From: Promethearchaeota archaeon | Lineage (GTDB): Archaea > Asgardarchaeota > Lokiarchaeia > Sigyniarchaeales > SOKP01 | Reading direction: 5' to 3' | Assembly: GCA_048940445.1 (NCBI GenBank) | Contig: JBHLON010000001.1 | Coordinates: 147,454 to 211,453 of the forward strand | DNA length: 64,000 bases | Shown here: positions 1 to 64,000 of the stretch, in pieces | How positions within the stretch are numbered: position 1 is the first letter of the stretch | Layout: each line of letters starts with the position of its first letter | Notes under the pieces: generated by a model | The model's input: the letters and a program-made list of their open reading frames with translations, nothing else | Told to the model about the DNA's origin: nothing | The model's database searches: none | Translations under genes and position numbers: made by a program

Positions 1-1
1 T

Positions 2-175
2 AAGATTTTAGAGAACAGTATAATTCCAACCTATTTAAATCATGACGAGTGGCTATTTAAATGTAAAAATGCAATATCACTAGCTGCTTACTTCAATACG
101 CATCGTATGATTGAAGAATACGCTGAAAAAGCCTACAAATTAAGAAAACAAAGACCTTGGAAATATTTTGAATAA
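2..175 (+). CDS. glgP: alpha-glucan (glycogen/maltodextrin) phosphorylase, C-terminal end (gene starts before the window)
   Basis: Frame 2 reads KILENSIIPTYLNHDEWLFKCKNAISLAAYFNTHRMIEEYAEKAY...FE*; FNTHRMxxEY is the typical C-terminal motif of GT35 phosphorylases. Confidence 0.8.
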   Translation, partial: KILENSIIPTYLNHDEWLFKCKNAISLAAYFNTHRMIEEYAEKAYKLRKQRPWKYFE

Positions 176-176
176 A

Positions 177-671
177 TTAATTATGTATTAAAAATGGTCT
201 TATTTTAACATAATCTTCAAATGCTTGTTGTTTTAAGTAGTCTTCGAATGTTTGAGTAAAGATTTCTTCAAGAACGTTTATTCCAGACACTAATCCATCC
301 ATATCCTTTGCAATTAACAAAACATATTCAGAAGTTGATTCCAAATAATAGCTTCCAGATTTATATTCCATCTTAACAAATTTCTCAACTATTTTGTTAG
401 TCTTTCTAACGATATCATTAGTGGTAAAAAGAACAATTAAAAATTCTTCACTGAATTCTTCCTTTAGATAAGAATCACGAATTCCAGCCGCTATTAGAGG
501 ATTATCAGTATAATCCTTGAATAAAAATTGTAATTGATTCAATTCTTTTCTAAATTTATTCTTATTGTGAAAAAAGCTTAATTCATTACTTAAAATTAAA
601 GGAGGACCCTCTAGATATGAAATATTTTTAGGAGATTTTTTAAATTCAAATTCTTGGAGATATTGATACAT
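177..671 (-). CDS. stand-alone GH20 N-terminal (zincin-like domain 2)-like protein
   Basis: SYYLESTSEYVLLIAKDMDGLVSGINVLEEIF...RPFLIHN parallels GYKLMVTPDKIEIECRNSKGLFYGIQTLRQLF...PCVMIED of the GH20 at 51167; ATG at 671 follows AAGTGA. Confidence 0.55.
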   Translation of the reverse strand: MYQYLQEFEFKKSPKNISYLEGPPLILSNELSFFHNKNKFRKELNQLQFLFKDYTDNPLIAAGIRDSYLKEEFSEEFLIVLFTTNDIVRKTNKIVEKFVKMEYKSGSYYLESTSEYVLLIAKDMDGLVSGINVLEEIFTQTFEDYLKQQAFEDYVKIRPFLIHN

Positions 672-804
672 AGTAAATCTTTTCACTTTTATAATATTCT
701 GATTAAGAATAAATCTTCAAATAATAATGGTATTATTTAATTAAAAATCATTTTTTATTAAAATTTCGTGCTTATATTTTGAAAAATTAGACGGCATTAA
801 TATT

Positions 805-1806
805 ATGAGATTAGGAACTCTTCATTTAGAAAATAATTTACTGTTAGCACCAATGCAAGAAGTGACTACTGCTCCATATAGGAGATTTTGTAGAAAGTTT
901 CAAGACATTGGTTTAGTTTGCGTTCCTATGATATATACTAAACGAGTTATAAAAAATCCAGATACTATCACCCCTGATCTACACAGAATTGAAGAAGAAG
1001 TGCCAATAAGCATCCAATTAATTGGATCGAATCTAGACGCATTGAAAAATACTATATTATTTCTTGAAAGTTATAAATTTAGTGTTATTGATCTCAATGC
1101 GGGATGTCCTTCTAGGCGAGCATTCAATTCTCAAGAAGGAGCTTATTTATTGAGAGATTTTAAGTTCTTAAAGAAACTTGTTAACACTGCCTTGAAATAC
1201 GCTTCGAAACCAATATCCTTGAAGATAAGGACGGGTATTAATGATAGAATTAATTTACATGAATTTTCAACTTTAATAAATAATTCTGATATAGAATATT
1301 TAACAATTCATGGTAGAACTGTTAAAGACAAATTTGATGACTCTAAATTAGATCTTGATACGATAAAAGAGTTAAAGAGCCTTCTAAATATACCAATTGT
1401 AGGAAATGGAAATATAGATGATCCCCTAAATGCAAAAAGATTTATAGATTACACAAATGTAGACGCAATTATGATCGGAAGAGCTTCTATGGGAAATCCT
1501 CAAATTTTTAGTCAAATTAACGATTTCTTGAAAACAGGAAAATTTATTCCATTTCAAAATGATAAAGATAGGATGCGAAAATATCTCAAAATTTATGAAG
1601 AATGTCTTAAGGAGTTTATTGATGATGAGTTATCAATTCCATATTCAATAGAAAAATACAAGTTTAAAGAATTAAAAAGGAATGCTATCTGGCTATCAAA
1701 AAATATTGATCATTCCAATGAAATTAGGCAGAAACTCTCAAGAACAAGGGACTTAGCACATTTAAAGCATTTATTAAAACTCTTTTTTGAAAACCCCATG
1801 AATTAG
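805..1806 (+). CDS. dus: tRNA-dihydrouridine synthase (DusB-like)
   Basis: LAPM, IDLNAGCP, KIRTG, IHGRT, GNGNI, IMIGRASMGNP motifs. Confidence 0.93.
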   Translation: MRLGTLHLENNLLLAPMQEVTTAPYRRFCRKFQDIGLVCVPMIYTKRVIKNPDTITPDLHRIEEEVPISIQLIGSNLDALKNTILFLESYKFSVIDLNAGCPSRRAFNSQEGAYLLRDFKFLKKLVNTALKYASKPISLKIRTGINDRINLHEFSTLINNSDIEYLTIHGRTVKDKFDDSKLDLDTIKELKSLLNIPIVGNGNIDDPLNAKRFIDYTNVDAIMIGRASMGNPQIFSQINDFLKTGKFIPFQNDKDRMRKYLKIYEECLKEFIDDELSIPYSIEKYKFKELKRNAIWLSKNIDHSNEIRQKLSRTRDLAHLKHLLKLFFENPMN

Positions 1807-2054
1807 TTTTTACCTCGATAAAGGATAGCTATATACATCATAATATGAACTGCAAGAATTATTCCAATAACTATAGCTATTAAATTTACAATTTGAATGA
1901 GAAGGCCTTCAATTGTCGTTGTTAGTTCAATAGTTGACCATGAAAAATTTCTAGCTATTCCTGAAATAACAAAATAATAAATCAAGCATAGAAATTCAAT
2001 AATTACGAGTATGAATATTCTGAAACGAACAGACTCTCTTTTAGCAAGCTTCAT
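1803..2054 (-). CDS. small two-TM membrane protein
   Basis: Two hydrophobic segments; ATG after AGGTG; follows mtnA on the same strand. Confidence 0.6.
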   Translation of the reverse strand: MKLAKRESVRFRIFILVIIEFLCLIYYFVISGIARNFSWSTIELTTTIEGLLIQIVNLIAIVIGIILAVHIMMYIAILYRGKN

Positions 2055-2079
2055 AATCAGCACCTTACTAGCTTATTTA

Positions 2080-3111
2080 TTAAATATTTGAAATCTTATA
2101 TTTTTTTAGTAAATCTTCGGGACTAAAAACACCATCTTCAGTAATTATTGCTGTTACAAGTCGAAATGGTGTTATGTCAAAAGCATAATTTAAACACTCT
2201 ACATTATCAGGTACTATTTGAATTTTACCTAATACACAACTGACTTCCGTACTGTCTCTCTGCTCAATTATAACATCATCTATAGTTTCTAGGAGTGACA
2301 GTGTCGATGTTGGTGCTGCTACATAAAAGGGAATGTTATTATCGTTTGCAGCTAAAGCCACCAGATAGGTACCAATTTTATTAAATACTGCATCTGAAGT
2401 TACCCGATCTGTTCCCACTATTACTTTATCAACTTTTCTTAAACGCATTAATAATCCAGAGGAAGTATCGGAAATTACTTTAACAGGAATTTTATCATAT
2501 TGCAACTCATAAGCGGTCAATCTAGCTCCTTGTAATCTTGGGCGTGTTTCGTCTGCAATTACGCTAATTCTCTTTCCTTCCTCAATAGCAGCTCTCACAG
2601 GAGCTAAGGCTGTTCCATATTGCACGGTAGCAAGGGAACCGGCATTACAATGAGTAAGAATAACATCCCCATCTTTTAATAACTTTGCACCATTCCTTCC
2701 TATTCTTTTGTTCACATTAATATCTTCTTGTGCCATAATTTTTGCTTCTTCTATAACTAAATTGGATATATTTACAGGATTATCTGGGTACGTTCGGATA
2801 ATATTTATAACCCTATCCACTGCCCAAAATAAGTTAGAAGCTGTTGGCCTTGTTTTTCTTATAATCTTTGCTGCTTCTTCCATTTTTTCTATAAATTTTT
2901 CTTTTGGTAATTGGTTATACTCAATTGTAGCTAAACCAATACCCATAGCAGCCGCAACTCCAATTGCAGGAGCACCTCTGATATTCATCACTTTAATCGC
3001 ATTGGCAACATCTCTAAAATTGTCAAATTCAAGAAATTGAAGAGTATGAGGAAGTTGAGTTTGATCAATCATCTTAACCTTGTTATTCTTCCATTCAATT
3101 GAAGGGATCAT
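2080..3111 (-). CDS. mtnA: S-methyl-5-thioribose-1-phosphate isomerase (eIF-2B alpha/beta/delta family)
   Basis: IDQT, IRGAPAIG, RPTASNL, LTHCNAGSLAT, ETRPRLQGARLT, NKIGTY, NYAFDITP. Confidence 0.93.
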   Translation of the reverse strand: MIPSIEWKNNKVKMIDQTQLPHTLQFLEFDNFRDVANAIKVMNIRGAPAIGVAAAMGIGLATIEYNQLPKEKFIEKMEEAAKIIRKTRPTASNLFWAVDRVINIIRTYPDNPVNISNLVIEEAKIMAQEDINVNKRIGRNGAKLLKDGDVILTHCNAGSLATVQYGTALAPVRAAIEEGKRISVIADETRPRLQGARLTAYELQYDKIPVKVISDTSSGLLMRLRKVDKVIVGTDRVTSDAVFNKIGTYLVALAANDNNIPFYVAAPTSTLSLLETIDDVIIEQRDSTEVSCVLGKIQIVPDNVECLNYAFDITPFRLVTAIITEDGVFSPEDLLKKYKISNI

Positions 3112-3312
3112 AATTATAAGAGGCGAAAATGTTAATTAAAACTTATGAATAAATAAACTCAGAACAATTTAACAATACGCATAGTAATTAAAGAAAAAGT
3201 TATAAGGATTATAATAATTTGTAAAAATTAGTTTTAGACTATAGAAAATAGATTATTATAGGATGAGGGTATAAAAAAATTAAGTTCCAAGATATTTCTA
3301 GAAGAGAGTAAA

Positions 3313-4683
3313 ATGATTCTTCATAAGATAAAAAGTGAAGGTATTGCATCTATATCATATTTTTTAGCGTCTGGGAATGAAGCATGTGTTATAGACCCGA
3401 GAAGAGATGCCAAAATTTTTCTTAAATTAGCTTGGGATGCTGAAGCTAATATAAAGTATGTATTTGAAACCCACCGTAACGAGGATTATGTCATTGGATC
3501 CAGAGAAATAGCAGATGTAGTTGATGTGAAAATATACCATGGACCTGGTTTGGATTGGAAGTATGGTAAAACCCTTAAAGATGGGCAGGAATTCACATTA
3601 GGTGTTTTGAAAATTAGAGTTATCCATACTCCTGGTCATACTGATGAAAGCACAAGCTATGCTGTGTTTGATACAACTACAGGAGACCAAACTATAATGG
3701 TATTTACGGGAGATGCTCTATTTGTTGGAGATACTGGGCGGATTGATATGTATGGTCCTGATAAATCAAAAAAAAATGCTGAAAATCTCTATAACAGTTT
3801 ATTTAATAAAATTTTACCTTTAGGGGATCAAGCTGTTATATTACCGGCTCATGGTGCTGGGTCTGTTTGTGGAGTTGCCATAAATGAAAGAGAATTAAGT
3901 ACAATTGGACTAGAACGTATGCAAAATCCAGTATTGCAATTGAAGGATAGACAAAAGTTTGTAGAATTCAAATTAAATGAGAAACATTATTTTGCACCTT
4001 ATTTTAGACAAATGGAAAAATATAACTTACAAGGACCTCCATTATTAAAAGATTTACCGAGATTTAAGCCATTACTCCCAAATGAATTTAAAAGTAAATT
4101 AGAAGAGGGAGGAATAATTGTTGATACCAGAAATCCAGCATCTTTTGGTTCAGTGCATATTAAAAATTCATATAACATATGGTTGAAAGGATTACCATCC
4201 TATGTGGGGTGGGTTCTCCCTTATGATAAACCAATATTGCTTGTTGTAGAAAATTTCAAAGATTTAAAGAAAGCATATAAATATCTTCTTAGACTGGGTT
4301 ATGATAATATTATGGGATATTTGGTCGGAGGGATAATTGCCTGGTATAGCAATCATCTTCCCATCGAAACAATTGGTATGATGACTGTTGATATATTAAA
4401 AAGAAGATTGGATCAAGGTGAAAAAACCTTTTTAATTGATGTTCGGGCAGCCCCTGAGTTAAAGGAGGGATATATTGAAGAAGCGAAGAACATTTATGTA
4501 GGTGAACTGGAAGAGAAATTAGTGGATTTACCTAAAGATGTTCCCATAGTAACTATTTGTGGAAATGGAGCTCGAGCTAGCATGGCAACAAGCATTTTAA
4601 AAAGAAATGGATTTAACTATGTTTATAATGTGTTAGGGAGCATGAAAGCATGGAAACAAGCAAAATATCCGATTAAAAACTAA
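3313..4683 (+). CDS. MBL-fold hydrolase (persulfide dioxygenase-like) fused to two rhodanese domains
   Basis: ETHRNEDY, HTPGHT, FTGDALF, PAHGAGSVCG; C-terminal rhodanese with CGNGARA active-site loop. Confidence 0.88.
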   Translation: MILHKIKSEGIASISYFLASGNEACVIDPRRDAKIFLKLAWDAEANIKYVFETHRNEDYVIGSREIADVVDVKIYHGPGLDWKYGKTLKDGQEFTLGVLKIRVIHTPGHTDESTSYAVFDTTTGDQTIMVFTGDALFVGDTGRIDMYGPDKSKKNAENLYNSLFNKILPLGDQAVILPAHGAGSVCGVAINERELSTIGLERMQNPVLQLKDRQKFVEFKLNEKHYFAPYFRQMEKYNLQGPPLLKDLPRFKPLLPNEFKSKLEEGGIIVDTRNPASFGSVHIKNSYNIWLKGLPSYVGWVLPYDKPILLVVENFKDLKKAYKYLLRLGYDNIMGYLVGGIIAWYSNHLPIETIGMMTVDILKRRLDQGEKTFLIDVRAAPELKEGYIEEAKNIYVGELEEKLVDLPKDVPIVTICGNGARASMATSILKRNGFNYVYNVLGSMKAWKQAKYPIKN

Positions 4684-4790
4684 TAATTACATTTCTCAGA
4701 TTTATAATCTTGATTTTTAATTCATAAAGAAAATTTTTATTATTTCTCAAATCGTGTATAATTTAATAAAGAAATTTTGGTGAAACAGAA

Positions 4791-5132
4791 ATGGATGACG
4801 ATATGAAAGAATATTTCAAAGCTGCCCAAGCTAGTCTTCAGAGACTAGGACAAGCACATCCCGATGCCATGAAAGGATTTCAACAATTTTTTAGAGCTGC
4901 GAAGGCTGATGGTGCTATATCTGCGAAAGTAAAAGAATTAATAGGAGTTGCTCTTTCAATTGCTTATCAATGTAAATTTTGTGTAGCATGGCATGTTAAA
5001 CATGCATTAGATCAAGGAGCCACGAAAGAGGAAATAATCGAAGCAAGTATGGTCGCTGGAACTTTAGGTGGTGGTCCTTCATTAATGTTTACAAAATATG
5101 TGTTTAAAGCTTTAGAGGATTTTGCAAAATAG
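4791..5132 (+). CDS. carboxymuconolactone decarboxylase/AhpD-like protein
   Basis: KELIGVALS...QCKFCVAWH...GATKEEI...GGGP. Confidence 0.88.
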   Translation: MDDDMKEYFKAAQASLQRLGQAHPDAMKGFQQFFRAAKADGAISAKVKELIGVALSIAYQCKFCVAWHVKHALDQGATKEEIIEASMVAGTLGGGPSLMFTKYVFKALEDFAK

Positions 5133-5175
5133 AATTTTTTAACCTAAAATATACTTAATCAAAAAAGTGGAAGAT

Positions 5176-5568
5176 ATGGTTGATATATTGAAAAAAGCAT
5201 TAAGTATGGATTTTAATGACGCAGTGGAGCGTGTTGAGAAAATTATTGTTGAAGAAGGCTTTAGTCATATGCTAACAAAATCTATAGATGAAATTTTCAA
5301 GAAGAAATTAGGAATAGATTACGACAGATATACTATAATACTAGCTTGCGGCCCTGAATTTGCTAAAGCGGCACTAGATGTATCAAAAAACGTTGGTTTG
5401 TTATTTCCATGCAGTTTTGTGATCTATGAAGAAAATGGAAAGGTATATGTAAGTCACACTTCAATTATGAAAGTAGCCCCTGAAGCTGGATTAGCTCCTG
5501 CTGATAAAATGAAAACGGTTATAGAAATGACCAGTAAAGCAGTTCATGCAGCTTGGGACAGGTTTTAA
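5176..5568 (+). CDS. DUF302 domain protein
   Basis: YTIILACGP...GLLFPCSFVIYE with the two conserved Cys; ATG at 5176 after AAGTGG. Confidence 0.85.
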   Translation: MVDILKKALSMDFNDAVERVEKIIVEEGFSHMLTKSIDEIFKKKLGIDYDRYTIILACGPEFAKAALDVSKNVGLLFPCSFVIYEENGKVYVSHTSIMKVAPEAGLAPADKMKTVIEMTSKAVHAAWDRF

Positions 5569-5644
5569 CTTTTTTTTTTTTTAATAAAAATTTTTAGATA
5601 TCATATTCTAGTCTAATTAATAACAAAACTTCAACAATCTTATA

Positions 5645-8140
5645 ATGTACAGTAAACAAGTTCTTGAAAGAGATACTTTAAGACTAATTATAGATGAACA
5701 TAAAGATTTTACTTCTGAGGTTATTGAAGTTAAATATAATGATTTTTGGGTACCTATTCTTGGAAATCATTCTGGTTTTAGTACATTAAATTATTGGGAA
5801 AGAGGTATCCGAAAAAGTAAAAAAACATTTTTTCTAAAAAGTAAAAAGAAAAAATTATATTATCAGATTAATGATAATGATTTTTTACTAAATTTAGACT
5901 ACTGTTTTGAAGAAGATAACATATTTCATATTAGATATAAATTATCTAATAGAAAAGAATTAAATTTATCTAAACTTCTTGTAAATTATTCCGTCCTTCT
6001 TGAAGGTGAGCCAGACTTTACATGGGTTCCTCATCTTCGCCCAGAAAAGGAATATGTTATGGGGGATCATATATTTCGGTCTCCAGCGATTGTTTATAAG
6101 AAAGGCGCCATAGCTTTTGCCTTCATTCCAGATTTAAAGACTCTTGGGAATAATCGCCCTTTTCAATCATTTATAAATTTAAATCTAAAATCTGAAAATT
6201 CTGCCAATCTACCCCAAATAGATTACGGTTTTGGGAACTATCACTCAACTCCTCACACATTTTTCAAATACGACTCGTCTAAAATATGGAAAATTGAAAA
6301 GGATACCGATTTAACCTTCCGATATTATATTATTATTTTTATTAAGAAAAAGGTATCCGAAATACTACAATCTATTAATAAATTCTTCTGGCAGAAATAC
6401 CTTAGAAAATACCTATATGAAAGCTTAAAACCTCAAGTATTACCATATGAAGAAAATGTTAGAGAAGGTTTTAAAGCAATTTTTGAAAGACATAAATATT
6501 GGGGAACGTTTTGGATTAATGGAATTGAATGTGGAGGAATTTGGCAAAGATCATGGGCAGGATCTAAAAAGAGATTGATTGAATTTATAAAGCCTGAGGA
6601 TATCGAAAATCATAAACAAAGAAACACTACCGAAACTGCTAGCTCTGATGAAGGCATTCACAAAATGATAAATGAAATGATTTATGATGCAGAACAAGTG
6701 AAATGGTTTGATAAGTATAGCCTCAGACTTGCATTTGTTCCTAGAACTGCTGAAATCTGGAATAACGCGTGGTTTCTTAATATAAGGACTGCATATGGCT
6801 TGAGATACTTCGGAGAAGAATGGAAAGAAAATTCACTTATAGCAAGAGGAAATCTTATTTTAAATACAATTTTAAATTTACCGAGAATTAGTGGGCTTTT
6901 TCCGAGTATAATTTTTCCGGCAGGGCAAGATTCATCAATTGTTTCATATATAAATGGTTCTAAGGCTTATCTCTATAGTGATGAGTATAATTTAGTGGAC
7001 ATTTGCCTCGGAATGTATTGGACTCTTATTTATTACCATGAATTTGAGAAAAAAGATGAAATCATTGAAAAATGCAAAGATTTATTTAAATTTATCTCTA
7101 AAATTTGGCAAAAAACGTCTCACATTCCTGTTTTTATCAGTATTTCTAAAGATAAACAAATAGTAATTAACCATGTTTTATTAGATTCTGCTAGTTCTGG
7201 AGCCATATTACTATTCCTAACAAAATTATATAAAAGTATGAAAAGTCGAGAAATTATTGAAATAGCTAAGAAAATTGCACATTATATTCAAACAAACATA
7301 ATCCCACAAAATAAATGGCACGATTTTGAACCGTTTTATAGTTGTACTAAATTCTCTCTAAACTTCTTTGATAATTATACTAATAGCCATGTTATGAATA
7401 CATTAAGTATCTATTGGTGTGCAGAAAGCTTTAAAGAACTATATAAAATAACAAAAGAAGTAGAATATCTTGAAGGAGGAGAAGATATTTTAGCGGTACT
7501 ATCGTTATTTCAGCAGGTTTGGCCTATGCCCTACATTAACTATAACACATTCGGAGGTTTTGGAGTTCAAAATGCTGATGCTGAATTAAGTGATGCACGG
7601 CAAGCTTTATTCGTAAGAACATATATGGACTATTACCTTATAACTGAAAATGAGGAATATATGGAAAGAGGGCTTGCTGCATTACGTGCATCTTGGGCTT
7701 TACAATTGCTTAAACAATATGAAGAAATATGCCCTGGTAATATAAAGGGAATCTCCACTATTGATAATGTTGATAAAGGAGCCATCTATGAGAATTATGG
7801 TCATACAGGTAGTGATTATAGAGTTCCAGGTCAAATTACCTTTGATTGGGGGGTTGGTACTGCTGCAATGGCAACCGCCTATGTTAAAAAACATTTTGGT
7901 GATTTGTATATAGATTTTAAAAGAAAATTTGTATTTGGAATAGATGGGATTTTAATAAAGTCATTTGAATTTAATAATAGTGCAATAAAGATAATTTATG
8001 AAAAGCTGCCAGAAAAAACTCAAATTATAGTTAGAACCAGAGGCACTCCCCTTCCTGGAGTGAAATTATGCTTAAACAATGTCTCATTTGGAGTTATTAC
8101 GAACAAAATGTTAAAGTCTGGATTTAAGGTTGATATCTAG
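5645..8140 (+). CDS. large uncharacterised protein, probable (alpha/alpha)6-barrel glycoside-hydrolase-like fold
   Basis: Beta-rich N-terminus then helical repeats (LYKITKEVEYL, YYLITENEEYMERGLAAL); WHDFE, DARQ and ENYGH motifs. Confidence 0.5.
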   Translation: MYSKQVLERDTLRLIIDEHKDFTSEVIEVKYNDFWVPILGNHSGFSTLNYWERGIRKSKKTFFLKSKKKKLYYQINDNDFLLNLDYCFEEDNIFHIRYKLSNRKELNLSKLLVNYSVLLEGEPDFTWVPHLRPEKEYVMGDHIFRSPAIVYKKGAIAFAFIPDLKTLGNNRPFQSFINLNLKSENSANLPQIDYGFGNYHSTPHTFFKYDSSKIWKIEKDTDLTFRYYIIIFIKKKVSEILQSINKFFWQKYLRKYLYESLKPQVLPYEENVREGFKAIFERHKYWGTFWINGIECGGIWQRSWAGSKKRLIEFIKPEDIENHKQRNTTETASSDEGIHKMINEMIYDAEQVKWFDKYSLRLAFVPRTAEIWNNAWFLNIRTAYGLRYFGEEWKENSLIARGNLILNTILNLPRISGLFPSIIFPAGQDSSIVSYINGSKAYLYSDEYNLVDICLGMYWTLIYYHEFEKKDEIIEKCKDLFKFISKIWQKTSHIPVFISISKDKQIVINHVLLDSASSGAILLFLTKLYKSMKSREIIEIAKKIAHYIQTNIIPQNKWHDFEPFYSCTKFSLNFFDNYTNSHVMNTLSIYWCAESFKELYKITKEVEYLEGGEDILAVLSLFQQVWPMPYINYNTFGGFGVQNADAELSDARQALFVRTYMDYYLITENEEYMERGLAALRASWALQLLKQYEEICPGNIKGISTIDNVDKGAIYENYGHTGSDYRVPGQITFDWGVGTAAMATAYVKKHFGDLYIDFKRKFVFGIDGILIKSFEFNNSAIKIIYEKLPEKTQIIVRTRGTPLPGVKLCLNNVSFGVITNKMLKSGFKVDI

Positions 8141-8214
8141 CAATAATTTAAACCTTAAATTTATATGAACCAATATTAAATTATTTAATAAAATCAATTA
8201 TCTAATATGATTAA

Positions 8215-9117
8215 ATGTTAATTTATTGGTTAGGCGTTTTATTAGCAATTTTATCAGGCCTTTCACATTTCACTGGAATATTAATTGAAAAAATGATAAT
8301 CAATAAATTAAATCCTGATGCAAAATTAATGAGAAGTCTGGTAAGAACTCCATTATGGATATTTGCATTATTCCTTCGTTTTGGATTAGGAACTATTTTT
8401 TTTTTGATGGCTCAAATCTTTATTGGCCCAGCAATCATTCCAGGGTTAATGGCTTCTGGATTAATAATATTGGCAATTGGTTCAGTAAAAGTAATTGGTG
8501 AGAAATTAACATTTTCAGAAATTCTAGCTATCTTCATGATGGTTTGTGCTATTACCTTTCTTGGATTAAGTGAATTGTCAATAGAGTTATCTGAATTTAA
8601 TTTATTACAATTTGATTTCATAATTAGGATGAGTGTTTATACGCTAGCTTTGGTTATAGCTGCGGTAACATTTCATTTTATTCAATCAAAATATGGAAAA
8701 TATAGAGGAATTTTGTTAGCATTACTTTCGGGATGCATGTTCTCATTAGCAAATTTTTGGACTGGAATTTTAATGGGTGTAATCGCTAAAATATTTAGCA
8801 CAATATTTAGTCTTGGAGATATAATCCTATTTATAATCTCGGCAATAATTCTTGTTATAGTAAATTTGCTTGGAGTGGCTAAAATGGCCGCTGCGTTAAG
8901 ATATGGAGATGCAAGTAAATTAGTTCCGATACAAAACCTACCAACACAAACTACCCCTTCAATAGTATACTTTTTAGTGTTTTTATTAATTCCTCCAACT
9001 ACTTTATCTGTTGTATTTTTTATAATAGCGATTATATTAATTATAACTAGTTCATTTATATTAGCAAAGCGGCAAGCAGAGTTAGATAAGATAAAACAAA
9101 TGAATTCTGAAGAATAA
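8215..9117 (+). CDS. DMT/EamA- or NIPA-like membrane transporter
   Basis: About 9 TM helices; signature PLW...GEKLTFSEILAI. Confidence 0.65.
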   Translation: MLIYWLGVLLAILSGLSHFTGILIEKMIINKLNPDAKLMRSLVRTPLWIFALFLRFGLGTIFFLMAQIFIGPAIIPGLMASGLIILAIGSVKVIGEKLTFSEILAIFMMVCAITFLGLSELSIELSEFNLLQFDFIIRMSVYTLALVIAAVTFHFIQSKYGKYRGILLALLSGCMFSLANFWTGILMGVIAKIFSTIFSLGDIILFIISAIILVIVNLLGVAKMAAALRYGDASKLVPIQNLPTQTTPSIVYFLVFLLIPPTTLSVVFFIIAIILIITSSFILAKRQAELDKIKQMNSEE

Positions 9118-9154
9118 TAGACTTAAATATTTAATGAATTTGTTATGATATACA

Positions 9155-10765
9155 ATGGAGAAAAATAATATTATCAAAAACCTTCAAAATGAATTACCTT
9201 GGGATAAATTTTTATTAATAATGGAAAATGAAGGTTTTATAAAAACAGGTTTTCCTAATCTTTCTCAAATAGCAAATAAAAATGAATATACAAAATTATT
9301 TCTATCTGGAAAAACGATATTTGTTGACAATAAGCTCCAAGCTGCAGGTCTTAATGATCCTTCACATCTTTTTTTAACACCATATATAATTTTTAGACCT
9401 AAAACAGAGGAACAGTTAAAAAGTGTTATTATCCACTCACAAGAGTTAAAAATTCCAATAACATTTGCTGGTGGAAAAACTGGATTATCGGGAGGATATT
9501 CAAATTATGGAATAATAGTGGATCTTGCAGATCTACATACTTTTGAAAAACCTTTTTATATAGATTTTAATAAACAAGAAATACTAGTTGAACAGGGCGT
9601 AATCATCTCAGATTTAATCAAATATGTTCATTTTCTTAGTAACGGGAAGTTTATTTTTCCTATTCAACCAGCAAGTGCTTTAAAGCTTCCAGTAAGGGTG
9701 GGGGGTATTATAGCTTCAAATGCAAGTGGAATTACATCGGGAAAGTTAGGTTCGGCAGAGGATTGGATTAAAAGTATGCGAATCATGAACCCTAATGGTA
9801 AAATATTTCAATTAAAGAAAACTGATCCACTTTTCAATAAAATTATTGGTACTAATGGATACTTTGGAGTGATTTTAAGTGCTCGATTTAAATTATTTAA
9901 GCCATCCTTAGATGTAAAAAGAGCAATTCTCTTCGGAGATAATATAGAATTAGCTTTTAATGGGCTTCAATCTATTTTAGAATCTAAGATTTTTCCTCTA
10001 ATTAGTGAATTTGTAGTCTCAAATCAAAAACTACCTGGATTATTTAATAATCTGAAATTTTTAAGTAAAGTTGAATCTAAAATTAAGTGGGGAGTGATGA
10101 TTAAAGGAACTACCGCGGAGGTAGATTCCTTTATTAATTTAATGATGAGACAAGGAAATTTAGAATATTTAATTTTAAATGAAGAAGATTTTCAAAATTA
10201 TATTCAGGAAAGATCTGCTTTTGCTCTATTAGTACAAACTGCAGATTCATCTGCAGATTATATCGCATTTCCAGGGTTTGAAGATATTTTGAGCGAGCCT
10301 AAAAATTTACCAGAAATTATTCATACCATTAATGAGATTTTTGAGAAATTTGGATTTCATAAAGTAATTTTTGGATATGGTCACATTAATTTTCGTCGAG
10401 GTCAAGGACTATTATTACATATGCGTTTGCCCGTGCCTATTGAATATTTTTACAGAGAAAATAATGAGAGATTGAAATTAATATGCAAGACTGTTTACAA
10501 TGTAATAATTACACTTAAACGGAAGTATCATATTAAACATAAAGCAGAACACAGTTCAGGACCATTTAAGATTTGGTTAGATGACAATTTTAGGAAGGTT
10601 TTACGAAAAAAAATTGAAACTAAGGATGCGTTTGTTAACCCACATTTAAAAATTTATGAAGAACTTCAGAAAAGACATGGAATTACACCAGGGGAATATC
10701 TTTCAGAAGAGGAGCACAAACGACTATTCTTGGAAGCTATGAACTTATATCTCTCATTATTTTAA
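9155..10765 (+). CDS. FAD-linked oxidoreductase (GlcD/D-lactate dehydrogenase, PCMH FAD-binding)
   Basis: RPKTEEQL, GGKTGLSGG, VGGIIASNASG, GTNGYFGVI, GHIN/AEH. Confidence 0.85.
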   Translation: MEKNNIIKNLQNELPWDKFLLIMENEGFIKTGFPNLSQIANKNEYTKLFLSGKTIFVDNKLQAAGLNDPSHLFLTPYIIFRPKTEEQLKSVIIHSQELKIPITFAGGKTGLSGGYSNYGIIVDLADLHTFEKPFYIDFNKQEILVEQGVIISDLIKYVHFLSNGKFIFPIQPASALKLPVRVGGIIASNASGITSGKLGSAEDWIKSMRIMNPNGKIFQLKKTDPLFNKIIGTNGYFGVILSARFKLFKPSLDVKRAILFGDNIELAFNGLQSILESKIFPLISEFVVSNQKLPGLFNNLKFLSKVESKIKWGVMIKGTTAEVDSFINLMMRQGNLEYLILNEEDFQNYIQERSAFALLVQTADSSADYIAFPGFEDILSEPKNLPEIIHTINEIFEKFGFHKVIFGYGHINFRRGQGLLLHMRLPVPIEYFYRENNERLKLICKTVYNVIITLKRKYHIKHKAEHSSGPFKIWLDDNFRKVLRKKIETKDAFVNPHLKIYEELQKRHGITPGEYLSEEEHKRLFLEAMNLYLSLF

Positions 10766-10864
10766 TTGAAATATATATGAGCTTCCATTATAAACATTTA
10801 TAAATTAGATCAGAGAATATTAATTATTTAATTAAATTATATTAATTAGGGTGGCTCTACATAA

Positions 10865-12751
10865 ATGTCAAATGGTTTCTTTGGGAAGATCCTTTGGGTT
10901 GATTTAGATAATAGTTCCTTTAAAGAAGAAAAGCTCGAAGAAAATGCATATAGACAATTCTTTGGAGGATACGGTTTAGCATGTAAATTAATATATGAAC
11001 GACTTCCTCCAAAAATAGATCCTCTTTCTCCAGAGGCAATTCTGGGGTTTTTCCCCGGATTACTCACAGGTACTATAACGCCTTTAAGTGGTAGGTATAT
11101 GACAGCTGCTAAATCTCCATTAACAGGAACTTGGGGAGATGCTAATTCAGGAGGATATTTTGGTCCAGAGATAAAAAAGTGCGGATATGATGGAATATTG
11201 TTAACAGGTGCTTTTGATACTCCAAAATATATCTCAATCATAAATGAACAGAAAGAGATTTTAGATGCTAATGGTATTTGGGGGTTGGATACAGTGGAAA
11301 CTGACATAAAGTTAAAAGAGAAATATGGGAATGTGCACGTTTCATGTATTGGATTGGCTGGTGAGAAGCAATCTTTAATTTCTGGAATTGTCACTGATAA
11401 AGGAAGAATTGCTGCTAGATGTGGATTAGGAGCAGTTATGGGGGTAAAAATGTTGAAGGCTATCGTACTTAAGGGAAACAATAGAGTTCAAGTGGCAAAT
11501 AAGGATGCTTTAACCTCTATAACTCAGAAATATAATGAAGGAATTAATAATTCTGGAACAGGAACTATCACTGTTTATAAAACTTTGGGTACAAGTGGCT
11601 TAAATGATGTTAGTATTCAATCAGGCGATGCTCCCATAAAAAATTGGGGAGGTAACTTCAATGATAACTTCCAAATGGAAAAAACACGAAAAATAGGAGG
11701 TATAGAATTAAATAAGTATAAGATTAGAAAATACGGTTGCTTCTCATGTGCAGTTCAATGCGGAGGAATTGTTAAGGTTCCTGAAATCAACCTTGAGGAA
11801 AGTCATATACCCGAATATGAAACTTGTGCTTCATTAGGAGCACTTTTACTTAATGATGATAAATTATCACTATTTCAAATTAATGATTTATGTAATAGAG
11901 CGGGAATAGATACAATATCGATTGGGGGTACAATAGCCTTCGTAATTGAATGTTATGAAAATGGGATTATTGATAAAAGCCAAACCGATGGTTTAGAACT
12001 AAGCTGGGGAAATTCTAAAACAATCATTGAATTAGTTAAAAAAATTATAAAAAGACAAGGAATTGGCAATATTTTAGCCGATGGTTGTTATAGAGCCTCA
12101 AAGCATTTCGGTAAGGACAGTGAAATATATGCGATACATTCAATGGGGCAAGAATTAGCTATGCATGATCCTAAATTTTTTAAATCTCTTGGTATGAGTT
12201 ATGCTTTTGACCCAACACCTGGTAAACACACTAATCCAAGTATTGATATAATGGCTATAGGACCATTGATTAAGCCAAATGGATTGATTAATGGTCTAAG
12301 TCTACCAAAAAGATGGAAACGCGTTGGTAGTGAAGATAGAGCTACTGCTCAAAAAATAGTCGTTGGATTAAAACAAGCTACAAATGCTTTAGGATTGTGT
12401 GAATTTCTAAATCTTTACCAAGAATATCCATTAACGGAAGTAATAAGTTCAGTAGTTGGCTGGGATCTTTCTATTGAGGAAATCTTCGAAGTTGGATACC
12501 GTATTCACACTTTGCGTCAAGCATTTACAATTCGAGAGGGTATAATTATGGTAAACAACTCACTTCCAGGAAGAGCAGTTGGTGATCCTCCTTTCGAAAG
12601 TGGACCTCATAAAGGAAAAATAGTTGATTATAAAGAGGATTATCAAAACTTTTGTGAAGCAATAGGATGGAATCCCGAGAATGGGTATCCTTTAAAAGAA
12701 ACTCTAAAAGATCTAAATCTAGATTTTGTTACAAAAGATCTTTATCCATAA
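10865..12751 (+). CDS. aor: tungsten aldehyde:ferredoxin oxidoreductase family protein
   Basis: KSPLTG, SGGYFG, IGLAGE, RCGLGAVMG, CFSCAVQC, PEYET, GIDTIS. Confidence 0.93.
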   Translation: MSNGFFGKILWVDLDNSSFKEEKLEENAYRQFFGGYGLACKLIYERLPPKIDPLSPEAILGFFPGLLTGTITPLSGRYMTAAKSPLTGTWGDANSGGYFGPEIKKCGYDGILLTGAFDTPKYISIINEQKEILDANGIWGLDTVETDIKLKEKYGNVHVSCIGLAGEKQSLISGIVTDKGRIAARCGLGAVMGVKMLKAIVLKGNNRVQVANKDALTSITQKYNEGINNSGTGTITVYKTLGTSGLNDVSIQSGDAPIKNWGGNFNDNFQMEKTRKIGGIELNKYKIRKYGCFSCAVQCGGIVKVPEINLEESHIPEYETCASLGALLLNDDKLSLFQINDLCNRAGIDTISIGGTIAFVIECYENGIIDKSQTDGLELSWGNSKTIIELVKKIIKRQGIGNILADGCYRASKHFGKDSEIYAIHSMGQELAMHDPKFFKSLGMSYAFDPTPGKHTNPSIDIMAIGPLIKPNGLINGLSLPKRWKRVGSEDRATAQKIVVGLKQATNALGLCEFLNLYQEYPLTEVISSVVGWDLSIEEIFEVGYRIHTLRQAFTIREGIIMVNNSLPGRAVGDPPFESGPHKGKIVDYKEDYQNFCEAIGWNPENGYPLKETLKDLNLDFVTKDLYP

Positions 12752-12836
12752 TGTATTTCATTATTTATATCAAGATTAAAATTCTAATTCAAAAGAGTGA
12801 CAAAAGGTTAAAGATTTAGTAATTGAACCCAAAATA

Positions 12837-13694
12837 GTGAAAACACCAATCATATCTTGTTCAAGAAGAACAGATATTCCAGCATTTTTGATGGATTGGG
12901 TCATTCAAAAAATAAAAGTGGGATATGTTGACGTAAGAAATCCATTCAATAGAAATCAGATTTATCGAGTATCCTTAAAACCAGAGCATGTAAAATGTTG
13001 GGTTTGGTGGAGTAAAGATTTTAATAATTGGATTCAATCTTATAAGAAATATCCATCTCTTTTCAATTCCTATAAAGGACACTCTTTTCAATTTACAATC
13101 AATTCTCCTTCAGAATTAGAAGCTAATATTACTACTTCACTAGAAGAGAGATTCAATCAATTAGAGTCGCTGATAAAGAATTTTGGGATCTTGGCATTAA
13201 ACTTTAGATTTGATCCAATAATATTTTATAAAAGAAAAGGTTCCAATCTTATTAAAAATAATCTTGATAAATTTGAATATATTATTGAAAAGATTTCTTC
13301 CTTAGGACTTAGAGAAATGATTTTTTCATTCGCAACGATTTATTCTAAAGTAAAATATAGAATGATCTCGAGAGGATTTATTCCAATTGACCTTACCTAT
13401 GAGGATAAAAAAAGAATTATAACACGTTTAATATGTTTCTGTCAAGAGTATAAGATTAAAATGAAAGCATGTTGTCAACCAGACTTACTTGAAATACCCG
13501 ATCTCGAACAAGCACATTGTATTGATGCATATAAGATTGAAAAATTAGTTGGTGAGAATATTCCAAAAGTTAGAGACTCAGGGCAAAGAAAAAGTTGTGG
13601 ATGTTATAAATCGAAAGATATTGGAGGTTATACAGGAATTTTTCGTTGTAAACATAACTGTCATTATTGTTATGCATCTCCAGCTAAGAGATGA
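12837..13694 (+). CDS. DUF1848 family protein (radical-SAM-related)
   Basis: IISCSRRTDIPAF, RFDPI, GQRKSCGCYKSKDIG, CKHNCHYCYA. Confidence 0.9.
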   Translation: MKTPIISCSRRTDIPAFLMDWVIQKIKVGYVDVRNPFNRNQIYRVSLKPEHVKCWVWWSKDFNNWIQSYKKYPSLFNSYKGHSFQFTINSPSELEANITTSLEERFNQLESLIKNFGILALNFRFDPIIFYKRKGSNLIKNNLDKFEYIIEKISSLGLREMIFSFATIYSKVKYRMISRGFIPIDLTYEDKKRIITRLICFCQEYKIKMKACCQPDLLEIPDLEQAHCIDAYKIEKLVGENIPKVRDSGQRKSCGCYKSKDIGGYTGIFRCKHNCHYCYASPAKR

Positions 13695-14159
13695 TTACCT
13701 ATTTTCCAATGATGAATTAAAATCAAAAAGATACTTATACAATTCATGGAAAGGTGGAACTACGCCTAATTCTTCAAAAATATCATAAAAGCAAAAAGCA
13801 CCCCATTGATCATACACTTTTCCTTCTGAATTAATATAGAGAATTGTAGCTCCTTCGAACTGAACTTTTTTATTTGTAGGCTTAAACCCCCATCCCGATC
13901 CCTTATGAGTGGCTTGAGCTTGATATCGAATCCAAACTTTATTTTCTTCACTAACCATTTCTAAGATTTCATACTTTAAATCTGGAAAAATCGACCTAAA
14001 ATGCTTTATTTCATGCTGTACTTGAGACGGCCCTACTTTATCTATGTGAATCCAACTAGGATTATATTCTGAGTCCACAATTTCATTAGCTAGATGAACA
14101 TCAGGTTTACTCCACATAATTTCAAACCACTTTCTGCCAATTTCTTCTAAATTATTCAA
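13695..14159 (-). CDS. SnoaL-like ester cyclase (NTF2 fold)
   Basis: FPDLKYEILEMVSEENKVW...THKG...PTNKKV. Confidence 0.85.
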   Translation of the reverse strand: MNNLEEIGRKWFEIMWSKPDVHLANEIVDSEYNPSWIHIDKVGPSQVQHEIKHFRSIFPDLKYEILEMVSEENKVWIRYQAQATHKGSGWGFKPTNKKVQFEGATILYINSEGKVYDQWGAFCFYDIFEELGVVPPFHELYKYLFDFNSSLENR

Positions 14160-14227
14160 TTTTACTCATCTTTTTTGTTTTGAATTAATTTATTATAATG
14201 TGCTTTAATTTTTAAGATCAATCAATA

Positions 14228-14501
14228 GGCTTTTTAATGGAACATATTTGGAATAATTGGGAAGTTGGTACAAAGATCGAGAGTTCTGGTCCAGAAGGTC
14301 ATTTTTATTACAAACCGCTTCAAGATTCAAAATATATTATGGAATTGTAGATAGTTCAGGTATCACTCCATTTCGTTCCATGGTTAAAAAGATTTCATAA
14401 GGATGCACCAACGCAAATTTAACGATACTTTATGGCAATAATGAAGGGGTTGATATTATTTTCTATAAAGCGATGGAAGACGAGCTGCTGATAAGCTATT
14501 A
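14228..14501 (+). pseudogene. degraded FNR-family FAD/NAD(P)-binding oxidoreductase fragment
   Basis: GFLMEHIWNNWEVGTKIESSGPEGHFYYKPLQDSKYI, frameshift, then GIVDSSGITPFRSMVKKIS*...LTILYGNNEGVDIIFY; matches GPxGxF and G(G)SGITPFxSM motifs. Confidence 0.75.
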
Positions 14502-14563
14502 GGTTTTATACATCCATGTCCATTGTATTTTATAAGTGATATTGAATTCGAAGTTCCCAGAAA

Positions 14564-15463
14564 TTAAAAATCTCTAAATTCAAATTCCAAAAATATTTCT
14601 TTAATTCTTTTCTTCTGATCTTTTCTTAACCAATCACTATGATTATACAATGGTTTCATTCCTAATTTATTATATTTAGAAAGATATAAAGGATTATACG
14701 GAATTAGTCCAATCTTTTTGATATTTAAGGATTTAAGATAATTTTTCCAATCAAATAAATTTTTTTCTGTAGATGTAATGCTTGGAATTAAGGGAATTCT
14801 TGGTAAAACGTCTAATTCCTCTTTATCCAATAGATATTCAAAATTATTCAATATCTTTTCATTTTTTATTTTACAATATCGAATGTGTGATTTCTGATTA
14901 AAGAGCTTTAGATCAAAGTAGATTAGATCAACATAGGGTAAAATTAAGTCATCAAATTTAGCGTTATCAAAATAACCGCATGTTTCAATACAAGTATGAA
15001 TATTATTCTCCTTTAATTTCTTTAAAAGTTTGTGTAAATAATCCATATGATAGAGTGGTTCTCCTCCAGAAAATGTTACACCCCCACCAGAATTATCATA
15101 AAATATTTTATCTCTTAAAATTATTTCGAGTAAATTCTCAATACTGTACTCCTTTCCTACATAACTTATAGCTTTACTTGGACATTTTTCTATGCATTTA
15201 CCACATAAATTGCATAATGCTCTATCTATTCGATATTTATAGGAAAAAGATATAGCACTTCGATCACATACTTCTATACATTGTTTACATTCAATACAAT
15301 CAGTACCATCAAATGAAATTTCTTGAAAAGGACTTTTAGCCTCTGGATTTTGACACCATACGCAAGCCAATGGACATCCTTTAAAGAAAATCAATGTTCT
15401 TATGCCAGGGCCATCATCTAAGGCATTTCTCTTAATGTCTACAATTAAAGTTTTCTGGGTCAT
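14564..15463 (-). CDS. glycyl-radical enzyme activating protein with two extra [4Fe-4S] motifs
   Basis: DGPGIRT, GCPLACVWCQNPE, two CxxCxxCxxxC, GGGVTFSGGEP. Confidence 0.94.
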   Translation of the reverse strand: MTQKTLIVDIKRNALDDGPGIRTLIFFKGCPLACVWCQNPEAKSPFQEISFDGTDCIECKQCIEVCDRSAISFSYKYRIDRALCNLCGKCIEKCPSKAISYVGKEYSIENLLEIILRDKIFYDNSGGGVTFSGGEPLYHMDYLHKLLKKLKENNIHTCIETCGYFDNAKFDDLILPYVDLIYFDLKLFNQKSHIRYCKIKNEKILNNFEYLLDKEELDVLPRIPLIPSITSTEKNLFDWKNYLKSLNIKKIGLIPYNPLYLSKYNKLGMKPLYNHSDWLRKDQKKRIKEIFLEFEFRDF

Positions 15464-15528
15464 TCTAATTAAAGATTAGGTATTTAAGATTAAAAATAAA
15501 ATATAATAGCTATTTATTTTACTACTCA

Positions 15529-18492
15529 TCACGACATATATTCGTGGCGCTCAATTAGTTCCAATTGCATATTTTTATTTAATTTTACGAAATAAGCATT
15601 ATAACCTGAAACCCTAACCAAGAGCCATCGGTAATCTTCAGGAGATTCCATCGCATTCCTTAGAGTATCTGAGCTTATAACATTAAACTGCCATTGCATT
15701 CCATTTAAATCGAAAAAGCTTTGAACATAACTCATGAATAGGTCTAATGTCTCTTTGTGTGAATCTCCTGGATGTGGTATTAACTTTACGTTATAAGAAG
15801 CATTGTTTGGCATTTTTAAATAGTTTAAACTTGCAACACTTTGAATGCTGGGAAGCAAAATATCTGTTGTTCCTGGAGCTGGAGTTAATCCAGGTGTCAG
15901 AGATTTCCCTTTTTTTCGACCCGATGGTAAGGCTCCTGTTAGCATTCCAAATCCCGCATGATAACTTATTGACCAGTAACCTACTAAATATTTGCCTCCT
16001 CTGTAATTATTAATAGCATGGTATGTGTCATAACAAAAATTAATCAAATCTTGAGCAAGCTCCACAGCACCATTTTGTCCAGATCCAAATTTTGGGACTT
16101 TTTCTATACTTTTAAGAATTGAGCTGTGTCCATTTTCAAAATTATGTTCAATTGCATCCATTAAAGTAACAAAATCTAATTCCTTTCTTTTATAAATTAA
16201 ATCTCTTATTACAACTAAACTATCAATTACATCTGTAAGAGCAACCAGGGCAACTCCAGAAGTATTATAAACAGCACCACCTTGTACTAGATCTTTGCCT
16301 TTATCGAGTGGACCATTAAAAAACCCTGATAATAACGGAGTGGGATGGATATATTGATGTGACGTTCCTAAAAAGTTATTTATTTCAATAGATTGTTCTG
16401 CTAAATACTTTAATTGCGTTTTGTAAGCATCATAAAAGTCTTCAAAACTTTTAAAATCATCTCGGGGATTTCCTGTAGAGGGCCCTACTTTTTCTCCAGT
16501 TAGAGGGATGATACCATCATTTAATACCATTTCTAAAGGAGCTACCAAATTTAAGAGCATACAATTCGTATGTCCATAATGCTTTCCTACGATTGTTGGT
16601 TCAACACATCCAGTAGCAGCCCAGTCTCTTGCGTCTTCTAAAATAAATCCTTCATGAACTAATGCTTCAATCATGGTTTTATCATTATGAATACTTGGTG
16701 AAGCTCCCATATTAATATTAACTTCACACAAACGTCGTAGATACTCCTTAGAATTGATACCTGGATAATATCTTGCATTCATATTTGGATCTTGAAATCC
16801 TAGCACTTCATTAGTTTTCAAAATAATAAAAGTCATATCATTCACAGCATTATTACCATTTCTATCAACTCCACCAACAGTTACAGTATCGTCGGAAGAA
16901 CTCCCACCAAATAATTTCCAACCAACATTTGGCATGAGAGGATCGTGATCATTAATTCTTATGAATAAAGATCCTATTAATTCGATGGTTCTTTTTATGA
17001 TTTTATCTTTTTCGGCTTCAGTTTTAGCTTGATTCATTTCTTTCAAAAAGAATGGTTGTAACATCTGATCAAGCCTGCCAATTGACAAAGCCGAATTTGC
17101 ATTTTCACAGTGAAGACATACAAAACTAGTCCAAATTGATTGGATTGCTTCTTGTAAAGTTTCTGCAGGTTTAGCAGGTACTTTCGCACATACTCTAGAA
17201 ATTTCTTTTAACTCTTCAATCCTTTCTGCTTGTTTAGGATTAGTAGGGTCTAAATTATTCATAATATTTAATGCTTCTTCGCTTAAATGTTTTGAATAAG
17301 TTAATACTCCATCAATTGCGATTTGTACTGCTTGATAAAAGTTTTGTTTCTCGTTATTTTCTGCTTTTTTTTCCATTTCATTGGCTTTATTTTTTACCTT
17401 CTCCAAACCATCATTAATTATCATTGGGAATCCTGGAACTGTGTGACTAATAGCATTATTTTTCATCATAAAATAAAACACCCACCCTTCTTCTAATTGT
17501 TGTGAAACAGGATTATTATATTTCGCTCGATTATATTCTCTTACATTTCTTTCCATCCAATAAGGGAAAACTTCTAAACTTAAAATATCCGCATCTTTTT
17601 CTGATATATCGTTTGGATTAAGCTCACGTTGCCCTATTGTTTTTAACTCTGGCCAAATGGCAGTACCAATAAGTTCCGGGTAAATGGGAATTCCCACTTC
17701 TTTTGAAGTAGTAGATCCAGCTATAAGATGTTTTTGATGAATTATTGGTATTTTATTGGTCATTATATGATTAACAGCTCTAGCTTGACGTAATTCAGGA
17801 TCTATAGGAATTCCTGAATTATCTATTTCAAATCCATTCTCTCTATGATATTCAGTAAGGAGTTTAGCTCGCTCAACGCAGATTGCGGGTTTTAATGCGA
17901 ATCGTCTATTTTTCAAATATTTTAAACGTGGGAAATCATCTATAGAGTATTTTGATAAGTAAGGATCATCTAGGTAATGAACGTTATCTATTTTATAATT
18001 TAGAGATTCGTTTTTAATTGTTCTGCTCTTTTTTCCCTTATCAATATCTTCAATTGGATACATTAATTGGTTTTCAGGACCTTTATAATCTTTTATTTTA
18101 GCTCCCATTACTAAAGAAATGAGGTAAGAGAATTTAGTGAGATACGACATATTTCCAATATATCCCATCTCATTAGTTAATAAGTAATCAAGTGATTCTT
18201 CAGCACTTTTATCATAAAGGTTAGCTAAAGTTTCCTTGTTCTTATAATAAATAGTAATGTTAGGATTTTCAATTTTTCCCTCATGGACTGTCATTTTCCC
18301 ATCTTTAAAAATTACATATACACTAACTTTTTCGTCTTTTGTAATGAATTGGTATTTTGCATTAAAAACAAATCCTGTCTTTTCATTATAGATTTCTCGA
18401 CGCATCTTTCTTCTAGTATCAAATATCATAGCAAGGAGATTTAATTGTTCTTTAAAATTCTCAACCTTTTGATCAATTTCTAATTCATTCAT
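15529..18492 (-). CDS. glycyl-radical enzyme (PFL2/dehydratase-like) with N-terminal SCP2-like domain
   Basis: Cys loop TGCVEP, Gly loop LVRVSGY, SIGRLDQ; the N-terminal ~130 aa resemble the SCP2 sterol-carrier fold. Confidence 0.9.
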   Translation of the reverse strand: MNELEIDQKVENFKEQLNLLAMIFDTRRKMRREIYNEKTGFVFNAKYQFITKDEKVSVYVIFKDGKMTVHEGKIENPNITIYYKNKETLANLYDKSAEESLDYLLTNEMGYIGNMSYLTKFSYLISLVMGAKIKDYKGPENQLMYPIEDIDKGKKSRTIKNESLNYKIDNVHYLDDPYLSKYSIDDFPRLKYLKNRRFALKPAICVERAKLLTEYHRENGFEIDNSGIPIDPELRQARAVNHIMTNKIPIIHQKHLIAGSTTSKEVGIPIYPELIGTAIWPELKTIGQRELNPNDISEKDADILSLEVFPYWMERNVREYNRAKYNNPVSQQLEEGWVFYFMMKNNAISHTVPGFPMIINDGLEKVKNKANEMEKKAENNEKQNFYQAVQIAIDGVLTYSKHLSEEALNIMNNLDPTNPKQAERIEELKEISRVCAKVPAKPAETLQEAIQSIWTSFVCLHCENANSALSIGRLDQMLQPFFLKEMNQAKTEAEKDKIIKRTIELIGSLFIRINDHDPLMPNVGWKLFGGSSSDDTVTVGGVDRNGNNAVNDMTFIILKTNEVLGFQDPNMNARYYPGINSKEYLRRLCEVNINMGASPSIHNDKTMIEALVHEGFILEDARDWAATGCVEPTIVGKHYGHTNCMLLNLVAPLEMVLNDGIIPLTGEKVGPSTGNPRDDFKSFEDFYDAYKTQLKYLAEQSIEINNFLGTSHQYIHPTPLLSGFFNGPLDKGKDLVQGGAVYNTSGVALVALTDVIDSLVVIRDLIYKRKELDFVTLMDAIEHNFENGHSSILKSIEKVPKFGSGQNGAVELAQDLINFCYDTYHAINNYRGGKYLVGYWSISYHAGFGMLTGALPSGRKKGKSLTPGLTPAPGTTDILLPSIQSVASLNYLKMPNNASYNVKLIPHPGDSHKETLDLFMSYVQSFFDLNGMQWQFNVISSDTLRNAMESPEDYRWLLVRVSGYNAYFVKLNKNMQLELIERHEYMS

Positions 18493-18797
18493 TTTAACAT
18501 TCTAATGTTATTTTAATTCACTGAAAAATTGATTAATTATTTCTATATTTAATAATTTTTAAAGATTTAATTGATTTAGTTTTCATATTAGTTAAGGGAT
18601 ATTTAAATAAAGAGAAGATTAATGCCCAAATTATACACAAAACATACGATATTGTTGTTATTGGAGAGAGTCACAGCAGATTGAGATAAATATGAGTCCA
18701 AGATCAACTAAGGCTTTTTTATACTTAACATAAACTTTATTTAAAATCCTTAATTCAAAATTTTTAATCTTCTGCTATAGAGAAACTCATTTTAAGA

Positions 18798-20240
18798 ATG
18801 GATATTAAAATTAAATTCGGAATTAGTGCCTTCTTAATAATTTTACTCCAATCTAGTTTGAAAATATTAGGAGTGATTGTTACTGGAAGTTTAAGTTTTT
18901 TATCTGAAACAGTTGATACTTTATCAGATATTGTATTTGCTTTTTTGACGATTTATTCCATTTATCTTAGTCAACGTCCACCCGACTATGAACATATGTA
19001 TGGACATTCTAAAATGGATTCAATTGGAGCGATGATCCAAGGTGCATTTCTAATAACAACATATATCTTCTTAATAATTAATGCAATAGAAGCTATAATT
19101 AACCAAGCTTTTATTGTCAACAATGCCGATTTTGGATTCCAGATTCTAATTATTTCCTTTTTAATCAACATATTCTATTCCAGAATCTTAATCTGGCAAG
19201 GAAAAAAAAGAAGAAGCTTATCACTACAAATACAGGGACTAAATTTATTTCAAGATTCTCTGAGGGCTATTATTGTTATTGTAAGTTTTATTTTGGTTTT
19301 ATTTTTCAACATTACTTATTTAGATCCATTCTTTAGCATAGCAATTTCAATATGGATAATTTTGACTGCTATTAAGCTCTTGAGAAAAGGGGTGGCAGAT
19401 CTTGCTGATGTTAATCCTGTTAGTTCTCACATTATAGAAGAATTAAGAGAAAAGATATTTAAATTAGAACATGTTAATGCTGTTGAAGATTTGAAAGTTC
19501 GTGCGAGTGGAGATAAACTTTTTATTGATGTTTGGCTTTCTGTTGAAGATCATATTTCAATAATTCATGCTAATGAAATTACTAAGGCAATAAGTTCAAT
19601 GTGTAAGTCATATTTTCCACCATATTCAGTTGAAACCATAGTAGAAATGAATCCTCTTGGGGGAGAAGTTTCTATAGGTGAGAAGATCATTAATTTACTC
19701 CATTCAATGACAAGTGAATTTCATGACATTCTCGAATTCAAAGATTTAAATGTTTTCAGTATTGAAGATGAGTATTTTCTTTCGATAACTATAGTGGTCG
19801 CCCAAGATTTGTCTCTTACAGCAGCTCATGAAATAAGTTATGATTTTGAAAAAGAGTTGAAAAGAGAAGAACCTCTTATTTCTCGTGTAATTACTCATAT
19901 TGAATCAAGTATTTTAAGTGGAAGATTATCAACGAAGCAATTAGCATGTAAAAGATTTAATCAAGAAGAATTAAAATTAATTCAGAAAAAAATTGAGATC
20001 ATTCTAAAAACTGAACCTGAAGTCAAAGGCTATCATGGATTTGAATTGTGGTCAACCACAGATTTTTGTATACTTGAGTTACACATTTTTTTTGATGGAA
20101 GGTTAAACATCTCAAAAGTTCATGAAATTATTACAAAACTAGAGGAAAAAGTTTCTAAGTCTCTTAATATTGAAGATTTAAATGAAATAATCTTTCATTC
20201 AGAACCTCTTAAAGGCCGAAAAGATGGGATAATATTTTGA
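18798..20240 (+). CDS. cation diffusion facilitator (FieF-like) with three tandem cytoplasmic dimerisation domains
   Basis: PPDYEHMYGHSK, 6 TM, then three repeats of the type LSxxxAHEI...ITHIE/IFHSEP. Confidence 0.88.
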   Translation: MDIKIKFGISAFLIILLQSSLKILGVIVTGSLSFLSETVDTLSDIVFAFLTIYSIYLSQRPPDYEHMYGHSKMDSIGAMIQGAFLITTYIFLIINAIEAIINQAFIVNNADFGFQILIISFLINIFYSRILIWQGKKRRSLSLQIQGLNLFQDSLRAIIVIVSFILVLFFNITYLDPFFSIAISIWIILTAIKLLRKGVADLADVNPVSSHIIEELREKIFKLEHVNAVEDLKVRASGDKLFIDVWLSVEDHISIIHANEITKAISSMCKSYFPPYSVETIVEMNPLGGEVSIGEKIINLLHSMTSEFHDILEFKDLNVFSIEDEYFLSITIVVAQDLSLTAAHEISYDFEKELKREEPLISRVITHIESSILSGRLSTKQLACKRFNQEELKLIQKKIEIILKTEPEVKGYHGFELWSTTDFCILELHIFFDGRLNISKVHEIITKLEEKVSKSLNIEDLNEIIFHSEPLKGRKDGIIF

Positions 20241-20243
20241 ATG

Positions 20244-21392
20244 TTAGAAATTAAACTCATACTTTTCTAATCCTAAATCATTCCTAATGTATCTTATATC
20301 CTCCTGAAGGCTTTTATTTAGTTGGATTCCAGCTTTTTTTATTTCAATTTCAGTATTATATTCCTTTTCACCAGCAGTATATATCCTCTCGATTCCAGGC
20401 TCTTTTTTAGAGGTTCTTAAAGTTCTCATAATATTACCGGTTGTTTTTTTAAAAGATTTTGATCCCAAAAAGTTTTCTATGTTTATGGCTAAAAAGAAAT
20501 GCCCCACGGGCAACCTTTTTTGGCCATTTTTATAAGTTCCAGCATTTTCTTTTAAGAAATTACCTTCTTGTAATGCTGATGAAAGAATTTCTACAAATGT
20601 CGCATACCCATATCCTTTATGGCCAGAAGTACTTTCTCCCTTTCCTCCCAAGGGTAATAAAGCTGCAGAAGCTTTATCTAAATCATGCAAAACCTCTTCT
20701 GGATTATCCTCAATTGTACCATTTTTAGTGATTATTAATCCAGAAGGAAGTGATTTATGCAACCTATTATAAACTTCAACTTTTCCTCTTTGTATAATTG
20801 AAGTAGCGCAGTCAATCAAAAAAGGAAATTCTTCATCAGTTGGAGCTCCCATGGTGAGAGGATTCGTACCTAATAGGGGTTCTACTCCAAAAGTAGGAGG
20901 GACCATTGGTCTTGTATTTGTAGTTGTAATTCCAATCATGCCCTCTTTTATAGCCATTAAGCTATAAAAACCAGCTATACCGAAGTGACTGGAGTTGCGT
21001 GTAGCAACAGCTCCCAATCCATACTTCTTAGCTTTTTTTATAGCTAGCTTCATAGATTTGTATGCAATCACAGGTCCTAATCCAAATCCCCCATCAATTA
21101 CAGCTGTAGTTTTAGTATCTTTGATAACTTTTATTTTCGTTTTCGCATTATAAATCCCTTGTTTAACCCTCTCATAGTAAGTCCTTAATCTTTGAATTCC
21201 ATGAGAATCTATACCGCGCAGATCAGAGGCAATTAACACATCAGATACTATTTTTGCATGTTGTTTGGGCGCACCTAACTTAATAAATACATCCTTGACG
21301 AACTGTTTCAATAATTTGTAATTCACATAAACTGAACCATTAAAATCTATCTTCGATTCAGGTTTAGAATTACTTCTTTCGGTCGTGTACAT
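20244..21392 (-). CDS. Ldh_2 family (type 2 malate/L-lactate/ureidoglycolate) dehydrogenase, paralog 2
   Basis: DLRGIDSHG, NSSHFG, GTNP, GHKGYG. Confidence 0.92.
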   Translation of the reverse strand: MYTTERSNSKPESKIDFNGSVYVNYKLLKQFVKDVFIKLGAPKQHAKIVSDVLIASDLRGIDSHGIQRLRTYYERVKQGIYNAKTKIKVIKDTKTTAVIDGGFGLGPVIAYKSMKLAIKKAKKYGLGAVATRNSSHFGIAGFYSLMAIKEGMIGITTTNTRPMVPPTFGVEPLLGTNPLTMGAPTDEEFPFLIDCATSIIQRGKVEVYNRLHKSLPSGLIITKNGTIEDNPEEVLHDLDKASAALLPLGGKGESTSGHKGYGYATFVEILSSALQEGNFLKENAGTYKNGQKRLPVGHFFLAINIENFLGSKSFKKTTGNIMRTLRTSKKEPGIERIYTAGEKEYNTEIEIKKAGIQLNKSLQEDIRYIRNDLGLEKYEFNF

Positions 21393-21539
21393 TAAATCAT
21401 CAGAAATTTTATGATGATATTTATTTTACTTCCTTTCTATTTAATTAAAATCCTATTTAATATAAGGTGAAAATTAGTATATAGCAAGTAAAAAACCTTA
21501 AGAATCAATGATCTTCAAAATCCTCCATTTTGAAGAAAA

Positions 21540-22643
21540 TTAAAATCGAAATTTATACTGTTTTAGACCAAGTTCTTTTTGCATGGTTTTAATATCGTTT
21601 TGTAGGCTTTGGTTTAGTGGGATTCCTGTTTTCATCCTTTCTACTTCTTTATAATATTCTTTTTCACCCGCAGTATAAATTCTTTCAGCTTTTGGATCTT
21701 TTTTAGAAATTCTGAGGGTTCTCATTATTGTACCTGCTGTCTTTTTAAAGGAATTGAGCCCCGCAAAAGATTCAATATTTATCGCTAGAAAAAAATGGCC
21801 CACTTTTAATCTCTTTTGCCCTTCTTCTTCGATTCCGAGTGTATCTCTCAAGAAGATTCCCTCTTGTAATGCAGCAGATAATAATTCCACCAAGGTTGCA
21901 TATCCATATCCCTTATATCCCGCGGTTTCTTCTCCTTTTCCACCCAAAGGTAATAATGCGGCCTTTTTATGAAGCATTCCCTCTAATACTTTATTTGGTT
22001 CGGTCATTATTTCTCCTTTATCATCTATTACAGTATTTTGTGGCAATGATTTATTCACTCTCGCATAAACCTCAACTTTTCCACGTTGTATTATTGAAGT
22101 AGCACAATCTATCAAAAAGGGAAAATCTTCATCACTGGGAGCCCCTAATGTTAAGGGATTAGTACCTAACATTGGTTCTACTCCAAATGTGGGTGGAATT
22201 GATGGCCTTGCATTAGTTGTTGCTAAGCCTATCATCCCTTCTTTGATGGCCATTAAACTATAGTATCCAGCGATTCCAAAATGACTAGAATTTTTTACAG
22301 CAACAGCACCTAGACCATATTTTTTAGCCTTAGAAATTGCTTTACTCATTGCTTTATAAGCGATTACATGACCCATTCCATTATTCCCATCCCATAACGC
22401 AGTGGTTGGTCCATCCTTGATTACATCTATTTTTGTATTTACCTCATATATTCCTTGCTTTATTCTATCATAGTACATTTTACATCTTTGAATGCCATGA
22501 GATTCAATTCCACGTAAGTCAGAAGTAATTAAGACTTCTGCGATTATTGTAGCATCCTCTTTAGGAACACCAAGCCCAATAAAAACATCCCTCATAAAAT
22601 TTTCAAGAGTTTTAGCATCAAGGTATATAATTTCTTCAGTCAT
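21540..22643 (-). CDS. Ldh_2 family dehydrogenase, paralog 1
   Basis: DLRGIESHG, NSSHFG, GTNP, GYKGYG. Confidence 0.92.
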   Translation of the reverse strand: MTEEIIYLDAKTLENFMRDVFIGLGVPKEDATIIAEVLITSDLRGIESHGIQRCKMYYDRIKQGIYEVNTKIDVIKDGPTTALWDGNNGMGHVIAYKAMSKAISKAKKYGLGAVAVKNSSHFGIAGYYSLMAIKEGMIGLATTNARPSIPPTFGVEPMLGTNPLTLGAPSDEDFPFLIDCATSIIQRGKVEVYARVNKSLPQNTVIDDKGEIMTEPNKVLEGMLHKKAALLPLGGKGEETAGYKGYGYATLVELLSAALQEGIFLRDTLGIEEEGQKRLKVGHFFLAINIESFAGLNSFKKTAGTIMRTLRISKKDPKAERIYTAGEKEYYKEVERMKTGIPLNQSLQNDIKTMQKELGLKQYKFRF

Positions 22644-22778
22644 TTTTCATTCCTAATTTTTGTAGTTAATATTGAATTCTAGAATCTTACTAATTTCAAT
22701 TTTATTATTATATTATAAGCATATTATGCAATTTTTTGTACTTCAGTCCTTTTCTTAAGATTTATGATTGTAAATGAT

Positions 22779-22934
22779 ATGAATATAAAAGTTAAAGGTA
22801 AGTTTTTTAAGGAAGTTTCAATTGAAGATGACAATGACGATAGTATTACTTACGTTTTTCCTGATACTAGTGAATTTATCGCTATACTTAAAAGAAAATT
22901 AACTAAAGATTTGATAAAAGAAGATAAGATCTAA
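22779..22934 (+). CDS. possible 51-aa small protein
   Basis: ATG...TAA open frame MNIKVKGKFFKEVSIEDDNDDSITYVFPDTSEFIAILKRKLTKDLIKEDKI, TTTAT box ~20 nt upstream; no recognisable homology. Confidence 0.35.
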   Translation: MNIKVKGKFFKEVSIEDDNDDSITYVFPDTSEFIAILKRKLTKDLIKEDKI

Positions 22935-22941
22935 TTTTAAA

Positions 22942-23250
22942 AGACCCGATTCTCGTTCTCCAATTTTTATTACTAGTACCATAAATATCATACCCCTCCG
23001 CTCCCTTACCATAAAGCGCGAGCAACTCAACTTACGGCTGCTCCATCCCTGGCCTGGCCGGGTTCATTATTATAGGCTTATACCTTTCCTACAAAAGATA
23101 ACACCTAGCTACCCGCCATTATGGGGAGAGTTTCTCTGGAGTACAATATAGGCTAATAATAGCTCATGGAACCTTAAATCGGGCAATTTCCGTTAGGAGC
23201 GTTTTACGGTCCATCTAGCATGAGACTTCAGGCATGCCCCAGTTGCCCAT
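22942..23250 (-). ncRNA. ffs: signal recognition particle RNA (7S/SRP RNA)
   Basis: GC-rich island; minus strand has helix 8 GCCAGG-CCA-GGGA-UGG-AGCAGC, helix 6 with GUAG (GNAR) loop, helix 5 closed by GCCCGAUU/AAUCGGGU, 5' Alu-like GGCA..UGCC-UGAA; about 305 nt; ends approximate. Confidence 0.9.
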
Positions 23251-23310
23251 TAGATATAAAATAACAAGAAATAAAAGATTAATGATTTGACTTTAAAGTG
23301 AAATAATTTT

Positions 23311-23757
23311 TTATTCGTTTTTTAGTTTTGTTTCTAAAACATATCGACAGTGTCTGTTACTATGTTCATCAAGAATACATTCCTTAATTTGAGCTTCAAA
23401 AAGGTAATTTGGAAGAAGTGTATTTAAAAAACTTCTGGTATATGGAATACAGAGATTATTTCGAATGATTTTTGCTTGTTTTGGATTTCTCTTTCCACCA
23501 ATTGGGCAAAATCCTTTAGAATATTTAAGGATAATTTCATAAGTTTGATCACCGATTTTTTTTATTGAGGTTTTTGCTCCCAAGGCTTTATATATCTGAT
23601 TCAGAGCTGGTTCTAAGCCTACAATTCCTCTTGCTTTAATTATTTCTGCTAATTTTGAACCTAATTTAGTGGAGACGGCTCTTGGAAGATTCTCTCCACC
23701 AACATCGATCATTTCGTTAATAAATGCATGAAAAAATTTTAGTACGTCTTTTACCAT
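23311..23757 (-). CDS. V4R/methanogen-output-domain-like small ligand-binding protein
   Basis: Helical N-half, then CPIGG...CIPY...EC...CRY Cys pattern typical of V4R-type folds. Confidence 0.5.
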   Translation of the reverse strand: MVKDVLKFFHAFINEMIDVGGENLPRAVSTKLGSKLAEIIKARGIVGLEPALNQIYKALGAKTSIKKIGDQTYEIILKYSKGFCPIGGKRNPKQAKIIRNNLCIPYTRSFLNTLLPNYLFEAQIKECILDEHSNRHCRYVLETKLKNE

Positions 23758-23912
23758 GATTAATATCCTACTAATTTCTGAAAATTTAATCTTATGTTAA
23801 AACCTACATCAAAAATCAAAATAATCTTATTTAAATTTATTTTTTTTTGTAAAATAAGAAAGACTAGATATACGTTATTCACTTCAGATGAATTTTTTTT
23901 TAACTAATTAGG

Positions 23913-24521
23913 TTATGTATTGAGTTTCTCTACTAGAGTATATCTTAGTAGTTTATCTTTATCTTCTTGAGCATAATCGATTCCAATCCTTTTTCCAAGA
24001 ATAATATTTCTTGGATTTATTGATTCCCCATTACTAAAAAAAAGTAACGACTCCGGAGAACATGCATCCGTGCCATTGAATTTAATTTTAGTAATATTTA
24101 GAGCCATACATAATTTACCCGGTCCATCAACTAAATTTTTATAATGCTTTCCAACTTTAATTCTTCTGTTTTCCTTCATCATTTCAATTCCTTCAACTGG
24201 ATAAAGTTTTCTTATCAATATAGCACAAGGCATACCTTCTGGTTCAGTAATCACATTTAAGCAATGATATATTCCATAGATTAAGTAAATATACAACGTT
24301 CCTGGTTTCATATACATTACATTAGTCCTATCTGTTTTTTTATAGCCATGACTATGACTTGCTTTATCATAGGGACCTAAATAAGCCTCAACTTCAATAA
24401 TTTTTCCTATAATGTTCCCTCTTTTCGTTTTTCTTACAAGATATTTGCCTAATAATTCTTTCGTAACTTGAACCGTTTTTCTATCAAAAAATTCCCTATT
24501 TAATCTTTCCAATTCACTCAA
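23913..24521 (-). CDS. mpg: DNA-3-methyladenine glycosylase (MPG/AAG family)
   Basis: LLGKYL, IEVEAYLG, YLIYGIYHCLN, GPGKLC, RIGI. Confidence 0.94.
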   Translation of the reverse strand: MSELERLNREFFDRKTVQVTKELLGKYLVRKTKRGNIIGKIIEVEAYLGPYDKASHSHGYKKTDRTNVMYMKPGTLYIYLIYGIYHCLNVITEPEGMPCAILIRKLYPVEGIEMMKENRRIKVGKHYKNLVDGPGKLCMALNITKIKFNGTDACSPESLLFFSNGESINPRNIILGKRIGIDYAQEDKDKLLRYTLVEKLNT

Positions 24522-24565
24522 TTTAATTAAGTAAATTTTAATCTAAACTCAAAATTAAATTACTT

Positions 24566-26107
24566 TTAAGTTGTTTTCTTCAAAAAAAAACGTTTCCTTA
24601 TCATACGTGTTAATTGATCGTTCACATGAGATAGATTTATAAGCTCAGCTACGTTGGCTTTTGAATTTTTTAAAGTTTCCCACTTGCTTCTTTGATTGAT
24701 GAGTTCAGCTTCTTCTATTAGAATCCTCTCTAATAATTGGTTTAAACTGTATTTTTCAGCTATTTTTTTAGCTTTCTCTAAAAATTGTTGAGTTGCTTTT
24801 AAATCCAAGATTAATAGCCCAAATTTGGCTTGTAATAAGTGTGTTTCGGCAAGAAGTGAGTAAGATTTTTGATTTATAGCAATAACATGCATTTGATTAA
24901 TGTATTGCTGGATTTCATCGAATAATTTAATGTTATTAGTGTTGGATATCCTAACTAAGAGTAAATCACTTAAGTTAAGCAGGATTACTACTTTATATTC
25001 GTTGTCTACTATCTTATCCCTTAAGGAGTTTTTAAATATTTCTTCGGCTTTCACATGATCACTAATAAGTGAACTCAATTTTAATATTCTAGCCATATTA
25101 ACACGGTAAGCAAGATATACTAATTTATTATTTTCTTGATCACTGATCCGCTTAATTTCTTTTAAATACTTCTCTGCGCTTTTGAGATCCCTCTTAAGGA
25201 GTGCTAAAGGAATTAACTCATCAAGTGTCATTACCTTTGCTATCTGAGCACCAATCTTTTCTTTAATTGCTAGCGCTTTTTCAAAATATTCTTTAGCTTT
25301 ATCTAACTCATCTTTTTCTTGATAAACCATTCCCATGAGATGAAATATTCCATACTTTCCATAATCATATTTCAATTCTTCTGGTAATTCCTCGAAAAGG
25401 GCCTTACTAAACTCAAAATAACCTAAAGCTTGATCCAATTCACCTTTGAATGAGTAAATCATTCCTTTTAGCATATAACATTGTTGTCTTTTAACTGTAT
25501 AATTAATTTTTTCACAATATTCTATACATTGGTCTACATATTTTAAAGCAAGATCATTATCCCATTTAAAACAAATCCATCCAACTTGCCATAAAGATAA
25601 TCCAATATCAGCTTTGAGTCCGAGAGCTTCTCGTATTTCCAGACCCTGCTTCGCACATTCTAAAGCTTTACTTATTTCACCTTGATCGTAATATAACCAC
25701 CCTTTAATGTAAGATAGAGAAGCTTTCCTTTCAAAAAGTTCTTCTGGTGATTCTTCAGTAAGTATCTTGAGTTGTTCTTCAGATTTTCCCACAAACTCAA
25801 AAGAGTCCTCCCATTTAAACTTACGCATTAAACCCATAGCCATTTGAATATAAACATCAAGCAATTGAAGAGAATTTCCTAATTTTTGTCTTTCCTGATA
25901 AGCCTTTTGAGCGTATTTAAGGTATTCCGTTTCTCTAATTAAGTAAAATGAGAGAGAACTTCTAAGAATATAATATGAGACTCTTTCTGCAAGTGATAGG
26001 TCTTTCCTTTTCCCAAATTCATCCAGTAGTTTAAGAGCTTCTAATAGTTTTACTTCCTTTATGAGTCGTGCTGCTTGATTTAGTTCCTTAGGTTTTATAC
26101 ATGACAT
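24566..26107 (-). CDS. tetratricopeptide-repeat protein
   Basis: Repeated G.IY...GELDQALxYF / AKEYFEKALAIKEKIG TPR units. Confidence 0.85.
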   Translation of the reverse strand: MSCIKPKELNQAARLIKEVKLLEALKLLDEFGKRKDLSLAERVSYYILRSSLSFYLIRETEYLKYAQKAYQERQKLGNSLQLLDVYIQMAMGLMRKFKWEDSFEFVGKSEEQLKILTEESPEELFERKASLSYIKGWLYYDQGEISKALECAKQGLEIREALGLKADIGLSLWQVGWICFKWDNDLALKYVDQCIEYCEKINYTVKRQQCYMLKGMIYSFKGELDQALGYFEFSKALFEELPEELKYDYGKYGIFHLMGMVYQEKDELDKAKEYFEKALAIKEKIGAQIAKVMTLDELIPLALLKRDLKSAEKYLKEIKRISDQENNKLVYLAYRVNMARILKLSSLISDHVKAEEIFKNSLRDKIVDNEYKVVILLNLSDLLLVRISNTNNIKLFDEIQQYINQMHVIAINQKSYSLLAETHLLQAKFGLLILDLKATQQFLEKAKKIAEKYSLNQLLERILIEEAELINQRSKWETLKNSKANVAELINLSHVNDQLTRMIRKRFFLKKTT

Positions 26108-26213
26108 AAAACTTGAAGTACAGAAAAGCTTGAAATCTTATCAATTTTTTGTTAATATTAAGAATAAGTACATTTCTGTATAAAAATGCTTTTAACTTGA
26201 AAAAAAATAGACT

Positions 26214-26975
26214 CTAACTTTTTCTTGATTTTAAAAATTTATTTTTTTTTAGTTCAAATATCGCCTTTAGAGGTAATGAGGCATCTAAATATACAAATGC
26301 ATTCTCTGGGTTCAACTCTTGTTCTCTCGCAAGTTTTTCCAATTTTAACAAATATTCTAATCTTATATCTAAAAATTTTTCATACCGTTGGTGATCAAAA
26401 TATAAAAGATTAAACCATGGTTCGTTTTTACCCGAAAGGTATGTGTTATAGATGTTTTTTGCCCTATTTATATCATCTAGCTGATCCTCAAAGATGTTTA
26501 ATAAAGGATTCATAAAGTCCAGAAGTTTATGAATATTATAAATGGCACTCCTATAATTTTTAATCTCTGAGATAAAAAATTCGCGAAGCTTTTTTGGATC
26601 TTTAGGGAATTCTTTATCGCTTAATTTCTCTTCAACTTTTGTTCCAAATTCTTTGTTTATACGATAGTATTTTGGGGGGATTTTTTCTCCTTCCCCTTCC
26701 TTGGTTTCACCTCTTCTTGATATAATCAATCTATCATTTTTCATCCCTATCAGTATCCTTGACACAGTAGATTTGCTCTGTTTTACCAAATGTGAAATTT
26801 CTGTCACATTCAATTCATTATATAATTTGAGTATAGCCCAAATCTCATATCTTAATTCATGTTTATCCATTAAGTTCAACCAATCTTCTTCCAGAATAAA
26901 ATCATTGTACATTTCCTGCTTATTAATTTTCTTATTTGAATTTGAGATATCGTTTTTGTTAGTTTCTTTATACAT
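26214..26975 (-). CDS. winged-helix (ArsR-like) transcriptional regulator
   Basis: LRYEIWAIL...LNVTEISHLVKQSKSTVSRIL...KYYRI. Confidence 0.8.
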   Translation of the reverse strand: MYKETNKNDISNSNKKINKQEMYNDFILEEDWLNLMDKHELRYEIWAILKLYNELNVTEISHLVKQSKSTVSRILIGMKNDRLIISRRGETKEGEGEKIPPKYYRINKEFGTKVEEKLSDKEFPKDPKKLREFFISEIKNYRSAIYNIHKLLDFMNPLLNIFEDQLDDINRAKNIYNTYLSGKNEPWFNLLYFDHQRYEKFLDIRLEYLLKLEKLAREQELNPENAFVYLDASLPLKAIFELKKNKFLKSRKS

Positions 26976-27136
26976 TTTAATCTAATTTCCTTTTAGGGTG
27001 TTGTATATTAATATAAGGTAATTAATGTTTAAAATTAGTAAATAAAACGGTATTTTCATACTTTAATTTAAATTTTTAATTCTATTCTCTATAAAAATGA
27101 TCACAATATTTAAATATAAATCTTTCCCATATATTA

Positions 27137-27190
27137 TTGATTATGGGCCATCCCAAGATCACCATCTTATCGGGACGGCTCATGATCAAA
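27137..27190 (+). promoter_or_regulatory. long 5'-UTR stem-loop or operator palindrome upstream of the 27216 gene
   Basis: TTGATTATGGGCC-A-TCCC-AAGAT-CACC-ATCTT-ATC-GGGA-C-GGCTCATGATCAA; begins about 20 nt after a TTTAAATATAAA TATA-like box. Confidence 0.65.
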
Positions 27191-27215
27191 ATTTTAATAA
27201 AACAAGAGGAAAAAA

Positions 27216-27935
27216 ATGGAAAAAATAAAACTAAAAAGATTAGTATTATCGATTATATTAATAACAGTTGTCTTCAGTTTAATTCCTGCAGCAGTGGCAT
27301 ATGGAGGAAAAGAAAGTGTTAACATTAGACCTATAGAGGATTGGTTAATTCCTGTTGTAGAGGGAGATCTACCATTAGGAGGAATGCCAGATTATGATAA
27401 AGGTCTAATCATATGGCCCTTCCTTGATGATCCAGCGACCTCACATTGGGCTTGTGCATTGGACTACAATCCTGAAGGTTTTGTACTTGAAAGAGAATTA
27501 AAAAATAATATAATGCTAATCACTATTCACATGAGTGTCAAAGATGCACCATTCTATATTACAAATTTTGTTACTCCGATTCCTATTGCTACGCTGATAT
27601 TTAAAGGAACGCTGGATTTCACTTATGAGTTAAAATTTACTATTGACTTAAACACACTTGGACCTGATGACTATGATGAGGATGGAGACATTATATATCA
27701 TACTTGGGACTATTATGTTTGGCAACTTGGCAACTTCGAATCAGTTTTCTTATGTGGTCATGGATCTGGTGAATTTTTAAACTCATTCGATGATTGGGAA
27801 GAAGGAGACACAGCAAAAATGCATACAGTTAATAATATCGTTAAAGTAGGTGAAGATTATACAGGACCTAATCCATATTATAACTTTCTTGGACTACTTG
27901 AGATAACATTAGCAGATAACATAAATTTTCATTAG
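27216..27935 (+). CDS. secreted acidic protein of unknown function
   Basis: Basic N-terminus, hydrophobic helix, AAVAYG cleavage site; Asp/Glu-rich mature part; GAGG RBS. Confidence 0.75.
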   Translation: MEKIKLKRLVLSIILITVVFSLIPAAVAYGGKESVNIRPIEDWLIPVVEGDLPLGGMPDYDKGLIIWPFLDDPATSHWACALDYNPEGFVLERELKNNIMLITIHMSVKDAPFYITNFVTPIPIATLIFKGTLDFTYELKFTIDLNTLGPDDYDEDGDIIYHTWDYYVWQLGNFESVFLCGHGSGEFLNSFDDWEEGDTAKMHTVNNIVKVGEDYTGPNPYYNFLGLLEITLADNINFH

Positions 27936-27989
27936 AAAACTAGATCTAAATAGATAAAGATCAATTGAGGGTAGAATCTCTAAATAAAA

Positions 27990-28080
27990 GTATAGAATAA
28001 GGAGGATATCGTTTAGATAACTGGCTTCTCGATAAACCACACCCAAACTGATTATCCTCTATTCTATATATATTTTTTTT
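27990..28080 (+). terminator. 3' stem-loop followed by poly-T
   Basis: TATAGAATA-AG-GAGGATA-TC-GTTT ... AAAC-TGA-T-TATCCTC-TATTCTATA then TTTTTTTT. Confidence 0.55.
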
Positions 28081-28120
28081 TAAAAATTTATTAATATGTT
28101 TAAATTCCTGAAAGAATAAT

Positions 28121-28843
28121 TCATTTTATTATCTTATTTTTTTCAATAATCCATTTATCTACTATAAAAGATTGATAATTTTCTTTGTTATCAACATCAT
28201 ATTGCGAATGTATAGTTGATTTTGGAATCCAAAATTCTTCTCCTGTTTCGAGAGTAATTAAAAGAGCTTTGGGGCTTTCTACTTTTAGCTTTACATTTAC
28301 TTCTACTGTATCAACTGAAACACCGTATTCTGTTGTTTCAACTACTTGTAGTCCGTCTCTCGCGGTAATATGTTCAGAAAATAAGCTATATTCAGATCCT
28401 TCATCAATCTTCTCTTCCTTTTCTTTAGATTCAAATGTACCGCTTGTAGCAAATTCAATTTTTTCAGATAGTATATGTTCTAAAAGCAATGTCATTAAAT
28501 TTAAATTTGGAAATCGTAGCTTTTTTGTATAGTCACCAATCTTAATTCTGATTACTTGACGAGTTTCATCTTCCCATCCAACATAAATCTCAGTTTGACG
28601 CTCTTTAAAGACATGGTAACCTCTCCAATTTGCTATTCTTCTATTAAGAACTTCCAATATACATATAATTTCTTCAATAGAAATCTTAACAGTTTTTCCT
28701 TCTCCTTTGCTCGAACTCTCCCAAGTTCCATCATCTTTTCTATTAATACAACTTAAAAAGATATAGGGCACCATTTTTGTAGGACTAGTGATGATCATAC
28801 TTGATTTTTGTCCATAGAAGGTTTTAGTGTGAAAATCTGCCAT
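28121..28843 (-). CDS. conserved hypothetical; Whirly/PC4-like N-domain plus small SH3-like C-domain
   Basis: TFYGQKSSMII...IFLSCINRK...W...TVKISIEEIICIL; C-terminal ESPKALLI...EFWIPKSTI. Confidence 0.5.
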   Translation of the reverse strand: MADFHTKTFYGQKSSMIITSPTKMVPYIFLSCINRKDDGTWESSSKGEGKTVKISIEEIICILEVLNRRIANWRGYHVFKERQTEIYVGWEDETRQVIRIKIGDYTKKLRFPNLNLMTLLLEHILSEKIEFATSGTFESKEKEEKIDEGSEYSLFSEHITARDGLQVVETTEYGVSVDTVEVNVKLKVESPKALLITLETGEEFWIPKSTIHSQYDVDNKENYQSFIVDKWIIEKNKIIK

Positions 28844-28961
28844 TTGAAACAATCTAAAATAATTTAAAAAGCCAAAAGTTTGCTATTTAATACAAAGTAT
28901 AAATTCAATGATTTAAATATGTTCATAAACAAATTGGACTTTAATCAAAAAAGTAGATTAG

Positions 28962-29267
28962 TTACATTAATTCTATTTCTACAAGCACCGATTCTGGAAT
29001 CTGTATCTTCATAATTAAGTGCATGCTACGTTCATTCGCAATAATCTCAAAAAGTCTCTTATGTATTCGCATCTCATATTTAGCCCAATTATTAGTTCCT
29101 TGACCAGACACATTCTTCATGACAGGGACCTTTAAATGCTTTGTAGGTAAAGGAATGGGGCCATGCTTTTTTATTCCTTGACTTTTACATACGCTTTCAA
29201 TTTGTTCGCATACGGAATTTAGAGAATCTAATTGTGTGGAACTTAATCGAATCCGTGCTGCTTGCAA
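28962..29267 (-). CDS. rps10: 30S ribosomal protein uS10 (archaeal type)
   Basis: ARIRLSS, GPIPLPTK, YEMRIHKRL, IPESVLVEI. Confidence 0.96.
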   Translation of the reverse strand: MQAARIRLSSTQLDSLNSVCEQIESVCKSQGIKKHGPIPLPTKHLKVPVMKNVSGQGTNNWAKYEMRIHKRLFEIIANERSMHLIMKIQIPESVLVEIELM

Positions 29268-29419
29268 CTTTACTTGTACCTTTATTTGATGATAAAGAAT
29301 TTAATATTTTAATTAGTAATAAAGAAAATAGTTAGCAAAATAAATATTTTATCAGTCTAAAAGTTTCATATTATATTTTTGGAACAAAAAAAAAAGAAAG
29401 ATTCCCTAAAAATAAAACA

Positions 29420-30718
29420 TTAATCCTTATTCATGATTCTAAACTTAATTTTATAATAATTTTCATCAATTACAGCCATAATAAATAACATGAGAATAAA
29501 AATGAAAAATAGACATGGGAAAAATGATAAAAGACCAAGTTCATGACCCTTTGACTTAAAATCCACTAATAAAAATAAACCAATACTATAAAAAATGATA
29601 AAATTCATAGAAATCAAGAAATACTTATCCGTAATTAGAACTTTGAAACCCCTAGGAAATAGCTTTTTAACTTTAAATCGGTTTCTTTTAATTTCATTCT
29701 TATTCATACTATTTCTTTTAAAAAATTTTTCCTGTTTTACGTTAGTTCGCAACTCTTTGATTTTATTCAATTCATAAGCATCGTTTTTGCTCATCCAATC
29801 CGTTAATCGAATAATGATGCAATTTTTTAAAGAAACATCATTTGATTTAAAAAGAATAGTTTTCCTGATTAAACATTTTTCAAAAGTGACATTTTGGCAT
29901 TCTTTTAGTTTTAAATCACGTGGAATGTTACATTCTATGAAGGTGATGTCTGAGCAAGAGCTCATTCTGATAAGTCCAATCTCACAATTAGAAAAAGCAA
30001 AATTTTCACAATTTTCAAGATATAATTTAACTATTTGAAGGCTTTTAAAGTTAAAGTATAGTTTGTAATTCTTAATTGATACTCGTTTAGGAAGGTTTAA
30101 GGAATTATCAATAATAATAGGATCTTGAATGGTTCCTAATCCATAACAAGTTATTTGCATTTTTCCATCTTCTGGAAACGTCCATATAAGAGGACTATTA
30201 TAACGTCCATAAAATTCCCGATTCTGCTTTATAAGGGTAATTTTTGTCTTATTTATTAGAATAACGTCTTTTTGCTTAATTTTTGTAGGGGAAATCCTCT
30301 GCGTAATCTCATTCATGATATCTTTGTAGTTTAAAATCCATGAAATTTCGACGTTATAGACATCATTGACAAGTTGAATAGAAAGAGAATTACCTTTCTC
30401 GATGATAACTGCTTCAATTTGCTCATAAGGGATAAATTTTGGAATGAAATATGAGAAGATTTCTACTCTACTTAATGATTTTCGAACTTTTACTCCGTTC
30501 TCATAAACAATAATATAGGATATAAAACTCATCATTCCTGGAATTACAAATAAGATACCAAGAAAAATGACAAGAAGGTCTAGAAAATTGATTGTTGAAC
30601 GATCAATGAATTTAATTACAAAATAAGGGATAATCATAAGATTACCCAAAATCAAAAAGATGTAAGTCACACAAACCTTAGGTGTTTTACTTTTTAAGAT
30701 TTTTTTTCCTTTTTTCAT
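29420..30718 (-). CDS. membrane protein with PH-like domain and right-handed beta-helix
   Basis: 2 N-terminal TMs, GLGTIQDPIIID, LENCENFAFSNC/LKECQNVTFEKC repeats, 2 C-terminal TMs. Confidence 0.65.
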   Translation of the reverse strand: MKKGKKILKSKTPKVCVTYIFLILGNLMIIPYFVIKFIDRSTINFLDLLVIFLGILFVIPGMMSFISYIIVYENGVKVRKSLSRVEIFSYFIPKFIPYEQIEAVIIEKGNSLSIQLVNDVYNVEISWILNYKDIMNEITQRISPTKIKQKDVILINKTKITLIKQNREFYGRYNSPLIWTFPEDGKMQITCYGLGTIQDPIIIDNSLNLPKRVSIKNYKLYFNFKSLQIVKLYLENCENFAFSNCEIGLIRMSSCSDITFIECNIPRDLKLKECQNVTFEKCLIRKTILFKSNDVSLKNCIIIRLTDWMSKNDAYELNKIKELRTNVKQEKFFKRNSMNKNEIKRNRFKVKKLFPRGFKVLITDKYFLISMNFIIFYSIGLFLLVDFKSKGHELGLLSFFPCLFFIFILMLFIMAVIDENYYKIKFRIMNKD

Positions 30719-30758
30719 TTTTATAAATCATTTATTATTTAGATTGAAATAAGTATTT

Positions 30759-31901
30759 TTATAAGAATCCTAAAAGAAATTTATTTCCTAAATTAACATT
30801 GTCTAAATATTTTTTAGCTACTTTCAAACAATTTCGTACCTGATCCTTTGGAGTAATAGGGAGGTCTTGCATTTGGTAAGCTCGGTGGAATATTAGTAAG
30901 CTATATGGTATTTTCCTGTTTATACCTCCTACAAATCTTGCAATTTGTTCTACTTCTTCATAATTGACATATCCAGGGACCATTAAGGTACATGCACTTA
31001 TTTCTGGCATAGTTTCTCCCCTGGTGCCAAAATAATTTTCTGCTAAATATTGAAAATTTTCTAGGGTCCGCTTATTACTTACACCACATAAGGAAAGATT
31101 GAGTTTTTCAAAAAAAGCTTTTAAGTCAAACTTTATATTCCCTCCAGATTCTAATGCAATCTGCATGCTTTTTTCAGCTAAATCCCTTCTTCCGCTTCCA
31201 TTCCATTCCCAACAAACTCTAAATTTTCTTTTAGGCTCTTCATTTTTAATTTTTTCCAAAATTTTATTTGCTAAATTAATTGAGAAAGGTAATTGAGGTT
31301 CAGGAGTTCCTCCAAAATAACATATACAAGTAATTTTCTTATTTTTAGCAATTTGAGTTGCTAAAATTTCGACATCAGTTAAGGATTTTTTTGATATGTA
31401 CTTATGGGAGGAATTTTGACAGAAGAGACAATTGAACGAACATCCGTATAGGAATGCAGCATAAGAATATGTGCCAAATTCAGGTCCGTCAATGTTAGAA
31501 TAGTGCGGATATCCAGAAGATGTACCTGCTGGACAAAACCACGCATTACAGCAATTGGTAGGATTAGGATCTAGATAACCATGAATATAACCCTTAGAAT
31601 GTGTAGGATAAGGTAATGAGTCATCTTTATTTTTCGATACATTTCTTAATCCACAATAGCTAGTATCTTCAGAAGATAGAATGCATTCATTAATACAAAA
31701 GTCACATTTTAATCGAATATCTGATCCTTCTGCTTTTGGAGGTTTTTGGGGTAAGTTAATCAGATTTCTAACCTGACTATGTATTGAAAGGATATAGGGT
31801 TTGATAATTTCCCAGTCCTTATTAAAAATGCACTCACGACATACTGAAAGAACCTCTGAAATGAGTTGATCATTTTTTCCACAAAATTTGCATTGCCCTA
31901 C
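30759..31901 (-). CDS. radical SAM protein (AmmeMemoRadiSam/PflX-like), 380 aa, apparent GTA start
   Basis: Frame is stop-free for 214 codons upstream of the track's TTG: (V)GQCKFCG...CREC...CDFCINEC...YCGLR...DPNPTNCC...GCSFNCLFCQN...CYFGGTP. Confidence 0.9.
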   Translation of the reverse strand, partial: VGQCKFCGKNDQLISEVLSVCRECIFNKDWEIIKPYILSIHSQVRNLINLPQKPPKAEGSDIRLKCDFCINECILSSEDTSYCGLRNVSKNKDDSLPYPTHSKGYIHGYLDPNPTNCCNAWFCPAGTSSGYPHYSNIDGPEFGTYSYAAFLYGCSFNCLFCQNSSHKYISKKSLTDVEILATQIAKNKKITCICYFGGTPEPQLPFSINLANKILEKIKNEEPKRKFRVCWEWNGSGRRDLAEKSMQIALESGGNIKFDLKAFFEKLNLSLCGVSNKRTLENFQYLAENYFGTRGETMPEISACTLMVPGYVNYEEVEQIARFVGGINRKIPYSLLIFHRAYQMQDLPITPKDQVRNCLKVAKKYLDNVNLGNKFLLGFL

Positions 31902-31902
31902 G

Positions 31903-32565
31903 TTACATCACCGATTTTTTTAGCAAAAGGTAAGTTTGACCTTTTCTTTGTTTAGGATTTTTTTTAATCATAAATCCGTCAAATCCATTAGAAGTAAATG
32001 ATGATTGAAAAAGTGATAATTCTTCCTCATTATTTGGGTAAAATTCTATTATCGTTCTCCCATTTTTCTTTAAGATTTTGTTAAGCGATTTAGTAGTACT
32101 ATCTATTGAGATAGCTTTTTCTTTATAATGATTTATGTTATGTAAAATAAAATTATATGCTGAAATAGAAATTATGTGATCTATTGATTCCGTTCTTAAA
32201 GGTAAGTGTTTAATATCAGCGAGAATTAGATTTAGATTGGAACCTTGTTCTAAATAGTGTTTTTTATTTTTAGCTAGAGTTATCATATCTAATAAAACAT
32301 CTATACCTAGAACTTTAAATCCGGAATCTATTAGCACTTCTGAAGAAAATCCAGTTCCACACCCTAAATCCAAGATTAGATAAGAATGGTTATCCAGAAT
32401 ATCCCCTCTTCCCACCATATCCAACTTTTTGTCAAATAAGTATCTGAGACAACGCATTGCAGTTTTCTTTTGATTCCTTTCCATCCATTTAGAGTTATCA
32501 TACTCATATGATTTATGACCAATATAAGAATCTGGAAATTCTGGAAGCTTATTTTTTCGCGTCAT
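31903..32565 (-). CDS. Bud23/WBSCR22-like SAM-dependent (SSU rRNA m7G) methyltransferase
   Basis: PE..Y....SYEY...Q...., ILDLGCGTGFS, IISISA, EFYP, GFDG...NP...K..YLLL match the Bud23 pattern. Confidence 0.75.
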   Translation of the reverse strand: MTRKNKLPEFPDSYIGHKSYEYDNSKWMERNQKKTAMRCLRYLFDKKLDMVGRGDILDNHSYLILDLGCGTGFSSEVLIDSGFKVLGIDVLLDMITLAKNKKHYLEQGSNLNLILADIKHLPLRTESIDHIISISAYNFILHNINHYKEKAISIDSTTKSLNKILKKNGRTIIEFYPNNEEELSLFQSSFTSNGFDGFMIKKNPKQRKGQTYLLLKKSVM

Positions 32566-32692
32566 ACAGAACAACAAATATAAAAATCAGATAAACTATT
32601 TAAATAGGTAAACGAATATATATTTGTTAAAAATAAACAACAATCACCAAATTAAGACTGATTATAATCTAATATTGAAGATAGAGAGTAAA

Positions 32693-33085
32693 ATGGCTGA
32701 GAAGAAAACTATACTGGTCGTCGACGATGAACCCGATATTGTTAACCTTACACAAAAATTTTTAGAATTAGAGAAATATAATACAATAACTTGTAACAAC
32801 GGTAAGGAAGCTTTGAAGATTGTGGAAGAAAAGTTCAGCGAAATCATCCTAATCTTACTTGATCTTATGATGCCTGGAGTTAGTGGTTATGATGTATTAC
32901 GAAACATAAAATCCAGTGATCTTTATAAAGATATATTAGTAGTTATTTTTACCGTTAAAAGTTTCAACGAAGATATTCAAAAAGGGAAAGCATTAGGAGC
33001 AGATGGATATATTACAAAACCTTTTTCAGGGAAAGATTTATTAAAGTACGTTAAAAATCTATTAAAGGAAAAAGGAAAGCTTTAA
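32693..33085 (+). CDS. single-domain response regulator (CheY-like receiver)
   Basis: ILVVDDE, ILLDLMMPGVSG, GADGYITKPF. Confidence 0.93.
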   Translation: MAEKKTILVVDDEPDIVNLTQKFLELEKYNTITCNNGKEALKIVEEKFSEIILILLDLMMPGVSGYDVLRNIKSSDLYKDILVVIFTVKSFNEDIQKGKALGADGYITKPFSGKDLLKYVKNLLKEKGKL

Positions 33086-33132
33086 GATTCACTTTCTTTT
33101 TCTTGTTTTTTAATTAACATTAAGGTACCCTT

Positions 33133-34329
33133 TTATATCACCCAAAAATAATAAACCAAAATCAAAATAATTATCGAAAATACTGAAAGAATACAAACTG
33201 TTTTTCTAATCATGTGTTTAATGTGAGTTCGAGGCATTCTATCTTCTTGATTTAGCAATTTTGGAAATAAGTTATGATCATGCGGTTCAATTTGATACCA
33301 ATATGATGTGGAAGACCAATCATCTTTTCTATGGTTGTCATGACCATGTTCTATGGATACAATTATTCCTTTATTGAAATATATTGGATCTTCTATATGG
33401 TAACGATAATAAGTAATTTTACCCCACCAGTTAAATCCTCCGGGTAAAATTGTACCATGATACGGTGCATGATACATAGTGCTCTGACTCCATGCTTGGT
33501 TAACATAATCTTCTGTTCCTGTTCCTTTTAAGGTAGGGCTTTTTTTCTGGATATCGTCATCAATAAATATCATATCATCACCTTCACCTGGCCAATTTAA
33601 AAACCATGGCATAAAAGTTATATTATCAATATCTAAATGACAACCGACATAGTGTCCTTTGCCTCTTGCTTCAAGGATTTTATAATTATACTTTAAGGGG
33701 TCTTGATTCTTACCAGAGAACATAAATTTAATTGGTTTTGTAATTTTAAACTTTTTCCCTGAGTGAGCATCTACTCTTTTTACATTTGGAGGATTCTCTC
33801 GTCGCCATTGTACATGGAATCTACCATAATAGTTATTACTCTCAATACCTTCTTCATAAATCTCATAATCAATATAATAATACATTTTAACTTTCTTTGA
33901 TGTATCATTTTCAATCGTTATTTTAAATCCATTTGAATAAGGCATTGGCCACCAACAATTAAAACCTCTTCCATTCCTAGGGCTCATCTGTAACGGCAGT
34001 GAGACAAAGTTCTTTTGCTTCCCATGCCCCATTCCGAAAAAGTCTCCAATTGGCGCCTCTACACTTGGTTTATCATTAGGTTCACCATCCCAATACATTC
34101 TAATTATCACATTCCGTAAAAAATATTTTGCCTTACAAGCCATAGTGCACCATATGTGGGTAATACATCCAACTCCATTATCACTTGCTAATAATGGCCT
34201 TTCTCCAGGACCTATAGTAATCCAGTCTACATTTCCCCCTGTTTTATCATGACTAGATATTCTTCTTCGTTTCACGAAGTCTGGTCTAATTTTAGCAATA
34301 TTGTTTAAACTTGATCTACCAATTTTCAT
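33133..34329 (-). CDS. GH172 (DUF2961) glycoside hydrolase with C-terminal TM anchor
   Basis: SSHDKTGGN, ITHIW, PIGDFFG, WPMPY, GEGD, GTGTEDY, YRYH, EHGH; hydrophobic C-terminus. Confidence 0.9.
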   Translation of the reverse strand: MKIGRSSLNNIAKIRPDFVKRRRISSHDKTGGNVDWITIGPGERPLLASDNGVGCITHIWCTMACKAKYFLRNVIIRMYWDGEPNDKPSVEAPIGDFFGMGHGKQKNFVSLPLQMSPRNGRGFNCWWPMPYSNGFKITIENDTSKKVKMYYYIDYEIYEEGIESNNYYGRFHVQWRRENPPNVKRVDAHSGKKFKITKPIKFMFSGKNQDPLKYNYKILEARGKGHYVGCHLDIDNITFMPWFLNWPGEGDDMIFIDDDIQKKSPTLKGTGTEDYVNQAWSQSTMYHAPYHGTILPGGFNWWGKITYYRYHIEDPIYFNKGIIVSIEHGHDNHRKDDWSSTSYWYQIEPHDHNLFPKLLNQEDRMPRTHIKHMIRKTVCILSVFSIIILILVYYFWVI

Positions 34330-34558
34330 AAATACTCATTTAAATTTTTAGGTGATATTAATAAAATTGTATTATAACTTAATTAAATATAAATATATCA
34401 ATTCTTAAAAAAAGCATAATAAGACTTTTCATTTTTTTTCTTTAGTTGAGTTTTTGGTCGATATCCTTATTACAGAAAACTTCCCAATTATATTATCAAA
34501 TCTAAAAATTTTTATATTTCCTAATTATTATTTAATAACAACCTAGATATGATGATCT

Positions 34559-35185
34559 ATGGCGACTGGAGGGTTTGTTCCTGAACCAGCGGAATTTAAC
34601 ACAATAATCACGATGCTGGGATGCTTATGTGCTACAGTCCAATTAGGAACAGGAATATATGCGGCATATAAGAAGAGAAAAATTGCTTTAATCAAGACTA
34701 ATGACGCTTTATTTAGAGCTCATAGAGCGTTTGGAAGTTTTGCTACAGTTTTTTACTTTTTAGGTTTATTTGCAGGATTATCTGGATTTATAGGTGCAAT
34801 CTTATTAAATAACCCCCCCTTTGAAATCTTGGATATCAGTTTTAACATTCACGTATGGCCTAGTTTCTTAGTGATGGTTGTAATCATTTGGAAGACTTTG
34901 ATCTCTTATTTCAAGAAACCTTTAGTTTATAAACAAGGTAAATGGTTAGGTATTGCAACTTTTGTTGCATGGGCTTATACATGGATCACATCAGCTGTTT
35001 CTTTTTATCTTAGGACATTACCTTCAAATCCGCAACATTCTGAGCCATTATATTTACTTGATATTGAATTAATTGTCCTCCAGATCATATTACCCTTCAT
35101 AATTGGGGTCTTAATTAGTTATTTTGTTTTAAAGGCTGCGGATAAAATTGAAAAAAAAAAATTAATTGCTAGTCAAAAGAAATAA
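34559..35185 (+). CDS. integral membrane protein with two TM histidines (cytochrome b561/DUF6529-like)
   Basis: About 5 TMs; RAHRAFG and NIHVW. Confidence 0.55.
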   Translation: MATGGFVPEPAEFNTIITMLGCLCATVQLGTGIYAAYKKRKIALIKTNDALFRAHRAFGSFATVFYFLGLFAGLSGFIGAILLNNPPFEILDISFNIHVWPSFLVMVVIIWKTLISYFKKPLVYKQGKWLGIATFVAWAYTWITSAVSFYLRTLPSNPQHSEPLYLLDIELIVLQIILPFIIGVLISYFVLKAADKIEKKKLIASQKK

Positions 35186-35766
35186 TACTGCAATTATACC
35201 CAGATTAACTTAATCACTTCAGGATTATTCCTCTTTTTACTTTTCCTAATTCAATTCTAAGCTTTTTAAAGAAAGGGTGTAACGCAATAAGAGTATGCTT
35301 TATATATTAAATTGAATAGGTCAAATATTTTTGATGAGAAATTAGTTGAAGATAAGGGTTTTGTGTATAGAAAAGTGGGAGAAGGGATTAATAACCCTTT
35401 TTAATAATTTAAAATTTTTTGTCTCAAGCTTTCACTTCGCTTTAAAGACTAAATCCTAATATTTTTGATTTAGTCCTTGAGATCTTTATTAGAATTTATT
35501 TTTTTTTTTTGTCTTCTTCTTTTTAAATATCGGAAACATGAGACAACACCATCAATGATACCTCATCCTGAGCAAAATTGCTCGTCTGATTCCGTTTCAC
35601 CAATTCTATATTTCCATTCAGACATAGATCATTCAATTTTATTAATTTATTATTTAGAGTAATAAGTTGAAATTATTAAAGCATATTTGTTATATTTAAT
35701 AATTTTAGAAACTTACTAAAATTTTGAAATATTTCGTAAAATAATATAGAAAAAAAGTGAAGCATT

Positions 35767-36033
35767 ATGGGTATAAAAGATGAACTCTCAGAAATGAGAA
35801 AAAGTATGAATCGAATGGCTGAGGAATTGCATGAGACAAATAAGGCAATCAGAGAATCATTAAAGCTAACCTCTGATACTATAAATAATATGAGTGAAAA
35901 CTTTTCCAAAACATTAGAGGAATCTCTCAAGATAATGCGGGATATGAAGATTCAAATGGATTTTAAGGACACTATATTTAAAACTCTAGGAATCGATGGC
36001 TTATTAGCTGATTTTTTGAAGAGGAAAAGATAA
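35767..36033 (+). CDS. small coiled-coil protein
   Basis: Heptad-like Met/Leu/Glu/Lys pattern; AAGTGA RBS. Confidence 0.7.
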   Translation: MGIKDELSEMRKSMNRMAEELHETNKAIRESLKLTSDTINNMSENFSKTLEESLKIMRDMKIQMDFKDTIFKTLGIDGLLADFLKRKR

Positions 36034-36038
36034 GCGCT

Positions 36039-36227
36039 CTATTCCTTTCGCCGATTTTTAAATACAAAATACAATATTATAAGAGAGATTATGTAAACTA
36101 TAGTTATAATAAACCATATGACAAAATCAGTCGTAGATTGATTAATAAGTGCTTCAATAGTTTTATATATAAAAAAAATACTAAAGAGTCCTAATAAAGT
36201 TATTCGAGAGCGTAATTGATTGTTCAT
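36039..36227 (-). CDS. small two-TM membrane protein
   Basis: Two hydrophobic helices, basic C-terminus. Confidence 0.6.
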   Translation of the reverse strand: MNNQLRSRITLLGLFSIFFIYKTIEALINQSTTDFVIWFIITIVYIISLIILYFVFKNRRKE

Positions 36228-36323
36228 AATAGACTAAATTCTCAATTCTTTATTAAATAAAATAATTTTTAAAATTATAAGTATAATACACATTATTAAA
36301 TTACGTTTTAATTGAACAATAAT

Positions 36324-36524
36324 ATGTCAAAAAATCCTCCTTTTTGTTATATTTGTGGCAAAAAATGTGAAGACCTTCTAAATGAGTGTTATTACTGTAT
36401 CTGTGACATTACGGTATGTAATGATTGTATAAATTCGGTTAAAAAAGATGAAACTACTTGGATTTGCCCACATTGTCATGAAAGCCATACTATAGAAAAA
36501 ACTAAACTGTTTCGAGACATTTAA
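36324..36524 (+). CDS. stand-alone Cys-rich zinc finger, C4C4 RING-like
   Basis: CYIC...CICDITVCNDC...WICPHC. Confidence 0.75.
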   Translation: MSKNPPFCYICGKKCEDLLNECYYCICDITVCNDCINSVKKDETTWICPHCHESHTIEKTKLFRDI

Positions 36525-36626
36525 ACATTAGATTCTTTCAAATTTTTTACCTTTAAATAAAGATATAAATAAATATAAACATTCTAATTTTCTATGTATT
36601 TAATAGATATAATTAGGTAGGACTAT

Positions 36627-37121
36627 ATGACTAAAATCTCGAAAATTTTAGAAATTGAAAATTGCAACAAAGCTAATTTATTAAAAGCAATCTATTCACC
36701 TAAATTCTGGGAAGAAATTAAACCCACTAAAAAGTTGGAAGCCCAATTCATCGCTCCTAACGTTCTTTTTACTAAAGTATATGATGAAATTAACATTATT
36801 AAGGTACCAATAGAAATGGAAGGGGAGTTAGTACTGGATGACAAAGGGGAGGAAGAAGGTAAAGGTAGATTAATTGAATTTAACGTAAGGAATAATAAAG
36901 ATGTAAAAGAGTTGGAAGGAAGATTAAGAATTAAAGAGTTGAGTTCCAATAAATCCAAAGTGGGAGTATTTATCGAGAATTTTGTATTAAGTAGTGATTT
37001 TCTGAATTTAATAGGTGGAGCTGCTGATCTTACTCTGCAACTAAAAATAACTGAGATGTTAAGAAATCTAGAAAAGTATTGTAAGACTAAAAATCTAAAC
37101 GATTTATTAGAAAAAAATTGA
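36627..37121 (+). CDS. SRPBCC/START-like fold protein
   Basis: beta-helix(W)-seven-strand-long C-terminal helix pattern. Confidence 0.5.
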   Translation: MTKISKILEIENCNKANLLKAIYSPKFWEEIKPTKKLEAQFIAPNVLFTKVYDEINIIKVPIEMEGELVLDDKGEEEGKGRLIEFNVRNNKDVKELEGRLRIKELSSNKSKVGVFIENFVLSSDFLNLIGGAADLTLQLKITEMLRNLEKYCKTKNLNDLLEKN

Positions 37122-37203
37122 TTTTCTTATACCAAAGAAATTTATTAAAGAAGGTTTATAATTTACTTAGAAGTAGTATCGAATAATTTTGGGGTAAACA
37201 GAT

Positions 37204-38052
37204 ATGAATATCTGGATTTTGGATTCACAATCTGGTATAACATTATTATATAAATCATATTTAGATTTGGTTCTCAATGAAGATTTAATTTCGGGTTTAT
37301 TAACAGCAATTAATCAGTTTACTGTCTTCGAATTAAAACAAGGTATTGAAAGTATTGATATGTCTGGCTTACGGTGGGTATACTTAGAAGATCATGAATT
37401 AAATTTACTCTTTATAGCAGCTGCGGAAAAGGATGTTAGTGCAGACATTCTAAAAGCGAGGCTAAATATAATAATGTTAACTTTCATACAACAATACGCC
37501 CAAAATAAAGAAGAATGGAAAGCTTTATGGAAAGGAAACACAGATCTTTTTAATCCATTCAAAGATGTAATAGATGAATACTATTCCCAATGGTTAACAG
37601 CTGAAAATGTAAGCACTTTAGCCGAATATTTCGACATATTAGGAGTATTCCAACAGATTTTGAATTTACTAACTAATGTTATCGAAGCGCATTTTCATCC
37701 TGATAGTAAAGAAAGAATTTATGAACTTATCGAAAGAATGTTTGCCAATTATTTAAATCATGATTATGTGCAACAACATCAAGAACTAAGAAAGTTTTCA
37801 TTTAATCGAGCTACAGGGATTAATATTATTAGTATAGATCCTAAAAATGTTGATATGATTATAGTTGAAAAACAGATTGTCAATTTAATCAGAAGGATTG
37901 TAGAGATGATTAAATCTGAGGTTGGGTATCAGAAATCCTTAAATTACTTTATAGAAGAAAATATTTTTGAATATTTAGTATCAAATTTAACATTATTAAA
38001 CGAATTAAATCTCTTCAAATTTCTATTACAACTCTTCTTGCTAAATAAATAA
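37204..38052 (+). CDS. longin-domain protein (eukaryotic-signature type) with helical C-domain
   Basis: IWILDSQSGITLLYKSY...EDLISGLLTAINQF...IESIDM...LLFIAAA...LNIIMLTFIQQY...WKGNTDLFNPF. Confidence 0.8.
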   Translation: MNIWILDSQSGITLLYKSYLDLVLNEDLISGLLTAINQFTVFELKQGIESIDMSGLRWVYLEDHELNLLFIAAAEKDVSADILKARLNIIMLTFIQQYAQNKEEWKALWKGNTDLFNPFKDVIDEYYSQWLTAENVSTLAEYFDILGVFQQILNLLTNVIEAHFHPDSKERIYELIERMFANYLNHDYVQQHQELRKFSFNRATGINIISIDPKNVDMIIVEKQIVNLIRRIVEMIKSEVGYQKSLNYFIEENIFEYLVSNLTLLNELNLFKFLLQLFLLNK

Positions 38053-38127
38053 GAATTTATCAAGATTTATTAAAAACAATTTATTTAAATTATTAATAGT
38101 AATCTCCTCCATAGCGTCGTTGTACAA

Positions 38128-39456
38128 ATGAATGTTCCAGTTCTTATCATTCTATTCATACTTTTTATCTTAATAATATTAAGTTACTCTATTAAAAATA
38201 CTGATTTTGTTGCTATTTCCTTACTTTGCATGTTCACGGGAGCAACTATTGCTTTTGTGGCTTTAAACGTTCAATTTACGGATTTTATTCAAATGGTCGA
38301 GTGGCAAGCAATAATCATAATTCTTAGTATGAGTTTAATAACCAAAATAGCTCAAGATTCAAATATCTTAGAATACGTAGCTGTTAAATTATTTAAACTT
38401 TCTAAAGGAAATCAAAGAATATTCCTATATCTTCTGTGTATTATTACTACTTTATTAGCAGCTATTATTACTGATGTGGTGGTTGTTTTGATTTTAGCTC
38501 CAGTAGTGGTCCGGTTATGTCATTTTTTAAAAATAAGAGCTGGTACTTATTTGTTGGGTATGACAATATGTATAAATATTGGTTCAATGATGACTCCCTT
38601 TTCAAGTGGAGAAAACATCATCATTACTACTTACACTTGGACGTCAGCAGTACCTGAGTTGAATACCCTATATTTTATCCAATATTATTGGATATTTGCC
38701 TTCTTATTGCTCTTTTTAACAGTATTTCTGATTGATAAATTCTTATTGTCAAAAGAACCTAAAATCGAAGAACAGCAAAAGCAATTTGTATTAGAATTAG
38801 TAGATGCTGATATTATGATAAAAAATAAAAAATATTTCTATTTCAATAGTATTGCCATAATTATTACAATAGCCCTATTTGCAATCCTTCCTGTTCTCTA
38901 TTTAACAGCCATAATCTCTGCTTTAATTCTTGTAATTGTGAATAAGAGGTTTACTAAAAAGCCAATGGGAGAATTACTTAGGGATATTGAATGGGAAATT
39001 ATATTTTTCTTCATCGCTCTATATGTCATTGTCGGTTCTCTTATACAAGCAGGATTTGATGAAATTTTTCAAACAATACCTTTTCAACTCATAGATCCAA
39101 TACTACTTTCCTTTCTACTCCTCATTGCAATTTCTCTAATTTCGGGATTTGTAGCTAACACTCCAACCGCTTTAATATTCTTGCCTATAATTAATACTTT
39201 AATATCTCCAGGAGGATCTTTTGCACCTTTTCCTTATATTCCTCTCGTATTTTCCTTAATCGTTGCGATTAATTTAGGAGGTAATTTTATACCACAAGGA
39301 GCAGCAGCAGATATGATGACTTTAAAAGTAGCAAGAGATAATGATGTGGAAAATCTAAATTATAGAAGGCTATTAAAGATGGGTGCAATTTTTGCAACAA
39401 TTCATTTATTATGCGCAATGCTTTATTTAGTTATTCTTATACCATTTTCAGGATAG
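38128..39456 (+). CDS. IT-superfamily (ArsB/NhaD/SLC13, P-protein-like) permease
   Basis: NIGSMMTPFSSGENII, SGFVANTPT, NLGGNFIPQGAAA. Confidence 0.85.
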   Translation: MNVPVLIILFILFILIILSYSIKNTDFVAISLLCMFTGATIAFVALNVQFTDFIQMVEWQAIIIILSMSLITKIAQDSNILEYVAVKLFKLSKGNQRIFLYLLCIITTLLAAIITDVVVVLILAPVVVRLCHFLKIRAGTYLLGMTICINIGSMMTPFSSGENIIITTYTWTSAVPELNTLYFIQYYWIFAFLLLFLTVFLIDKFLLSKEPKIEEQQKQFVLELVDADIMIKNKKYFYFNSIAIIITIALFAILPVLYLTAIISALILVIVNKRFTKKPMGELLRDIEWEIIFFFIALYVIVGSLIQAGFDEIFQTIPFQLIDPILLSFLLLIAISLISGFVANTPTALIFLPIINTLISPGGSFAPFPYIPLVFSLIVAINLGGNFIPQGAAADMMTLKVARDNDVENLNYRRLLKMGAIFATIHLLCAMLYLVILIPFSG

Positions 39457-39465
39457 TTTTTTCTT

Positions 39466-40722
39466 TCAAGGAAAAAAGCCTCTTAATTCTATAGCTTTAG
39501 CAAGTCTTCCAACAGCAATAATATAAGCTGCTGTCCGAAGGTTAATACTTCTTTTTTGAGAGATTCTATAAGTTTCCTCAAACGCATCCAAAATAATCCT
39601 CTTTAATTCTTCATTAATTCGATCTAATTTCCAAAAGTATGAATGAATGTCTTGGATATATTCGAAATAAGACACACAAACACCGCCACTATTAGCTAAA
39701 ATATCAGGTAATACATGAATACCTTTCTTAAATAGTATCTTATCAGCTTCAGGAGTTGTGGGACCATTTGCTCCTTCCAAAATGATTTTGCAATCTATTT
39801 TTTCAGCATTCTTTAGAGTAACTTGATTCTCAATTGCTGCTGGAATTAACACATCGCATTTAGTCGTAAGTAGGATTTCATTTGTAATGAATTTGTATCT
39901 ATTATCCTTATAATCTTTTAAATAATTACCTTGATTAACCCATTCCAAAAGTTTAGGAACATCTAACCCCTCTTCACAAAATATACCTGTTGAGACATCT
40001 GATATTGCTAGAATTTTACATCCATCATCATAAAGGATTTTTGCTATCGTTCCACCAACATTTCCACACCCTTGCACGACATAACTCAGTTGTTTGAAAT
40101 CATAATTTAGTTTTTGACATAACCCTTGCAACACAAAATAGAGTCCCATACCCGTTGCAGATTCTCTCCCAACAGAACCTCCAATTTCAATAGGCTTCCC
40201 TGTTACTACACCTGGAATTGATCTACCTTTTTGCATTGAATATGTATCCATAATCCAAGCCATTACTCTCTTATCTGTGGCGATATCTGGAGCAGGAACA
40301 TCAATATCTGGACCAATAACATTGATAATTTCCGCAGTATATCTTCGAGTTAACCTTTCTAACTCTCCAGGTGAAAGTTTTCGGGGCTCTACACAAACAC
40401 CTCCTTTTGCTCCTCCTAGTGGTAAATTTAATAAGCTAGTCTTGAACGTCATCCAAGTAGCTAAAGCTTTGACTTCATCTAAGTAAACATTTGGTGAATA
40501 TCTAATACCACCTTTTCCAGGACCTCTTACAGTAGAATGATGTACACGATAGCCTTCATATATTTTCAATGACCCATCATCCATAATGATTGGAATTGAA
40601 ACGATTAAGGCACGTTCAACTCTCTTAAGATATTCAGCCACATTAGGATGTAGTCCTATTTCCTTTGCGACAATATCAATTTGCTTTTTAGCAACATCAA
40701 AAGGGTTAATATCATTGGGCAT
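39466..40722 (-). CDS. gdhA: Glu/Leu/Phe/Val dehydrogenase (glutamate dehydrogenase 1)
   Basis: GPGKGGIRY, GGAKGG, DVPAPD, TGKP, QGCGNVG, EGANGPTT, NSGGV. Confidence 0.95.
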   Translation of the reverse strand: MPNDINPFDVAKKQIDIVAKEIGLHPNVAEYLKRVERALIVSIPIIMDDGSLKIYEGYRVHHSTVRGPGKGGIRYSPNVYLDEVKALATWMTFKTSLLNLPLGGAKGGVCVEPRKLSPGELERLTRRYTAEIINVIGPDIDVPAPDIATDKRVMAWIMDTYSMQKGRSIPGVVTGKPIEIGGSVGRESATGMGLYFVLQGLCQKLNYDFKQLSYVVQGCGNVGGTIAKILYDDGCKILAISDVSTGIFCEEGLDVPKLLEWVNQGNYLKDYKDNRYKFITNEILLTTKCDVLIPAAIENQVTLKNAEKIDCKIILEGANGPTTPEADKILFKKGIHVLPDILANSGGVCVSYFEYIQDIHSYFWKLDRINEELKRIILDAFEETYRISQKRSINLRTAAYIIAVGRLAKAIELRGFFP

Positions 40723-40980
40723 TGATGATTTCACTCTAGAAAACTAATTAAAAATTAATTAGGGATTATATATTTTAAATTTAAGAACTACATTAAATAT
40801 AAAAGTTACGGATTAAATCAGTAAAGATCTAAAGGAATATGCTATTTTTTGAATTTTCCCAACATGTTCCCCTAATAAATTGAAAACTGTTTAAATAATT
40901 GCCCCCATTATATAGAAATATTGAAAAAAAATTCAAAAAAAATATTAAATAACTTAATTACATAGATTGAGATAAAAAAA

Positions 40981-42231
40981 ATGTCTGAAAGTTTAGATCC
41001 ATTTATTATTTCACAAAAACAACTAAGGGAAGCTTGTGATTTAAAAGAGATTGACAATGATATCTATCAAACGCTAAGTGAGCCTGAAAGGTTTGTTCAA
41101 GTTAAGGTTACAATTAAGATGGATGATGGAAGTATAAAAACCTTTAAAGGATTTAGAAGTCAATACAATTCAGCCAGAGGTCCAATGAAAGGAGGAATTC
41201 GATGGCATCCAGATGAGAGTGCTTCTTTGGTTAAAGCTCTTAGTGCTTGGATGACATGGAAAACAGCATGTGTAGATATTCCACTTGGTGGAGCTAAAGG
41301 TGGTATTATTTGTGATCCCAAAGGTATGAGTAATAGAGAGTTGGAAACTTTAGCTAGAAGCTACATTAGACAATTGGCAGACTTTATTGGCCCTAACATA
41401 GATGTACCAGCTCCTGATGTTTATACAAATCCACAAATCATGGCATGGATGATGGACGAATACGAGAAAATTGTTCGTAAACATTCTCCTTCTGTAATTA
41501 CTGGTAAACCTCTACCTTTGGGTGGAAGTGCTGGAAGATCAATAGCAACGGCCAAAGGAGGAATATTCACTATTAGGGAAGCAGCTAAAGACATTAACTT
41601 AGATTTAAACGGAGCAAGAGTAGCTATACAAGGGTATGGAAATGCTGGTTCTTGGGCAGCTAAAATACTTCACGATGATTTTGGCTGCAAAATTATTTCT
41701 GTATCAGATTCAAAGGGGGGAATATATAATAATGATGGGATCGATCCATACAAAGCTGCAAATCATAAAGAAAAAACAAGAACTGTAGTAGGATTAGATG
41801 GAACAAAAAAAATTACTAATAAAGAACTTCTTGAATTAGAATGCGATATTTTAGTTCCAGCAGCTTTAGAAAATGAAATCACTGAAAAGAATGCGAAAAA
41901 TGTTAAAGCAAAAATTATAGCTGAATTAGCAAATGGTCCCACAACTCCTGATGCTGATAGAATACTATTCAATAACGACGTATTAATAATTCCTGACTTT
42001 TTATGCAATGCTGGGGGAGTAACTGTTTCATATTTTGAAATGGTTCAAGGTTATTACATGTATTTTTGGACGGAAAAAGAAGTATTTACAGCTTTGGATA
42101 GAATCATGACAAACGCGTATAGATCAACTGTGGAACATGCTAAACAATATAATACACACAATCGAATGGGAGCCTATATGATTTCCATCGATAGAGTTAT
42201 CGAAGCTATGAAATTACGAGGTTGGATTTAA
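40981..42231 (+). CDS. gdhA: glutamate dehydrogenase 2
   Basis: [52 protein letters not shown]. Confidence 0.95.
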
Positions 42232-42361
42232 TAATTCAATAACCTTCACTTTTTATTTTCTCTTTTTTATTAGAAGATAATAATCTATATAGGCTAAACT
42301 TATTTTAATTCAAGTAATTATGTTTCATAATTAATTTGTATTTTTGTGTAATTATATCACA

Positions 42362-43915
42362 ATGATAATCGTATTAGATTTTGGAAGTCAATACACTCAT
42401 TTAATTGCTAGGAGGATAAGAGAATTAGGAGTGTATTCTGAGATCTATCCTTTTGATATTAATGTAGAAAGTATAAAGAAGATAAGTCCAAGTGCGATTA
42501 TTTTATCTGGCGGACCTCAATCTGTTTACGAAGAGAGAAGTCCTCAGCTTTCAGATGAAGTATTTCAATATATCCTAAAAGAAAAAATACCTTTATTAGG
42601 TATTTGTTATGGATTTCACCTTGTCGCATTGAAAGCAGGAGGAAATATCATTGCTAAATCAACTAAAGAATACGGAAAGACCTCATTAGAAATAATCCAA
42701 AATGATCTTATTTTTAAAAATTTAGAAAAGACTCAGATTGTTTGGATGTCTCATGGAGATCAGGTAATAAACTTACCAGCTGATTTTGAAGTGCTTGCCA
42801 AAACAGACACCTGTCCTATCGCAGCTTATGCGAATCAGGAAAAAAAAATTTTTGGCCTTCAATTTCATCCAGAAGTGAGACATACTCTTAATGGACAATC
42901 AATTTTAAAAAACTTTATATTTGAAATCGCTGAATGTAAAAAAGAATGGGAACTAACGAATTGGATAACAAAAACCATAAAAAGTATTCAAGAGAGAGTA
43001 AGTAATAAACATAGGGTTATTTTAGGGCTTAGTGGGGGAGTTGATTCATCCGTCACGGCTGCTTTAATTCATAAAGCAATAGGGGATAGACTGCATTGTA
43101 TTTTTGTAAATAATGGTCTTTTACGTAAGAATGAAGAAATAGAGGTTCAAAAGTTTTTTCGGGATCAATTACAATTTAAAAATTTTCATTATGTAAATGC
43201 TGAAGAATTATTCTTAGAAAAGTTAAAGAATGTTGAAGATCCTGAAGAGAAACGTCAAATTATAGGACACACATTTATAGAAGTGTTTGAAGAGAAAACC
43301 GTTGAATTAGAAAAGCATTTTCCAAATATGAAATATCTTGCTCAAGGGACAATTTATCCTGATCGTGTTGAAACTGCGGTAACAAGTAAATCAGCAGCTA
43401 AAATTAAATCGCATCATAATCTCACTCTCCCCGAAAACATGAAATTAGAATTGATTGAACCATTAAAGGATATGTATAAAGATGAAGTCAGGAAAGTAGG
43501 ATTAGAATTAGGGTTACCAAGAGAATTAGTGTATAGGCATCCATTTCCTGGACCAGGACTTGCAGTAAGGTGTCTTGGAGCAATAGATAAGAAAAAATTA
43601 GGAATATTAAAAGAAGCTGATTCAATTTTATTAGAAGAAATCGAAAATGCAGGTCTCTATGAAAAACTTTGGCAGATTTTTTGCGTGCTACTCCCAATAA
43701 AAACAGTTGGAATTATGGGTGATTTTCGAACATATGAATATATATGTTCTATAAGAGCCGTAGAATCTATTGATGCTATGACCGCAAACTTTGCAAAACT
43801 CGATTGGAATTTATTAGAACGAATTGGAACTCGAATTATCAATGAAGTCAAAGGGTTTAACAGAGTCGTCTATGATATTTCAAATAAACCCCCAAGTACA
43901 ATTGAGTATGAATAG
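42362..43915 (+). CDS. guaA: GMP synthase (glutamine-hydrolysing), fused A+B form
   Basis: LDFGSQY, LGICYG, QFHPEV, SGGVDS, IKSHHN, PFPGPGL, KPPSTIEYE. Confidence 0.97.
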   Translation: MIIVLDFGSQYTHLIARRIRELGVYSEIYPFDINVESIKKISPSAIILSGGPQSVYEERSPQLSDEVFQYILKEKIPLLGICYGFHLVALKAGGNIIAKSTKEYGKTSLEIIQNDLIFKNLEKTQIVWMSHGDQVINLPADFEVLAKTDTCPIAAYANQEKKIFGLQFHPEVRHTLNGQSILKNFIFEIAECKKEWELTNWITKTIKSIQERVSNKHRVILGLSGGVDSSVTAALIHKAIGDRLHCIFVNNGLLRKNEEIEVQKFFRDQLQFKNFHYVNAEELFLEKLKNVEDPEEKRQIIGHTFIEVFEEKTVELEKHFPNMKYLAQGTIYPDRVETAVTSKSAAKIKSHHNLTLPENMKLELIEPLKDMYKDEVRKVGLELGLPRELVYRHPFPGPGLAVRCLGAIDKKKLGILKEADSILLEEIENAGLYEKLWQIFCVLLPIKTVGIMGDFRTYEYICSIRAVESIDAMTANFAKLDWNLLERIGTRIINEVKGFNRVVYDISNKPPSTIEYE

Positions 43916-44013
43916 TATTTTTTACTAGTAAATAAAAATTAATTTTTCTAGCAAATTTTAATTTCTTTTTTAATTAAACCAAAGTAAAAAAATAATTTTA
44001 TTATTTGATCGAT

Positions 44014-45801
44014 ATGACAGCACAAAAAATCGCATGGGATTTAACAGGTTTATTTAAAAGCCATAAAGATCCAAAAATAGATTCTCTTATAGAAAATCTA
44101 AAAAAGGACGCTGCGAATTTTGTACAAAACTATAAAGGAAAAATAAAGAAACCAGAATTTACGAATAAAGATTTGCTTGCTTTATTTAAGAAAATTGAAG
44201 AGTTTGATGCAAACTTAGATGAGTTCGGGACATACGCTCATATTTTATACGATGCAAATATGAAGATTCCAGAATCTGAAATCTTAAAAAATAAGATGCT
44301 GCAATTCAGTACTGAAATAGCAAAAAAATTGGCTTTTCTTGAATTAGAAATAGGAAAATATGTATACCAGAATAAAGATTTAATTGATGATAATCTTTTA
44401 CAGAATTACAAGCATTATTTGGAGAAAATTAGGAGAAGGCAGCCACATCTATTATCCGAAATAGAAGAACAATTAATCCTAGAAAAAGATCAATTTGGTA
44501 TAATCCAATGGAGTCAATTACAAGCTAAATGGTTGAATACAAGAAAATTTGAAGTAAAAGTAATGGGAGAAGATAAGATATTATCATATAATGATGCTAA
44601 TAGTTTATTAAGCCATCCTGACAGAGATACTAGAATATCTGCTCAAAGATCAATCTATAGCAAACTAGGGAAGGATGAATATATTTTTTCATCAGCTCTG
44701 AGAAATATTTGTGAAGATTGGATGAAAACTGTTAATAGAAGAAAATATGATAATGCTGTACATGATAGCCTTATTACAAATGACACTTCCCAAGAAGTTA
44801 TTGAAAATTTAATGAAAACTATTGAAAAGAATGCCAACGTATATAGAAGATATATGAATTTAAAAGCCAAACTTCTTAAATTACCAAAATTGAACTATGC
44901 AGATGCTTTAGCACCACTCTTAGAAGCCCCAGAAAAAAAGTATACTTGGCAAGAAACTAAAAATTTAGTAATTGAAGCTTATAATAAGTTTGATGAAGAA
45001 TTTGCTGGTTATGCTCACGATATGTTTAATAAGAATCATATTGATGCCAGTACCCGAGACGGAAAGAGAAATGGAGCATATTGCGCTTCCTGGTTTAAAG
45101 GAAAATCTGCATTTATCTTTATGAACTATACTGGTCAATTAAGAGAAATTTTTACATTAGCTCATGAAATGGGTCATGCAATTCATGATTATCTATCTAT
45201 GAATACTCAAACTTATTTCAATATTCATCCAGGGTATTGTACTGCAGAGTGTGCGTCTATTTTTGGTGAATTATTATTAACAGACTTACTATTGAAAAAA
45301 TCTGATTCTGATATTGTTAAACGAACAATATTAGCGAATGTACTTGATGAAGCAGGGATGGCAGTTTTTCAAGTAAGTGCTAGATTCTGGTTTGAACAAA
45401 ATTTGTATGATGCAATTAAAAAAAATGAATATTTAGATGGTCAAACTATCGCTAAGTATTGGGTTGCTGGGCGAGACATGATATATGGAGATGCTGTTGA
45501 TTTTTTCAATGAACTTATTTGGGAATGGACGATGAAACCTCACTACTTTAGAGTAGGTCTACGATTCTATAATTATCCTTATGTATATGCTCAACTTTTT
45601 GTATACGCGCTATATCAAAAATATAAAGCTGAAGGAAAAAGTTTTATTCCTAAATTTAAAAAGTTATTAAGTTCTGGTGGTAGCTTGTCTTCTGTAGATC
45701 TAGGAAAAATTGTTGGACTAGATATAACTAATGCAGAATTTTGGGAGCTCGGTATTAAACAATATGAAGAATTTGTAAATCAATTAGAAAAGTTAATCTA
45801 A
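44014..45801 (+). CDS. pepF: oligoendopeptidase F (M3B)
   Basis: WDLT, GKRNGAYC, TLAHEMGHAIH, AECAS, FYNYPY. Confidence 0.94.
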   Translation: MTAQKIAWDLTGLFKSHKDPKIDSLIENLKKDAANFVQNYKGKIKKPEFTNKDLLALFKKIEEFDANLDEFGTYAHILYDANMKIPESEILKNKMLQFSTEIAKKLAFLELEIGKYVYQNKDLIDDNLLQNYKHYLEKIRRRQPHLLSEIEEQLILEKDQFGIIQWSQLQAKWLNTRKFEVKVMGEDKILSYNDANSLLSHPDRDTRISAQRSIYSKLGKDEYIFSSALRNICEDWMKTVNRRKYDNAVHDSLITNDTSQEVIENLMKTIEKNANVYRRYMNLKAKLLKLPKLNYADALAPLLEAPEKKYTWQETKNLVIEAYNKFDEEFAGYAHDMFNKNHIDASTRDGKRNGAYCASWFKGKSAFIFMNYTGQLREIFTLAHEMGHAIHDYLSMNTQTYFNIHPGYCTAECASIFGELLLTDLLLKKSDSDIVKRTILANVLDEAGMAVFQVSARFWFEQNLYDAIKKNEYLDGQTIAKYWVAGRDMIYGDAVDFFNELIWEWTMKPHYFRVGLRFYNYPYVYAQLFVYALYQKYKAEGKSFIPKFKKLLSSGGSLSSVDLGKIVGLDITNAEFWELGIKQYEEFVNQLEKLI

Positions 45802-45840
45802 ATCTCTTTTTATTATTTTCTGCAATTTATTGAAGAAATC

Positions 45841-46146
45841 CTATTCGTATAAATAACTTATTCCTTTATCCTGACTTGAAGTTCTTAGTAAAGGGCTACA
45901 ATTCCACTCATGAGGTCTTATTTCCTCGAAAATCAATTCATAATTATCTATATCCTTGAAATCGCTTGTTTTGATCTTTTTCTTATCTAAACTTGCTAAA
46001 GTTCTTTTTGTAACGCAATTCCATTGACGCTCAATTCGTTCCTTTTTAAGGATCGCCCCAAAAAATATACATTGACCATCACAGATATGACATATATTCC
46101 TGCCATAAGAATATTCAACTCCACAAGCTTGACATTTAATTATCAA
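45841..46146 (-). CDS. zinc-ribbon protein with repeated WNC motif
   Basis: CQAC...CHIC, RQWNC and HEWNC; TTG start after GAAGTGG. Confidence 0.6.
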   Translation of the reverse strand: MIIKCQACGVEYSYGRNICHICDGQCIFFGAILKKERIERQWNCVTKRTLASLDKKKIKTSDFKDIDNYELIFEEIRPHEWNCSPLLRTSSQDKGISYLYE

Positions 46147-46213
46147 TTCTTTCCACTTCTTTCTTATAATAAAATTCAAAAAGATTTCTATGTAATTATG
46201 CAATTCCTAAACT

Positions 46214-46468
46214 CTACAATGCTTCATATTGCCGAGGTGACCTTTCATAATAGACTTTTAGTTTGTCAGGATACTTGATTTTGATCCTCTTTATAACTTT
46301 AGCAAGTGAACTTCTATGTTCATATCCCATCGCAGCAGACCACTCTGCCGCTGTAGACGTTCCTAATTCCTTAAGTTTCTCGAGACACATTAATTCATAT
46401 GTCCTAAAAACGGCTTTCTTTGGTTTAATAATATTGTCCATACTTGAGATTATTTTATCTAATGCCAT
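46214..46468 (-). CDS. small winged-helix DNA-binding protein
   Basis: LEKLKELGTSTAAEWSAAMGY...SSLAKVIKRI...PRQY. Confidence 0.7.
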   Translation of the reverse strand: MALDKIISSMDNIIKPKKAVFRTYELMCLEKLKELGTSTAAEWSAAMGYEHRSSLAKVIKRIKIKYPDKLKVYYERSPRQYEAL

Positions 46469-47135
46469 ACTCAATTCACATGCTAAATTTTTTTTATTAT
46501 TTTATGGTGGGACTTATCTCCCACTGAAATCATTTTAATATTAAATAGTTTATTTAAATATTTAAGTTTTATTATTGTGAAGAAGATAGACATTTTGTTT
46601 AGATATTTTTTCAAATATTAAAGAATTTTCATTATTACTTGAAATCCTATTTAAAGCTTTAGTTTTATGGTGAACAAATTCCTATTACATAAAAGCTGTA
46701 TTAGAAAAAATCTAAAAAATCTTTAGCCAATATTTAAAAGGGCAACTTAATTTTTTTCAATTCTCAATTTAAATAATTTTTCATTATAATTATACTTAAT
46801 TCGACAGAAATTTATTACAAAAAGTGGCTAGAAGTAAAGAATCAAAACGCTGTAAAACCGGGCTTATTTGATTTCATGAAAAATAATCTATGTCCTCTTG
46901 TTTCTTAGGATAATATTCAATCCCTATAATTTGCATAATCTAAAGTAGCAATTACTTTTTTTTCAAAATACAATCTTAAAATTTATAAGATTATTAAACT
47001 CTTTGAGCATTAGATAAAGAATGTCGGAATTATGCTTTTTTTACTTTTAGACTTACTTGTGACTTTTTTCATGTTAATCATTATGTTTCAGTTTGTTAAA
47101 GGATTTCCATAAGATTTATATATGAAAATAAATAT

Positions 47136-47167
47136 TTGTTCTATATCGAACGTTCGGAGTAGAACAA
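47136..47167. promoter_or_regulatory. palindromic operator (two tandem GTTC-N6-GAAC boxes)
   Basis: TTGTTCTA-TAT-CGAACGTTCG-GAG-TAGAACAA lying just downstream of the TTTATATA box at about 47115-47122. Confidence 0.7.
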
Positions 47168-47215
47168 TTAATTAAAAAATTAAATTATGGATAAGTAAGT
47201 AGAGGTGAAGTTAAA

Positions 47216-47995
47216 ATTTCAGAGATATTATCTTATCGAATTGTTGAATTAAATGAAAAGAATATTGATGAATACGACCTATTTTGCTTAAAAGAAAAAG
47301 ATAAGGAAGGTTATAAAAATAAAGTTAACTGGCTTAAAAAACGTTTTAAAGAAGGCTTACACTATAAATTGCTAATGATTCAAGAAGAGGAACAAAATTA
47401 TATGTCAGGAGGATTTATAGAATATATCCCTGGTGAATCAGTTTGGCGCGGCATTCTTGCTCCTGGCTGGATGGTCATACATTGCATATTAGTCAATAAT
47501 AAATATCACCATCTCGAATTTGGTTCAAAATTATTACAGGAATGTTATAATGATGCTAAGGGAATGAATGGTGTAGTAATTCTAACATCACATGAAGGAG
47601 GTTGGGAGCCCACAAATTCCCTTTTTTTAAAACATGGTTTTCAGAAAGTTGATGAAATTTCACCTTTCGAACTTTATGCGAAGAAATTTATTGAAGATGC
47701 ACCTCTTCCAAAATTTAATCGATCTCCAAAGCTAAATTATAAAAAATTTGAGGGAAAACTTCTTGGAATTAAAACTCAACAATGTCCTTATGTTGTACAT
47801 ATGACTGGTTTACTTGAGGATTTAGCTAAAGAGATTAAGATGGAATTGGTAATAGAAGATTTGAAAGATTCTAAAAGCGTCCAAGAAGACAGTTTGCATC
47901 CTTATGCGACTTTTTGTGTATATTTCAACGGAGATTTTATTACCCGAATGCCCTATTATAAAGAAGATATTACTAATCATATAAATAAGAAATAA
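47216..47995 (+). CDS. YoaP-domain GNAT-like protein, apparent ATT start
   Basis: Open frame upstream of the track start encodes IVELNEKNIDEYDLFC...GYKNKVNWLKKRFKEGL; GFIEYIPGE, IHC, QCPY. Confidence 0.85.
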   Translation: MSEILSYRIVELNEKNIDEYDLFCLKEKDKEGYKNKVNWLKKRFKEGLHYKLLMIQEEEQNYMSGGFIEYIPGESVWRGILAPGWMVIHCILVNNKYHHLEFGSKLLQECYNDAKGMNGVVILTSHEGGWEPTNSLFLKHGFQKVDEISPFELYAKKFIEDAPLPKFNRSPKLNYKKFEGKLLGIKTQQCPYVVHMTGLLEDLAKEIKMELVIEDLKDSKSVQEDSLHPYATFCVYFNGDFITRMPYYKEDITNHINKK

Positions 47996-48011
47996 ATAAG
48001 GTAAAGTGTAT

Positions 48012-48473
48012 ATGGATTTAGATGAAGTAAAGAGATCATGTATAGAGTTAATAGAAAATTCCCTTGTTGCATATTTTTCTACAATTGATTCCGAAGGCTT
48101 TCCTATAACAAGAGCATTACTAAACACACGATATAAGGAACGATATCCTGAATTTTCTGAATTCTATGATGATCTGGAAGATAAATATGTAATTTATTTC
48201 TCAACAAATACTAGCTCTTCTAAGATAAGCCACATAAAGGAAAATCCTAAAGTTGCTGTTTATTTTTGCGACACTGAACAATTTAAAGGAGTAATGTTTG
48301 GTGGTGAGGCTGATATAGTTGAAGATATGGAACTAAAGCGACAATTCTGGTTAGAGAGATCTATTAGGTATTATCCAAAGGGATTGGAAGATCCTGATTA
48401 TACTATACTTCGATTTAGGCCTAATGAAGGACGATTCTACTATAATTTAAACCAAGTTGAATTTAAAATTTAA
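48012..48473 (+). CDS. pyridoxamine 5'-phosphate oxidase family (general stress) protein
   Basis: STIDSEGFP, YFSTNTSSSK...NPKV, YYPKGLEDPDY. Confidence 0.88.
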   Translation: MDLDEVKRSCIELIENSLVAYFSTIDSEGFPITRALLNTRYKERYPEFSEFYDDLEDKYVIYFSTNTSSSKISHIKENPKVAVYFCDTEQFKGVMFGGEADIVEDMELKRQFWLERSIRYYPKGLEDPDYTILRFRPNEGRFYYNLNQVEFKI

Positions 48474-48493
48474 TTAATTAGGTGAATTTTAAA

Positions 48494-49300
48494 TTGGTAA
48501 AAATTGAAAGAGGACATGTCAATGGAAGAGATGTCCGATTGGCTTATATTGATTTTGGAGGATCAGGAGAATCTGTTGTCCTATTACATGGACTTATGTC
48601 TAGAGCAGCCAATTGGTATGAGGTGGCACTCTGGTTAAGAGAAAACTACCATGTTATTGCATTTGATCAAAGAGGGCATGGAAGAAGTGAAAAATTAGAT
48701 TCTGATTATTCAAGAGATATAATGATTGAAGATATTGCAATCGCCATGAATGAGCTAGGCATACATCATAGTATTGTGATTGGACATTCTATGGGGGGTT
48801 CGATAGCTTGGGGTTTGGCTGTCTTACACCCACACCTAGTTAAAGCTCTGATTATTGAAGATAAAAGTGCTCAAGCAGCCCCAATGGAAGCTCTTGATGA
48901 ATGGGAAAAATTTTTTATATCATGGCCGGTTCCATTCAGTTGTTTAAAAGAAGCACGTTTATTTTTTGGAAATCTACATCCCACTTATGCAGATCACTTT
49001 ATAGAACTACTTGAAGAAAAAGAATTGGGATATTATCCAATTTTCAAATTTCAACATCTCCTTAAAATATTAAGTTTAAGTTTTGGAAAATCAAAATGGG
49101 AAGAATTAGAACAAATAAAATGTCCTACACTGATAATTAAAGGGGGATCTAGTCAATTTAAAAGTGAACAAGCCGAAAAAATGTCAAAAATAATAAAAAA
49201 TTGTCAACTTATTGAAATTCCTAACGCTGGCCATGTAGTGCACGATGATCAGCCTGAATTATATAAAGTTGCAGTAAATAATTTTCTGATGAGATTATAG
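48494..49300 (+). CDS. alpha/beta hydrolase
   Basis: LLHG, DQRGHG, GHSMGG, AGHVVH; TTG after GGTGA. Confidence 0.92.
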   Translation: MVKIERGHVNGRDVRLAYIDFGGSGESVVLLHGLMSRAANWYEVALWLRENYHVIAFDQRGHGRSEKLDSDYSRDIMIEDIAIAMNELGIHHSIVIGHSMGGSIAWGLAVLHPHLVKALIIEDKSAQAAPMEALDEWEKFFISWPVPFSCLKEARLFFGNLHPTYADHFIELLEEKELGYYPIFKFQHLLKILSLSFGKSKWEELEQIKCPTLIIKGGSSQFKSEQAEKMSKIIKNCQLIEIPNAGHVVHDDQPELYKVAVNNFLMRL

Positions 49301-49328
49301 ATATTCGTAGAATTTAGGAATTAGAAAA

Positions 49329-49808
49329 ATGCTTGAAAGTAAAGAAGAAAAAAAGGAAATGTTAAGAGAAGGAGGATTCTTAATGGTAAAGATCCGCAAA
49401 TTATCAGAGCGGATTTTTGCAAAAATACTCCGAGATTTTAATGTTACTGAAATTACTTCTGCTCAAGGAAGAGTAATGTTTCCACTTTGGCAAAAAGATG
49501 ACATTTCTTTCCAAGAGCTTAAACGGAAAACCTCGTTAAGTAAAGCTACCCTGTCTCATATGTTGGATAATCTTGAAAAATCAAACCACATAAAAAGAGT
49601 ACCTGTTGCAAATGATAAAAGAACTATTAACATAAAGTTAACTAAAAAGAACAAAGTATTACAGAAAAAATTTCTTCAAGTTTCTTATCAAATGAGAGAC
49701 ATCTATTATAGTGGCTTTTTTGAAAAGGAGATTGATGAGTTTGAAATCTATTTAAGAAGAATTCTTGAAAATTTAACGAAATATACCGAGGAAAACAAGA
49801 AAAGATAA
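49329..49808 (+). CDS. MarR family transcriptional regulator
   Basis: QGRVMFPL...SKATLSHMLDNLEK...DKRT...LT. Confidence 0.9.
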   Translation: MLESKEEKKEMLREGGFLMVKIRKLSERIFAKILRDFNVTEITSAQGRVMFPLWQKDDISFQELKRKTSLSKATLSHMLDNLEKSNHIKRVPVANDKRTINIKLTKKNKVLQKKFLQVSYQMRDIYYSGFFEKEIDEFEIYLRRILENLTKYTEENKKR

Positions 49809-49946
49809 TCTTGAATTTAGATCATACAACATAAGCCATATTATGATGCTCAAGATATGTATTAACTATTTTACACTTACAAGTAATTAGCCGGAAAGAA
49901 TTTGTTAACGGTAAAGCTTTTATTTATAACAGTAATAATGTTTTTT

Positions 49947-50240
49947 ATGCCAATATATATTCTTGCAACTAAATTGCAAAACCCTGATTTGGTCGAGAGA
50001 AGGAAAGAACAGGGTGAAAAGTTCCTAAAGTTAGTAAGAGAGAAAGTTCCAGAGATTAGATGGCTAGCCCATTATGCAATTCTTGGTCCTTATGACTTTA
50101 TTGACATTTTTGAAGTTGATAATGAAAGAGAAGCTGCTAAGGTTTCATTATTGTCTCGTGCTGCAGGAGCAATGTTCGCTGAAAGCTGGACTGCTATTCC
50201 TTACTCAGACTTTTTAGGACTCTTGAATGGTTTAAAATAA
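49947..50240 (+). CDS. GYD domain protein
   Basis: MPIYILATKL...YAILGPYDFIDIFE...ESWTA; ATG about 20-25 nt after TTTAT box (leaderless). Confidence 0.85.
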   Translation: MPIYILATKLQNPDLVERRKEQGEKFLKLVREKVPEIRWLAHYAILGPYDFIDIFEVDNEREAAKVSLLSRAAGAMFAESWTAIPYSDFLGLLNGLK

Positions 50241-50271
50241 ATAGGTATAAAAAAGGATAAAAATAGGAATT

Positions 50272-50469
50272 TTACAGAAATTCTTTTTTCATTATCTTAA
50301 TAAATTCAGGGTCTCTTTTTTCAAATGGAATCCTTTCTCTTCCGGTATAAATATAGTAGGAATTGTGATTTTTAAAAAACTCAGAGAAGGGAATGATTAG
50401 TTCAGAAATATTGGGGAATAATTTATCATAAAAATCCTTATTATTTACTTTAACTATTCCTATACTCAT
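50272..50469 (-). CDS. small hypothetical protein
   Basis: 65-aa ORF downstream of Lrp on the same strand; no recognised motif. Confidence 0.45.
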   Translation of the reverse strand: MSIGIVKVNNKDFYDKLFPNISELIIPFSEFFKNHNSYYIYTGRERIPFEKRDPEFIKIMKKEFL

Positions 50470-50542
50470 AAAGGTAAAATTATATTTTAGTAATATAAAA
50501 GAATAGTCCCGACAAATTTAGTAATTATATTGTATATAACTT

Positions 50543-51025
50543 CTATGACTCATTTTCAAGTAAATTTACAAGAGAACTTTCTTCTTTAATTACATTCAAT
50601 ACTATGTGAGTATTTGTTCTCTCAACATAAGGAGATTGATGAAATTTTTTAATCATTTTACTGAGATCATCTCTAGATTTGAATCGTGCAAACACTAATG
50701 CATCGTAGGTCCCTGTAATATCATAGACTGCAAAAATATTAGGATATTGAGCAATTTTTTCTTCAACATCAAACATCTTTCCTTTAGAAATAGTGACCTC
50801 AATTATAGCGATTATAGTAAAACCCAGTTTTTCATAATCAATCTGTACACCATAATTCTTTATAATTCCATTGTCTACTAAATCCTCGATATGTTTTTTG
50901 ATTGTGACCGGTGATTTTCCTAATTCATCTGAAATCGCATGATAAGTCTTTCGCCCATCTTGACTTAGAATTTTTAAAATATCTAGGTCAACATCTTCAA
51001 ATTTCAGTTTGTTAGATTCGCTCAT
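50543..51025 (-). CDS. Lrp/AsnC family regulator
   Basis: DLDILKILSQDGR...IDYEKLG...ITGTYD...TNTHIVL. Confidence 0.93.
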   Translation of the reverse strand: MSESNKLKFEDVDLDILKILSQDGRKTYHAISDELGKSPVTIKKHIEDLVDNGIIKNYGVQIDYEKLGFTIIAIIEVTISKGKMFDVEEKIAQYPNIFAVYDITGTYDALVFARFKSRDDLSKMIKKFHQSPYVERTNTHIVLNVIKEESSLVNLLENES

Positions 51026-51166
51026 AAAAAGTTTAATGATAAAATAATTTAATAGTTTTTATTTTTCTTTCTAAGTCTTATATAAAGAATAATATGTTTT
51101 AAATTTCTTACTTGCTTTTGTAATTTAGAATTATTTTTTAAGTAGTAGAGGGTAAGTTTATCATAG

Positions 51167-52711
51167 ATGGTGAAAAATAAATATTTATCAAACAGTTCCA
51201 TTATTCCAGTTCCTTTAAGATTGAAGGTGAAAAAAGGTTATTTTGTATTAGATTCTAAAACTAACATTTACTGTGATTTATCCTTCCAAAATTTAGGATA
51301 CTATTTAAGAGACTTGCTAAAACCTGCTACAGGTTTTGATTTATCAATAAAACTACTCACTGAAATGGAAACAAGAAAAAATTCTATAACGTTAAAACTG
51401 AATAATGGAAGCAAGCATATTCCAACGGAAGGATATAAGTTGATGGTAACTCCAGATAAAATTGAAATAGAATGTAGAAATTCAAAAGGCCTATTTTATG
51501 GTATTCAAACTTTACGCCAACTTTTTCCTTCTGAAATAGAATCTTCACAACAAGTAAGTATAGATTGGAATATACCATGCGTTATGATTGAGGATTCCCC
51601 TCGATTCTCATGGAGAGGATTTATGTTAGATGAAGCACGACACTTTTTCGGGAAACAAGAAGTAAAAAAAATCCTCGATATGATGGCTTTACTAAAATTT
51701 AACACATTTCATTGGCATTTAACTGACAATCAAGGATGGAGAATTGAGATTAAAAACTTTCCTCTGTTAATTGAAATCGGATCAAAAAGAAAATCAACTA
51801 GGTTGTTTCTAAATCGCAGAAAGTCAGACGGAAGACCATATATGGGTTACTACTCTCAAGAAGATTTGAGAGAAATAGTAGCTTATGCTAAGGAAAGGTA
51901 TATAAAGGTCATCCCTGAGATTGATATTCCTGGTCATATATCTGCTGCGCTGGCAGCTTATCCTGAGTTAGCTTGTAATCGAGCATCGTTTGAGGTTAGT
52001 ACTCAAATAGGAATCCTTCCTGAGGTCTTATGTGTAGGTAAAGAATCTGTATTCAATTTTATCGAGAGTATATTTAAAGAGATAATAGACATGTTTCCTT
52101 CGGACTTAATCCATATCGGTGGTGATGAAGTTTTAACAAAAAGATGGAAAGAATGTGAATTATGTCAGAAGAGATTGATAACAGAAAATTTGAATTCTGA
52201 GAGAGAATTACAAACTTATTTTTCTAATAGAATTTCAAAGTTTTTAGAGAACAATGGAAAACGTGTGATTATGTGGAACGATATATTAGATAATAATATA
52301 AAAGACTCAATAATTGGACAATATTGGATTGAAGATATTAACCAAGTTATAGAACAAATAAAAAATGACAGAAAGATGATAATGTCAGAGATGGAATCAG
52401 TTTATTTTGATCATGGATATAATAGAACCTCCCTTTCAAAAAGTTATAATTACGATCCCATTCCAAAGTTAGGTGGTATAAAATACGATAAAGATATTCT
52501 AGGGATTGAGGCTTGTCTTTGGACGGAATTAATTTTAAATGATAAAGATTTAGAATATAAATTATTTCCCAGATTAATAGCTATTTCAGAAAATGCTTGG
52601 AGCTTAAAACAAAATAAAGATTTCTTACCATTTGAAGCAAGATTAACTCAATTCAAAAAACGAATGGATTACTTAAATATAAGGTATGCTGAACAAGATG
52701 AATGGTTTTAA
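51167..52711 (+). CDS. beta-N-acetylhexosaminidase (GH20)
   Basis: PRFSWRGFMLDEARHF, HWHLTDNQGWR, PEIDIPGH, HIGGDE, LWTE. Confidence 0.95.
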   Translation: MVKNKYLSNSSIIPVPLRLKVKKGYFVLDSKTNIYCDLSFQNLGYYLRDLLKPATGFDLSIKLLTEMETRKNSITLKLNNGSKHIPTEGYKLMVTPDKIEIECRNSKGLFYGIQTLRQLFPSEIESSQQVSIDWNIPCVMIEDSPRFSWRGFMLDEARHFFGKQEVKKILDMMALLKFNTFHWHLTDNQGWRIEIKNFPLLIEIGSKRKSTRLFLNRRKSDGRPYMGYYSQEDLREIVAYAKERYIKVIPEIDIPGHISAALAAYPELACNRASFEVSTQIGILPEVLCVGKESVFNFIESIFKEIIDMFPSDLIHIGGDEVLTKRWKECELCQKRLITENLNSERELQTYFSNRISKFLENNGKRVIMWNDILDNNIKDSIIGQYWIEDINQVIEQIKNDRKMIMSEMESVYFDHGYNRTSLSKSYNYDPIPKLGGIKYDKDILGIEACLWTELILNDKDLEYKLFPRLIAISENAWSLKQNKDFLPFEARLTQFKKRMDYLNIRYAEQDEWF

Positions 52712-52762
52712 ATTCTTTATAGATAATTCTCAAAAAGCATTATATTACGTTTCTTATTTAAC

Positions 52763-53140
52763 TTAATTTTTAAAAGCTTTATAAGTCTTAATTTTAAAGC
52801 AATTACAACAGTAAAAAGGAATCCTTATATACCAATCAGAAAATTTGGGTATACTCAATGGAGCAATCCATATTTTCACAAACTCCTTTAAACTTAAACT
52901 GAATTCTCTTTTAGTATAATCATATGTATTGGAAAAATATAATTTATCTTTACAGTCTTTATTAAAGCAACGATGAGGGAAGTTATTTGTTAAAATTAGG
53001 TTTAATAAATTAAACAATTCTCTTTGCTTTTCTACTTGATCATAATCTAATTTAATTAATAATTCATGGAGACTGATATCTTTATTTATATAAGCATAGA
53101 ATAAATCTTCGCAATACCAATCATCATATCTAGAGGTAAT
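52763..53140 (-). CDS. Cys-rich hypothetical protein (CxxxxC...FYCCxC), apparent ATT start
   Basis: Frame open 41 codons upstream of the track's TTG, to AAGTGA-tctaaa-ATT. Confidence 0.6.
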   Translation of the reverse strand: MTSRYDDWYCEDLFYAYINKDISLHELLIKLDYDQVEKQRELFNLLNLILTNNFPHRCFNKDCKDKLYFSNTYDYTKREFSLSLKEFVKIWIAPLSIPKFSDWYIRIPFYCCNCFKIKTYKAFKN

Positions 53141-53384
53141 TTTAGATCACTTAATCATTGAATATCTTTTCTTCTTTTTAATTTTATTCTGGAACAAAGT
53201 ATTTAATTAACATATTCCAAATTAAGTTTATTAAAAAAATAATCGTTTTTATGCTTCTTTATGCTATTTAAATTTCCTATTTTTTTCGTTAATTATATTA
53301 TATTCCATTAAGTATAAATAGAAAAAAGAGATTATTAAATGGAAGAGTGTTTTAAGATTAGAATTAAAGAGAACAGGATATGCT

Positions 53385-53585
53385 ATGAGTTCCAATTTTA
53401 AAATTAAGATTACAATGTTAATTCTTTTTTTAATCTATGCTAGTTGCACTGCTTTTATGGTAAGAATAGAGTTAATTCCATTAAATATGGTCATTCTTGA
53501 GACTTTAGAAACTTTTGTTATTTTTATAATTATAATTATTTTTTTTCATAAAATTGAATCTATGAATGAAAGAAAGAGAAAATAA
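53385..53585 (+). CDS. small two-TM membrane protein
   Basis: Two hydrophobic segments, basic tail. Confidence 0.5.
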   Translation: MSSNFKIKITMLILFLIYASCTAFMVRIELIPLNMVILETLETFVIFIIIIIFFHKIESMNERKRK

Positions 53586-53636
53586 AGGAAGATTTTTCTA
53601 TATTTAAGCACAGTAGTATATAAGAAGATTTTAATC

Positions 53637-54326
53637 ATGAATCCAAAAAAGCTTGTAAATAACAAGAAATTAAAACCAAAATTGCAAGTAGCTCTAGATC
53701 TCGAAATTTTGGAAGACGCTTTAGATCTAGCTAACAAGGTTGCTCCTTTTGTAGACATTTTGGAAGCAGGAACTCCCTTAGTTAAATCTGAGGGAATCCG
53801 AGCCATTAAAGAATTAAAAAAGGCACATCCTGATAAATTAGTATGTGCTGACTTAAAAACCGCTGATGCAGGTTATCTTGAAGTAAAGATGGCTGCTAAG
53901 GCAAATGCAGATATTGTCACTATCCTTGCTGATGCGTATAATATTACAATTGAAGAATCTTTACGTGCAGCAAATGAATTCAATGTTGAAATCATGGCAG
54001 ATTTAATTGTATCTCGATCACCTACTATAAGATTAGCAGAAATCGTAAATCTTCATTATAAAGACACATCATTACATTATGTCGCAGTACATAGCGGTCT
54101 TGATCGTCAAGCATCTCGACAGCCTCCATTTTTTGAAGTAGAATCTGTAGGTCGTATCCGTGATCATCCAAAGTTAGCAGTAGCTGGAGGGATTCAGGTT
54201 ACTGATATTCCAAAGTTAGTATCATATCCTATAACTATCATTATTGTAGGTGGAGCAATAACCCATTCAGAGAATCCCAGTAGAGTTGCTGAACAGATTC
54301 AAAATGCAATTAATAAACATGCTTAA
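53637..54326 (+). CDS. hxlA: 3-hexulose-6-phosphate synthase (OMPDC/HUMPS family)
   Basis: LQVALD, ILEAGTPL, ADLKTADAG, HSGLDRQ, AVAGGI, IVGGAIT. Confidence 0.88.
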   Translation: MNPKKLVNNKKLKPKLQVALDLEILEDALDLANKVAPFVDILEAGTPLVKSEGIRAIKELKKAHPDKLVCADLKTADAGYLEVKMAAKANADIVTILADAYNITIEESLRAANEFNVEIMADLIVSRSPTIRLAEIVNLHYKDTSLHYVAVHSGLDRQASRQPPFFEVESVGRIRDHPKLAVAGGIQVTDIPKLVSYPITIIIVGGAITHSENPSRVAEQIQNAINKHA

Positions 54327-54434
54327 ATTTTTAAAATCAGTCTTAACAGCTAAAAATAAATTTAAATATAGTAAGATACATAATTAAAATTGTAAACAAT
54401 TTTACTTCAAATTATATAAAAGGAAGTGAAGTAA

Positions 54435-54602
54435 ATAAAAATAAAAGTATGTTTCAAATGTCATGAATATGTAAATATTCATGAAACGAAGTATAACAAT
54501 ATAGAACAGTTAAAAATCTTTGATTCTAAGCATTCTGGGCATCCAGTTCAGATTGTAAATGAAGAAGAAATAAATAAAGAGCAATGGAAAAAAATTTCAT
54601 AA
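54435..54602 (+). CDS. 55-aa zinc-finger protein (CxxC...HxxH), apparent ATA start
   Basis: (I)KIKVCFKCHEYV...FDSKHSGHPVQIV; in-frame TAA immediately precedes ATA; GGAAGTGA 5 nt upstream; T-run downstream. Confidence 0.7.
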   Translation: MKIKVCFKCHEYVNIHETKYNNIEQLKIFDSKHSGHPVQIVNEEEINKEQWKKIS

Positions 54603-54799
54603 TTGTTAATCTTTTACTTTTTTTTATGAAATTATTCTAACTATCAGTCTTAATTTCAGCTTCATGTGTCATCTTTTTCATATTTCAATAATAGGTCTCA
54701 CAAAGATTTATATATACGATTCTTCATAATATTAATAGAATTAAGAATATTAATAGTATTGAAATTATCAATTAGCTTTTTTGTAGGGTGTAGGTATCT

Positions 54800-55021
54800 A
54801 TGGTTTTAACAGATATAGATTATTCGAAAAGGTTTTTGGAAGCACTGAGACATTTACAACACACTTACAAAAAGTTCCCTAAGTTTATGATCGAAATTAT
54901 TGCTGAAGATTATGGAATTCCACCAAGAGAAATTAAGGAATTGATTTATTTTTATGTAAAGAATGGGATGCTTAAAATCATAAAAAATGAGGGTTATTAT
55001 TATCAATTAAGTATTAGTTAA
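54800..55021 (+). CDS. small winged-helix-like protein
   Basis: IEIIAEDYGIPPREIKELI...NGMLKI...GYYYQL. Confidence 0.65.
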   Translation: MVLTDIDYSKRFLEALRHLQHTYKKFPKFMIEIIAEDYGIPPREIKELIYFYVKNGMLKIIKNEGYYYQLSIS

Positions 55022-55982
55022 TGTTAAACACTTCGAAAGCTTTTTCGGATTTATACGTAAATCCCTCATCAAAAAGAAATTTTTCTATTTCAATCATATG
55101 GGTTGCTCCATAAAAAACCATTATTTCGTTATTATTCTCAATTAAGTTCAAGAGAGAATCTTCAATAAGGGTATTTCTTGTTTTTAATAAAATTGTAGGA
55201 TTTGAACTTTCAAACTTTTCATAATCTTGAGTCATAATATTAATAAGCCTTACAGCTAGTTCCCTCCTTCTTTGTGCAATTTCTGTAATTCGTTCAATTT
55301 GTAATAATTCTAAAATTGATAACATAACTATTTGCATTTCTTTTTGTAATTCTACAAGTTGTTCAGGGGTTGGGGATGTTAATAATTCTCTCAAAAATTC
55401 AGACATATCAACTTGCTCATTCAATTCACCTAAATTAAGATCAGCAAGTATCCAGTTTGAACGAAGCATTATGTCATTTTTATAATCTAAAGCAATGAAT
55501 TGATGAATTAAATTTACTAATTCACACCAATAAAGTTGCATCAATACTAAATTAGGAAGACTGAATTTGGTTCTCTCACTTAGATCATAGATTCTTTTTA
55601 TTTTTTCATTTGAATGTTTGAGCTCTTTTTTCAGAAGATTCTGTAATTTCTTAAGCTTCTCAGTCATAAACTTTTTATAGAATTTTTTGATAAGCCTTTT
55701 ATATTCTTGCCAAATTTTATCGCATCTGAGAGTATAAAGTTCAACATAATCATCTGTATTCCTTATCCCATAAAATATATTGTCACTATCTGTATTTAAA
55801 TTCAGATTTTCAAAAATACAGGGTACATTTCCCACATATGCTACTAAATTATGAAAGTATTCTTTAGTTCCTAAATGGCACACTGGTATTAAATGGATTT
55901 TTTGGTTTAAATTATTTTCGTACACCCTACAATGTGAAAAAAGTGAAGTCCCATTGAAGGAAAGAAATTCTGAAATTCCCAT
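55014..55982 (-). CDS. TraB/GumN-like protein
   Basis: IHLIPVCHLG..EYF, FE, RN, VFYGATHM. Confidence 0.6.
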   Translation of the reverse strand: MGISEFLSFNGTSLFSHCRVYENNLNQKIHLIPVCHLGTKEYFHNLVAYVGNVPCIFENLNLNTDSDNIFYGIRNTDDYVELYTLRCDKIWQEYKRLIKKFYKKFMTEKLKKLQNLLKKELKHSNEKIKRIYDLSERTKFSLPNLVLMQLYWCELVNLIHQFIALDYKNDIMLRSNWILADLNLGELNEQVDMSEFLRELLTSPTPEQLVELQKEMQIVMLSILELLQIERITEIAQRRRELAVRLINIMTQDYEKFESSNPTILLKTRNTLIEDSLLNLIENNNEIMVFYGATHMIEIEKFLFDEGFTYKSEKAFEVFNIN

Positions 55983-56272
55983 ATATTAATTCTTTTTTAT
56001 TTCTTTGTAGAAAATAAGTAAAAAAGCCTATTAATAAATATTGATATTTTAATACTTTCTAATTGTTTTTATTGACAAATAACATAATTTTTATGTTTCT
56101 CCTTTTTTGAAAATTTGCCGTTACTAATAGAAAAAAGTGATAAACTAATAATTGCTCCCAGTACAAAATGTGCAATTGATGGAATTCCCAAAGATTAATT
56201 ATTTGCATATAATTTAATTCCATTTTCTCTTTTTTTTCTTTTGAGAAAATCATCATAATGAGTGAATAAAAA

Positions 56273-57166
56273 CTATTTTTTTTTGTTTCTCTTCTTTTCT
56301 AATTGGATGATTAAATTTATAAAATCTAAATTAAATTGATTTTCTTCCGTAAAGAATTGTTTGATGAAAAGAAAATTTGTAATTATGCTTGTCAAAAATG
56401 ATGTAGTTAATAGCATCATAAATACAACGATTTGATAGACCGCAGCTTCAATTGGCGATGCTCCACCTATTATCATACCAGACATTAATCCAGGGATGGT
56501 AACTATACCTAATACAGCAACACGGTTGATGGTTGGTACTAAACTTGCTCTAAAAGAATCACGTATGATACTTCTTATTGCTTTTCTATATCCAGCTCCA
56601 AGTGCTAGAGCAGCCTCGATATTTCCTCTTGTTTTTAATATATCTGATTTCAACCGCTCAAGAGCGATACCCGATTCACGCATGGCAAAAAAAATAGTCA
56701 TACTACCTACAGGTATTATATAACTACCTAACGATAGTCCACCAGATATATTTGCTTGGTAAATTATTCCATCAAAATTTGGAATCTCCTTCGAAAAAAT
56801 AGCAAAGGTGAGGATTGCTATACTACTTACCGTTATCGCAAAAAGATTTATTTTAAATATATTTGGATAAGGATAAGAACGCCAATTAGTAAATGCTGCA
56901 AAGAAACACATAAACAATAGAAATATATATAATAACCATAGTTGATTAATTCCGAAAATGAGTAATAAAACGGAACCTAGCAATATTATCTGAACCAACC
57001 CCCTTAAAAAGCTCCAAACAATTTTAGTTTCTAACTTTGTTTTCTGCCAATACGCTAATCCTACTAAAATAACTATTAGTATGCTAGCTATTGCTAATCG
57101 AATCCAGATATTTGGATCAGCTAATGTGGAAATGATATCTTCAAGAAAATTTGATTGATTAAACAT
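56273..57166 (-). CDS. ABC permease, FetB/YbbM (UPF0014) family
   Basis: RGLVQIILLG, IEAALALGA, GIVTIPGLMSGMIIGGASPIEAAVYQ. Confidence 0.9.
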   Translation of the reverse strand: MFNQSNFLEDIISTLADPNIWIRLAIASILIVILVGLAYWQKTKLETKIVWSFLRGLVQIILLGSVLLLIFGINQLWLLYIFLLFMCFFAAFTNWRSYPYPNIFKINLFAITVSSIAILTFAIFSKEIPNFDGIIYQANISGGLSLGSYIIPVGSMTIFFAMRESGIALERLKSDILKTRGNIEAALALGAGYRKAIRSIIRDSFRASLVPTINRVAVLGIVTIPGLMSGMIIGGASPIEAAVYQIVVFMMLLTTSFLTSIITNFLFIKQFFTEENQFNLDFINLIIQLEKKRNKKK

Positions 57167-57168
57167 TT

Positions 57169-57918
57169 TTAATCCTCCTCCAACTCCTTTTTAAAAAAAG
57201 ATCGAATCTCTTCTTCATTATAAAGAGAAAAAAAGTCGTTTGTAGTCATTTTTTCTTTTAATTCTCCATCTCGCATAAATATGATTATATCTGTTAATCG
57301 TTTTGTTTGCTCCAATGAATGGGTTACAATTATAACCTTAATTCCATCATATGCCAACCTTTTTAATGTTTTCTCAATGATTTCTTCAGAATTGATGTCC
57401 AAGGAACTTGTAGGCTCATCTAACAATAAAACCTTGGGATTATTTGCAAGACTACGTGCTAAACTCACTCTCTGTTGTTCACCACCAGAAAGTCCATCAA
57501 CATCCCTATCTAGAAACTTCTGCTCAAGAGCTACTTTTTCAAGTAATGTTATCAACTCTTTATCGCTATACTTAATATTCCATATTTCAGGACCGTAAAG
57601 AAGATTGTCTCTTACTGAACCAGGAAATAAATATGGGCGTTGTTGAACCAAACCTACTTCTTTTCGAATTTGACGAGAAGGTAAATCATTCATATTTTGA
57701 TGATTATATAGTATGATTCCCTTCGACGGAGATAATAATTTATTTAATAGTCGTAAGAAAGTACTTTTTCCTGCCCCAGATGGACCAATTATCCCTGTTA
57801 TATCACTTGAACTAATCCTAACGGTAATATCTTTTAAGAGAATTTTATCTGCTATTTGGAATGAAACGTTATTCATTGAAAAGATTTCTGCCTTAGTATG
57901 ATTTTTACCAGTAATCAT
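57169..57918 (-). CDS. ABC ATPase, FetA-like
   Basis: GPSGAGKS, LSGGEQQR, LLLDEPT, VTH. Confidence 0.93.
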   Translation of the reverse strand: MITGKNHTKAEIFSMNNVSFQIADKILLKDITVRISSSDITGIIGPSGAGKSTFLRLLNKLLSPSKGIILYNHQNMNDLPSRQIRKEVGLVQQRPYLFPGSVRDNLLYGPEIWNIKYSDKELITLLEKVALEQKFLDRDVDGLSGGEQQRVSLARSLANNPKVLLLDEPTSSLDINSEEIIEKTLKRLAYDGIKVIIVTHSLEQTKRLTDIIIFMRDGELKEKMTTNDFFSLYNEEEIRSFFKKELEED

Positions 57919-58265
57919 AACACATTCTGAGAAGGATGAAAAATTATTAATTTTTCTTATTTCAGCTAATCAAGTTGTTTTAATATTGTTGTTTTGTATT
58001 TGTTATTTTATCTGTTTATAATGATATATGATTTCTCAATTCCTTAGACATGTTCAATGACTTTTTTTATGATTTAGAATTATTTCAAAAACTTGAAAGC
58101 ATTAACTATTTACTTTACTATGAGAAGAAGAAGTTCCTTAATTATATGATATTTGTTTTGTGAAAGGTACTTTACCATAGGATATAAACATAAATTAGAT
58201 TTTTAATTTATAAAATTAGAAAAAAAAAATTAATTATAATTTTTAAGACCCTTTTTATCATTGAT

Positions 58266-59492
58266 CTAGCTTATTAAACTAGCCTCCATAATGACTTTAC
58301 CAATGTTAAACTTCTCACTTAATAGAAATTTCTTAAATTTTGAAATTTCTCGTTTAGTGATCATGAGCGAATGATATACACCTGCATTTTGCATTGTATT
58401 AATAAGAATATAACCGTTGATGGTTGAGTTTTTAAGATACATCTTTTTATAAACATTATCTTCAAAAAATTTCAATTCTTCTCCTTCATATTCTCCATCT
58501 GAAATAATTGGTACTCCAAACACCTTAATAAGCGTTTGAATAGAAGAACCCTCATATTTAATCTTTTTTCCAATCATATTATAACCTGCAATTGTTCCTT
58601 GAATTAATGCATTAGACCAAAGTAAAATAGATTCTCGATTTCCAGTCAAAATATTCATAGATTCGACTATATCTCCGGCAGCGAAAATGTCAGGTATATT
58701 TGTCTCTAGGTATTCATTTATAATTACCCCTAAATTTGTTTTAATTCCACTATCCCTTAGAAGCTCTAAATTTGGTTTAATCCCTGTAGCAATTATCACC
58801 ATATCAGCATCTAAAACAGTCCCATTAGTAAGTTTGACGCTTTTGACTTGCTTTTTCCCTAAAATTTTATCAACATTACTTCCTAATAAAAGGTCGATAT
58901 CATTGTTCTCAAGAATATTTTTCACTATAATTCCCATCTCTTTATCAAGCATACGAGGTAAGACTCTATCTAAGGCTTCTATAATTGTAACATCCATATT
59001 TTTTTTTTTCAAACCCTCGGCTGCATCGAGACCTACGAAACCTGCCCCAAGTATAACAGCTTTCTCAATTTTATGTGTCTTAATCCAATTGTAAATATTA
59101 TCAGTTTCGTTCAGGGTCTTGAATGTAAAAATACCGTGCTTATCAAGCCCTTTTATTGGAGGGATGTAAACATCTCCACCCGCAGCAATGAGAAGCTTAT
59201 CATATTCAATTGATTCCGAATCAAATATAACTTTTTTGGATTCGGGCTGAATCTTCTTTACTTCTTTGCCTAATATTGGGGTAATATTCATTTGATTGAA
59301 GAATTCCTTTCCTTTCCAGAAAATTGTGTCTCGTTGTTCTTCTTCCAAGATATACTGACAAAGAAGGCAAGCGGAATATGGGGGATTATCTTCTTTTGAA
59401 ATCATAATGATTTCTGATTCTTGGTCATACTCTCTTATCGCTTCTGCACTACTTACAGCAGCTCCACCAGTACCGATTATTACAAATTTCAT
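58266..59492 (-). CDS. FAD-dependent NAD(P) oxidoreductase (FNOR, NirB/CoA-disulfide reductase-like)
   Basis: IIGTGGAA, YDKLLIAAG, LGAGFVG, ATGIKPN, IFAAGD. Confidence 0.92.
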   Translation of the reverse strand: MKFVIIGTGGAAVSSAEAIREYDQESEIIMISKEDNPPYSACLLCQYILEEEQRDTIFWKGKEFFNQMNITPILGKEVKKIQPESKKVIFDSESIEYDKLLIAAGGDVYIPPIKGLDKHGIFTFKTLNETDNIYNWIKTHKIEKAVILGAGFVGLDAAEGLKKKNMDVTIIEALDRVLPRMLDKEMGIIVKNILENNDIDLLLGSNVDKILGKKQVKSVKLTNGTVLDADMVIIATGIKPNLELLRDSGIKTNLGVIINEYLETNIPDIFAAGDIVESMNILTGNRESILLWSNALIQGTIAGYNMIGKKIKYEGSSIQTLIKVFGVPIISDGEYEGEELKFFEDNVYKKMYLKNSTINGYILINTMQNAGVYHSLMITKREISKFKKFLLSEKFNIGKVIMEASLIS

Positions 59493-59540
59493 TTTCCTTT
59501 ACACCTTCATTTCCATTATTTTTTTAGAAAACAACTCTAT

Positions 59541-61424
59541 TTATGGTTCTTTTAATCCAAGAGCTATTCGTTTTTGTTCAATATGATTGATTATTAATTC
59601 TGCTTCCTTTTCTGGGTCTGGCTCGACAGCAAAAGTAGCTCCTACAACATTTTTTAATCCTTGGGTAAGAAGTTCTGTTACTCCTTTGCTTCCTAATACA
59701 GGAGGAATAGTACCGAGAACTGTAAATATACCCGAAGCAACAACATATGCTCCAATACTTACAGCTTTTTCAGACATCCATTCTGGTGCTGCCCCAGCAA
59801 CTGGTAAATCGCTAATATCTACCTTTAACACATTTGCAATAGCAGCAGCAACATTCATAATTCTACTTATATCTACACAGGATCCCATGTGTAAAACAGG
59901 AGGAATACCAAGACTCTTTACAACCTCCCTTAAACCATCACCAGCTTGATCCGCTGCTTCTGGAACTAATAAACCTGCTTTAGCATTTGCTATTGCGGCA
60001 CAACCAGTCTGAACAACTAAAATATTCTTTTCAATTAATCGCTTTGTCAAAGTAACATGGTTGAAATCATGTTTAATTTTAGGATTGTTACATCCAACTA
60101 TAGCAGCTATTCCGCGAATCTTTCCTGCTACTATTGCATCAATTAAAGGTTGTACTGAACCACCAAGAGCTTCAAGTATTGCCTCAGTAGAAAATCCAGC
60201 CATCATTTTAACAGAATTCTTTGGAATTTTTACAAGATTAGGATTTCTGTTTTCATAAGCTTCAATAGCTTCTTTTACAATCTTTGTTCCAATATCATAA
60301 GCATGCTCAGGATCGAATTCAATGTGAAGTGCTCCAGGAATCTTAGCTTTTGGAGAGGTGGTAATTATTTTTGAATGATAACAATTAGCAATTGATGGTA
60401 ATGAAGGCATAAGACATTGATAATCCACAACCATAGCATCTACAGCTCCAGAAACAAGTGCTAGTTCTTGTACGAGGAAGTTACCAGCAACTGGAATTCC
60501 TTTCCTCATCAATAACTCATTTGAAGTACAACAAATACCAGCAATATTTATCCCATTAGCTCCCTTTTGTTTTGCTAATTCAACCATTTTGGGATCTCTA
60601 ACAGCATCTACAATTACTTCGGATAAAACAGGATTATGACCATGCACTATAATATTGACGTGATCTTCCTTTAATACACCGAGACTTGCCATGCTTCCTT
60701 TAGGTTTTGGTGTCCCCCATAAAATATCACTGAATTCTGTAGCTAACATCGATCCACCCCAACCATCACTAAGAGAGGCTCTTAAACCATGTAATAATAG
60801 ACTTGTTATTTCTGCACCAACCCCCATATGAGTCCGATGCATTATCTCAACAATTTCTCTATCAACACCTCGTGGCCAAATTCCAAGATTTTTCCATAAC
60901 TCCTTTCTTTTCTCTGGTACTCGTTCTGCAAATTGTATAGTATTTCTTTTCATCCCAAATTCTTCCATTGCTTTTTCTGCTAACTCTTTAGCAATTTCTT
61001 CTTTAGATCTTTCGTCTGTAATTATTTTATATTCTTGAGCAATTCGTTTCAATTTTTCCTCATCAGTTATTTGATATCCTTGTGTCTTACCCTCGGCTGT
61101 TAAATGAAGAACTTCAATTATATCTCTTCCATGATCAGAATGAGCTGCTGCTCCCGAAGCAATCATCCTTGCAAGGTTTCTAGCAACTATAGTATCAGCA
61201 TCAGCACCACATACTCCTTTCATTGGTTCATTTCCAAAAGGATCAATTCTACAAGGACCCATTGCACAATTTCTACAACAAATACCGAGTAGTCCATAAC
61301 CACATTGCGGTTCTTGTAATTCATATCTATCCCAAGCTGTAGTAATATGCTCATCAGCTGCTTTCTCTAACATTTCTTGGGCAGCTGTATCTATTGTTCT
61401 TTCTAAAATAATTTCTCTTTTCAT
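59541..61424 (-). CDS. cooS: anaerobic Ni-Fe carbon monoxide dehydrogenase catalytic subunit
   Basis: CGYG, CCRNCAMGPC, VCGA, HSDH, HGHNP, ICCT, DYQC, VGCNN, TGC, GSCVD, WMSEKA; ATG overlaps the cooF stop (ATGA). Confidence 0.96.
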   Translation of the reverse strand: MKREIILERTIDTAAQEMLEKAADEHITTAWDRYELQEPQCGYGLLGICCRNCAMGPCRIDPFGNEPMKGVCGADADTIVARNLARMIASGAAAHSDHGRDIIEVLHLTAEGKTQGYQITDEEKLKRIAQEYKIITDERSKEEIAKELAEKAMEEFGMKRNTIQFAERVPEKRKELWKNLGIWPRGVDREIVEIMHRTHMGVGAEITSLLLHGLRASLSDGWGGSMLATEFSDILWGTPKPKGSMASLGVLKEDHVNIIVHGHNPVLSEVIVDAVRDPKMVELAKQKGANGINIAGICCTSNELLMRKGIPVAGNFLVQELALVSGAVDAMVVDYQCLMPSLPSIANCYHSKIITTSPKAKIPGALHIEFDPEHAYDIGTKIVKEAIEAYENRNPNLVKIPKNSVKMMAGFSTEAILEALGGSVQPLIDAIVAGKIRGIAAIVGCNNPKIKHDFNHVTLTKRLIEKNILVVQTGCAAIANAKAGLLVPEAADQAGDGLREVVKSLGIPPVLHMGSCVDISRIMNVAAAIANVLKVDISDLPVAGAAPEWMSEKAVSIGAYVVASGIFTVLGTIPPVLGSKGVTELLTQGLKNVVGATFAVEPDPEKEAELIINHIEQKRIALGLKEP

Positions 61425-62029
61425 TTTTCCACACCTACATGCATTGTAGAGAAACCCAAATCCCGCCATAATCTTACTAATCCAGGAATTTCAGGTCGAA
61501 TTTCTGTTTCTATCACTGCAACCTTTTGAGCAACTGTTCTACGGCTCTCTTTTATAATTTCATTAATGTCTCCATAATTAAGAGCCATCGTTTTACACGC
61601 ATCAACGCATGCTGGATTCAATCCCTTAATAATTCGTTCTTGACAGTTATCACATTTTACTGCAATTTCCCTATCTAAAGAAACTTTCCAAGATGAATGA
61701 AATGTAATAGCGTCAAGAGGACAAGCAATAGCGCACATACCACAAGCAATGCATTTTTGTTCATTTAAAAGAATAGATTCTGTTTCTTTATCTCTACTTA
61801 ATGCTCCTGAAGGACAAACATTTATGCAAGGTGCCGGATAACATTGTCTGCATTTACCAGGATAAGTCATTAATCCTATAGAAGGCATTACATGAATTCT
61901 TGGAGTTGGTAAGGATTTTTCAAAAATTGCAGCAAAAAGATTTTTTGATTCTGAGTGTTCTACAGAACATGCAACTTCACAATGTTTACACCCTATACAA
62001 AGTTCTGGCATAACATATACGGTTTTCAT
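61421..62029 (-). CDS. cooF: CooF-like 4x[4Fe-4S] electron-transfer protein
   Basis: CIGCKHCEVAC, CRQC..APC..VCP, CIACGMCAIACP, KCDNC...PACVDAC. Confidence 0.92.
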   Translation of the reverse strand: MKTVYVMPELCIGCKHCEVACSVEHSESKNLFAAIFEKSLPTPRIHVMPSIGLMTYPGKCRQCYPAPCINVCPSGALSRDKETESILLNEQKCIACGMCAIACPLDAITFHSSWKVSLDREIAVKCDNCQERIIKGLNPACVDACKTMALNYGDINEIIKESRRTVAQKVAVIETEIRPEIPGLVRLWRDLGFSTMHVGVEK

Positions 62030-62146
62030 ATTTGGACTTCCCTCTTTCTAATTTTAGTTCTAATTTATCTTTAAAAAAAATACTTTTTATTTAGATTAAT
62101 TTCAATTTTAGATGGTTAAATTTCAAGATTAATAATTTTTTTTAAG

Positions 62147-62164
62147 AACGACAAAAATGTCGTT
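62147..62164. promoter_or_regulatory. perfect inverted repeat (operator) at the cooF promoter
   Basis: AACGACA-AAAA-TGTCGTT about 25 nt downstream (minus strand) of AAAGATTTATAA BRE/TATA at 62200-62189. Confidence 0.65.
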
Positions 62165-62318
62165 GATCTATAGTTGGATTTAACTACGTTATAAATCTTT
62201 TGAATTAACAATCAAATTACCAATCAAAAACTAATTAATTACTTAAGTGGACAAAAATAGATCAATCCCTTCATCATATTCAGAAATTTTTTTTCCGAAT
62301 TAGAATTACTTCAAAATC

Positions 62319-62813
62319 ATGAAAGTATTAATAGTTTATTTTACAATGGGAAGTAGAACAAAGAAGGCAGCAAAAGCTATTGCTAGCCTTCTCAGTAATC
62401 ATGAGATAAATTATTTTCCTATTGAGGTAACGGGGAAATTTAGTGAAAAGCAAAAAAAGTTAGATTAATTCAACAAAGGGAATTTTTCTCTTATAGAAAT
62501 TGAATCAAATAGTATCGAGGTTGCAGATTATGAGTTGATCATTTTTGGTATGCCCACTCATGGTGGATTTCCACCAAAAGTCTTTTATGAAATCCTAACT
62601 AGAATGGGAAATCTTAGTGGAAAACAAGCAATTATATTTACTACAGCTCGTCTTACTTGTGGAAAAACACGAGATTATATGAAAGTAAAAGTTGAAGGAG
62701 CTGGTGCCCTAATAGTTGCCAGTATTAAATTCAGAGGATTTTTCCGACTTGGAATAAAAAATGCTATAAAATTTGGCAAAGAAGTCAATGGAAAAAGTTA
62801 TCAACTAGTTTAA
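62319..62813 (+). pseudogene. flavodoxin-like gene with in-frame premature TAA
   Basis: MKVLIVYFTMGSRTKKAAKAIA... then TAA at 62466-62468; same frame continues YELIIFGMPTHGG...GKQAIIFTT. Confidence 0.8.
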
Positions 62814-63440
62814 TAATTCCTTTAAAAGATCTTCTGCACTAATTACCCCATTTAGCTTTTTTTCTTCATTAATGATTAAGAAAGGGACAGTTGACACATT
62901 GTACTGCTCACCAATATCAGGATGAGCTATAATATCTATTATAACAGTCCTTATCTTACCTTCTGATGCTAACGCAAATTGACTACAGATTGATAAGATA
63001 TTTGGACAATAGACGCAAGAATCTGTAATCAATACTTTTATAATGATAGTGTCTAATTTATTGAGATTTTGTTTTATCGTAGCTTCATAATAGTTGGGAG
63101 CTCCTGTAAATATCATTAATGCTTGTACAAATGGTTCTATCTCTGATGCCATGGGTACCGCTAAATAACGTAAAATTTCAATCCCTTGATTATTTATGAG
63201 TAGAATTGCAGGTGCTTGCTGAACATCATATTTTTTTACTATCTCAGAATTAGATTCAAGTTTATATTCTTCGATTTTTAGCATTCCATTAGAGCCTTTT
63301 TGATATGTATCCATTGTATCCATCATATATACAGACTCTTGAAGATTTTTCGATGATGTAAATAGTTTTAAAGTGACTGGTTTTGTGAGTTTTTTAATTT
63401 CTCCTCTAATCATTCTTTTGTAAATATAGGAAACTGGCAC
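62805..63440 (-). CDS. protein-disulfide oxidoreductase (PDO/AhpF N-domain-like) with a single CxxC
   Basis: Two thioredoxin folds; second has CVYCP and VSTVP; first lacks CxxC; GTG start after AAGTGA. Confidence 0.8.
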   Translation of the reverse strand: MPVSYIYKRMIRGEIKKLTKPVTLKLFTSSKNLQESVYMMDTMDTYQKGSNGMLKIEEYKLESNSEIVKKYDVQQAPAILLINNQGIEILRYLAVPMASEIEPFVQALMIFTGAPNYYEATIKQNLNKLDTIIIKVLITDSCVYCPNILSICSQFALASEGKIRTVIIDIIAHPDIGEQYNVSTVPFLIINEEKKLNGVISAEDLLKELLN

Positions 63441-63478
63441 TAATTTTTCACTTCTGCATATTCTGCTCTTGTTAACTT

Positions 63479-64000
63479 TTATTTTATTAGGTTTAATGCT
63501 ACTTTTACAGCATCCGGAGCTGTTAATGCCCATTCATCGGCACCATATTTATGCGCTATCTGTTCTGTGACAGGTCCTCCCCCTGCCATTATTTTAACTC
63601 CTTTTTCTTTTAATCCTCTTTTTTTTGCTAAATCAACTATCTTTTCTATTTCGGGAAACATGGAGCTTAACATTGCCGAAATTAAAATTAAATCAGCATT
63701 GTTATTTTCAGCTTCATCAATAAATTTACTTGTTGGAACATCAAATCCTAAATCTATTACTTCAAATCCTTCTGCTTCAAACATATATTTTACCATATTT
63801 TTACCAAGATCATGAATATCTCCTTTAACCACACCAATAACCACAACTCCTTTCCTAGATTCTTTAAATTTTTGAGGGGTAATTTCTTTTTTTAAAATAT
63901 TAGCCCCTGCGTAAAAAGCATCGGAAGCTAAAATCATATCTGTAATATACATTGTTTTTTCATATTGGTCAGCAATTTCTTTTATACCTAAATAAAGCCC
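63479..64000 (-). CDS. cobalamin-binding corrinoid protein (methyltransferase cognate), 5' end outside the window
   Basis: GLYLGIKEIADQYE..MYITDMILA cap domain; GDIHDLGKN, DLGFDV, SAML, MAGGGPV, GAD. Confidence 0.93.
   Translation of the reverse strand, partial: GLYLGIKEIADQYEKTMYITDMILASDAFYAGANILKKEITPQKFKESRKGVVVIGVVKGDIHDLGKNMVKYMFEAEGFEVIDLGFDVPTSKFIDEAENNNADLILISAMLSSMFPEIEKIVDLAKKRGLKEKGVKIMAGGGPVTEQIAHKYGADEWALTAPDAVKVALNLIK

Follow-up and report, generated by a model that had tools for sequence, protein, structure and literature searches.

An SCP2-fused glycyl radical enzyme of Asgard archaea and bacteria as a candidate eliminase of lipophilic substrates

What would a glycyl radical enzyme (GRE) do with a domain that resembles a lipid carrier? 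The question is raised by one gene of the window, by which we mean the whole stretch of 64,000 nucleotides of a Promethearchaeota archaeon that was analyzed. On the minus strand, an open reading frame of 987 amino acids (15529..18492) encodes this protein, P0001, in which an N-terminal extension of about 188 residues precedes a catalytic core that begins around residue 189 (residues 189 to 987; 15529..17928, minus strand). The core comprises a ten-stranded barrel and a glycyl radical domain, as judged from PF02901, PF01228, TIGR01774, and PDB matches: PF02901 (PFL-like) covers residues 190 to 849 with 516 bits and PF01228 (Gly_radical) residues 866 to 969 with 78.7 bits. The Cys loop TGCVEP (16597..16614, minus strand) holds the catalytic C629 and the E631 of the CXE motif, while the Gly loop RVSGY (residues 960 to 964; 15601..15615, minus strand), recognized by sequence and by PF01228, holds the radical site G963. 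A gene for a GRE-activating radical SAM enzyme of 299 amino acids (14564..15463, minus strand) lies 65 nt downstream. Its product scores 293.8 bits against TIGR02494 (cut-off, 174) and harbors the motif CX3CX2C (C30); at each of C56 and C84 there is a CX2CX2CX3C motif, and this pair corresponds to two auxiliary ferredoxin-type clusters. With its PFL-like barrel, C-terminal RVxG domain, catalytic cysteine, and dedicated activase, P0001 is a member of the GRE superfamily. A first-pass annotation of this DNA had described a 987-residue GRE with both loops intact next to an activase with two ferredoxin motifs, and all of these were found; the N-terminal sequence that it quoted is present in the translation of P0001.

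The same annotation had seen the pattern of an SCP2 sterol carrier in the N terminus, and fold comparison bears this out. The AF2 model of residues 1 to 130 (18103..18492, minus strand) has a pLDDT of 84 to 93 over most of the stretch. All 27 Foldseek matches of this domain at an E value of ≤1e-3 were SCP2 proteins or domains (best E value, 8.8e-6; TM to target, 0.49 to 0.72). VIA-align returned nine SCP2 chains with Z scores of 9.3 to 11.5 over 106 to 115 aligned residues and a tenth with a Z score of 7.0, whereas the best non-SCP2 rows, Eis/GNAT-type acetyltransferases, did not exceed 5.7. In its predicted structure, the N-domain of P0001 thus unambiguously adopts the SCP2 fold, a five-stranded sheet flanked by helices. 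It was the fold search only that led to this identification, since a profile of the N-domain gave nothing meaningful against PDB sequences (best E value, 0.85). Pfam SCP2 (PF02036) matched P0001 with an E value of 0.04 and 14.7 bits, under its gathering threshold of 21.3; across the family, it matched 28 of 35 members at an E value of ≤1 (best, 6.9e-5), and a paralogue in locus L111 reached 21.5 bits. Residues 131 to 188 (17929..18102, minus strand) form a linker with a pLDDT of about 50, the last 25 or so residues of which (L164...DFPRL) are conserved in the alignment and run into the GRE core. Because the active-site loops of the full-length AF2 model had a pLDDT below 50, this model was not used for docking of the SCP2 domain or for the lining of the pocket.

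We then placed the core among the known GRE classes. The best solved-structure match was Archaeoglobus fulgidus PFL2/PflD (2f3o; 391 bits; E value, 1e-115; query residues 201 to 982), and the eliminases matched with 312 to 348 bits, against 198 bits for MasD, 167 for TutD, and 93 for PFL. By sequence similarity, the core is therefore nearer to the eliminases than to MasD/TutD or PFL. Pyruvate formate-lyase (formate C-acetyltransferase) was rejected, as the loop reads G628-C629 with no Cys-Cys pair and TIGR01255 gave 117.6 bits for a cut-off of 994. None of the equivalog models was reached: TIGR01774 scored 523.6 bits (cut-off, 678.2), and the CutC, HypD, HpfG/HpsG, and PflD models scored 364 to 412 bits (cut-offs, 1000 to 1109). 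This agrees with the earlier reading of P0001 as an uncharacterized GRE of the CXE type. The CXE motif is common to every characterized GRE eliminase and isomerase (PMC13450708), and P0001 shares it with them: C629-V-E631 is invariant across 61 family members, and C629 aligns with C433 of glycerol dehydratase (1r8w), as does E631 with E435. In HMMER alignments, the family-invariant H350 (17443..17445, minus strand) aligns with the histidine of the C-O-cleaving dehydratases of the glycerol dehydratase, propanediol dehydratase, and HypD types (His164 in glycerol dehydratase, His160 in HypD) and is proposed to supply a proton to the departing group. The B12-independent glycerol and propanediol dehydratases (1r8w/1r9d and 5i2a/5i2g) thus have the triad of P0001 (C433/E435/H164 for C629/E631/H350) and follow the same logic, in which a carbonyl product is handled by a neighboring aldehyde enzyme, but they lack its extra N-terminal domain.

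Beyond this triad, the pocket of P0001 is its own. The specificity residues S282, D447, Y339 (F in propanediol dehydratase), and Y640 (V in propanediol dehydratase) are replaced by A468, N643, D534, and W840, and H281 by S467; the sets of CutC and HypD are not shared either, so the mapping of the active site separates P0001 from these small-substrate enzymes, in support of the first-pass annotation. In the alignment, an invariant acidic pair, D534-D535 (16888..16893, minus strand), takes the position of Tyr339-Gln340 of glycerol dehydratase, and family conservation describes a reactive pocket that is polar and acidic (D534, D535, N643, S467, and H845). The A. fulgidus enzyme, which like P0001 belongs to the archaeal PFL-like GREs and has CXE in its Cys loop, differs here as well: it has N-Q for D534-D535, D for N643, and Q for S467, and with 776 amino acids it is devoid of an SCP2 domain. 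Its own function is given as either glycerol dehydratase or MASS (PMC13450708). Asgard archaea, Desulfobacterales, Syntrophomonas, and other carriers of the family all have the active-site signature of P0001 unchanged, and no characterized enzyme has the same set of pocket residues, so that the leaving group and the product are inferred.

How closely the module belongs to the enzyme can be read from the family. A genome search located split forms in which a stand-alone SCP2 gene directly follows an unfused GRE of 828 to 834 amino acids (loci L133 and L134); in L134, the activase gene comes next. The stand-alone homologues match the N-domain in hhalign with a probability of 99.9% and an E value of 4e-34, and in the tree the fused GREs, all together, have the split-form enzymes as their sister group (SH-like support, 99). 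This arrangement indicates that the module is a functional partner of the enzyme, N-terminal in P0001 and, in the sister clade, a subunit of its own. The same module is also fused to a molybdopterin oxidoreductase. Between Asgard and bacterial copies, identity is 52% in the SCP2 part and 67% in the core, as expected if the head-group chemistry were fixed and tail binding looser. SCP2-associated GREs form a larger clade, most of it bacterial, in which the fused GRE is one orthologous group. The closest relatives of P0001 come from Hodarchaeota/Promethearchaeota metagenome-assembled genomes (85% identity), in line with the Asgard host given earlier. The idea of an Asgard speciality has to be corrected, however, since the Asgard copies, patchily present in 13 of 151 genomes, form one clade nested among bacterial copies; the tree suggests that Asgard archaea acquired the fused GRE from Desulfobacterota-like bacteria.

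We next considered the gene context. The window encodes an aldehyde:ferredoxin oxidoreductase (AOR) with AFOR_N and AFOR_C domains (10865..12751, plus strand), convergent with the GRE gene and in a separate operon. Of 53 loci, only about half (25; Asgard, 20 of 36; bacterial, 5 of 17) have an AOR gene at a distance of up to 8 kb from the GRE, and these synteny counts are not independent, many Asgard loci being closely related. The linkage is seen in Asgard, Desulfobacterales, Syntrophomonadaceae, Spirochaetales, and "Bacteriovoracaceae" loci, and where an AOR is present it often follows the activase directly on the same strand, although it is on the opposite strand in the window. We consider the AOR of the window the likely consumer of the GRE product. 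In bacteria, the neighbors include an enoyl-CoA hydratase (ECH), a long acyl-CoA dehydrogenase (ACAD), and an acyl-CoA synthetase. An ECH gene adjoins the GRE in 12 loci, with activase-ECH-GRE operons in L032 and L052, the long ACAD is directly upstream of the GRE in L036, L043, L054, and L071, and five loci have the acyl-CoA synthetase. Paralogous SCP2-GRE operons encode an SDR and a 3beta-HSD/epimerase-type dehydrogenase, likewise carbonyl/alcohol enzymes. The variable bacterial neighbors gave no clue to the substrate. In the window, a FAD_binding_4 gene (9155-10765) was considered as an alkyl-DHAP synthase, an ether-lipid enzyme, and dismissed, its best matches being lactate, glycolate, and 2-hydroxyglutarate dehydrogenases.

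Taken together, we think it somewhat probable that P0001, a GRE of the CXE (1,2-eliminase or isomerase) type with a built-in SCP2 module, is a radical 1,2-eliminase that works without oxygen on the polar head group of lipophilic molecules and yields an aldehyde. The activase would install the radical on G963, from where it would move to C629. While the SCP2 module held the tail of the substrate, the C629 thiyl radical would take a hydrogen from a carbon of the polar head that bears a hydroxyl, E631 would deprotonate the hydroxyl on the radical carbon, and the leaving group on the neighboring carbon would depart with the help of H350, by breakage of a C-O or, less likely, a C-N bond. The resulting carbonyl compound, most likely an aldehyde, would be oxidized to the acid by AOR and, in the bacterial loci, would be activated as a CoA ester for ECH and ACAD. 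Candidate substrates include alkyl- and acylglycerols, archaeol-type glycerol ethers, long-chain vicinal diols, and amino-alcohol lipids. The role of the module in binding the tail is inferred by analogy, and a shared fold is no proof of function: the C-terminal domain of the alkylsulfatases SdsA1/Pisa1 (2cfu and 4axh), the SCP2-like domain of MFE-2 (1ikt), and UbiJ (6h6p) have the same fold (Foldseek E values, 9e-6 to 7e-4), although their partner enzymes are of other classes and their identity to the P0001 module is 12 to 19%. By this precedent, the SCP2 domain would offer a hydrophobic substrate to the catalytic part, which is soluble. The hydrophobic substrate proposed in the first-pass annotation thus stands in part: the AOR and the bacterial beta-oxidation context fit such a substrate giving an aldehyde, but the reactive pocket, with its two invariant Asp residues, Asn, Ser, and His, is polar and not hydrophobic.

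A narrower version, in which the enzyme is an anaerobic lyase of a glycerol ether such as archaeol or an alkylglycerol, appears unlikely to us. Its precedent, which also speaks for the broader reading, lies in Escherichia coli YbiW and PflD (8id7, 8id0, and 8yjo), 1,5-anhydrohexitol-6-phosphate-cleaving GRE isomerases that, like P0001, have the CXE motif and in which the C-O bond of an ether is split beside the carbinol carbon that carries the radical (PMC13450708), although they act on sugar phosphates, have no carrier domain, and match with 252 to 324 bits. Hydrogen would be abstracted from the free carbinol carbon of the glycerol ether and the neighboring alkoxide expelled by the ketyl-radical route shown for these ring ethers, giving an alcohol, either fatty or isoprenoid, together with an alkoxy-aldehyde, which AOR would process along with an acyl-CoA ligase and a crotonase-type enzyme.

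The polar, acidic pocket would also suit an ordinary dehydratase or lyase of a small substrate, in which the SCP2 fold had a structural, regulatory, oligomerization, or membrane-tethering role rather than that of a carrier, and N-terminal extensions of GREs with other purposes are known, as in the 1150-residue CutC (9f3w). We nevertheless find this doubtful, given that the module has been kept with the GRE clade, fused or in an adjacent gene, over deep divergence, that it recurs on the molybdopterin oxidoreductase, that the enzyme-attached precedents named above all serve hydrophobic substrates, and that beta-oxidation genes are bacterial neighbors. Targeting to a microcompartment by the extension was rejected, as the genome itself, at 93% completeness, has no BMC shell gene. 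Should the module instead bind a long-chain (hydroxy)acyl-CoA, the GRE could carry out a radical dehydration or elimination on the acyl chain in concert with the adjacent ECH and ACAD. SCP2 proteins do bind acyl-CoAs, and the ECH genes, two of them between activase and GRE, and the upstream ACAD genes point in this direction. However, we know of no characterized GRE eliminase with a CoA ester as substrate, AOR, an enzyme of aldehydes and acids and the most widespread partner, would be superfluous, most Asgard loci including the window are without ECH or ACAD nearby, and neither hydroxyacyl-CoA dehydrogenase nor thiolase is conserved in the loci; a CoA thioester is hence, in our view, a rather improbable substrate.

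The literature offers yet another reaction, the addition of an SCP2-carried long-chain hydrocarbon to fumarate, as in alkyl- or benzylsuccinate synthases: Hermodarchaeota GRE homologues are annotated as Ass/Bss (PMC8163825), the best PDB match, AfPFL2, is proposed as a MASS (PMC13450708), and a family member sits beside beta-oxidation genes in the hydrocarbon degrader Desulfatibacillum alkenivorans. X-succinate synthases (BSS and MASS) are GREs for hydrophobic substrates as well and depend on accessory subunits at the substrate channel, but these are FeS or rubredoxin-like proteins and not SCP2. The arginine that anchors fumarate lies 15 residues after the catalytic Cys in both (BSS R508 and MASS R492; PMC12358834), whereas residues 630 to 650 of P0001 contain no Arg and the +15 position is C644. 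The Glu and His of the eliminases are invariant, MasD and TutD match far less well than the eliminase-type GREs (312 to 391 bits), the pocket is polar, and fumarate addition has no role for AOR. No Cys-rich small-subunit ORF was found in the gaps flanking the window genes, nor any conserved small-subunit cluster of at least 80 amino acids in 71 loci. All this makes fumarate addition by P0001 very unlikely. The "CVY"-loop GREs of Desulfatibacillum (L086/L090), considered as an alkylsuccinate synthase contrast, were discarded, their best PDB match being glycerol dehydratase (450 bits; MasD, 382).

Our search of the literature on GREs with SCP2, ether lipids, or aldehyde ferredoxin oxidoreductase found nothing on this family. 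According to a 2026 GRE review, none of the PFL-like GREs from archaea is functionally characterized, which it regards as an open gap (PMC13450708). As the family is present in the cultured D. alkenivorans DSM 16219, the hypothesis of a lipophilic substrate is directly testable. The known accessory subunits of GREs being FeS or rubredoxin-like, a partner of the SCP2 type, whether fused or encoded on its own, would represent a novel class and would widen the reach of GREs to substrates that are lipophilic and probably come from membranes. In addition, it would put right the published view that Asgard GRE homologues are alkyl/benzylsuccinate synthases, a view that underlies the claims that Asgard archaea degrade hydrocarbons. 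If the enzyme did turn out to cleave ether lipids, it would be the first known for the oxygen-free breakdown of membrane ether lipids and, in Asgard archaea, would imply that the lipid necromass of archaea is catabolized.

The glycyl radical enzyme (GRE) of the window is encoded by a single open frame of 987 aa (15529-18492, reverse strand), with an intact Cys loop (TGCVEP, 16597-16614) and an intact Gly loop (RVSGY, 15601-15615). Pfam placed PFL-like over residues 190-849 (516 bits) and Gly_radical over residues 866-969 (78.7 bits). Because the GRE core starts near residue 189, about 188 N-terminal residues are surplus. On the same strand, 65 nt downstream, lies the gene of a 299-aa activase (14564-15463), which scored 293.8 bits with TIGR02494 (cut-off, 174). 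Its motifs are CX3CX2C (at C30) and, twice, the ferredoxin pattern CX2CX2CX3C (at C56 and at C84). The first-pass annotation had described such a GRE with intact loops and an adjacent activase with two auxiliary ferredoxin motifs, and both descriptions held.

It had also taken the N terminus to be of the sterol carrier protein 2 (SCP2) type. By sequence, Pfam SCP2 matched the window protein weakly (E 0.04), but the signal came back in 28 of the 35 family members, the strongest at E 6.9e-5. For a structural check, a 35-sequence alignment of the N-domain served to build an AlphaFold2 model of residues 1-190. The ten-residue block means of pLDDT were 73-93 for residues 1-130 (84-93 for 1-90), and pLDDT was about 50 in the linker after the SCP2-fold domain. 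All 27 Foldseek matches of the model in the PDB at E<=1e-3 were SCP2 proteins or domains, including UbiJ-SCP2 (8.8e-6), A. fulgidus AF1534, alkylsulfatase C-terminal domains, and the MFE-2 SCP2-like domain. Similarly, a second, independent all-against-all aligner ranked nine SCP2 chains at the top (Z 9.3-11.5; 106-115 residues aligned), with one more SCP2 chain at Z 7.0 and the best non-SCP2 rows at 5.7 or below. As modelled, the extra N-terminal domain is an SCP2 fold, in agreement with the annotation.

Pocket positions of this SCP2-GRE were read from HMMER alignments to solved GREs. C629 and E631 are the counterparts of glycerol dehydratase C433 and E435, and H350 is the counterpart of glycerol dehydratase His164 and HypD His160. 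The CXE motif is kept in all characterised GRE eliminases and isomerases; in glycerol dehydratase, Glu435 takes the proton from the C1 hydroxyl and His164 donates one to the leaving hydroxyl, and YbiW/PflD cleave the C-O bond of a ring ether in this same way (PMC13450708). The positions that specify the substrate in glycerol dehydratase differ: H281 and S282 are replaced by S467 and A468, Y339-Q340 by D534-D535, D447 by N643, and Y640 by W840. Furthermore, no NCBIfam equivalog was reached by the SCP2-GRE (HypD, 412; CutC, 403; PflD, 385 bits; cut-offs, >=1000), TIGR01774 likewise staying under its cut-off. The enzyme is an uncharacterised GRE of the CXE type, and the annotation had proposed an uncharacterised radical enzyme. 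Among 35 inspected positions, 31 are identical in all Asgard and bacterial orthologues (family 1) covering them, and the other 4 show conservative changes only, in few sequences. This near-invariance argues for a single conserved substrate head group.

Published work assigned Asgard GRE homologues to the alkyl- or benzylsuccinate synthases (Ass/Bss) from their 29-33% identity and their single Cys (PMC8163825); these sequences may or may not belong to the 987-aa family. In the benzylsuccinate and alkylsuccinate synthases BSS and MASS, fumarate is anchored by an Arg 15 residues past the catalytic Cys (PMC12358834). We found no Arg in the 20 residues past C629 and no Cys-rich small ORFs beside the GRE and activase genes. 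MasD and TutD scored 198 and 167 bits with the SCP2-GRE, compared to 312-391 bits for eliminase-type GREs, and its pocket is polar. Lacking the fumarate Arg and small subunits, with low MasD/TutD scores and a polar pocket, the SCP2-GRE is very probably not an alkylsuccinate synthase.

The same N-domain is present in over 150 protein clusters with lengths near 987 aa. Since their precomputed annotations give only the two GRE domains in all cases, the SCP2 part is unrecorded in databases. The 71 genomic loci that we fetched come, by label, from Promethearchaeota (Lokiarchaeota lineage), Hod-, Thor-, Odin-, Hermod-, Jord-, and Freyarchaeota MAGs and from Desulfobacterales (including cultured Desulfatibacillum alkenivorans DSM 16219), Desulfosudaceae, Syntrophomonadaceae, Spirochaetales, and 'Bacteriovoracaceae'. 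In the window's phylum, the domain occurs in 13 of 151 sampled genomes, which belong to 2 of 27 families; within the window's own genus, 6 of the 12 other genomes have it. The gene is thus an accessory one with a patchy distribution. The own genome has one copy and at least three further GREs without it (C84:87986-89929, C134:87341-88846, and C132:31-1527). Desulfatibacillum and Desulfosudaceae genomes (G001-G004) have 9-13 PFL-like matches each, mostly uncharacterised, among them a GRE pair with a 'GCVY' Cys loop (L086/L090).

An N-domain profile searched against 1.84 billion representatives matched 326 proteins. Some are fusions of about 1000 aa that have diverged further, and many are stand-alone proteins of 120-260 aa without a Pfam match, a family homologous to the N-domain (hhalign 99.9%, E 4e-34). 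Loci L133 and L134, from two Desulfobacterales genomes, have the stand-alone gene directly 3' of an unfused GRE; in L134, the GRE (6536-9022) and SCP2-like gene (9036-9479) are followed by an activase (9476-10369). By FastTree, these split-form GREs are sister to all fused SCP2-GREs (SH-like 99), which form a single clade (SH-like 100). Whether fused or encoded separately, the module is a partner of this GRE. Another stand-alone gene (L135:9179-9643, forward strand, Desulfobacterales genome G020) has no GRE within 9 kb; it neighbours two related 376-aa genes (the one scanned is URO-D-like), a long acyl-CoA dehydrogenase, and an SDR.

Additionally, Desulfatibacillum and Desulfosudaceae have two or three fused paralogues per genome, 44-48% identical to family 1 (best BLAST match), which retain H350, D534, CVE, and the FWSSH segment and carry D535Q and A468G. 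Their operon order is TetR, GRE, activase, NAD epimerase/3beta-HSD-type dehydrogenase, and SDR. A second class of anaerobic enzyme with an SCP2-like module is a 1009-aa molybdopterin oxidoreductase, seen in one Desulfobacterales genome (L112:3090-6119, forward strand, contig C117 of G004), with the module at its N terminus (profile E 2.5e-8) and with AhtL-like first-domain, Molybdopterin, and Molydop_binding matches. BKACE and cyclase genes precede it and a Fer4_11 subunit gene follows.

We counted neighbours within 8 kb at 53 loci with usable flanks (36 Asgard, 17 bacterial). An activase was near in 28 Asgard and 6 bacterial loci, aldehyde:ferredoxin oxidoreductase (AOR) in 20 and 5 (and in two additional, truncated bacterial loci, L060 and L068), enoyl-CoA hydratase in 3 and 9, long acyl-CoA dehydrogenase in 0 and 3, AMP-dependent acyl-CoA synthetase in 3 and 2, and a TetR regulator in 0 and 3. 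Two loci have activase-hydratase-GRE operons. In the window, the genes of the AOR (10865-12751) and the GRE converge and are not co-transcribed. The common theme is a carbonyl-product enzyme and, in bacteria, also fatty-acid-type downstream steps. At about 15-19 Asgard loci, excluding the window, a divergent upstream pair encodes a CrtI/carotenoid-isomerase-like flavoenzyme and a PaaE-like reductase (in L037:6952-9749, reverse strand, a 522-aa FAD enzyme and a 409-aa PaaE/BenC-like FAD-NAD-2Fe2S reductase), so that the Asgard substrate or product may be of an isoprenoid type.

Other genes recur in these neighbourhoods. A 209-aa polytopic membrane protein without a Pfam or NCBIfam match is conserved near bacterial SCP2-GREs (L054:13042-13671, forward strand; L030, L036, and L042), directly 3' in L054 and L030. 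Between activase and AOR, five Asgard loci (one being L033:3552-4115, forward strand) encode a 187-aa protein with, by eye, winged-helix and Roadblock/LC7-like domains and no NCBIfam match, which may be a local regulator. Two tandem Ldh_2-family genes (window 20244-22643, reverse strand; the one scanned is closest to sulfolactate/malate dehydrogenase in NCBIfam) and a CDF transporter with three ZT_dimer stretches (18798-20240) are syntenic with the SCP2-GRE in about 15 Asgard loci, which may reflect close relatedness only.

In a FastTree tree rooted on unfused GREs, bacterial paralogues and bacterial family-1 sequences diverge first, and the 42 Asgard sequences all fall into one clade (SH-like 97) beside a Desulfobacterales group. 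This topology suggests a single transfer from bacteria to Asgard archaea. Asgard and bacterial proteins are 52% identical in the SCP2 part and 67% in the core.

We found no paper linking SCP2 with a GRE in the searchable literature, and a 2026 GRE review does not mention an SCP2-type domain and reports no characterised archaeal PFL-like GRE (PMC13450708). Newly described here are the split form with its place as sister group in the tree, the families of paralogues, an active-site signature that is invariant, direct tests that speak against an alkylsuccinate synthase, the beta-oxidation setting in bacteria, and the nesting of the Asgard clade. The fold, catalytic residues, conservation, split form, and gene linkage were observed, whereas lipid binding by the SCP2 module, the leaving group, and the product are inferred. 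The best-supported reading, and in our view a rather probable one, is a radical GRE of the 1,2-eliminase/isomerase type that would act on the polar head of a lipophilic molecule bound by the module and release a carbonyl compound. Nothing tested here singles out glycerol ethers, but they are attractive candidate substrates, given the precedent of YbiW/PflD and neighbour enzymes that could process an alkoxy-aldehyde.

Follow-up and report, generated by a model that had tools for sequence, protein, structure and literature searches.

Four Open Reading Frames Without a Canonical Start Codon

The window analyzed in this study is a stretch of 64,000 nucleotides from contig JBHLON010000001.1 of a Promethearchaeota archaeon (Asgard archaea, Lokiarchaeia), whose genome has a GC content of 30% and is a metagenome-assembled genome (MAG) in 139 contigs. 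Four frames of the window, at 31901 (minus strand), 47216 (plus), 53140 (minus), and 54435 (plus), encode a radical-SAM protein, a GNAT/YoaP-like acetyltransferase, a Cys-rich protein, and a small CxxC...H protein, and are intact over 380, 259, 125, and 55 codons, respectively. By direct reading of the sequence, an in-frame stop codon bounds each frame on its upstream side, and none of the four contains an ATG, GTG, or TTG before its conserved N-terminus. The first canonical codon lies 214, 51, and 41 codons into the frames at 31901, 47216, and 53140. The start positions are instead occupied by GTA, ATT, ATT, and ATA, respectively, 5–7 nt after a (G/A)GTGA motif. The original prediction had drawn attention to these frames and to the spacing of their codons from a Shine-Dalgarno (SD) sequence, and all four sites were as described when they were read again. 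The same was true of the ordinary starts used for comparison, which are GGTGA followed after 7 nt by ATG at 4791 (4779..4793, plus strand), GTGA after 7 nt by ATG at 46468, and GGTGA after 8 nt by TTG at 48494.

The radical-SAM gene (glycyl-radical-activase-like, 380 codons and a stop) occupies 30759..31901 on the minus strand, within an open frame of 30759..31907. Its SD sequence GGTGA (31908..31912) contains the TGA (31910-31908) that closes the frame, and the GTA (31899..31901) follows after 6 nt. This SD sequence is complementary to GGATCACCTCC at the 3' end of the 16S rRNA, as known from genus members. Pfam placed Radical_SAM at residues 152–324 and Fer4_12 at residues 148–246, and a CxxC...CxxC segment is present in the N-terminal part of the product. 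All NCBIfam activase models scored below their cut-offs against this protein. The first ATG, GTG, or TTG of the frame is the TTG at 31259, 214 codons downstream of the GTA. Initiation at this codon (residue 215) would therefore delete the radical-SAM cluster motif, since the domain begins at about residue 148. Upstream lies a gene for a class-I SAM methyltransferase (31903..32577, minus strand), and 1 nt separates its TAA stop codon (31905-31903) from the GTA. The methyltransferase stop is within a few nucleotides of the radical-SAM start in all orthologous loci, and in loci with an ATA allele the TGA within the radical-SAM SD sequence usually serves as this stop.

The GNAT/YoaP-like gene (47216..47995, plus strand, 259 codons and a stop) was assigned by weak Pfam matches. 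Its open frame (47195..47995) is preceded by an in-frame TAA (47192-47194), and the SD sequence GAGGTGA (47202..47208), a 7-nt match with an aligned spacing of 7, precedes the ATT at 47216. The use of a canonical codon as the start would remove 51 constrained codons. The nearest relative has the identical layout of SD, 7 nt, and ATT, and a paralog in genome G002 likewise lacks a canonical start and has ATT. In other homologs an ATG stands at the corresponding position, that of M-x-x-I-I-E-L-N.

The Cys-rich gene (52763..53140, minus strand, 125 codons) has no assigned function, and no Pfam, NCBIfam, or Atlas family was found for its product. Its open frame covers 52763..53146, and the SD sequence GTGATC (53145..53150) contains an in-frame TGA (53149-53147) that closes the frame. 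Six nucleotides separate the A of GTGA from the ATT at 53140. The gene is present in only four genomes of the genus, and all four have GTGA(T) followed after 5 or 6 nt by ATT. The GTG inside the SD motif is out of frame here and in frame in the three relatives, where it could itself be the start; this site is the weakest of the four.

The 55-codon gene (54435..54602, plus strand, with its stop) has no canonical start anywhere in its frame. Its SD sequence GGAAGTGA (54422..54429) lies 5 nt before the ATA at 54435, and a TAA stands directly upstream of the ATA. The family is kept in 16 of the 18 genus genomes, and Promethearchaeota clusters of 60–68 aa in the Atlas match the product at 0.94–0.96.

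Start Codons of Orthologs and Selection on the Four Genes

The start codons of homologs were then compared. At the homologous position of the radical-SAM gene, 50 orthologs from Promethearchaeota have ATG (28), ATA (16), TTG (3), GTA (2), or GTG (1). A GTGA motif 4–7 nt upstream was found for 15 of the 16 ATA alleles and for only 1 of the 28 ATG alleles; with the classes joined, the counts are 18 of 19 for ATA, GTA, and GTG vs. 1 of 31 for ATG and TTG. An SD sequence 5–6 nt before the start codon is kept in almost all of the ATA, GTA, and GTG orthologs. ATA persists in each of two clades, one of 7 and one of 11 species. The two GTA alleles, which belong to the present genome and its nearest relative, are nested in an ATA clade. 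As a start, this GTA is an exception, a single case that probably derives from ATA. In all cross-species comparisons the related genomes are non-independent samples.

For the 55-codon gene, the start position of 11 species is ATA in the present genome, G018, G010, and G016, ATT in G017, GTG in G008 and G002, and ATG in G007, G013, G011, and G005. All orthologs but G005, i.e., 10 of 11, retain (G)GA(A/G)GTGA as the SD sequence, and G005 has GGGGAGGT with a 9-nt spacing. The spacing is mostly 5 nt and reaches 9 nt in two orthologs, and the species with ATA or ATT have the TAA directly upstream. The homologous codon is therefore canonical in some orthologs of the radical-SAM and 55-codon genes, and of the GNAT gene via paralogs and distant homologs, while the gene at 53140 has ATT in all four genomes. 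The proposed tally of homologous codons thus bore out the original prediction, in that the orthologs are not all ATG and that ATG, GTG, TTG, ATA, and ATT interchange at the same place.

Compared with the nearest relative, the dN/dS of the four loci was 0.076–0.148 at a dS of 0.35–1.2. The radical-SAM gene had a value of 0.076 as a whole and 0.106 for codons 2–214, and the Cys-rich gene had 0.14 overall and 0.106 for codons 2–41. For codons 2–51 of the GNAT gene the value was 0.127. Because the dN/dS is 0.08–0.15, also for the codons that precede the first canonical one, the four loci are not decaying. These sequence comparisons strongly suggest that the four loci are real and intact genes, the translation of which most likely begins at the near-cognate codon behind the SD sequence.

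Enrichment of ATA, ATT, and ATC at the SD-Defined Position

To place the four sites in the context of the genome, 3143 home-made ORFs were searched for an exact match of at least 5 nt to GGAGGTGATC and for ATA, ATT, or ATC (ATH) within the first 15 codons. At a spacing of 5–7 nt, 121 ATH codons were observed against about 41 expected from other non-start codons (OR 3.0, p = 3e-16). The spacing of 6, which gives the cleanest frame, showed an OR of 4.4 (p = 2e-12). The ATH counts peaked at spacings of 5 and 6 (44 and 51, compared with 14–36 elsewhere), where AT-rich control codons dipped, and ATA, ATT, and ATC were over-represented about 3–4-fold. ATG, TTG, and ATH all peak at these two spacings, whereas ATG tolerates 4–9 nt and ATH is limited to 5–6(7) nt. 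ACG was also enriched at the SD-defined position (OR 4.7). No enrichment was seen for GTA, with 6, 2, and 0 cases at spacings of 5, 6, and 7 vs. 4–10 at control spacings (OR 0.7, not significant), and each of the two other GTA candidates of the genome is preceded, at a distance of three codons, by a GTG in the same frame. Among the non-canonical codons that had been listed for the window, ATA and ATT were hence upheld genome-wide, but GTA does not serve as a general start codon in this genome. What points to use of the GTA at 31901 is solely the continued purifying selection on the radical-SAM gene.

The ATH excess amounts to about 80 genes, a number that depends on the ORF set and the SD criterion; this is about 3% of the ORFs and a quarter of the SD-led starts. 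We conclude from these counts that about 80 genes genome-wide most likely begin at ATA, ATT, or ATC. The feature also occurs in genes expected to be essential or central, such as pheT, V-ATPase D, and hydrogenase subunits. For 11–12 of 20 candidates, among them V-ATPase D, a Rab-like GTPase, GcvT, CobO, MvhG, AOR, and an acyl-CoA ligase, positions 1–5 of the Pfam model fall within residues 4–37, mostly within the first 13, and the next canonical start of the candidates tested in this way is 20–72 codons in. The expectation that many genes are cut short or missed across the genome is borne out by the count of about 80 genes and by these truncated domains.

Gene callers that accept only ATG, GTG, and TTG would accordingly truncate or miss about 3% of the proteins of this genome. 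Some of these would lose functional N-termini, such as the radical-SAM cluster region, the P-loops of GTPases, and hydrogenase motifs. Catalogues of Asgard eukaryotic signature proteins that are used for reasoning on eukaryogenesis (small GTPases, and tubulin in the literature) are directly affected.

Initiator tRNA, 16S rRNA, and aIF1 of the Genus

The 16S 3' end, the initiator tRNA, and aIF1 are absent from the assembly of the present genome, and the following points rest on its relatives in the genus. Genus members have GGCTGGATCACCTCC at the 3' end of the 16S rRNA. In six of them the initiator tRNA gene is standard, with the anticodon CAU, A1:U72, and the anticodon arm GGGCUCAUAACCC; there is exactly one GGGCTCATAACCC site per genome, and neither an altered anticodon nor a second initiator tRNA was found in these six. 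In relatives, about 10 kb separate the aIF1 gene from the 16S gene, and this neighborhood is also missing from the present assembly. The aIF1 gene opens with TGA AAA AAG AGT ATT in about 14 members of the genus, where no canonical codon precedes the zinc motif. In sister genera its start is ATA (g5), TTG (g2), or ATG (g4 and g8). In the present genome, a tRNA-Ile(UAU) with an intron was called by ARAGORN.

Evaluation of Alternative Explanations

Assembly or sequencing errors could have turned ATG into ATA, ATT, or GTA, as the sequence comes from a MAG of 139 contigs. However, independent MAGs of other species have the same codons in the same place (16 radical-SAM orthologs with ATA and two with GTA, and five orthologs of the 55-aa protein with ATA or ATT), and the genome-wide enrichment is specific to ATH at SD spacings of 5–6, so that this explanation is almost certainly wrong. 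The loci could also be decaying pseudogenes that have lost their start codons, a possibility that, like assembly error, the original prediction had itself raised. Although pseudogene formation commonly begins with the loss of the ATG, the frames are intact, the N-terminal parts are as constrained as the rest, ATA is kept across whole clades, no frameshifts were seen in orthologs, and central genes show the same feature. Decay of the four loci is thus extremely improbable. It is also very unlikely that translation begins at the first downstream ATG, GTG, or TTG and that the upstream open frame is an untranslated leader. Gene finders restricted to these codons would agree with such a start, and an 84-codon product is conceivable for the gene at 53140; but the radical-SAM cluster region and 51 codons of the GNAT gene would be lost, the 55-codon frame has no canonical codon to offer, the upstream parts evolve as coding sequence, and the Pfam domains begin upstream of the canonical codon in the 11–12 of 20 genes mentioned above.

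Two further explanations concern the way in which the codons are used. The non-canonical codons might work only through translational coupling, i.e., termination and reinitiation, rather than through de novo SD-led initiation. The methyltransferase stop 1 nt before the GTA at 31901 and the abutment of the two genes in all orthologous loci agree with this, and coupling may explain how the doubly mismatched GTA stays usable. However, the genes at 47216 and 53140 lie behind intergenic regions and have no same-strand gene upstream, and that at 54435 sits 105 nt behind the previous gene. Coupling is not required genome-wide, because only 29% of the ATH starts have a same-strand ORF ending at most 30 nt upstream, compared with 35% of the SD-led ATG starts. 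We therefore regard coupling as an improbable general explanation. A dedicated change of decoding, whether through a changed anticodon of the initiator tRNA, through a second initiator, or through an elongator tRNA that starts proteins with Ile, would suit the fact that ATA, ATT, and ATC are all Ile codons, as well as the tRNA-Ile(UAU) call. Each of the six genus members nevertheless has one standard initiator gene (base modifications are invisible in DNA), and the occurrence of ACG and GTG as starts and the interchange of ATH with ATG fit near-cognate reading by a single initiator tRNA; such a change is improbable. Overall, SD-positioned near-cognate starts of real genes are very probably the best explanation of the sequence data.

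Proposed Mechanism of Near-Cognate Initiation

The original prediction had proposed that initiation is positioned by the SD sequence with relaxed start-codon stringency. The SD dependence of the radical-SAM ATA alleles and the confinement of ATH to spacings of 5–6(7) nt support this proposal. In the mechanism that we favor, an SD sequence of the GGAGGTGATC type would pair with the 16S 3' end, and at the optimal spacing of 5–6(7) nt this duplex would set a near-cognate codon in the P site (ATA or ATT at the present sites, with GTA in one case, and also ATC and now and then ACG in other parts of the genome). The ordinary initiator tRNA seen in relatives (CAU, A1:U72) probably reads these codons with a third-base mismatch, and the proteins would therefore begin with Met. 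Start-codon proofreading in the genus is presumably permissive, and a low, self-limiting level of aIF1, whose own gene starts with ATT in relatives, may be the cause, as with bacterial infC. AT mutation pressure at 30% GC would turn ATG into ATA or ATT where an SD sequence allows the change to be tolerated. In the radical-SAM gene, the GTA would represent a further A-to-G change of an ancestral ATA that is still used, probably weakly, and the methyltransferase stop 1 nt away perhaps helps its use.

A more far-reaching version is tentative. Third-base discrimination at initiation may be relaxed throughout this Lokiarchaeial genus, so that ATA, ATT, and ATC form a regular and stably inherited class of starts for about a quarter of SD-led genes, essential ones included, and even the doubly mismatched GTA is still usable. 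This state might be set by self-limiting aIF1 with its ATT start, as an archaeal, eIF1-type counterpart of infC control. Near-cognate codons appear to be routinely used when the SD sequence fixes the position, even though the initiation factors are of the eukaryotic type, and the case would illustrate the way in which a system based on aIF1/eIF1 can drift in its start-codon stringency. Since cultured Lokiarchaeia now exist, the claim is testable.

Comparison With Known Systems

The classical SD-led AUU and AUA starts of bacteria are those of infC (encoding IF3) and pcnB in E. coli. The likeness consists in a codon with a third-base mismatch behind an SD sequence, its reading (here probable) by the normal initiator tRNA, and a fidelity-factor gene that itself has such a codon (here the ATT of aIF1 in genus relatives); an infC-like feedback via aIF1 would be a possible further parallel. 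In bacteria, however, a handful of genes per genome is concerned and IF3 is the proofreader, whereas about 80 genes and the eukaryote-type factors aIF1, aIF1A, and aIF2 are involved here. Mitochondria, which have AT-rich genomes as well, regularly use AUA and AUU starts by means of a modified wobble base in tRNA-Met and without SD sites, while the codon here is positioned by the SD sequence.

The trait had been called possibly undescribed in Asgard archaea, which is nearly correct. One paper reports a likely rare ATT start with a ribosome-binding site (RBS) for the tubulin gene atubA of a Lokiarchaeial lineage (Kariarchaeaceae) (PMC13394414). This gene belongs to the same phylum, its deposited protein is too short, and the upstream ATT, with the RBS at a plausible distance, restores a conserved N-terminal strand (PMC13394414). 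It is nonetheless a single gene in the methods of a structural paper, where the start is called rare, with no genome-wide count, codon turnover among orthologs, or SD dependence (PMC13394414). In ribosome profiling of Haloferax volcanii, about 30% of the putative alternative initiation sites were at near-cognate codons (PMC7261190). These are alternative or novel sites, which were excluded in that study to keep the number of false positives low, and not the sole starts of conserved housekeeping genes (PMC7261190).

Four frames with probable non-canonical start codons

The window, positions 147454-211453 of contig C101 in assembly G000, belongs to a 3.64-Mb MAG with a GC content of 30%. Direct reading of the sequence bore out the original prediction that four of its frames are closed upstream and carry a non-canonical codon behind a Shine-Dalgarno (SD) motif, and the three canonical genes used for comparison were correct as given. 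The radical-SAM frame (30759..31907, minus strand) is closed on its 5' side by the TGA at 31910-08, and GTA at 31901 follows GGTGA (31912-08). The next ATG/GTG/TTG lies 214 codons in, and a start there would remove the radical-SAM cluster region. In the GNAT/YoaP-like frame (47195..47995, plus strand), TAA (47192-94) is followed by GAGGTGA (47202-08) and ATT at 47216; the first canonical codon comes 51 codons later. The Cys-rich frame (52763..53146, minus strand) opens after the TGA at 53149-47, which lies within GTGATC, and has ATT at 53140, 41 codons ahead of the next canonical codon. The 55-codon frame (54435..54602, plus strand) contains no canonical start codon at all; TAA directly precedes it, GGAAGTGA lies at 54422-29, and ATA stands at 54435.

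Searches of Pfam, NCBIfam and Atlas assigned no family to the 125-aa Cys-rich and the 55-aa proteins. The latter, a CxxC...H protein, belongs to a multi-copy small-protein family, which has no Pfam counterpart, forms Atlas clusters with lengths of 60-68 aa and seems to be restricted to Promethearchaeota. Three more distant paralogs are present in the assembly under study, G000 (C89:161-301, C32:803-943 and C100:8848-8988).

Orthologs at the start codons

The ortholog set covers 30 relatives plus a collection holding one genome per species. At the start of the radical-SAM protein (x-G-x-C-K-F-C-G), 50 Promethearchaeota orthologs had ATG in 28 cases, ATA in 16, TTG in 3, GTA in 2 and GTG in 1. 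ATA occupied two clades of the protein tree, one with 7 species and the other with 11. Nested in one of these clades was the GTA pair (G000 and its nearest relative), and in the other the lone GTG. GTGA was found 4-7 nt upstream in 15/16 ATA, 2/2 GTA and 1/1 GTG alleles, compared to 1/28 ATG and 0/3 TTG alleles (Fisher p 2e-11, kin being non-independent samples). Since GTA showed no enrichment at the SD-defined position genome-wide (odds ratio 0.7), the recurrence of non-canonical starts holds for ATA, ATT and ATC (together ATH), and the GTA is a single exception that arose from ATA. The stop codon of the upstream methyltransferase gene adjoins the radical-SAM start in every ortholog, which may help the GTA start. 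Six records within the Promethearchaeota radical-SAM clades (L047, L059, L065, L081, L091 and L093) are labelled Odinarchaeota, Hodarchaeota, Hermodarchaeota and, in one case, 'Nanopelagicaceae bacterium', and these labels are probably wrong record titles or mixed bins.

The 55-aa gene had ATA at its start position in four species and ATG in another four; GTG stood there in two and ATT in one. This codon mostly came 5 nt after a conserved (G)GA(A/G)GTGA (9 nt in two ATG species), and in the ATA/ATT species TAA was immediately 5' of the start codon. The GNAT gene of the nearest relative had the identical SD-7-ATT layout, and a paralog in another species was likewise start-less with ATT, while other GNAT homologs had ATG at the equivalent position. 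The 125-aa gene is known in four genomes only, all of which have GTGA(T)-5/6-ATT. The GTG of this motif is in frame in the three relatives, where it is a possible start, and out of frame in G000. ATT behind an SD at 53140 is moderately supported, and this is the weakest of the four cases.

Errors in the sequence could produce such codons, and so could decaying pseudogenes, for which orthologs that all start with ATG and a dN/dS near 1 would be expected. Alignment of the N-termini gave mixed ATG/ATA/ATT/GTG/TTG at the homologous codon, and the dN/dS of the three longer genes against the nearest relative was 0.076, 0.148 and 0.141. Ahead of the first canonical codon the sequences were constrained as well (0.106, 0.127 and 0.106), and the 55-aa gene had a pN of 0.09 and a pS of 0.79. 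Both explanations were excluded because the orthologs share the codons and dN/dS is low, N-terminal parts included. A further possibility concerned 53140, where an in-frame mini-frame ATG-ATT-AAG-TGA (53147-53158, minus strand) lies just 5' of the ATT, so that translation could enter from its ATG by stop-codon read-through. This was set aside, since the conserved SD includes that TGA and the ATG arrangement is absent from the relatives.

Genome-wide excess of ATH codons behind Shine-Dalgarno motifs

In a set of 3143 non-shadow ORFs with a minimum length of 90 codons, each in-frame codon near the 5' end was scored for a match of at least 5 nt to GGAGGTGATC at a given aligned spacing. This is the full SD complement, because the 16S 3' end found in genus members is GGCTGGATCACCTCC. 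In the first 15 codons, a spacing of 5-7 yielded ATG 161, TTG 70, GTG 26, ATT 58, ATA 45, ATC 18 and ACG 9, compared to about 37 ATT, 27 ATA, 6 ATC and 3 ACG at control spacings. The AT-rich codons AAA, AAT, TTA, GAA, TAT and TTT dropped to about half of their control values at spacing 5-7. Relative to other non-start codons, ATH was enriched 3.0-fold (p 3e-16), an excess of about 80 genes over expectation in this ORF set, and at spacing 6, where the TGA of the SD closes the ORF, the odds ratio was 4.4 (p 2e-12). The spacing profile had a sharp peak at 5-6 for ATH and TTG, while ATG was spread over 4 to 9. SD matches of at least 6 nt preceded 42% of the ATH starts and 30% of the ATG starts (p 0.03). 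A same-strand ORF ended within 30 nt upstream of 29% of the ATH starts and 35% of the SD-led ATG starts; these rates are alike, and translational coupling is therefore no requirement.

Pfam was searched with the products of 20 candidates from the rest of the genome, each translated from its ATH, ACG or GTA codon. In 11-12 products the domain match started at model position 1-5; it fell at residues 4-37, in most cases no later than residue 13, although the next canonical codon was 20-72 codons further in. They include V-ATPase D, ADP-forming acyl-CoA synthetase, a RagA/Arf-like GTPase, MvhG, CobO, acyl-CoA ligase and AOR; a Rab-like GTPase candidate would lose its P-loop with the next canonical start. 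The ATH excess and the domains starting ahead of the canonical codon agree with the predicted genome-wide trait with mis-called genes. ACG appears to be a further start codon behind the SD in G000, being enriched at spacing 5-7 (odds ratio 4.7, p 0.0015). In GcvT (C69:1944-3038, plus strand), position 1 of the GCV_T model fell at residue 13, and its next canonical codon lies 31 codons in; in a type I phosphodiesterase (C53:2569-3876, minus strand), model position 2 fell at residue 4, and 41 codons precede the next canonical one.

Initiation machinery

These results support starts positioned by the SD with relaxed start-codon stringency, as originally proposed; we infer decoding by Met-tRNAi on a mismatched codon, as well as the cause of the relaxed stringency. 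An anticodon change in the initiator tRNA (tRNAi) was rejected as the cause, as six genus members each have one initiator-type gene with the standard GGGCUCAUAACCC arm and A1:U72. The gene of aIF1, which proofreads the start codon, opens with TGA AAA AAG AGT ATT in about 14 genus members and lacks any canonical codon ahead of its zinc-binding motif; the aligned M-P-K-D start is ATA, TTG or ATG in sister genera. An aIF1 starting at ATT would resemble bacterial infC, the IF3 gene, a likeness by which a feedback through aIF1 might be envisaged.

The 16S, tRNAi and aIF1 genes are all absent from the G000 assembly: the tRNAi motif was not found, ARAGORN and RF00005 gave only 13-18 tRNAs, and neither a lineage HMM nor tblastn detected aIF1. 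An aIF1 match was also lacking in two other genomes, G017 and G018, and all three genes are missing from the two closest near-complete relatives of G000. A true loss of aIF1 in the subclade is unsupported, since 16S, tRNAi and the flanking genes are missing too. In relatives (e.g., G008:C3, G011:C86 and G016:C70), aIF1 lies about 10 kb from 16S and about 25 kb from tRNAi, and its flanking genes had only paralog-level matches in G000. Because these genes adjoin in relatives and the flanks are also missing, the rRNA-adjacent region was probably systematically unassembled or unbinned, which is simpler than gene loss.

The tRNAi genes L172, L173, L174 and L176 (in G011, G005, G016 and G009, respectively) contain an insertion in the T-arm region, presumably an intron, because of which ARAGORN misses them. 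In G000, ARAGORN also called a tRNA-Ile(UAU) gene that is interrupted by an intron of 63 nt (C72:26564-26700, plus strand). If it is real, AUA would be read by a UAU tRNA and not solely by the agmatidine-modified CAU tRNA.

Literature and spread in the order

According to reviews, SD sequences are rare in Lokiarchaea; ATH starts are not mentioned there (PMC12993045, PMC7531240). In ribosome profiling of Haloferax, near-cognate codons made up about 30% of the putative alternative sites but were set aside (PMC7261190). The literature search found no systematic description of such starts, in keeping with the suggestion of a possibly undescribed Asgard trait, which is qualified by a 2026 paper noting a 'likely rare ATT start codon' with an RBS in a Lokiarchaeial tubulin gene (PMC13394414).

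The trait seems to be strongest in the AT-rich genus of G000. Small samples of 400 kb each were scored in two genomes from other families of the order. G027 (53% GC) showed no ATH excess. In G026, a complete 31%-GC genome, 13 ATH codons were counted versus 4.7 expected (p 0.001), a weak excess with only 1-3 convincing cases. Among these, a MazF/PemK-like gene (C1:1349291-1349620, plus strand) appears to start at ATT, placed 6 nt after GGTGA and 30 codons ahead of the next canonical codon.
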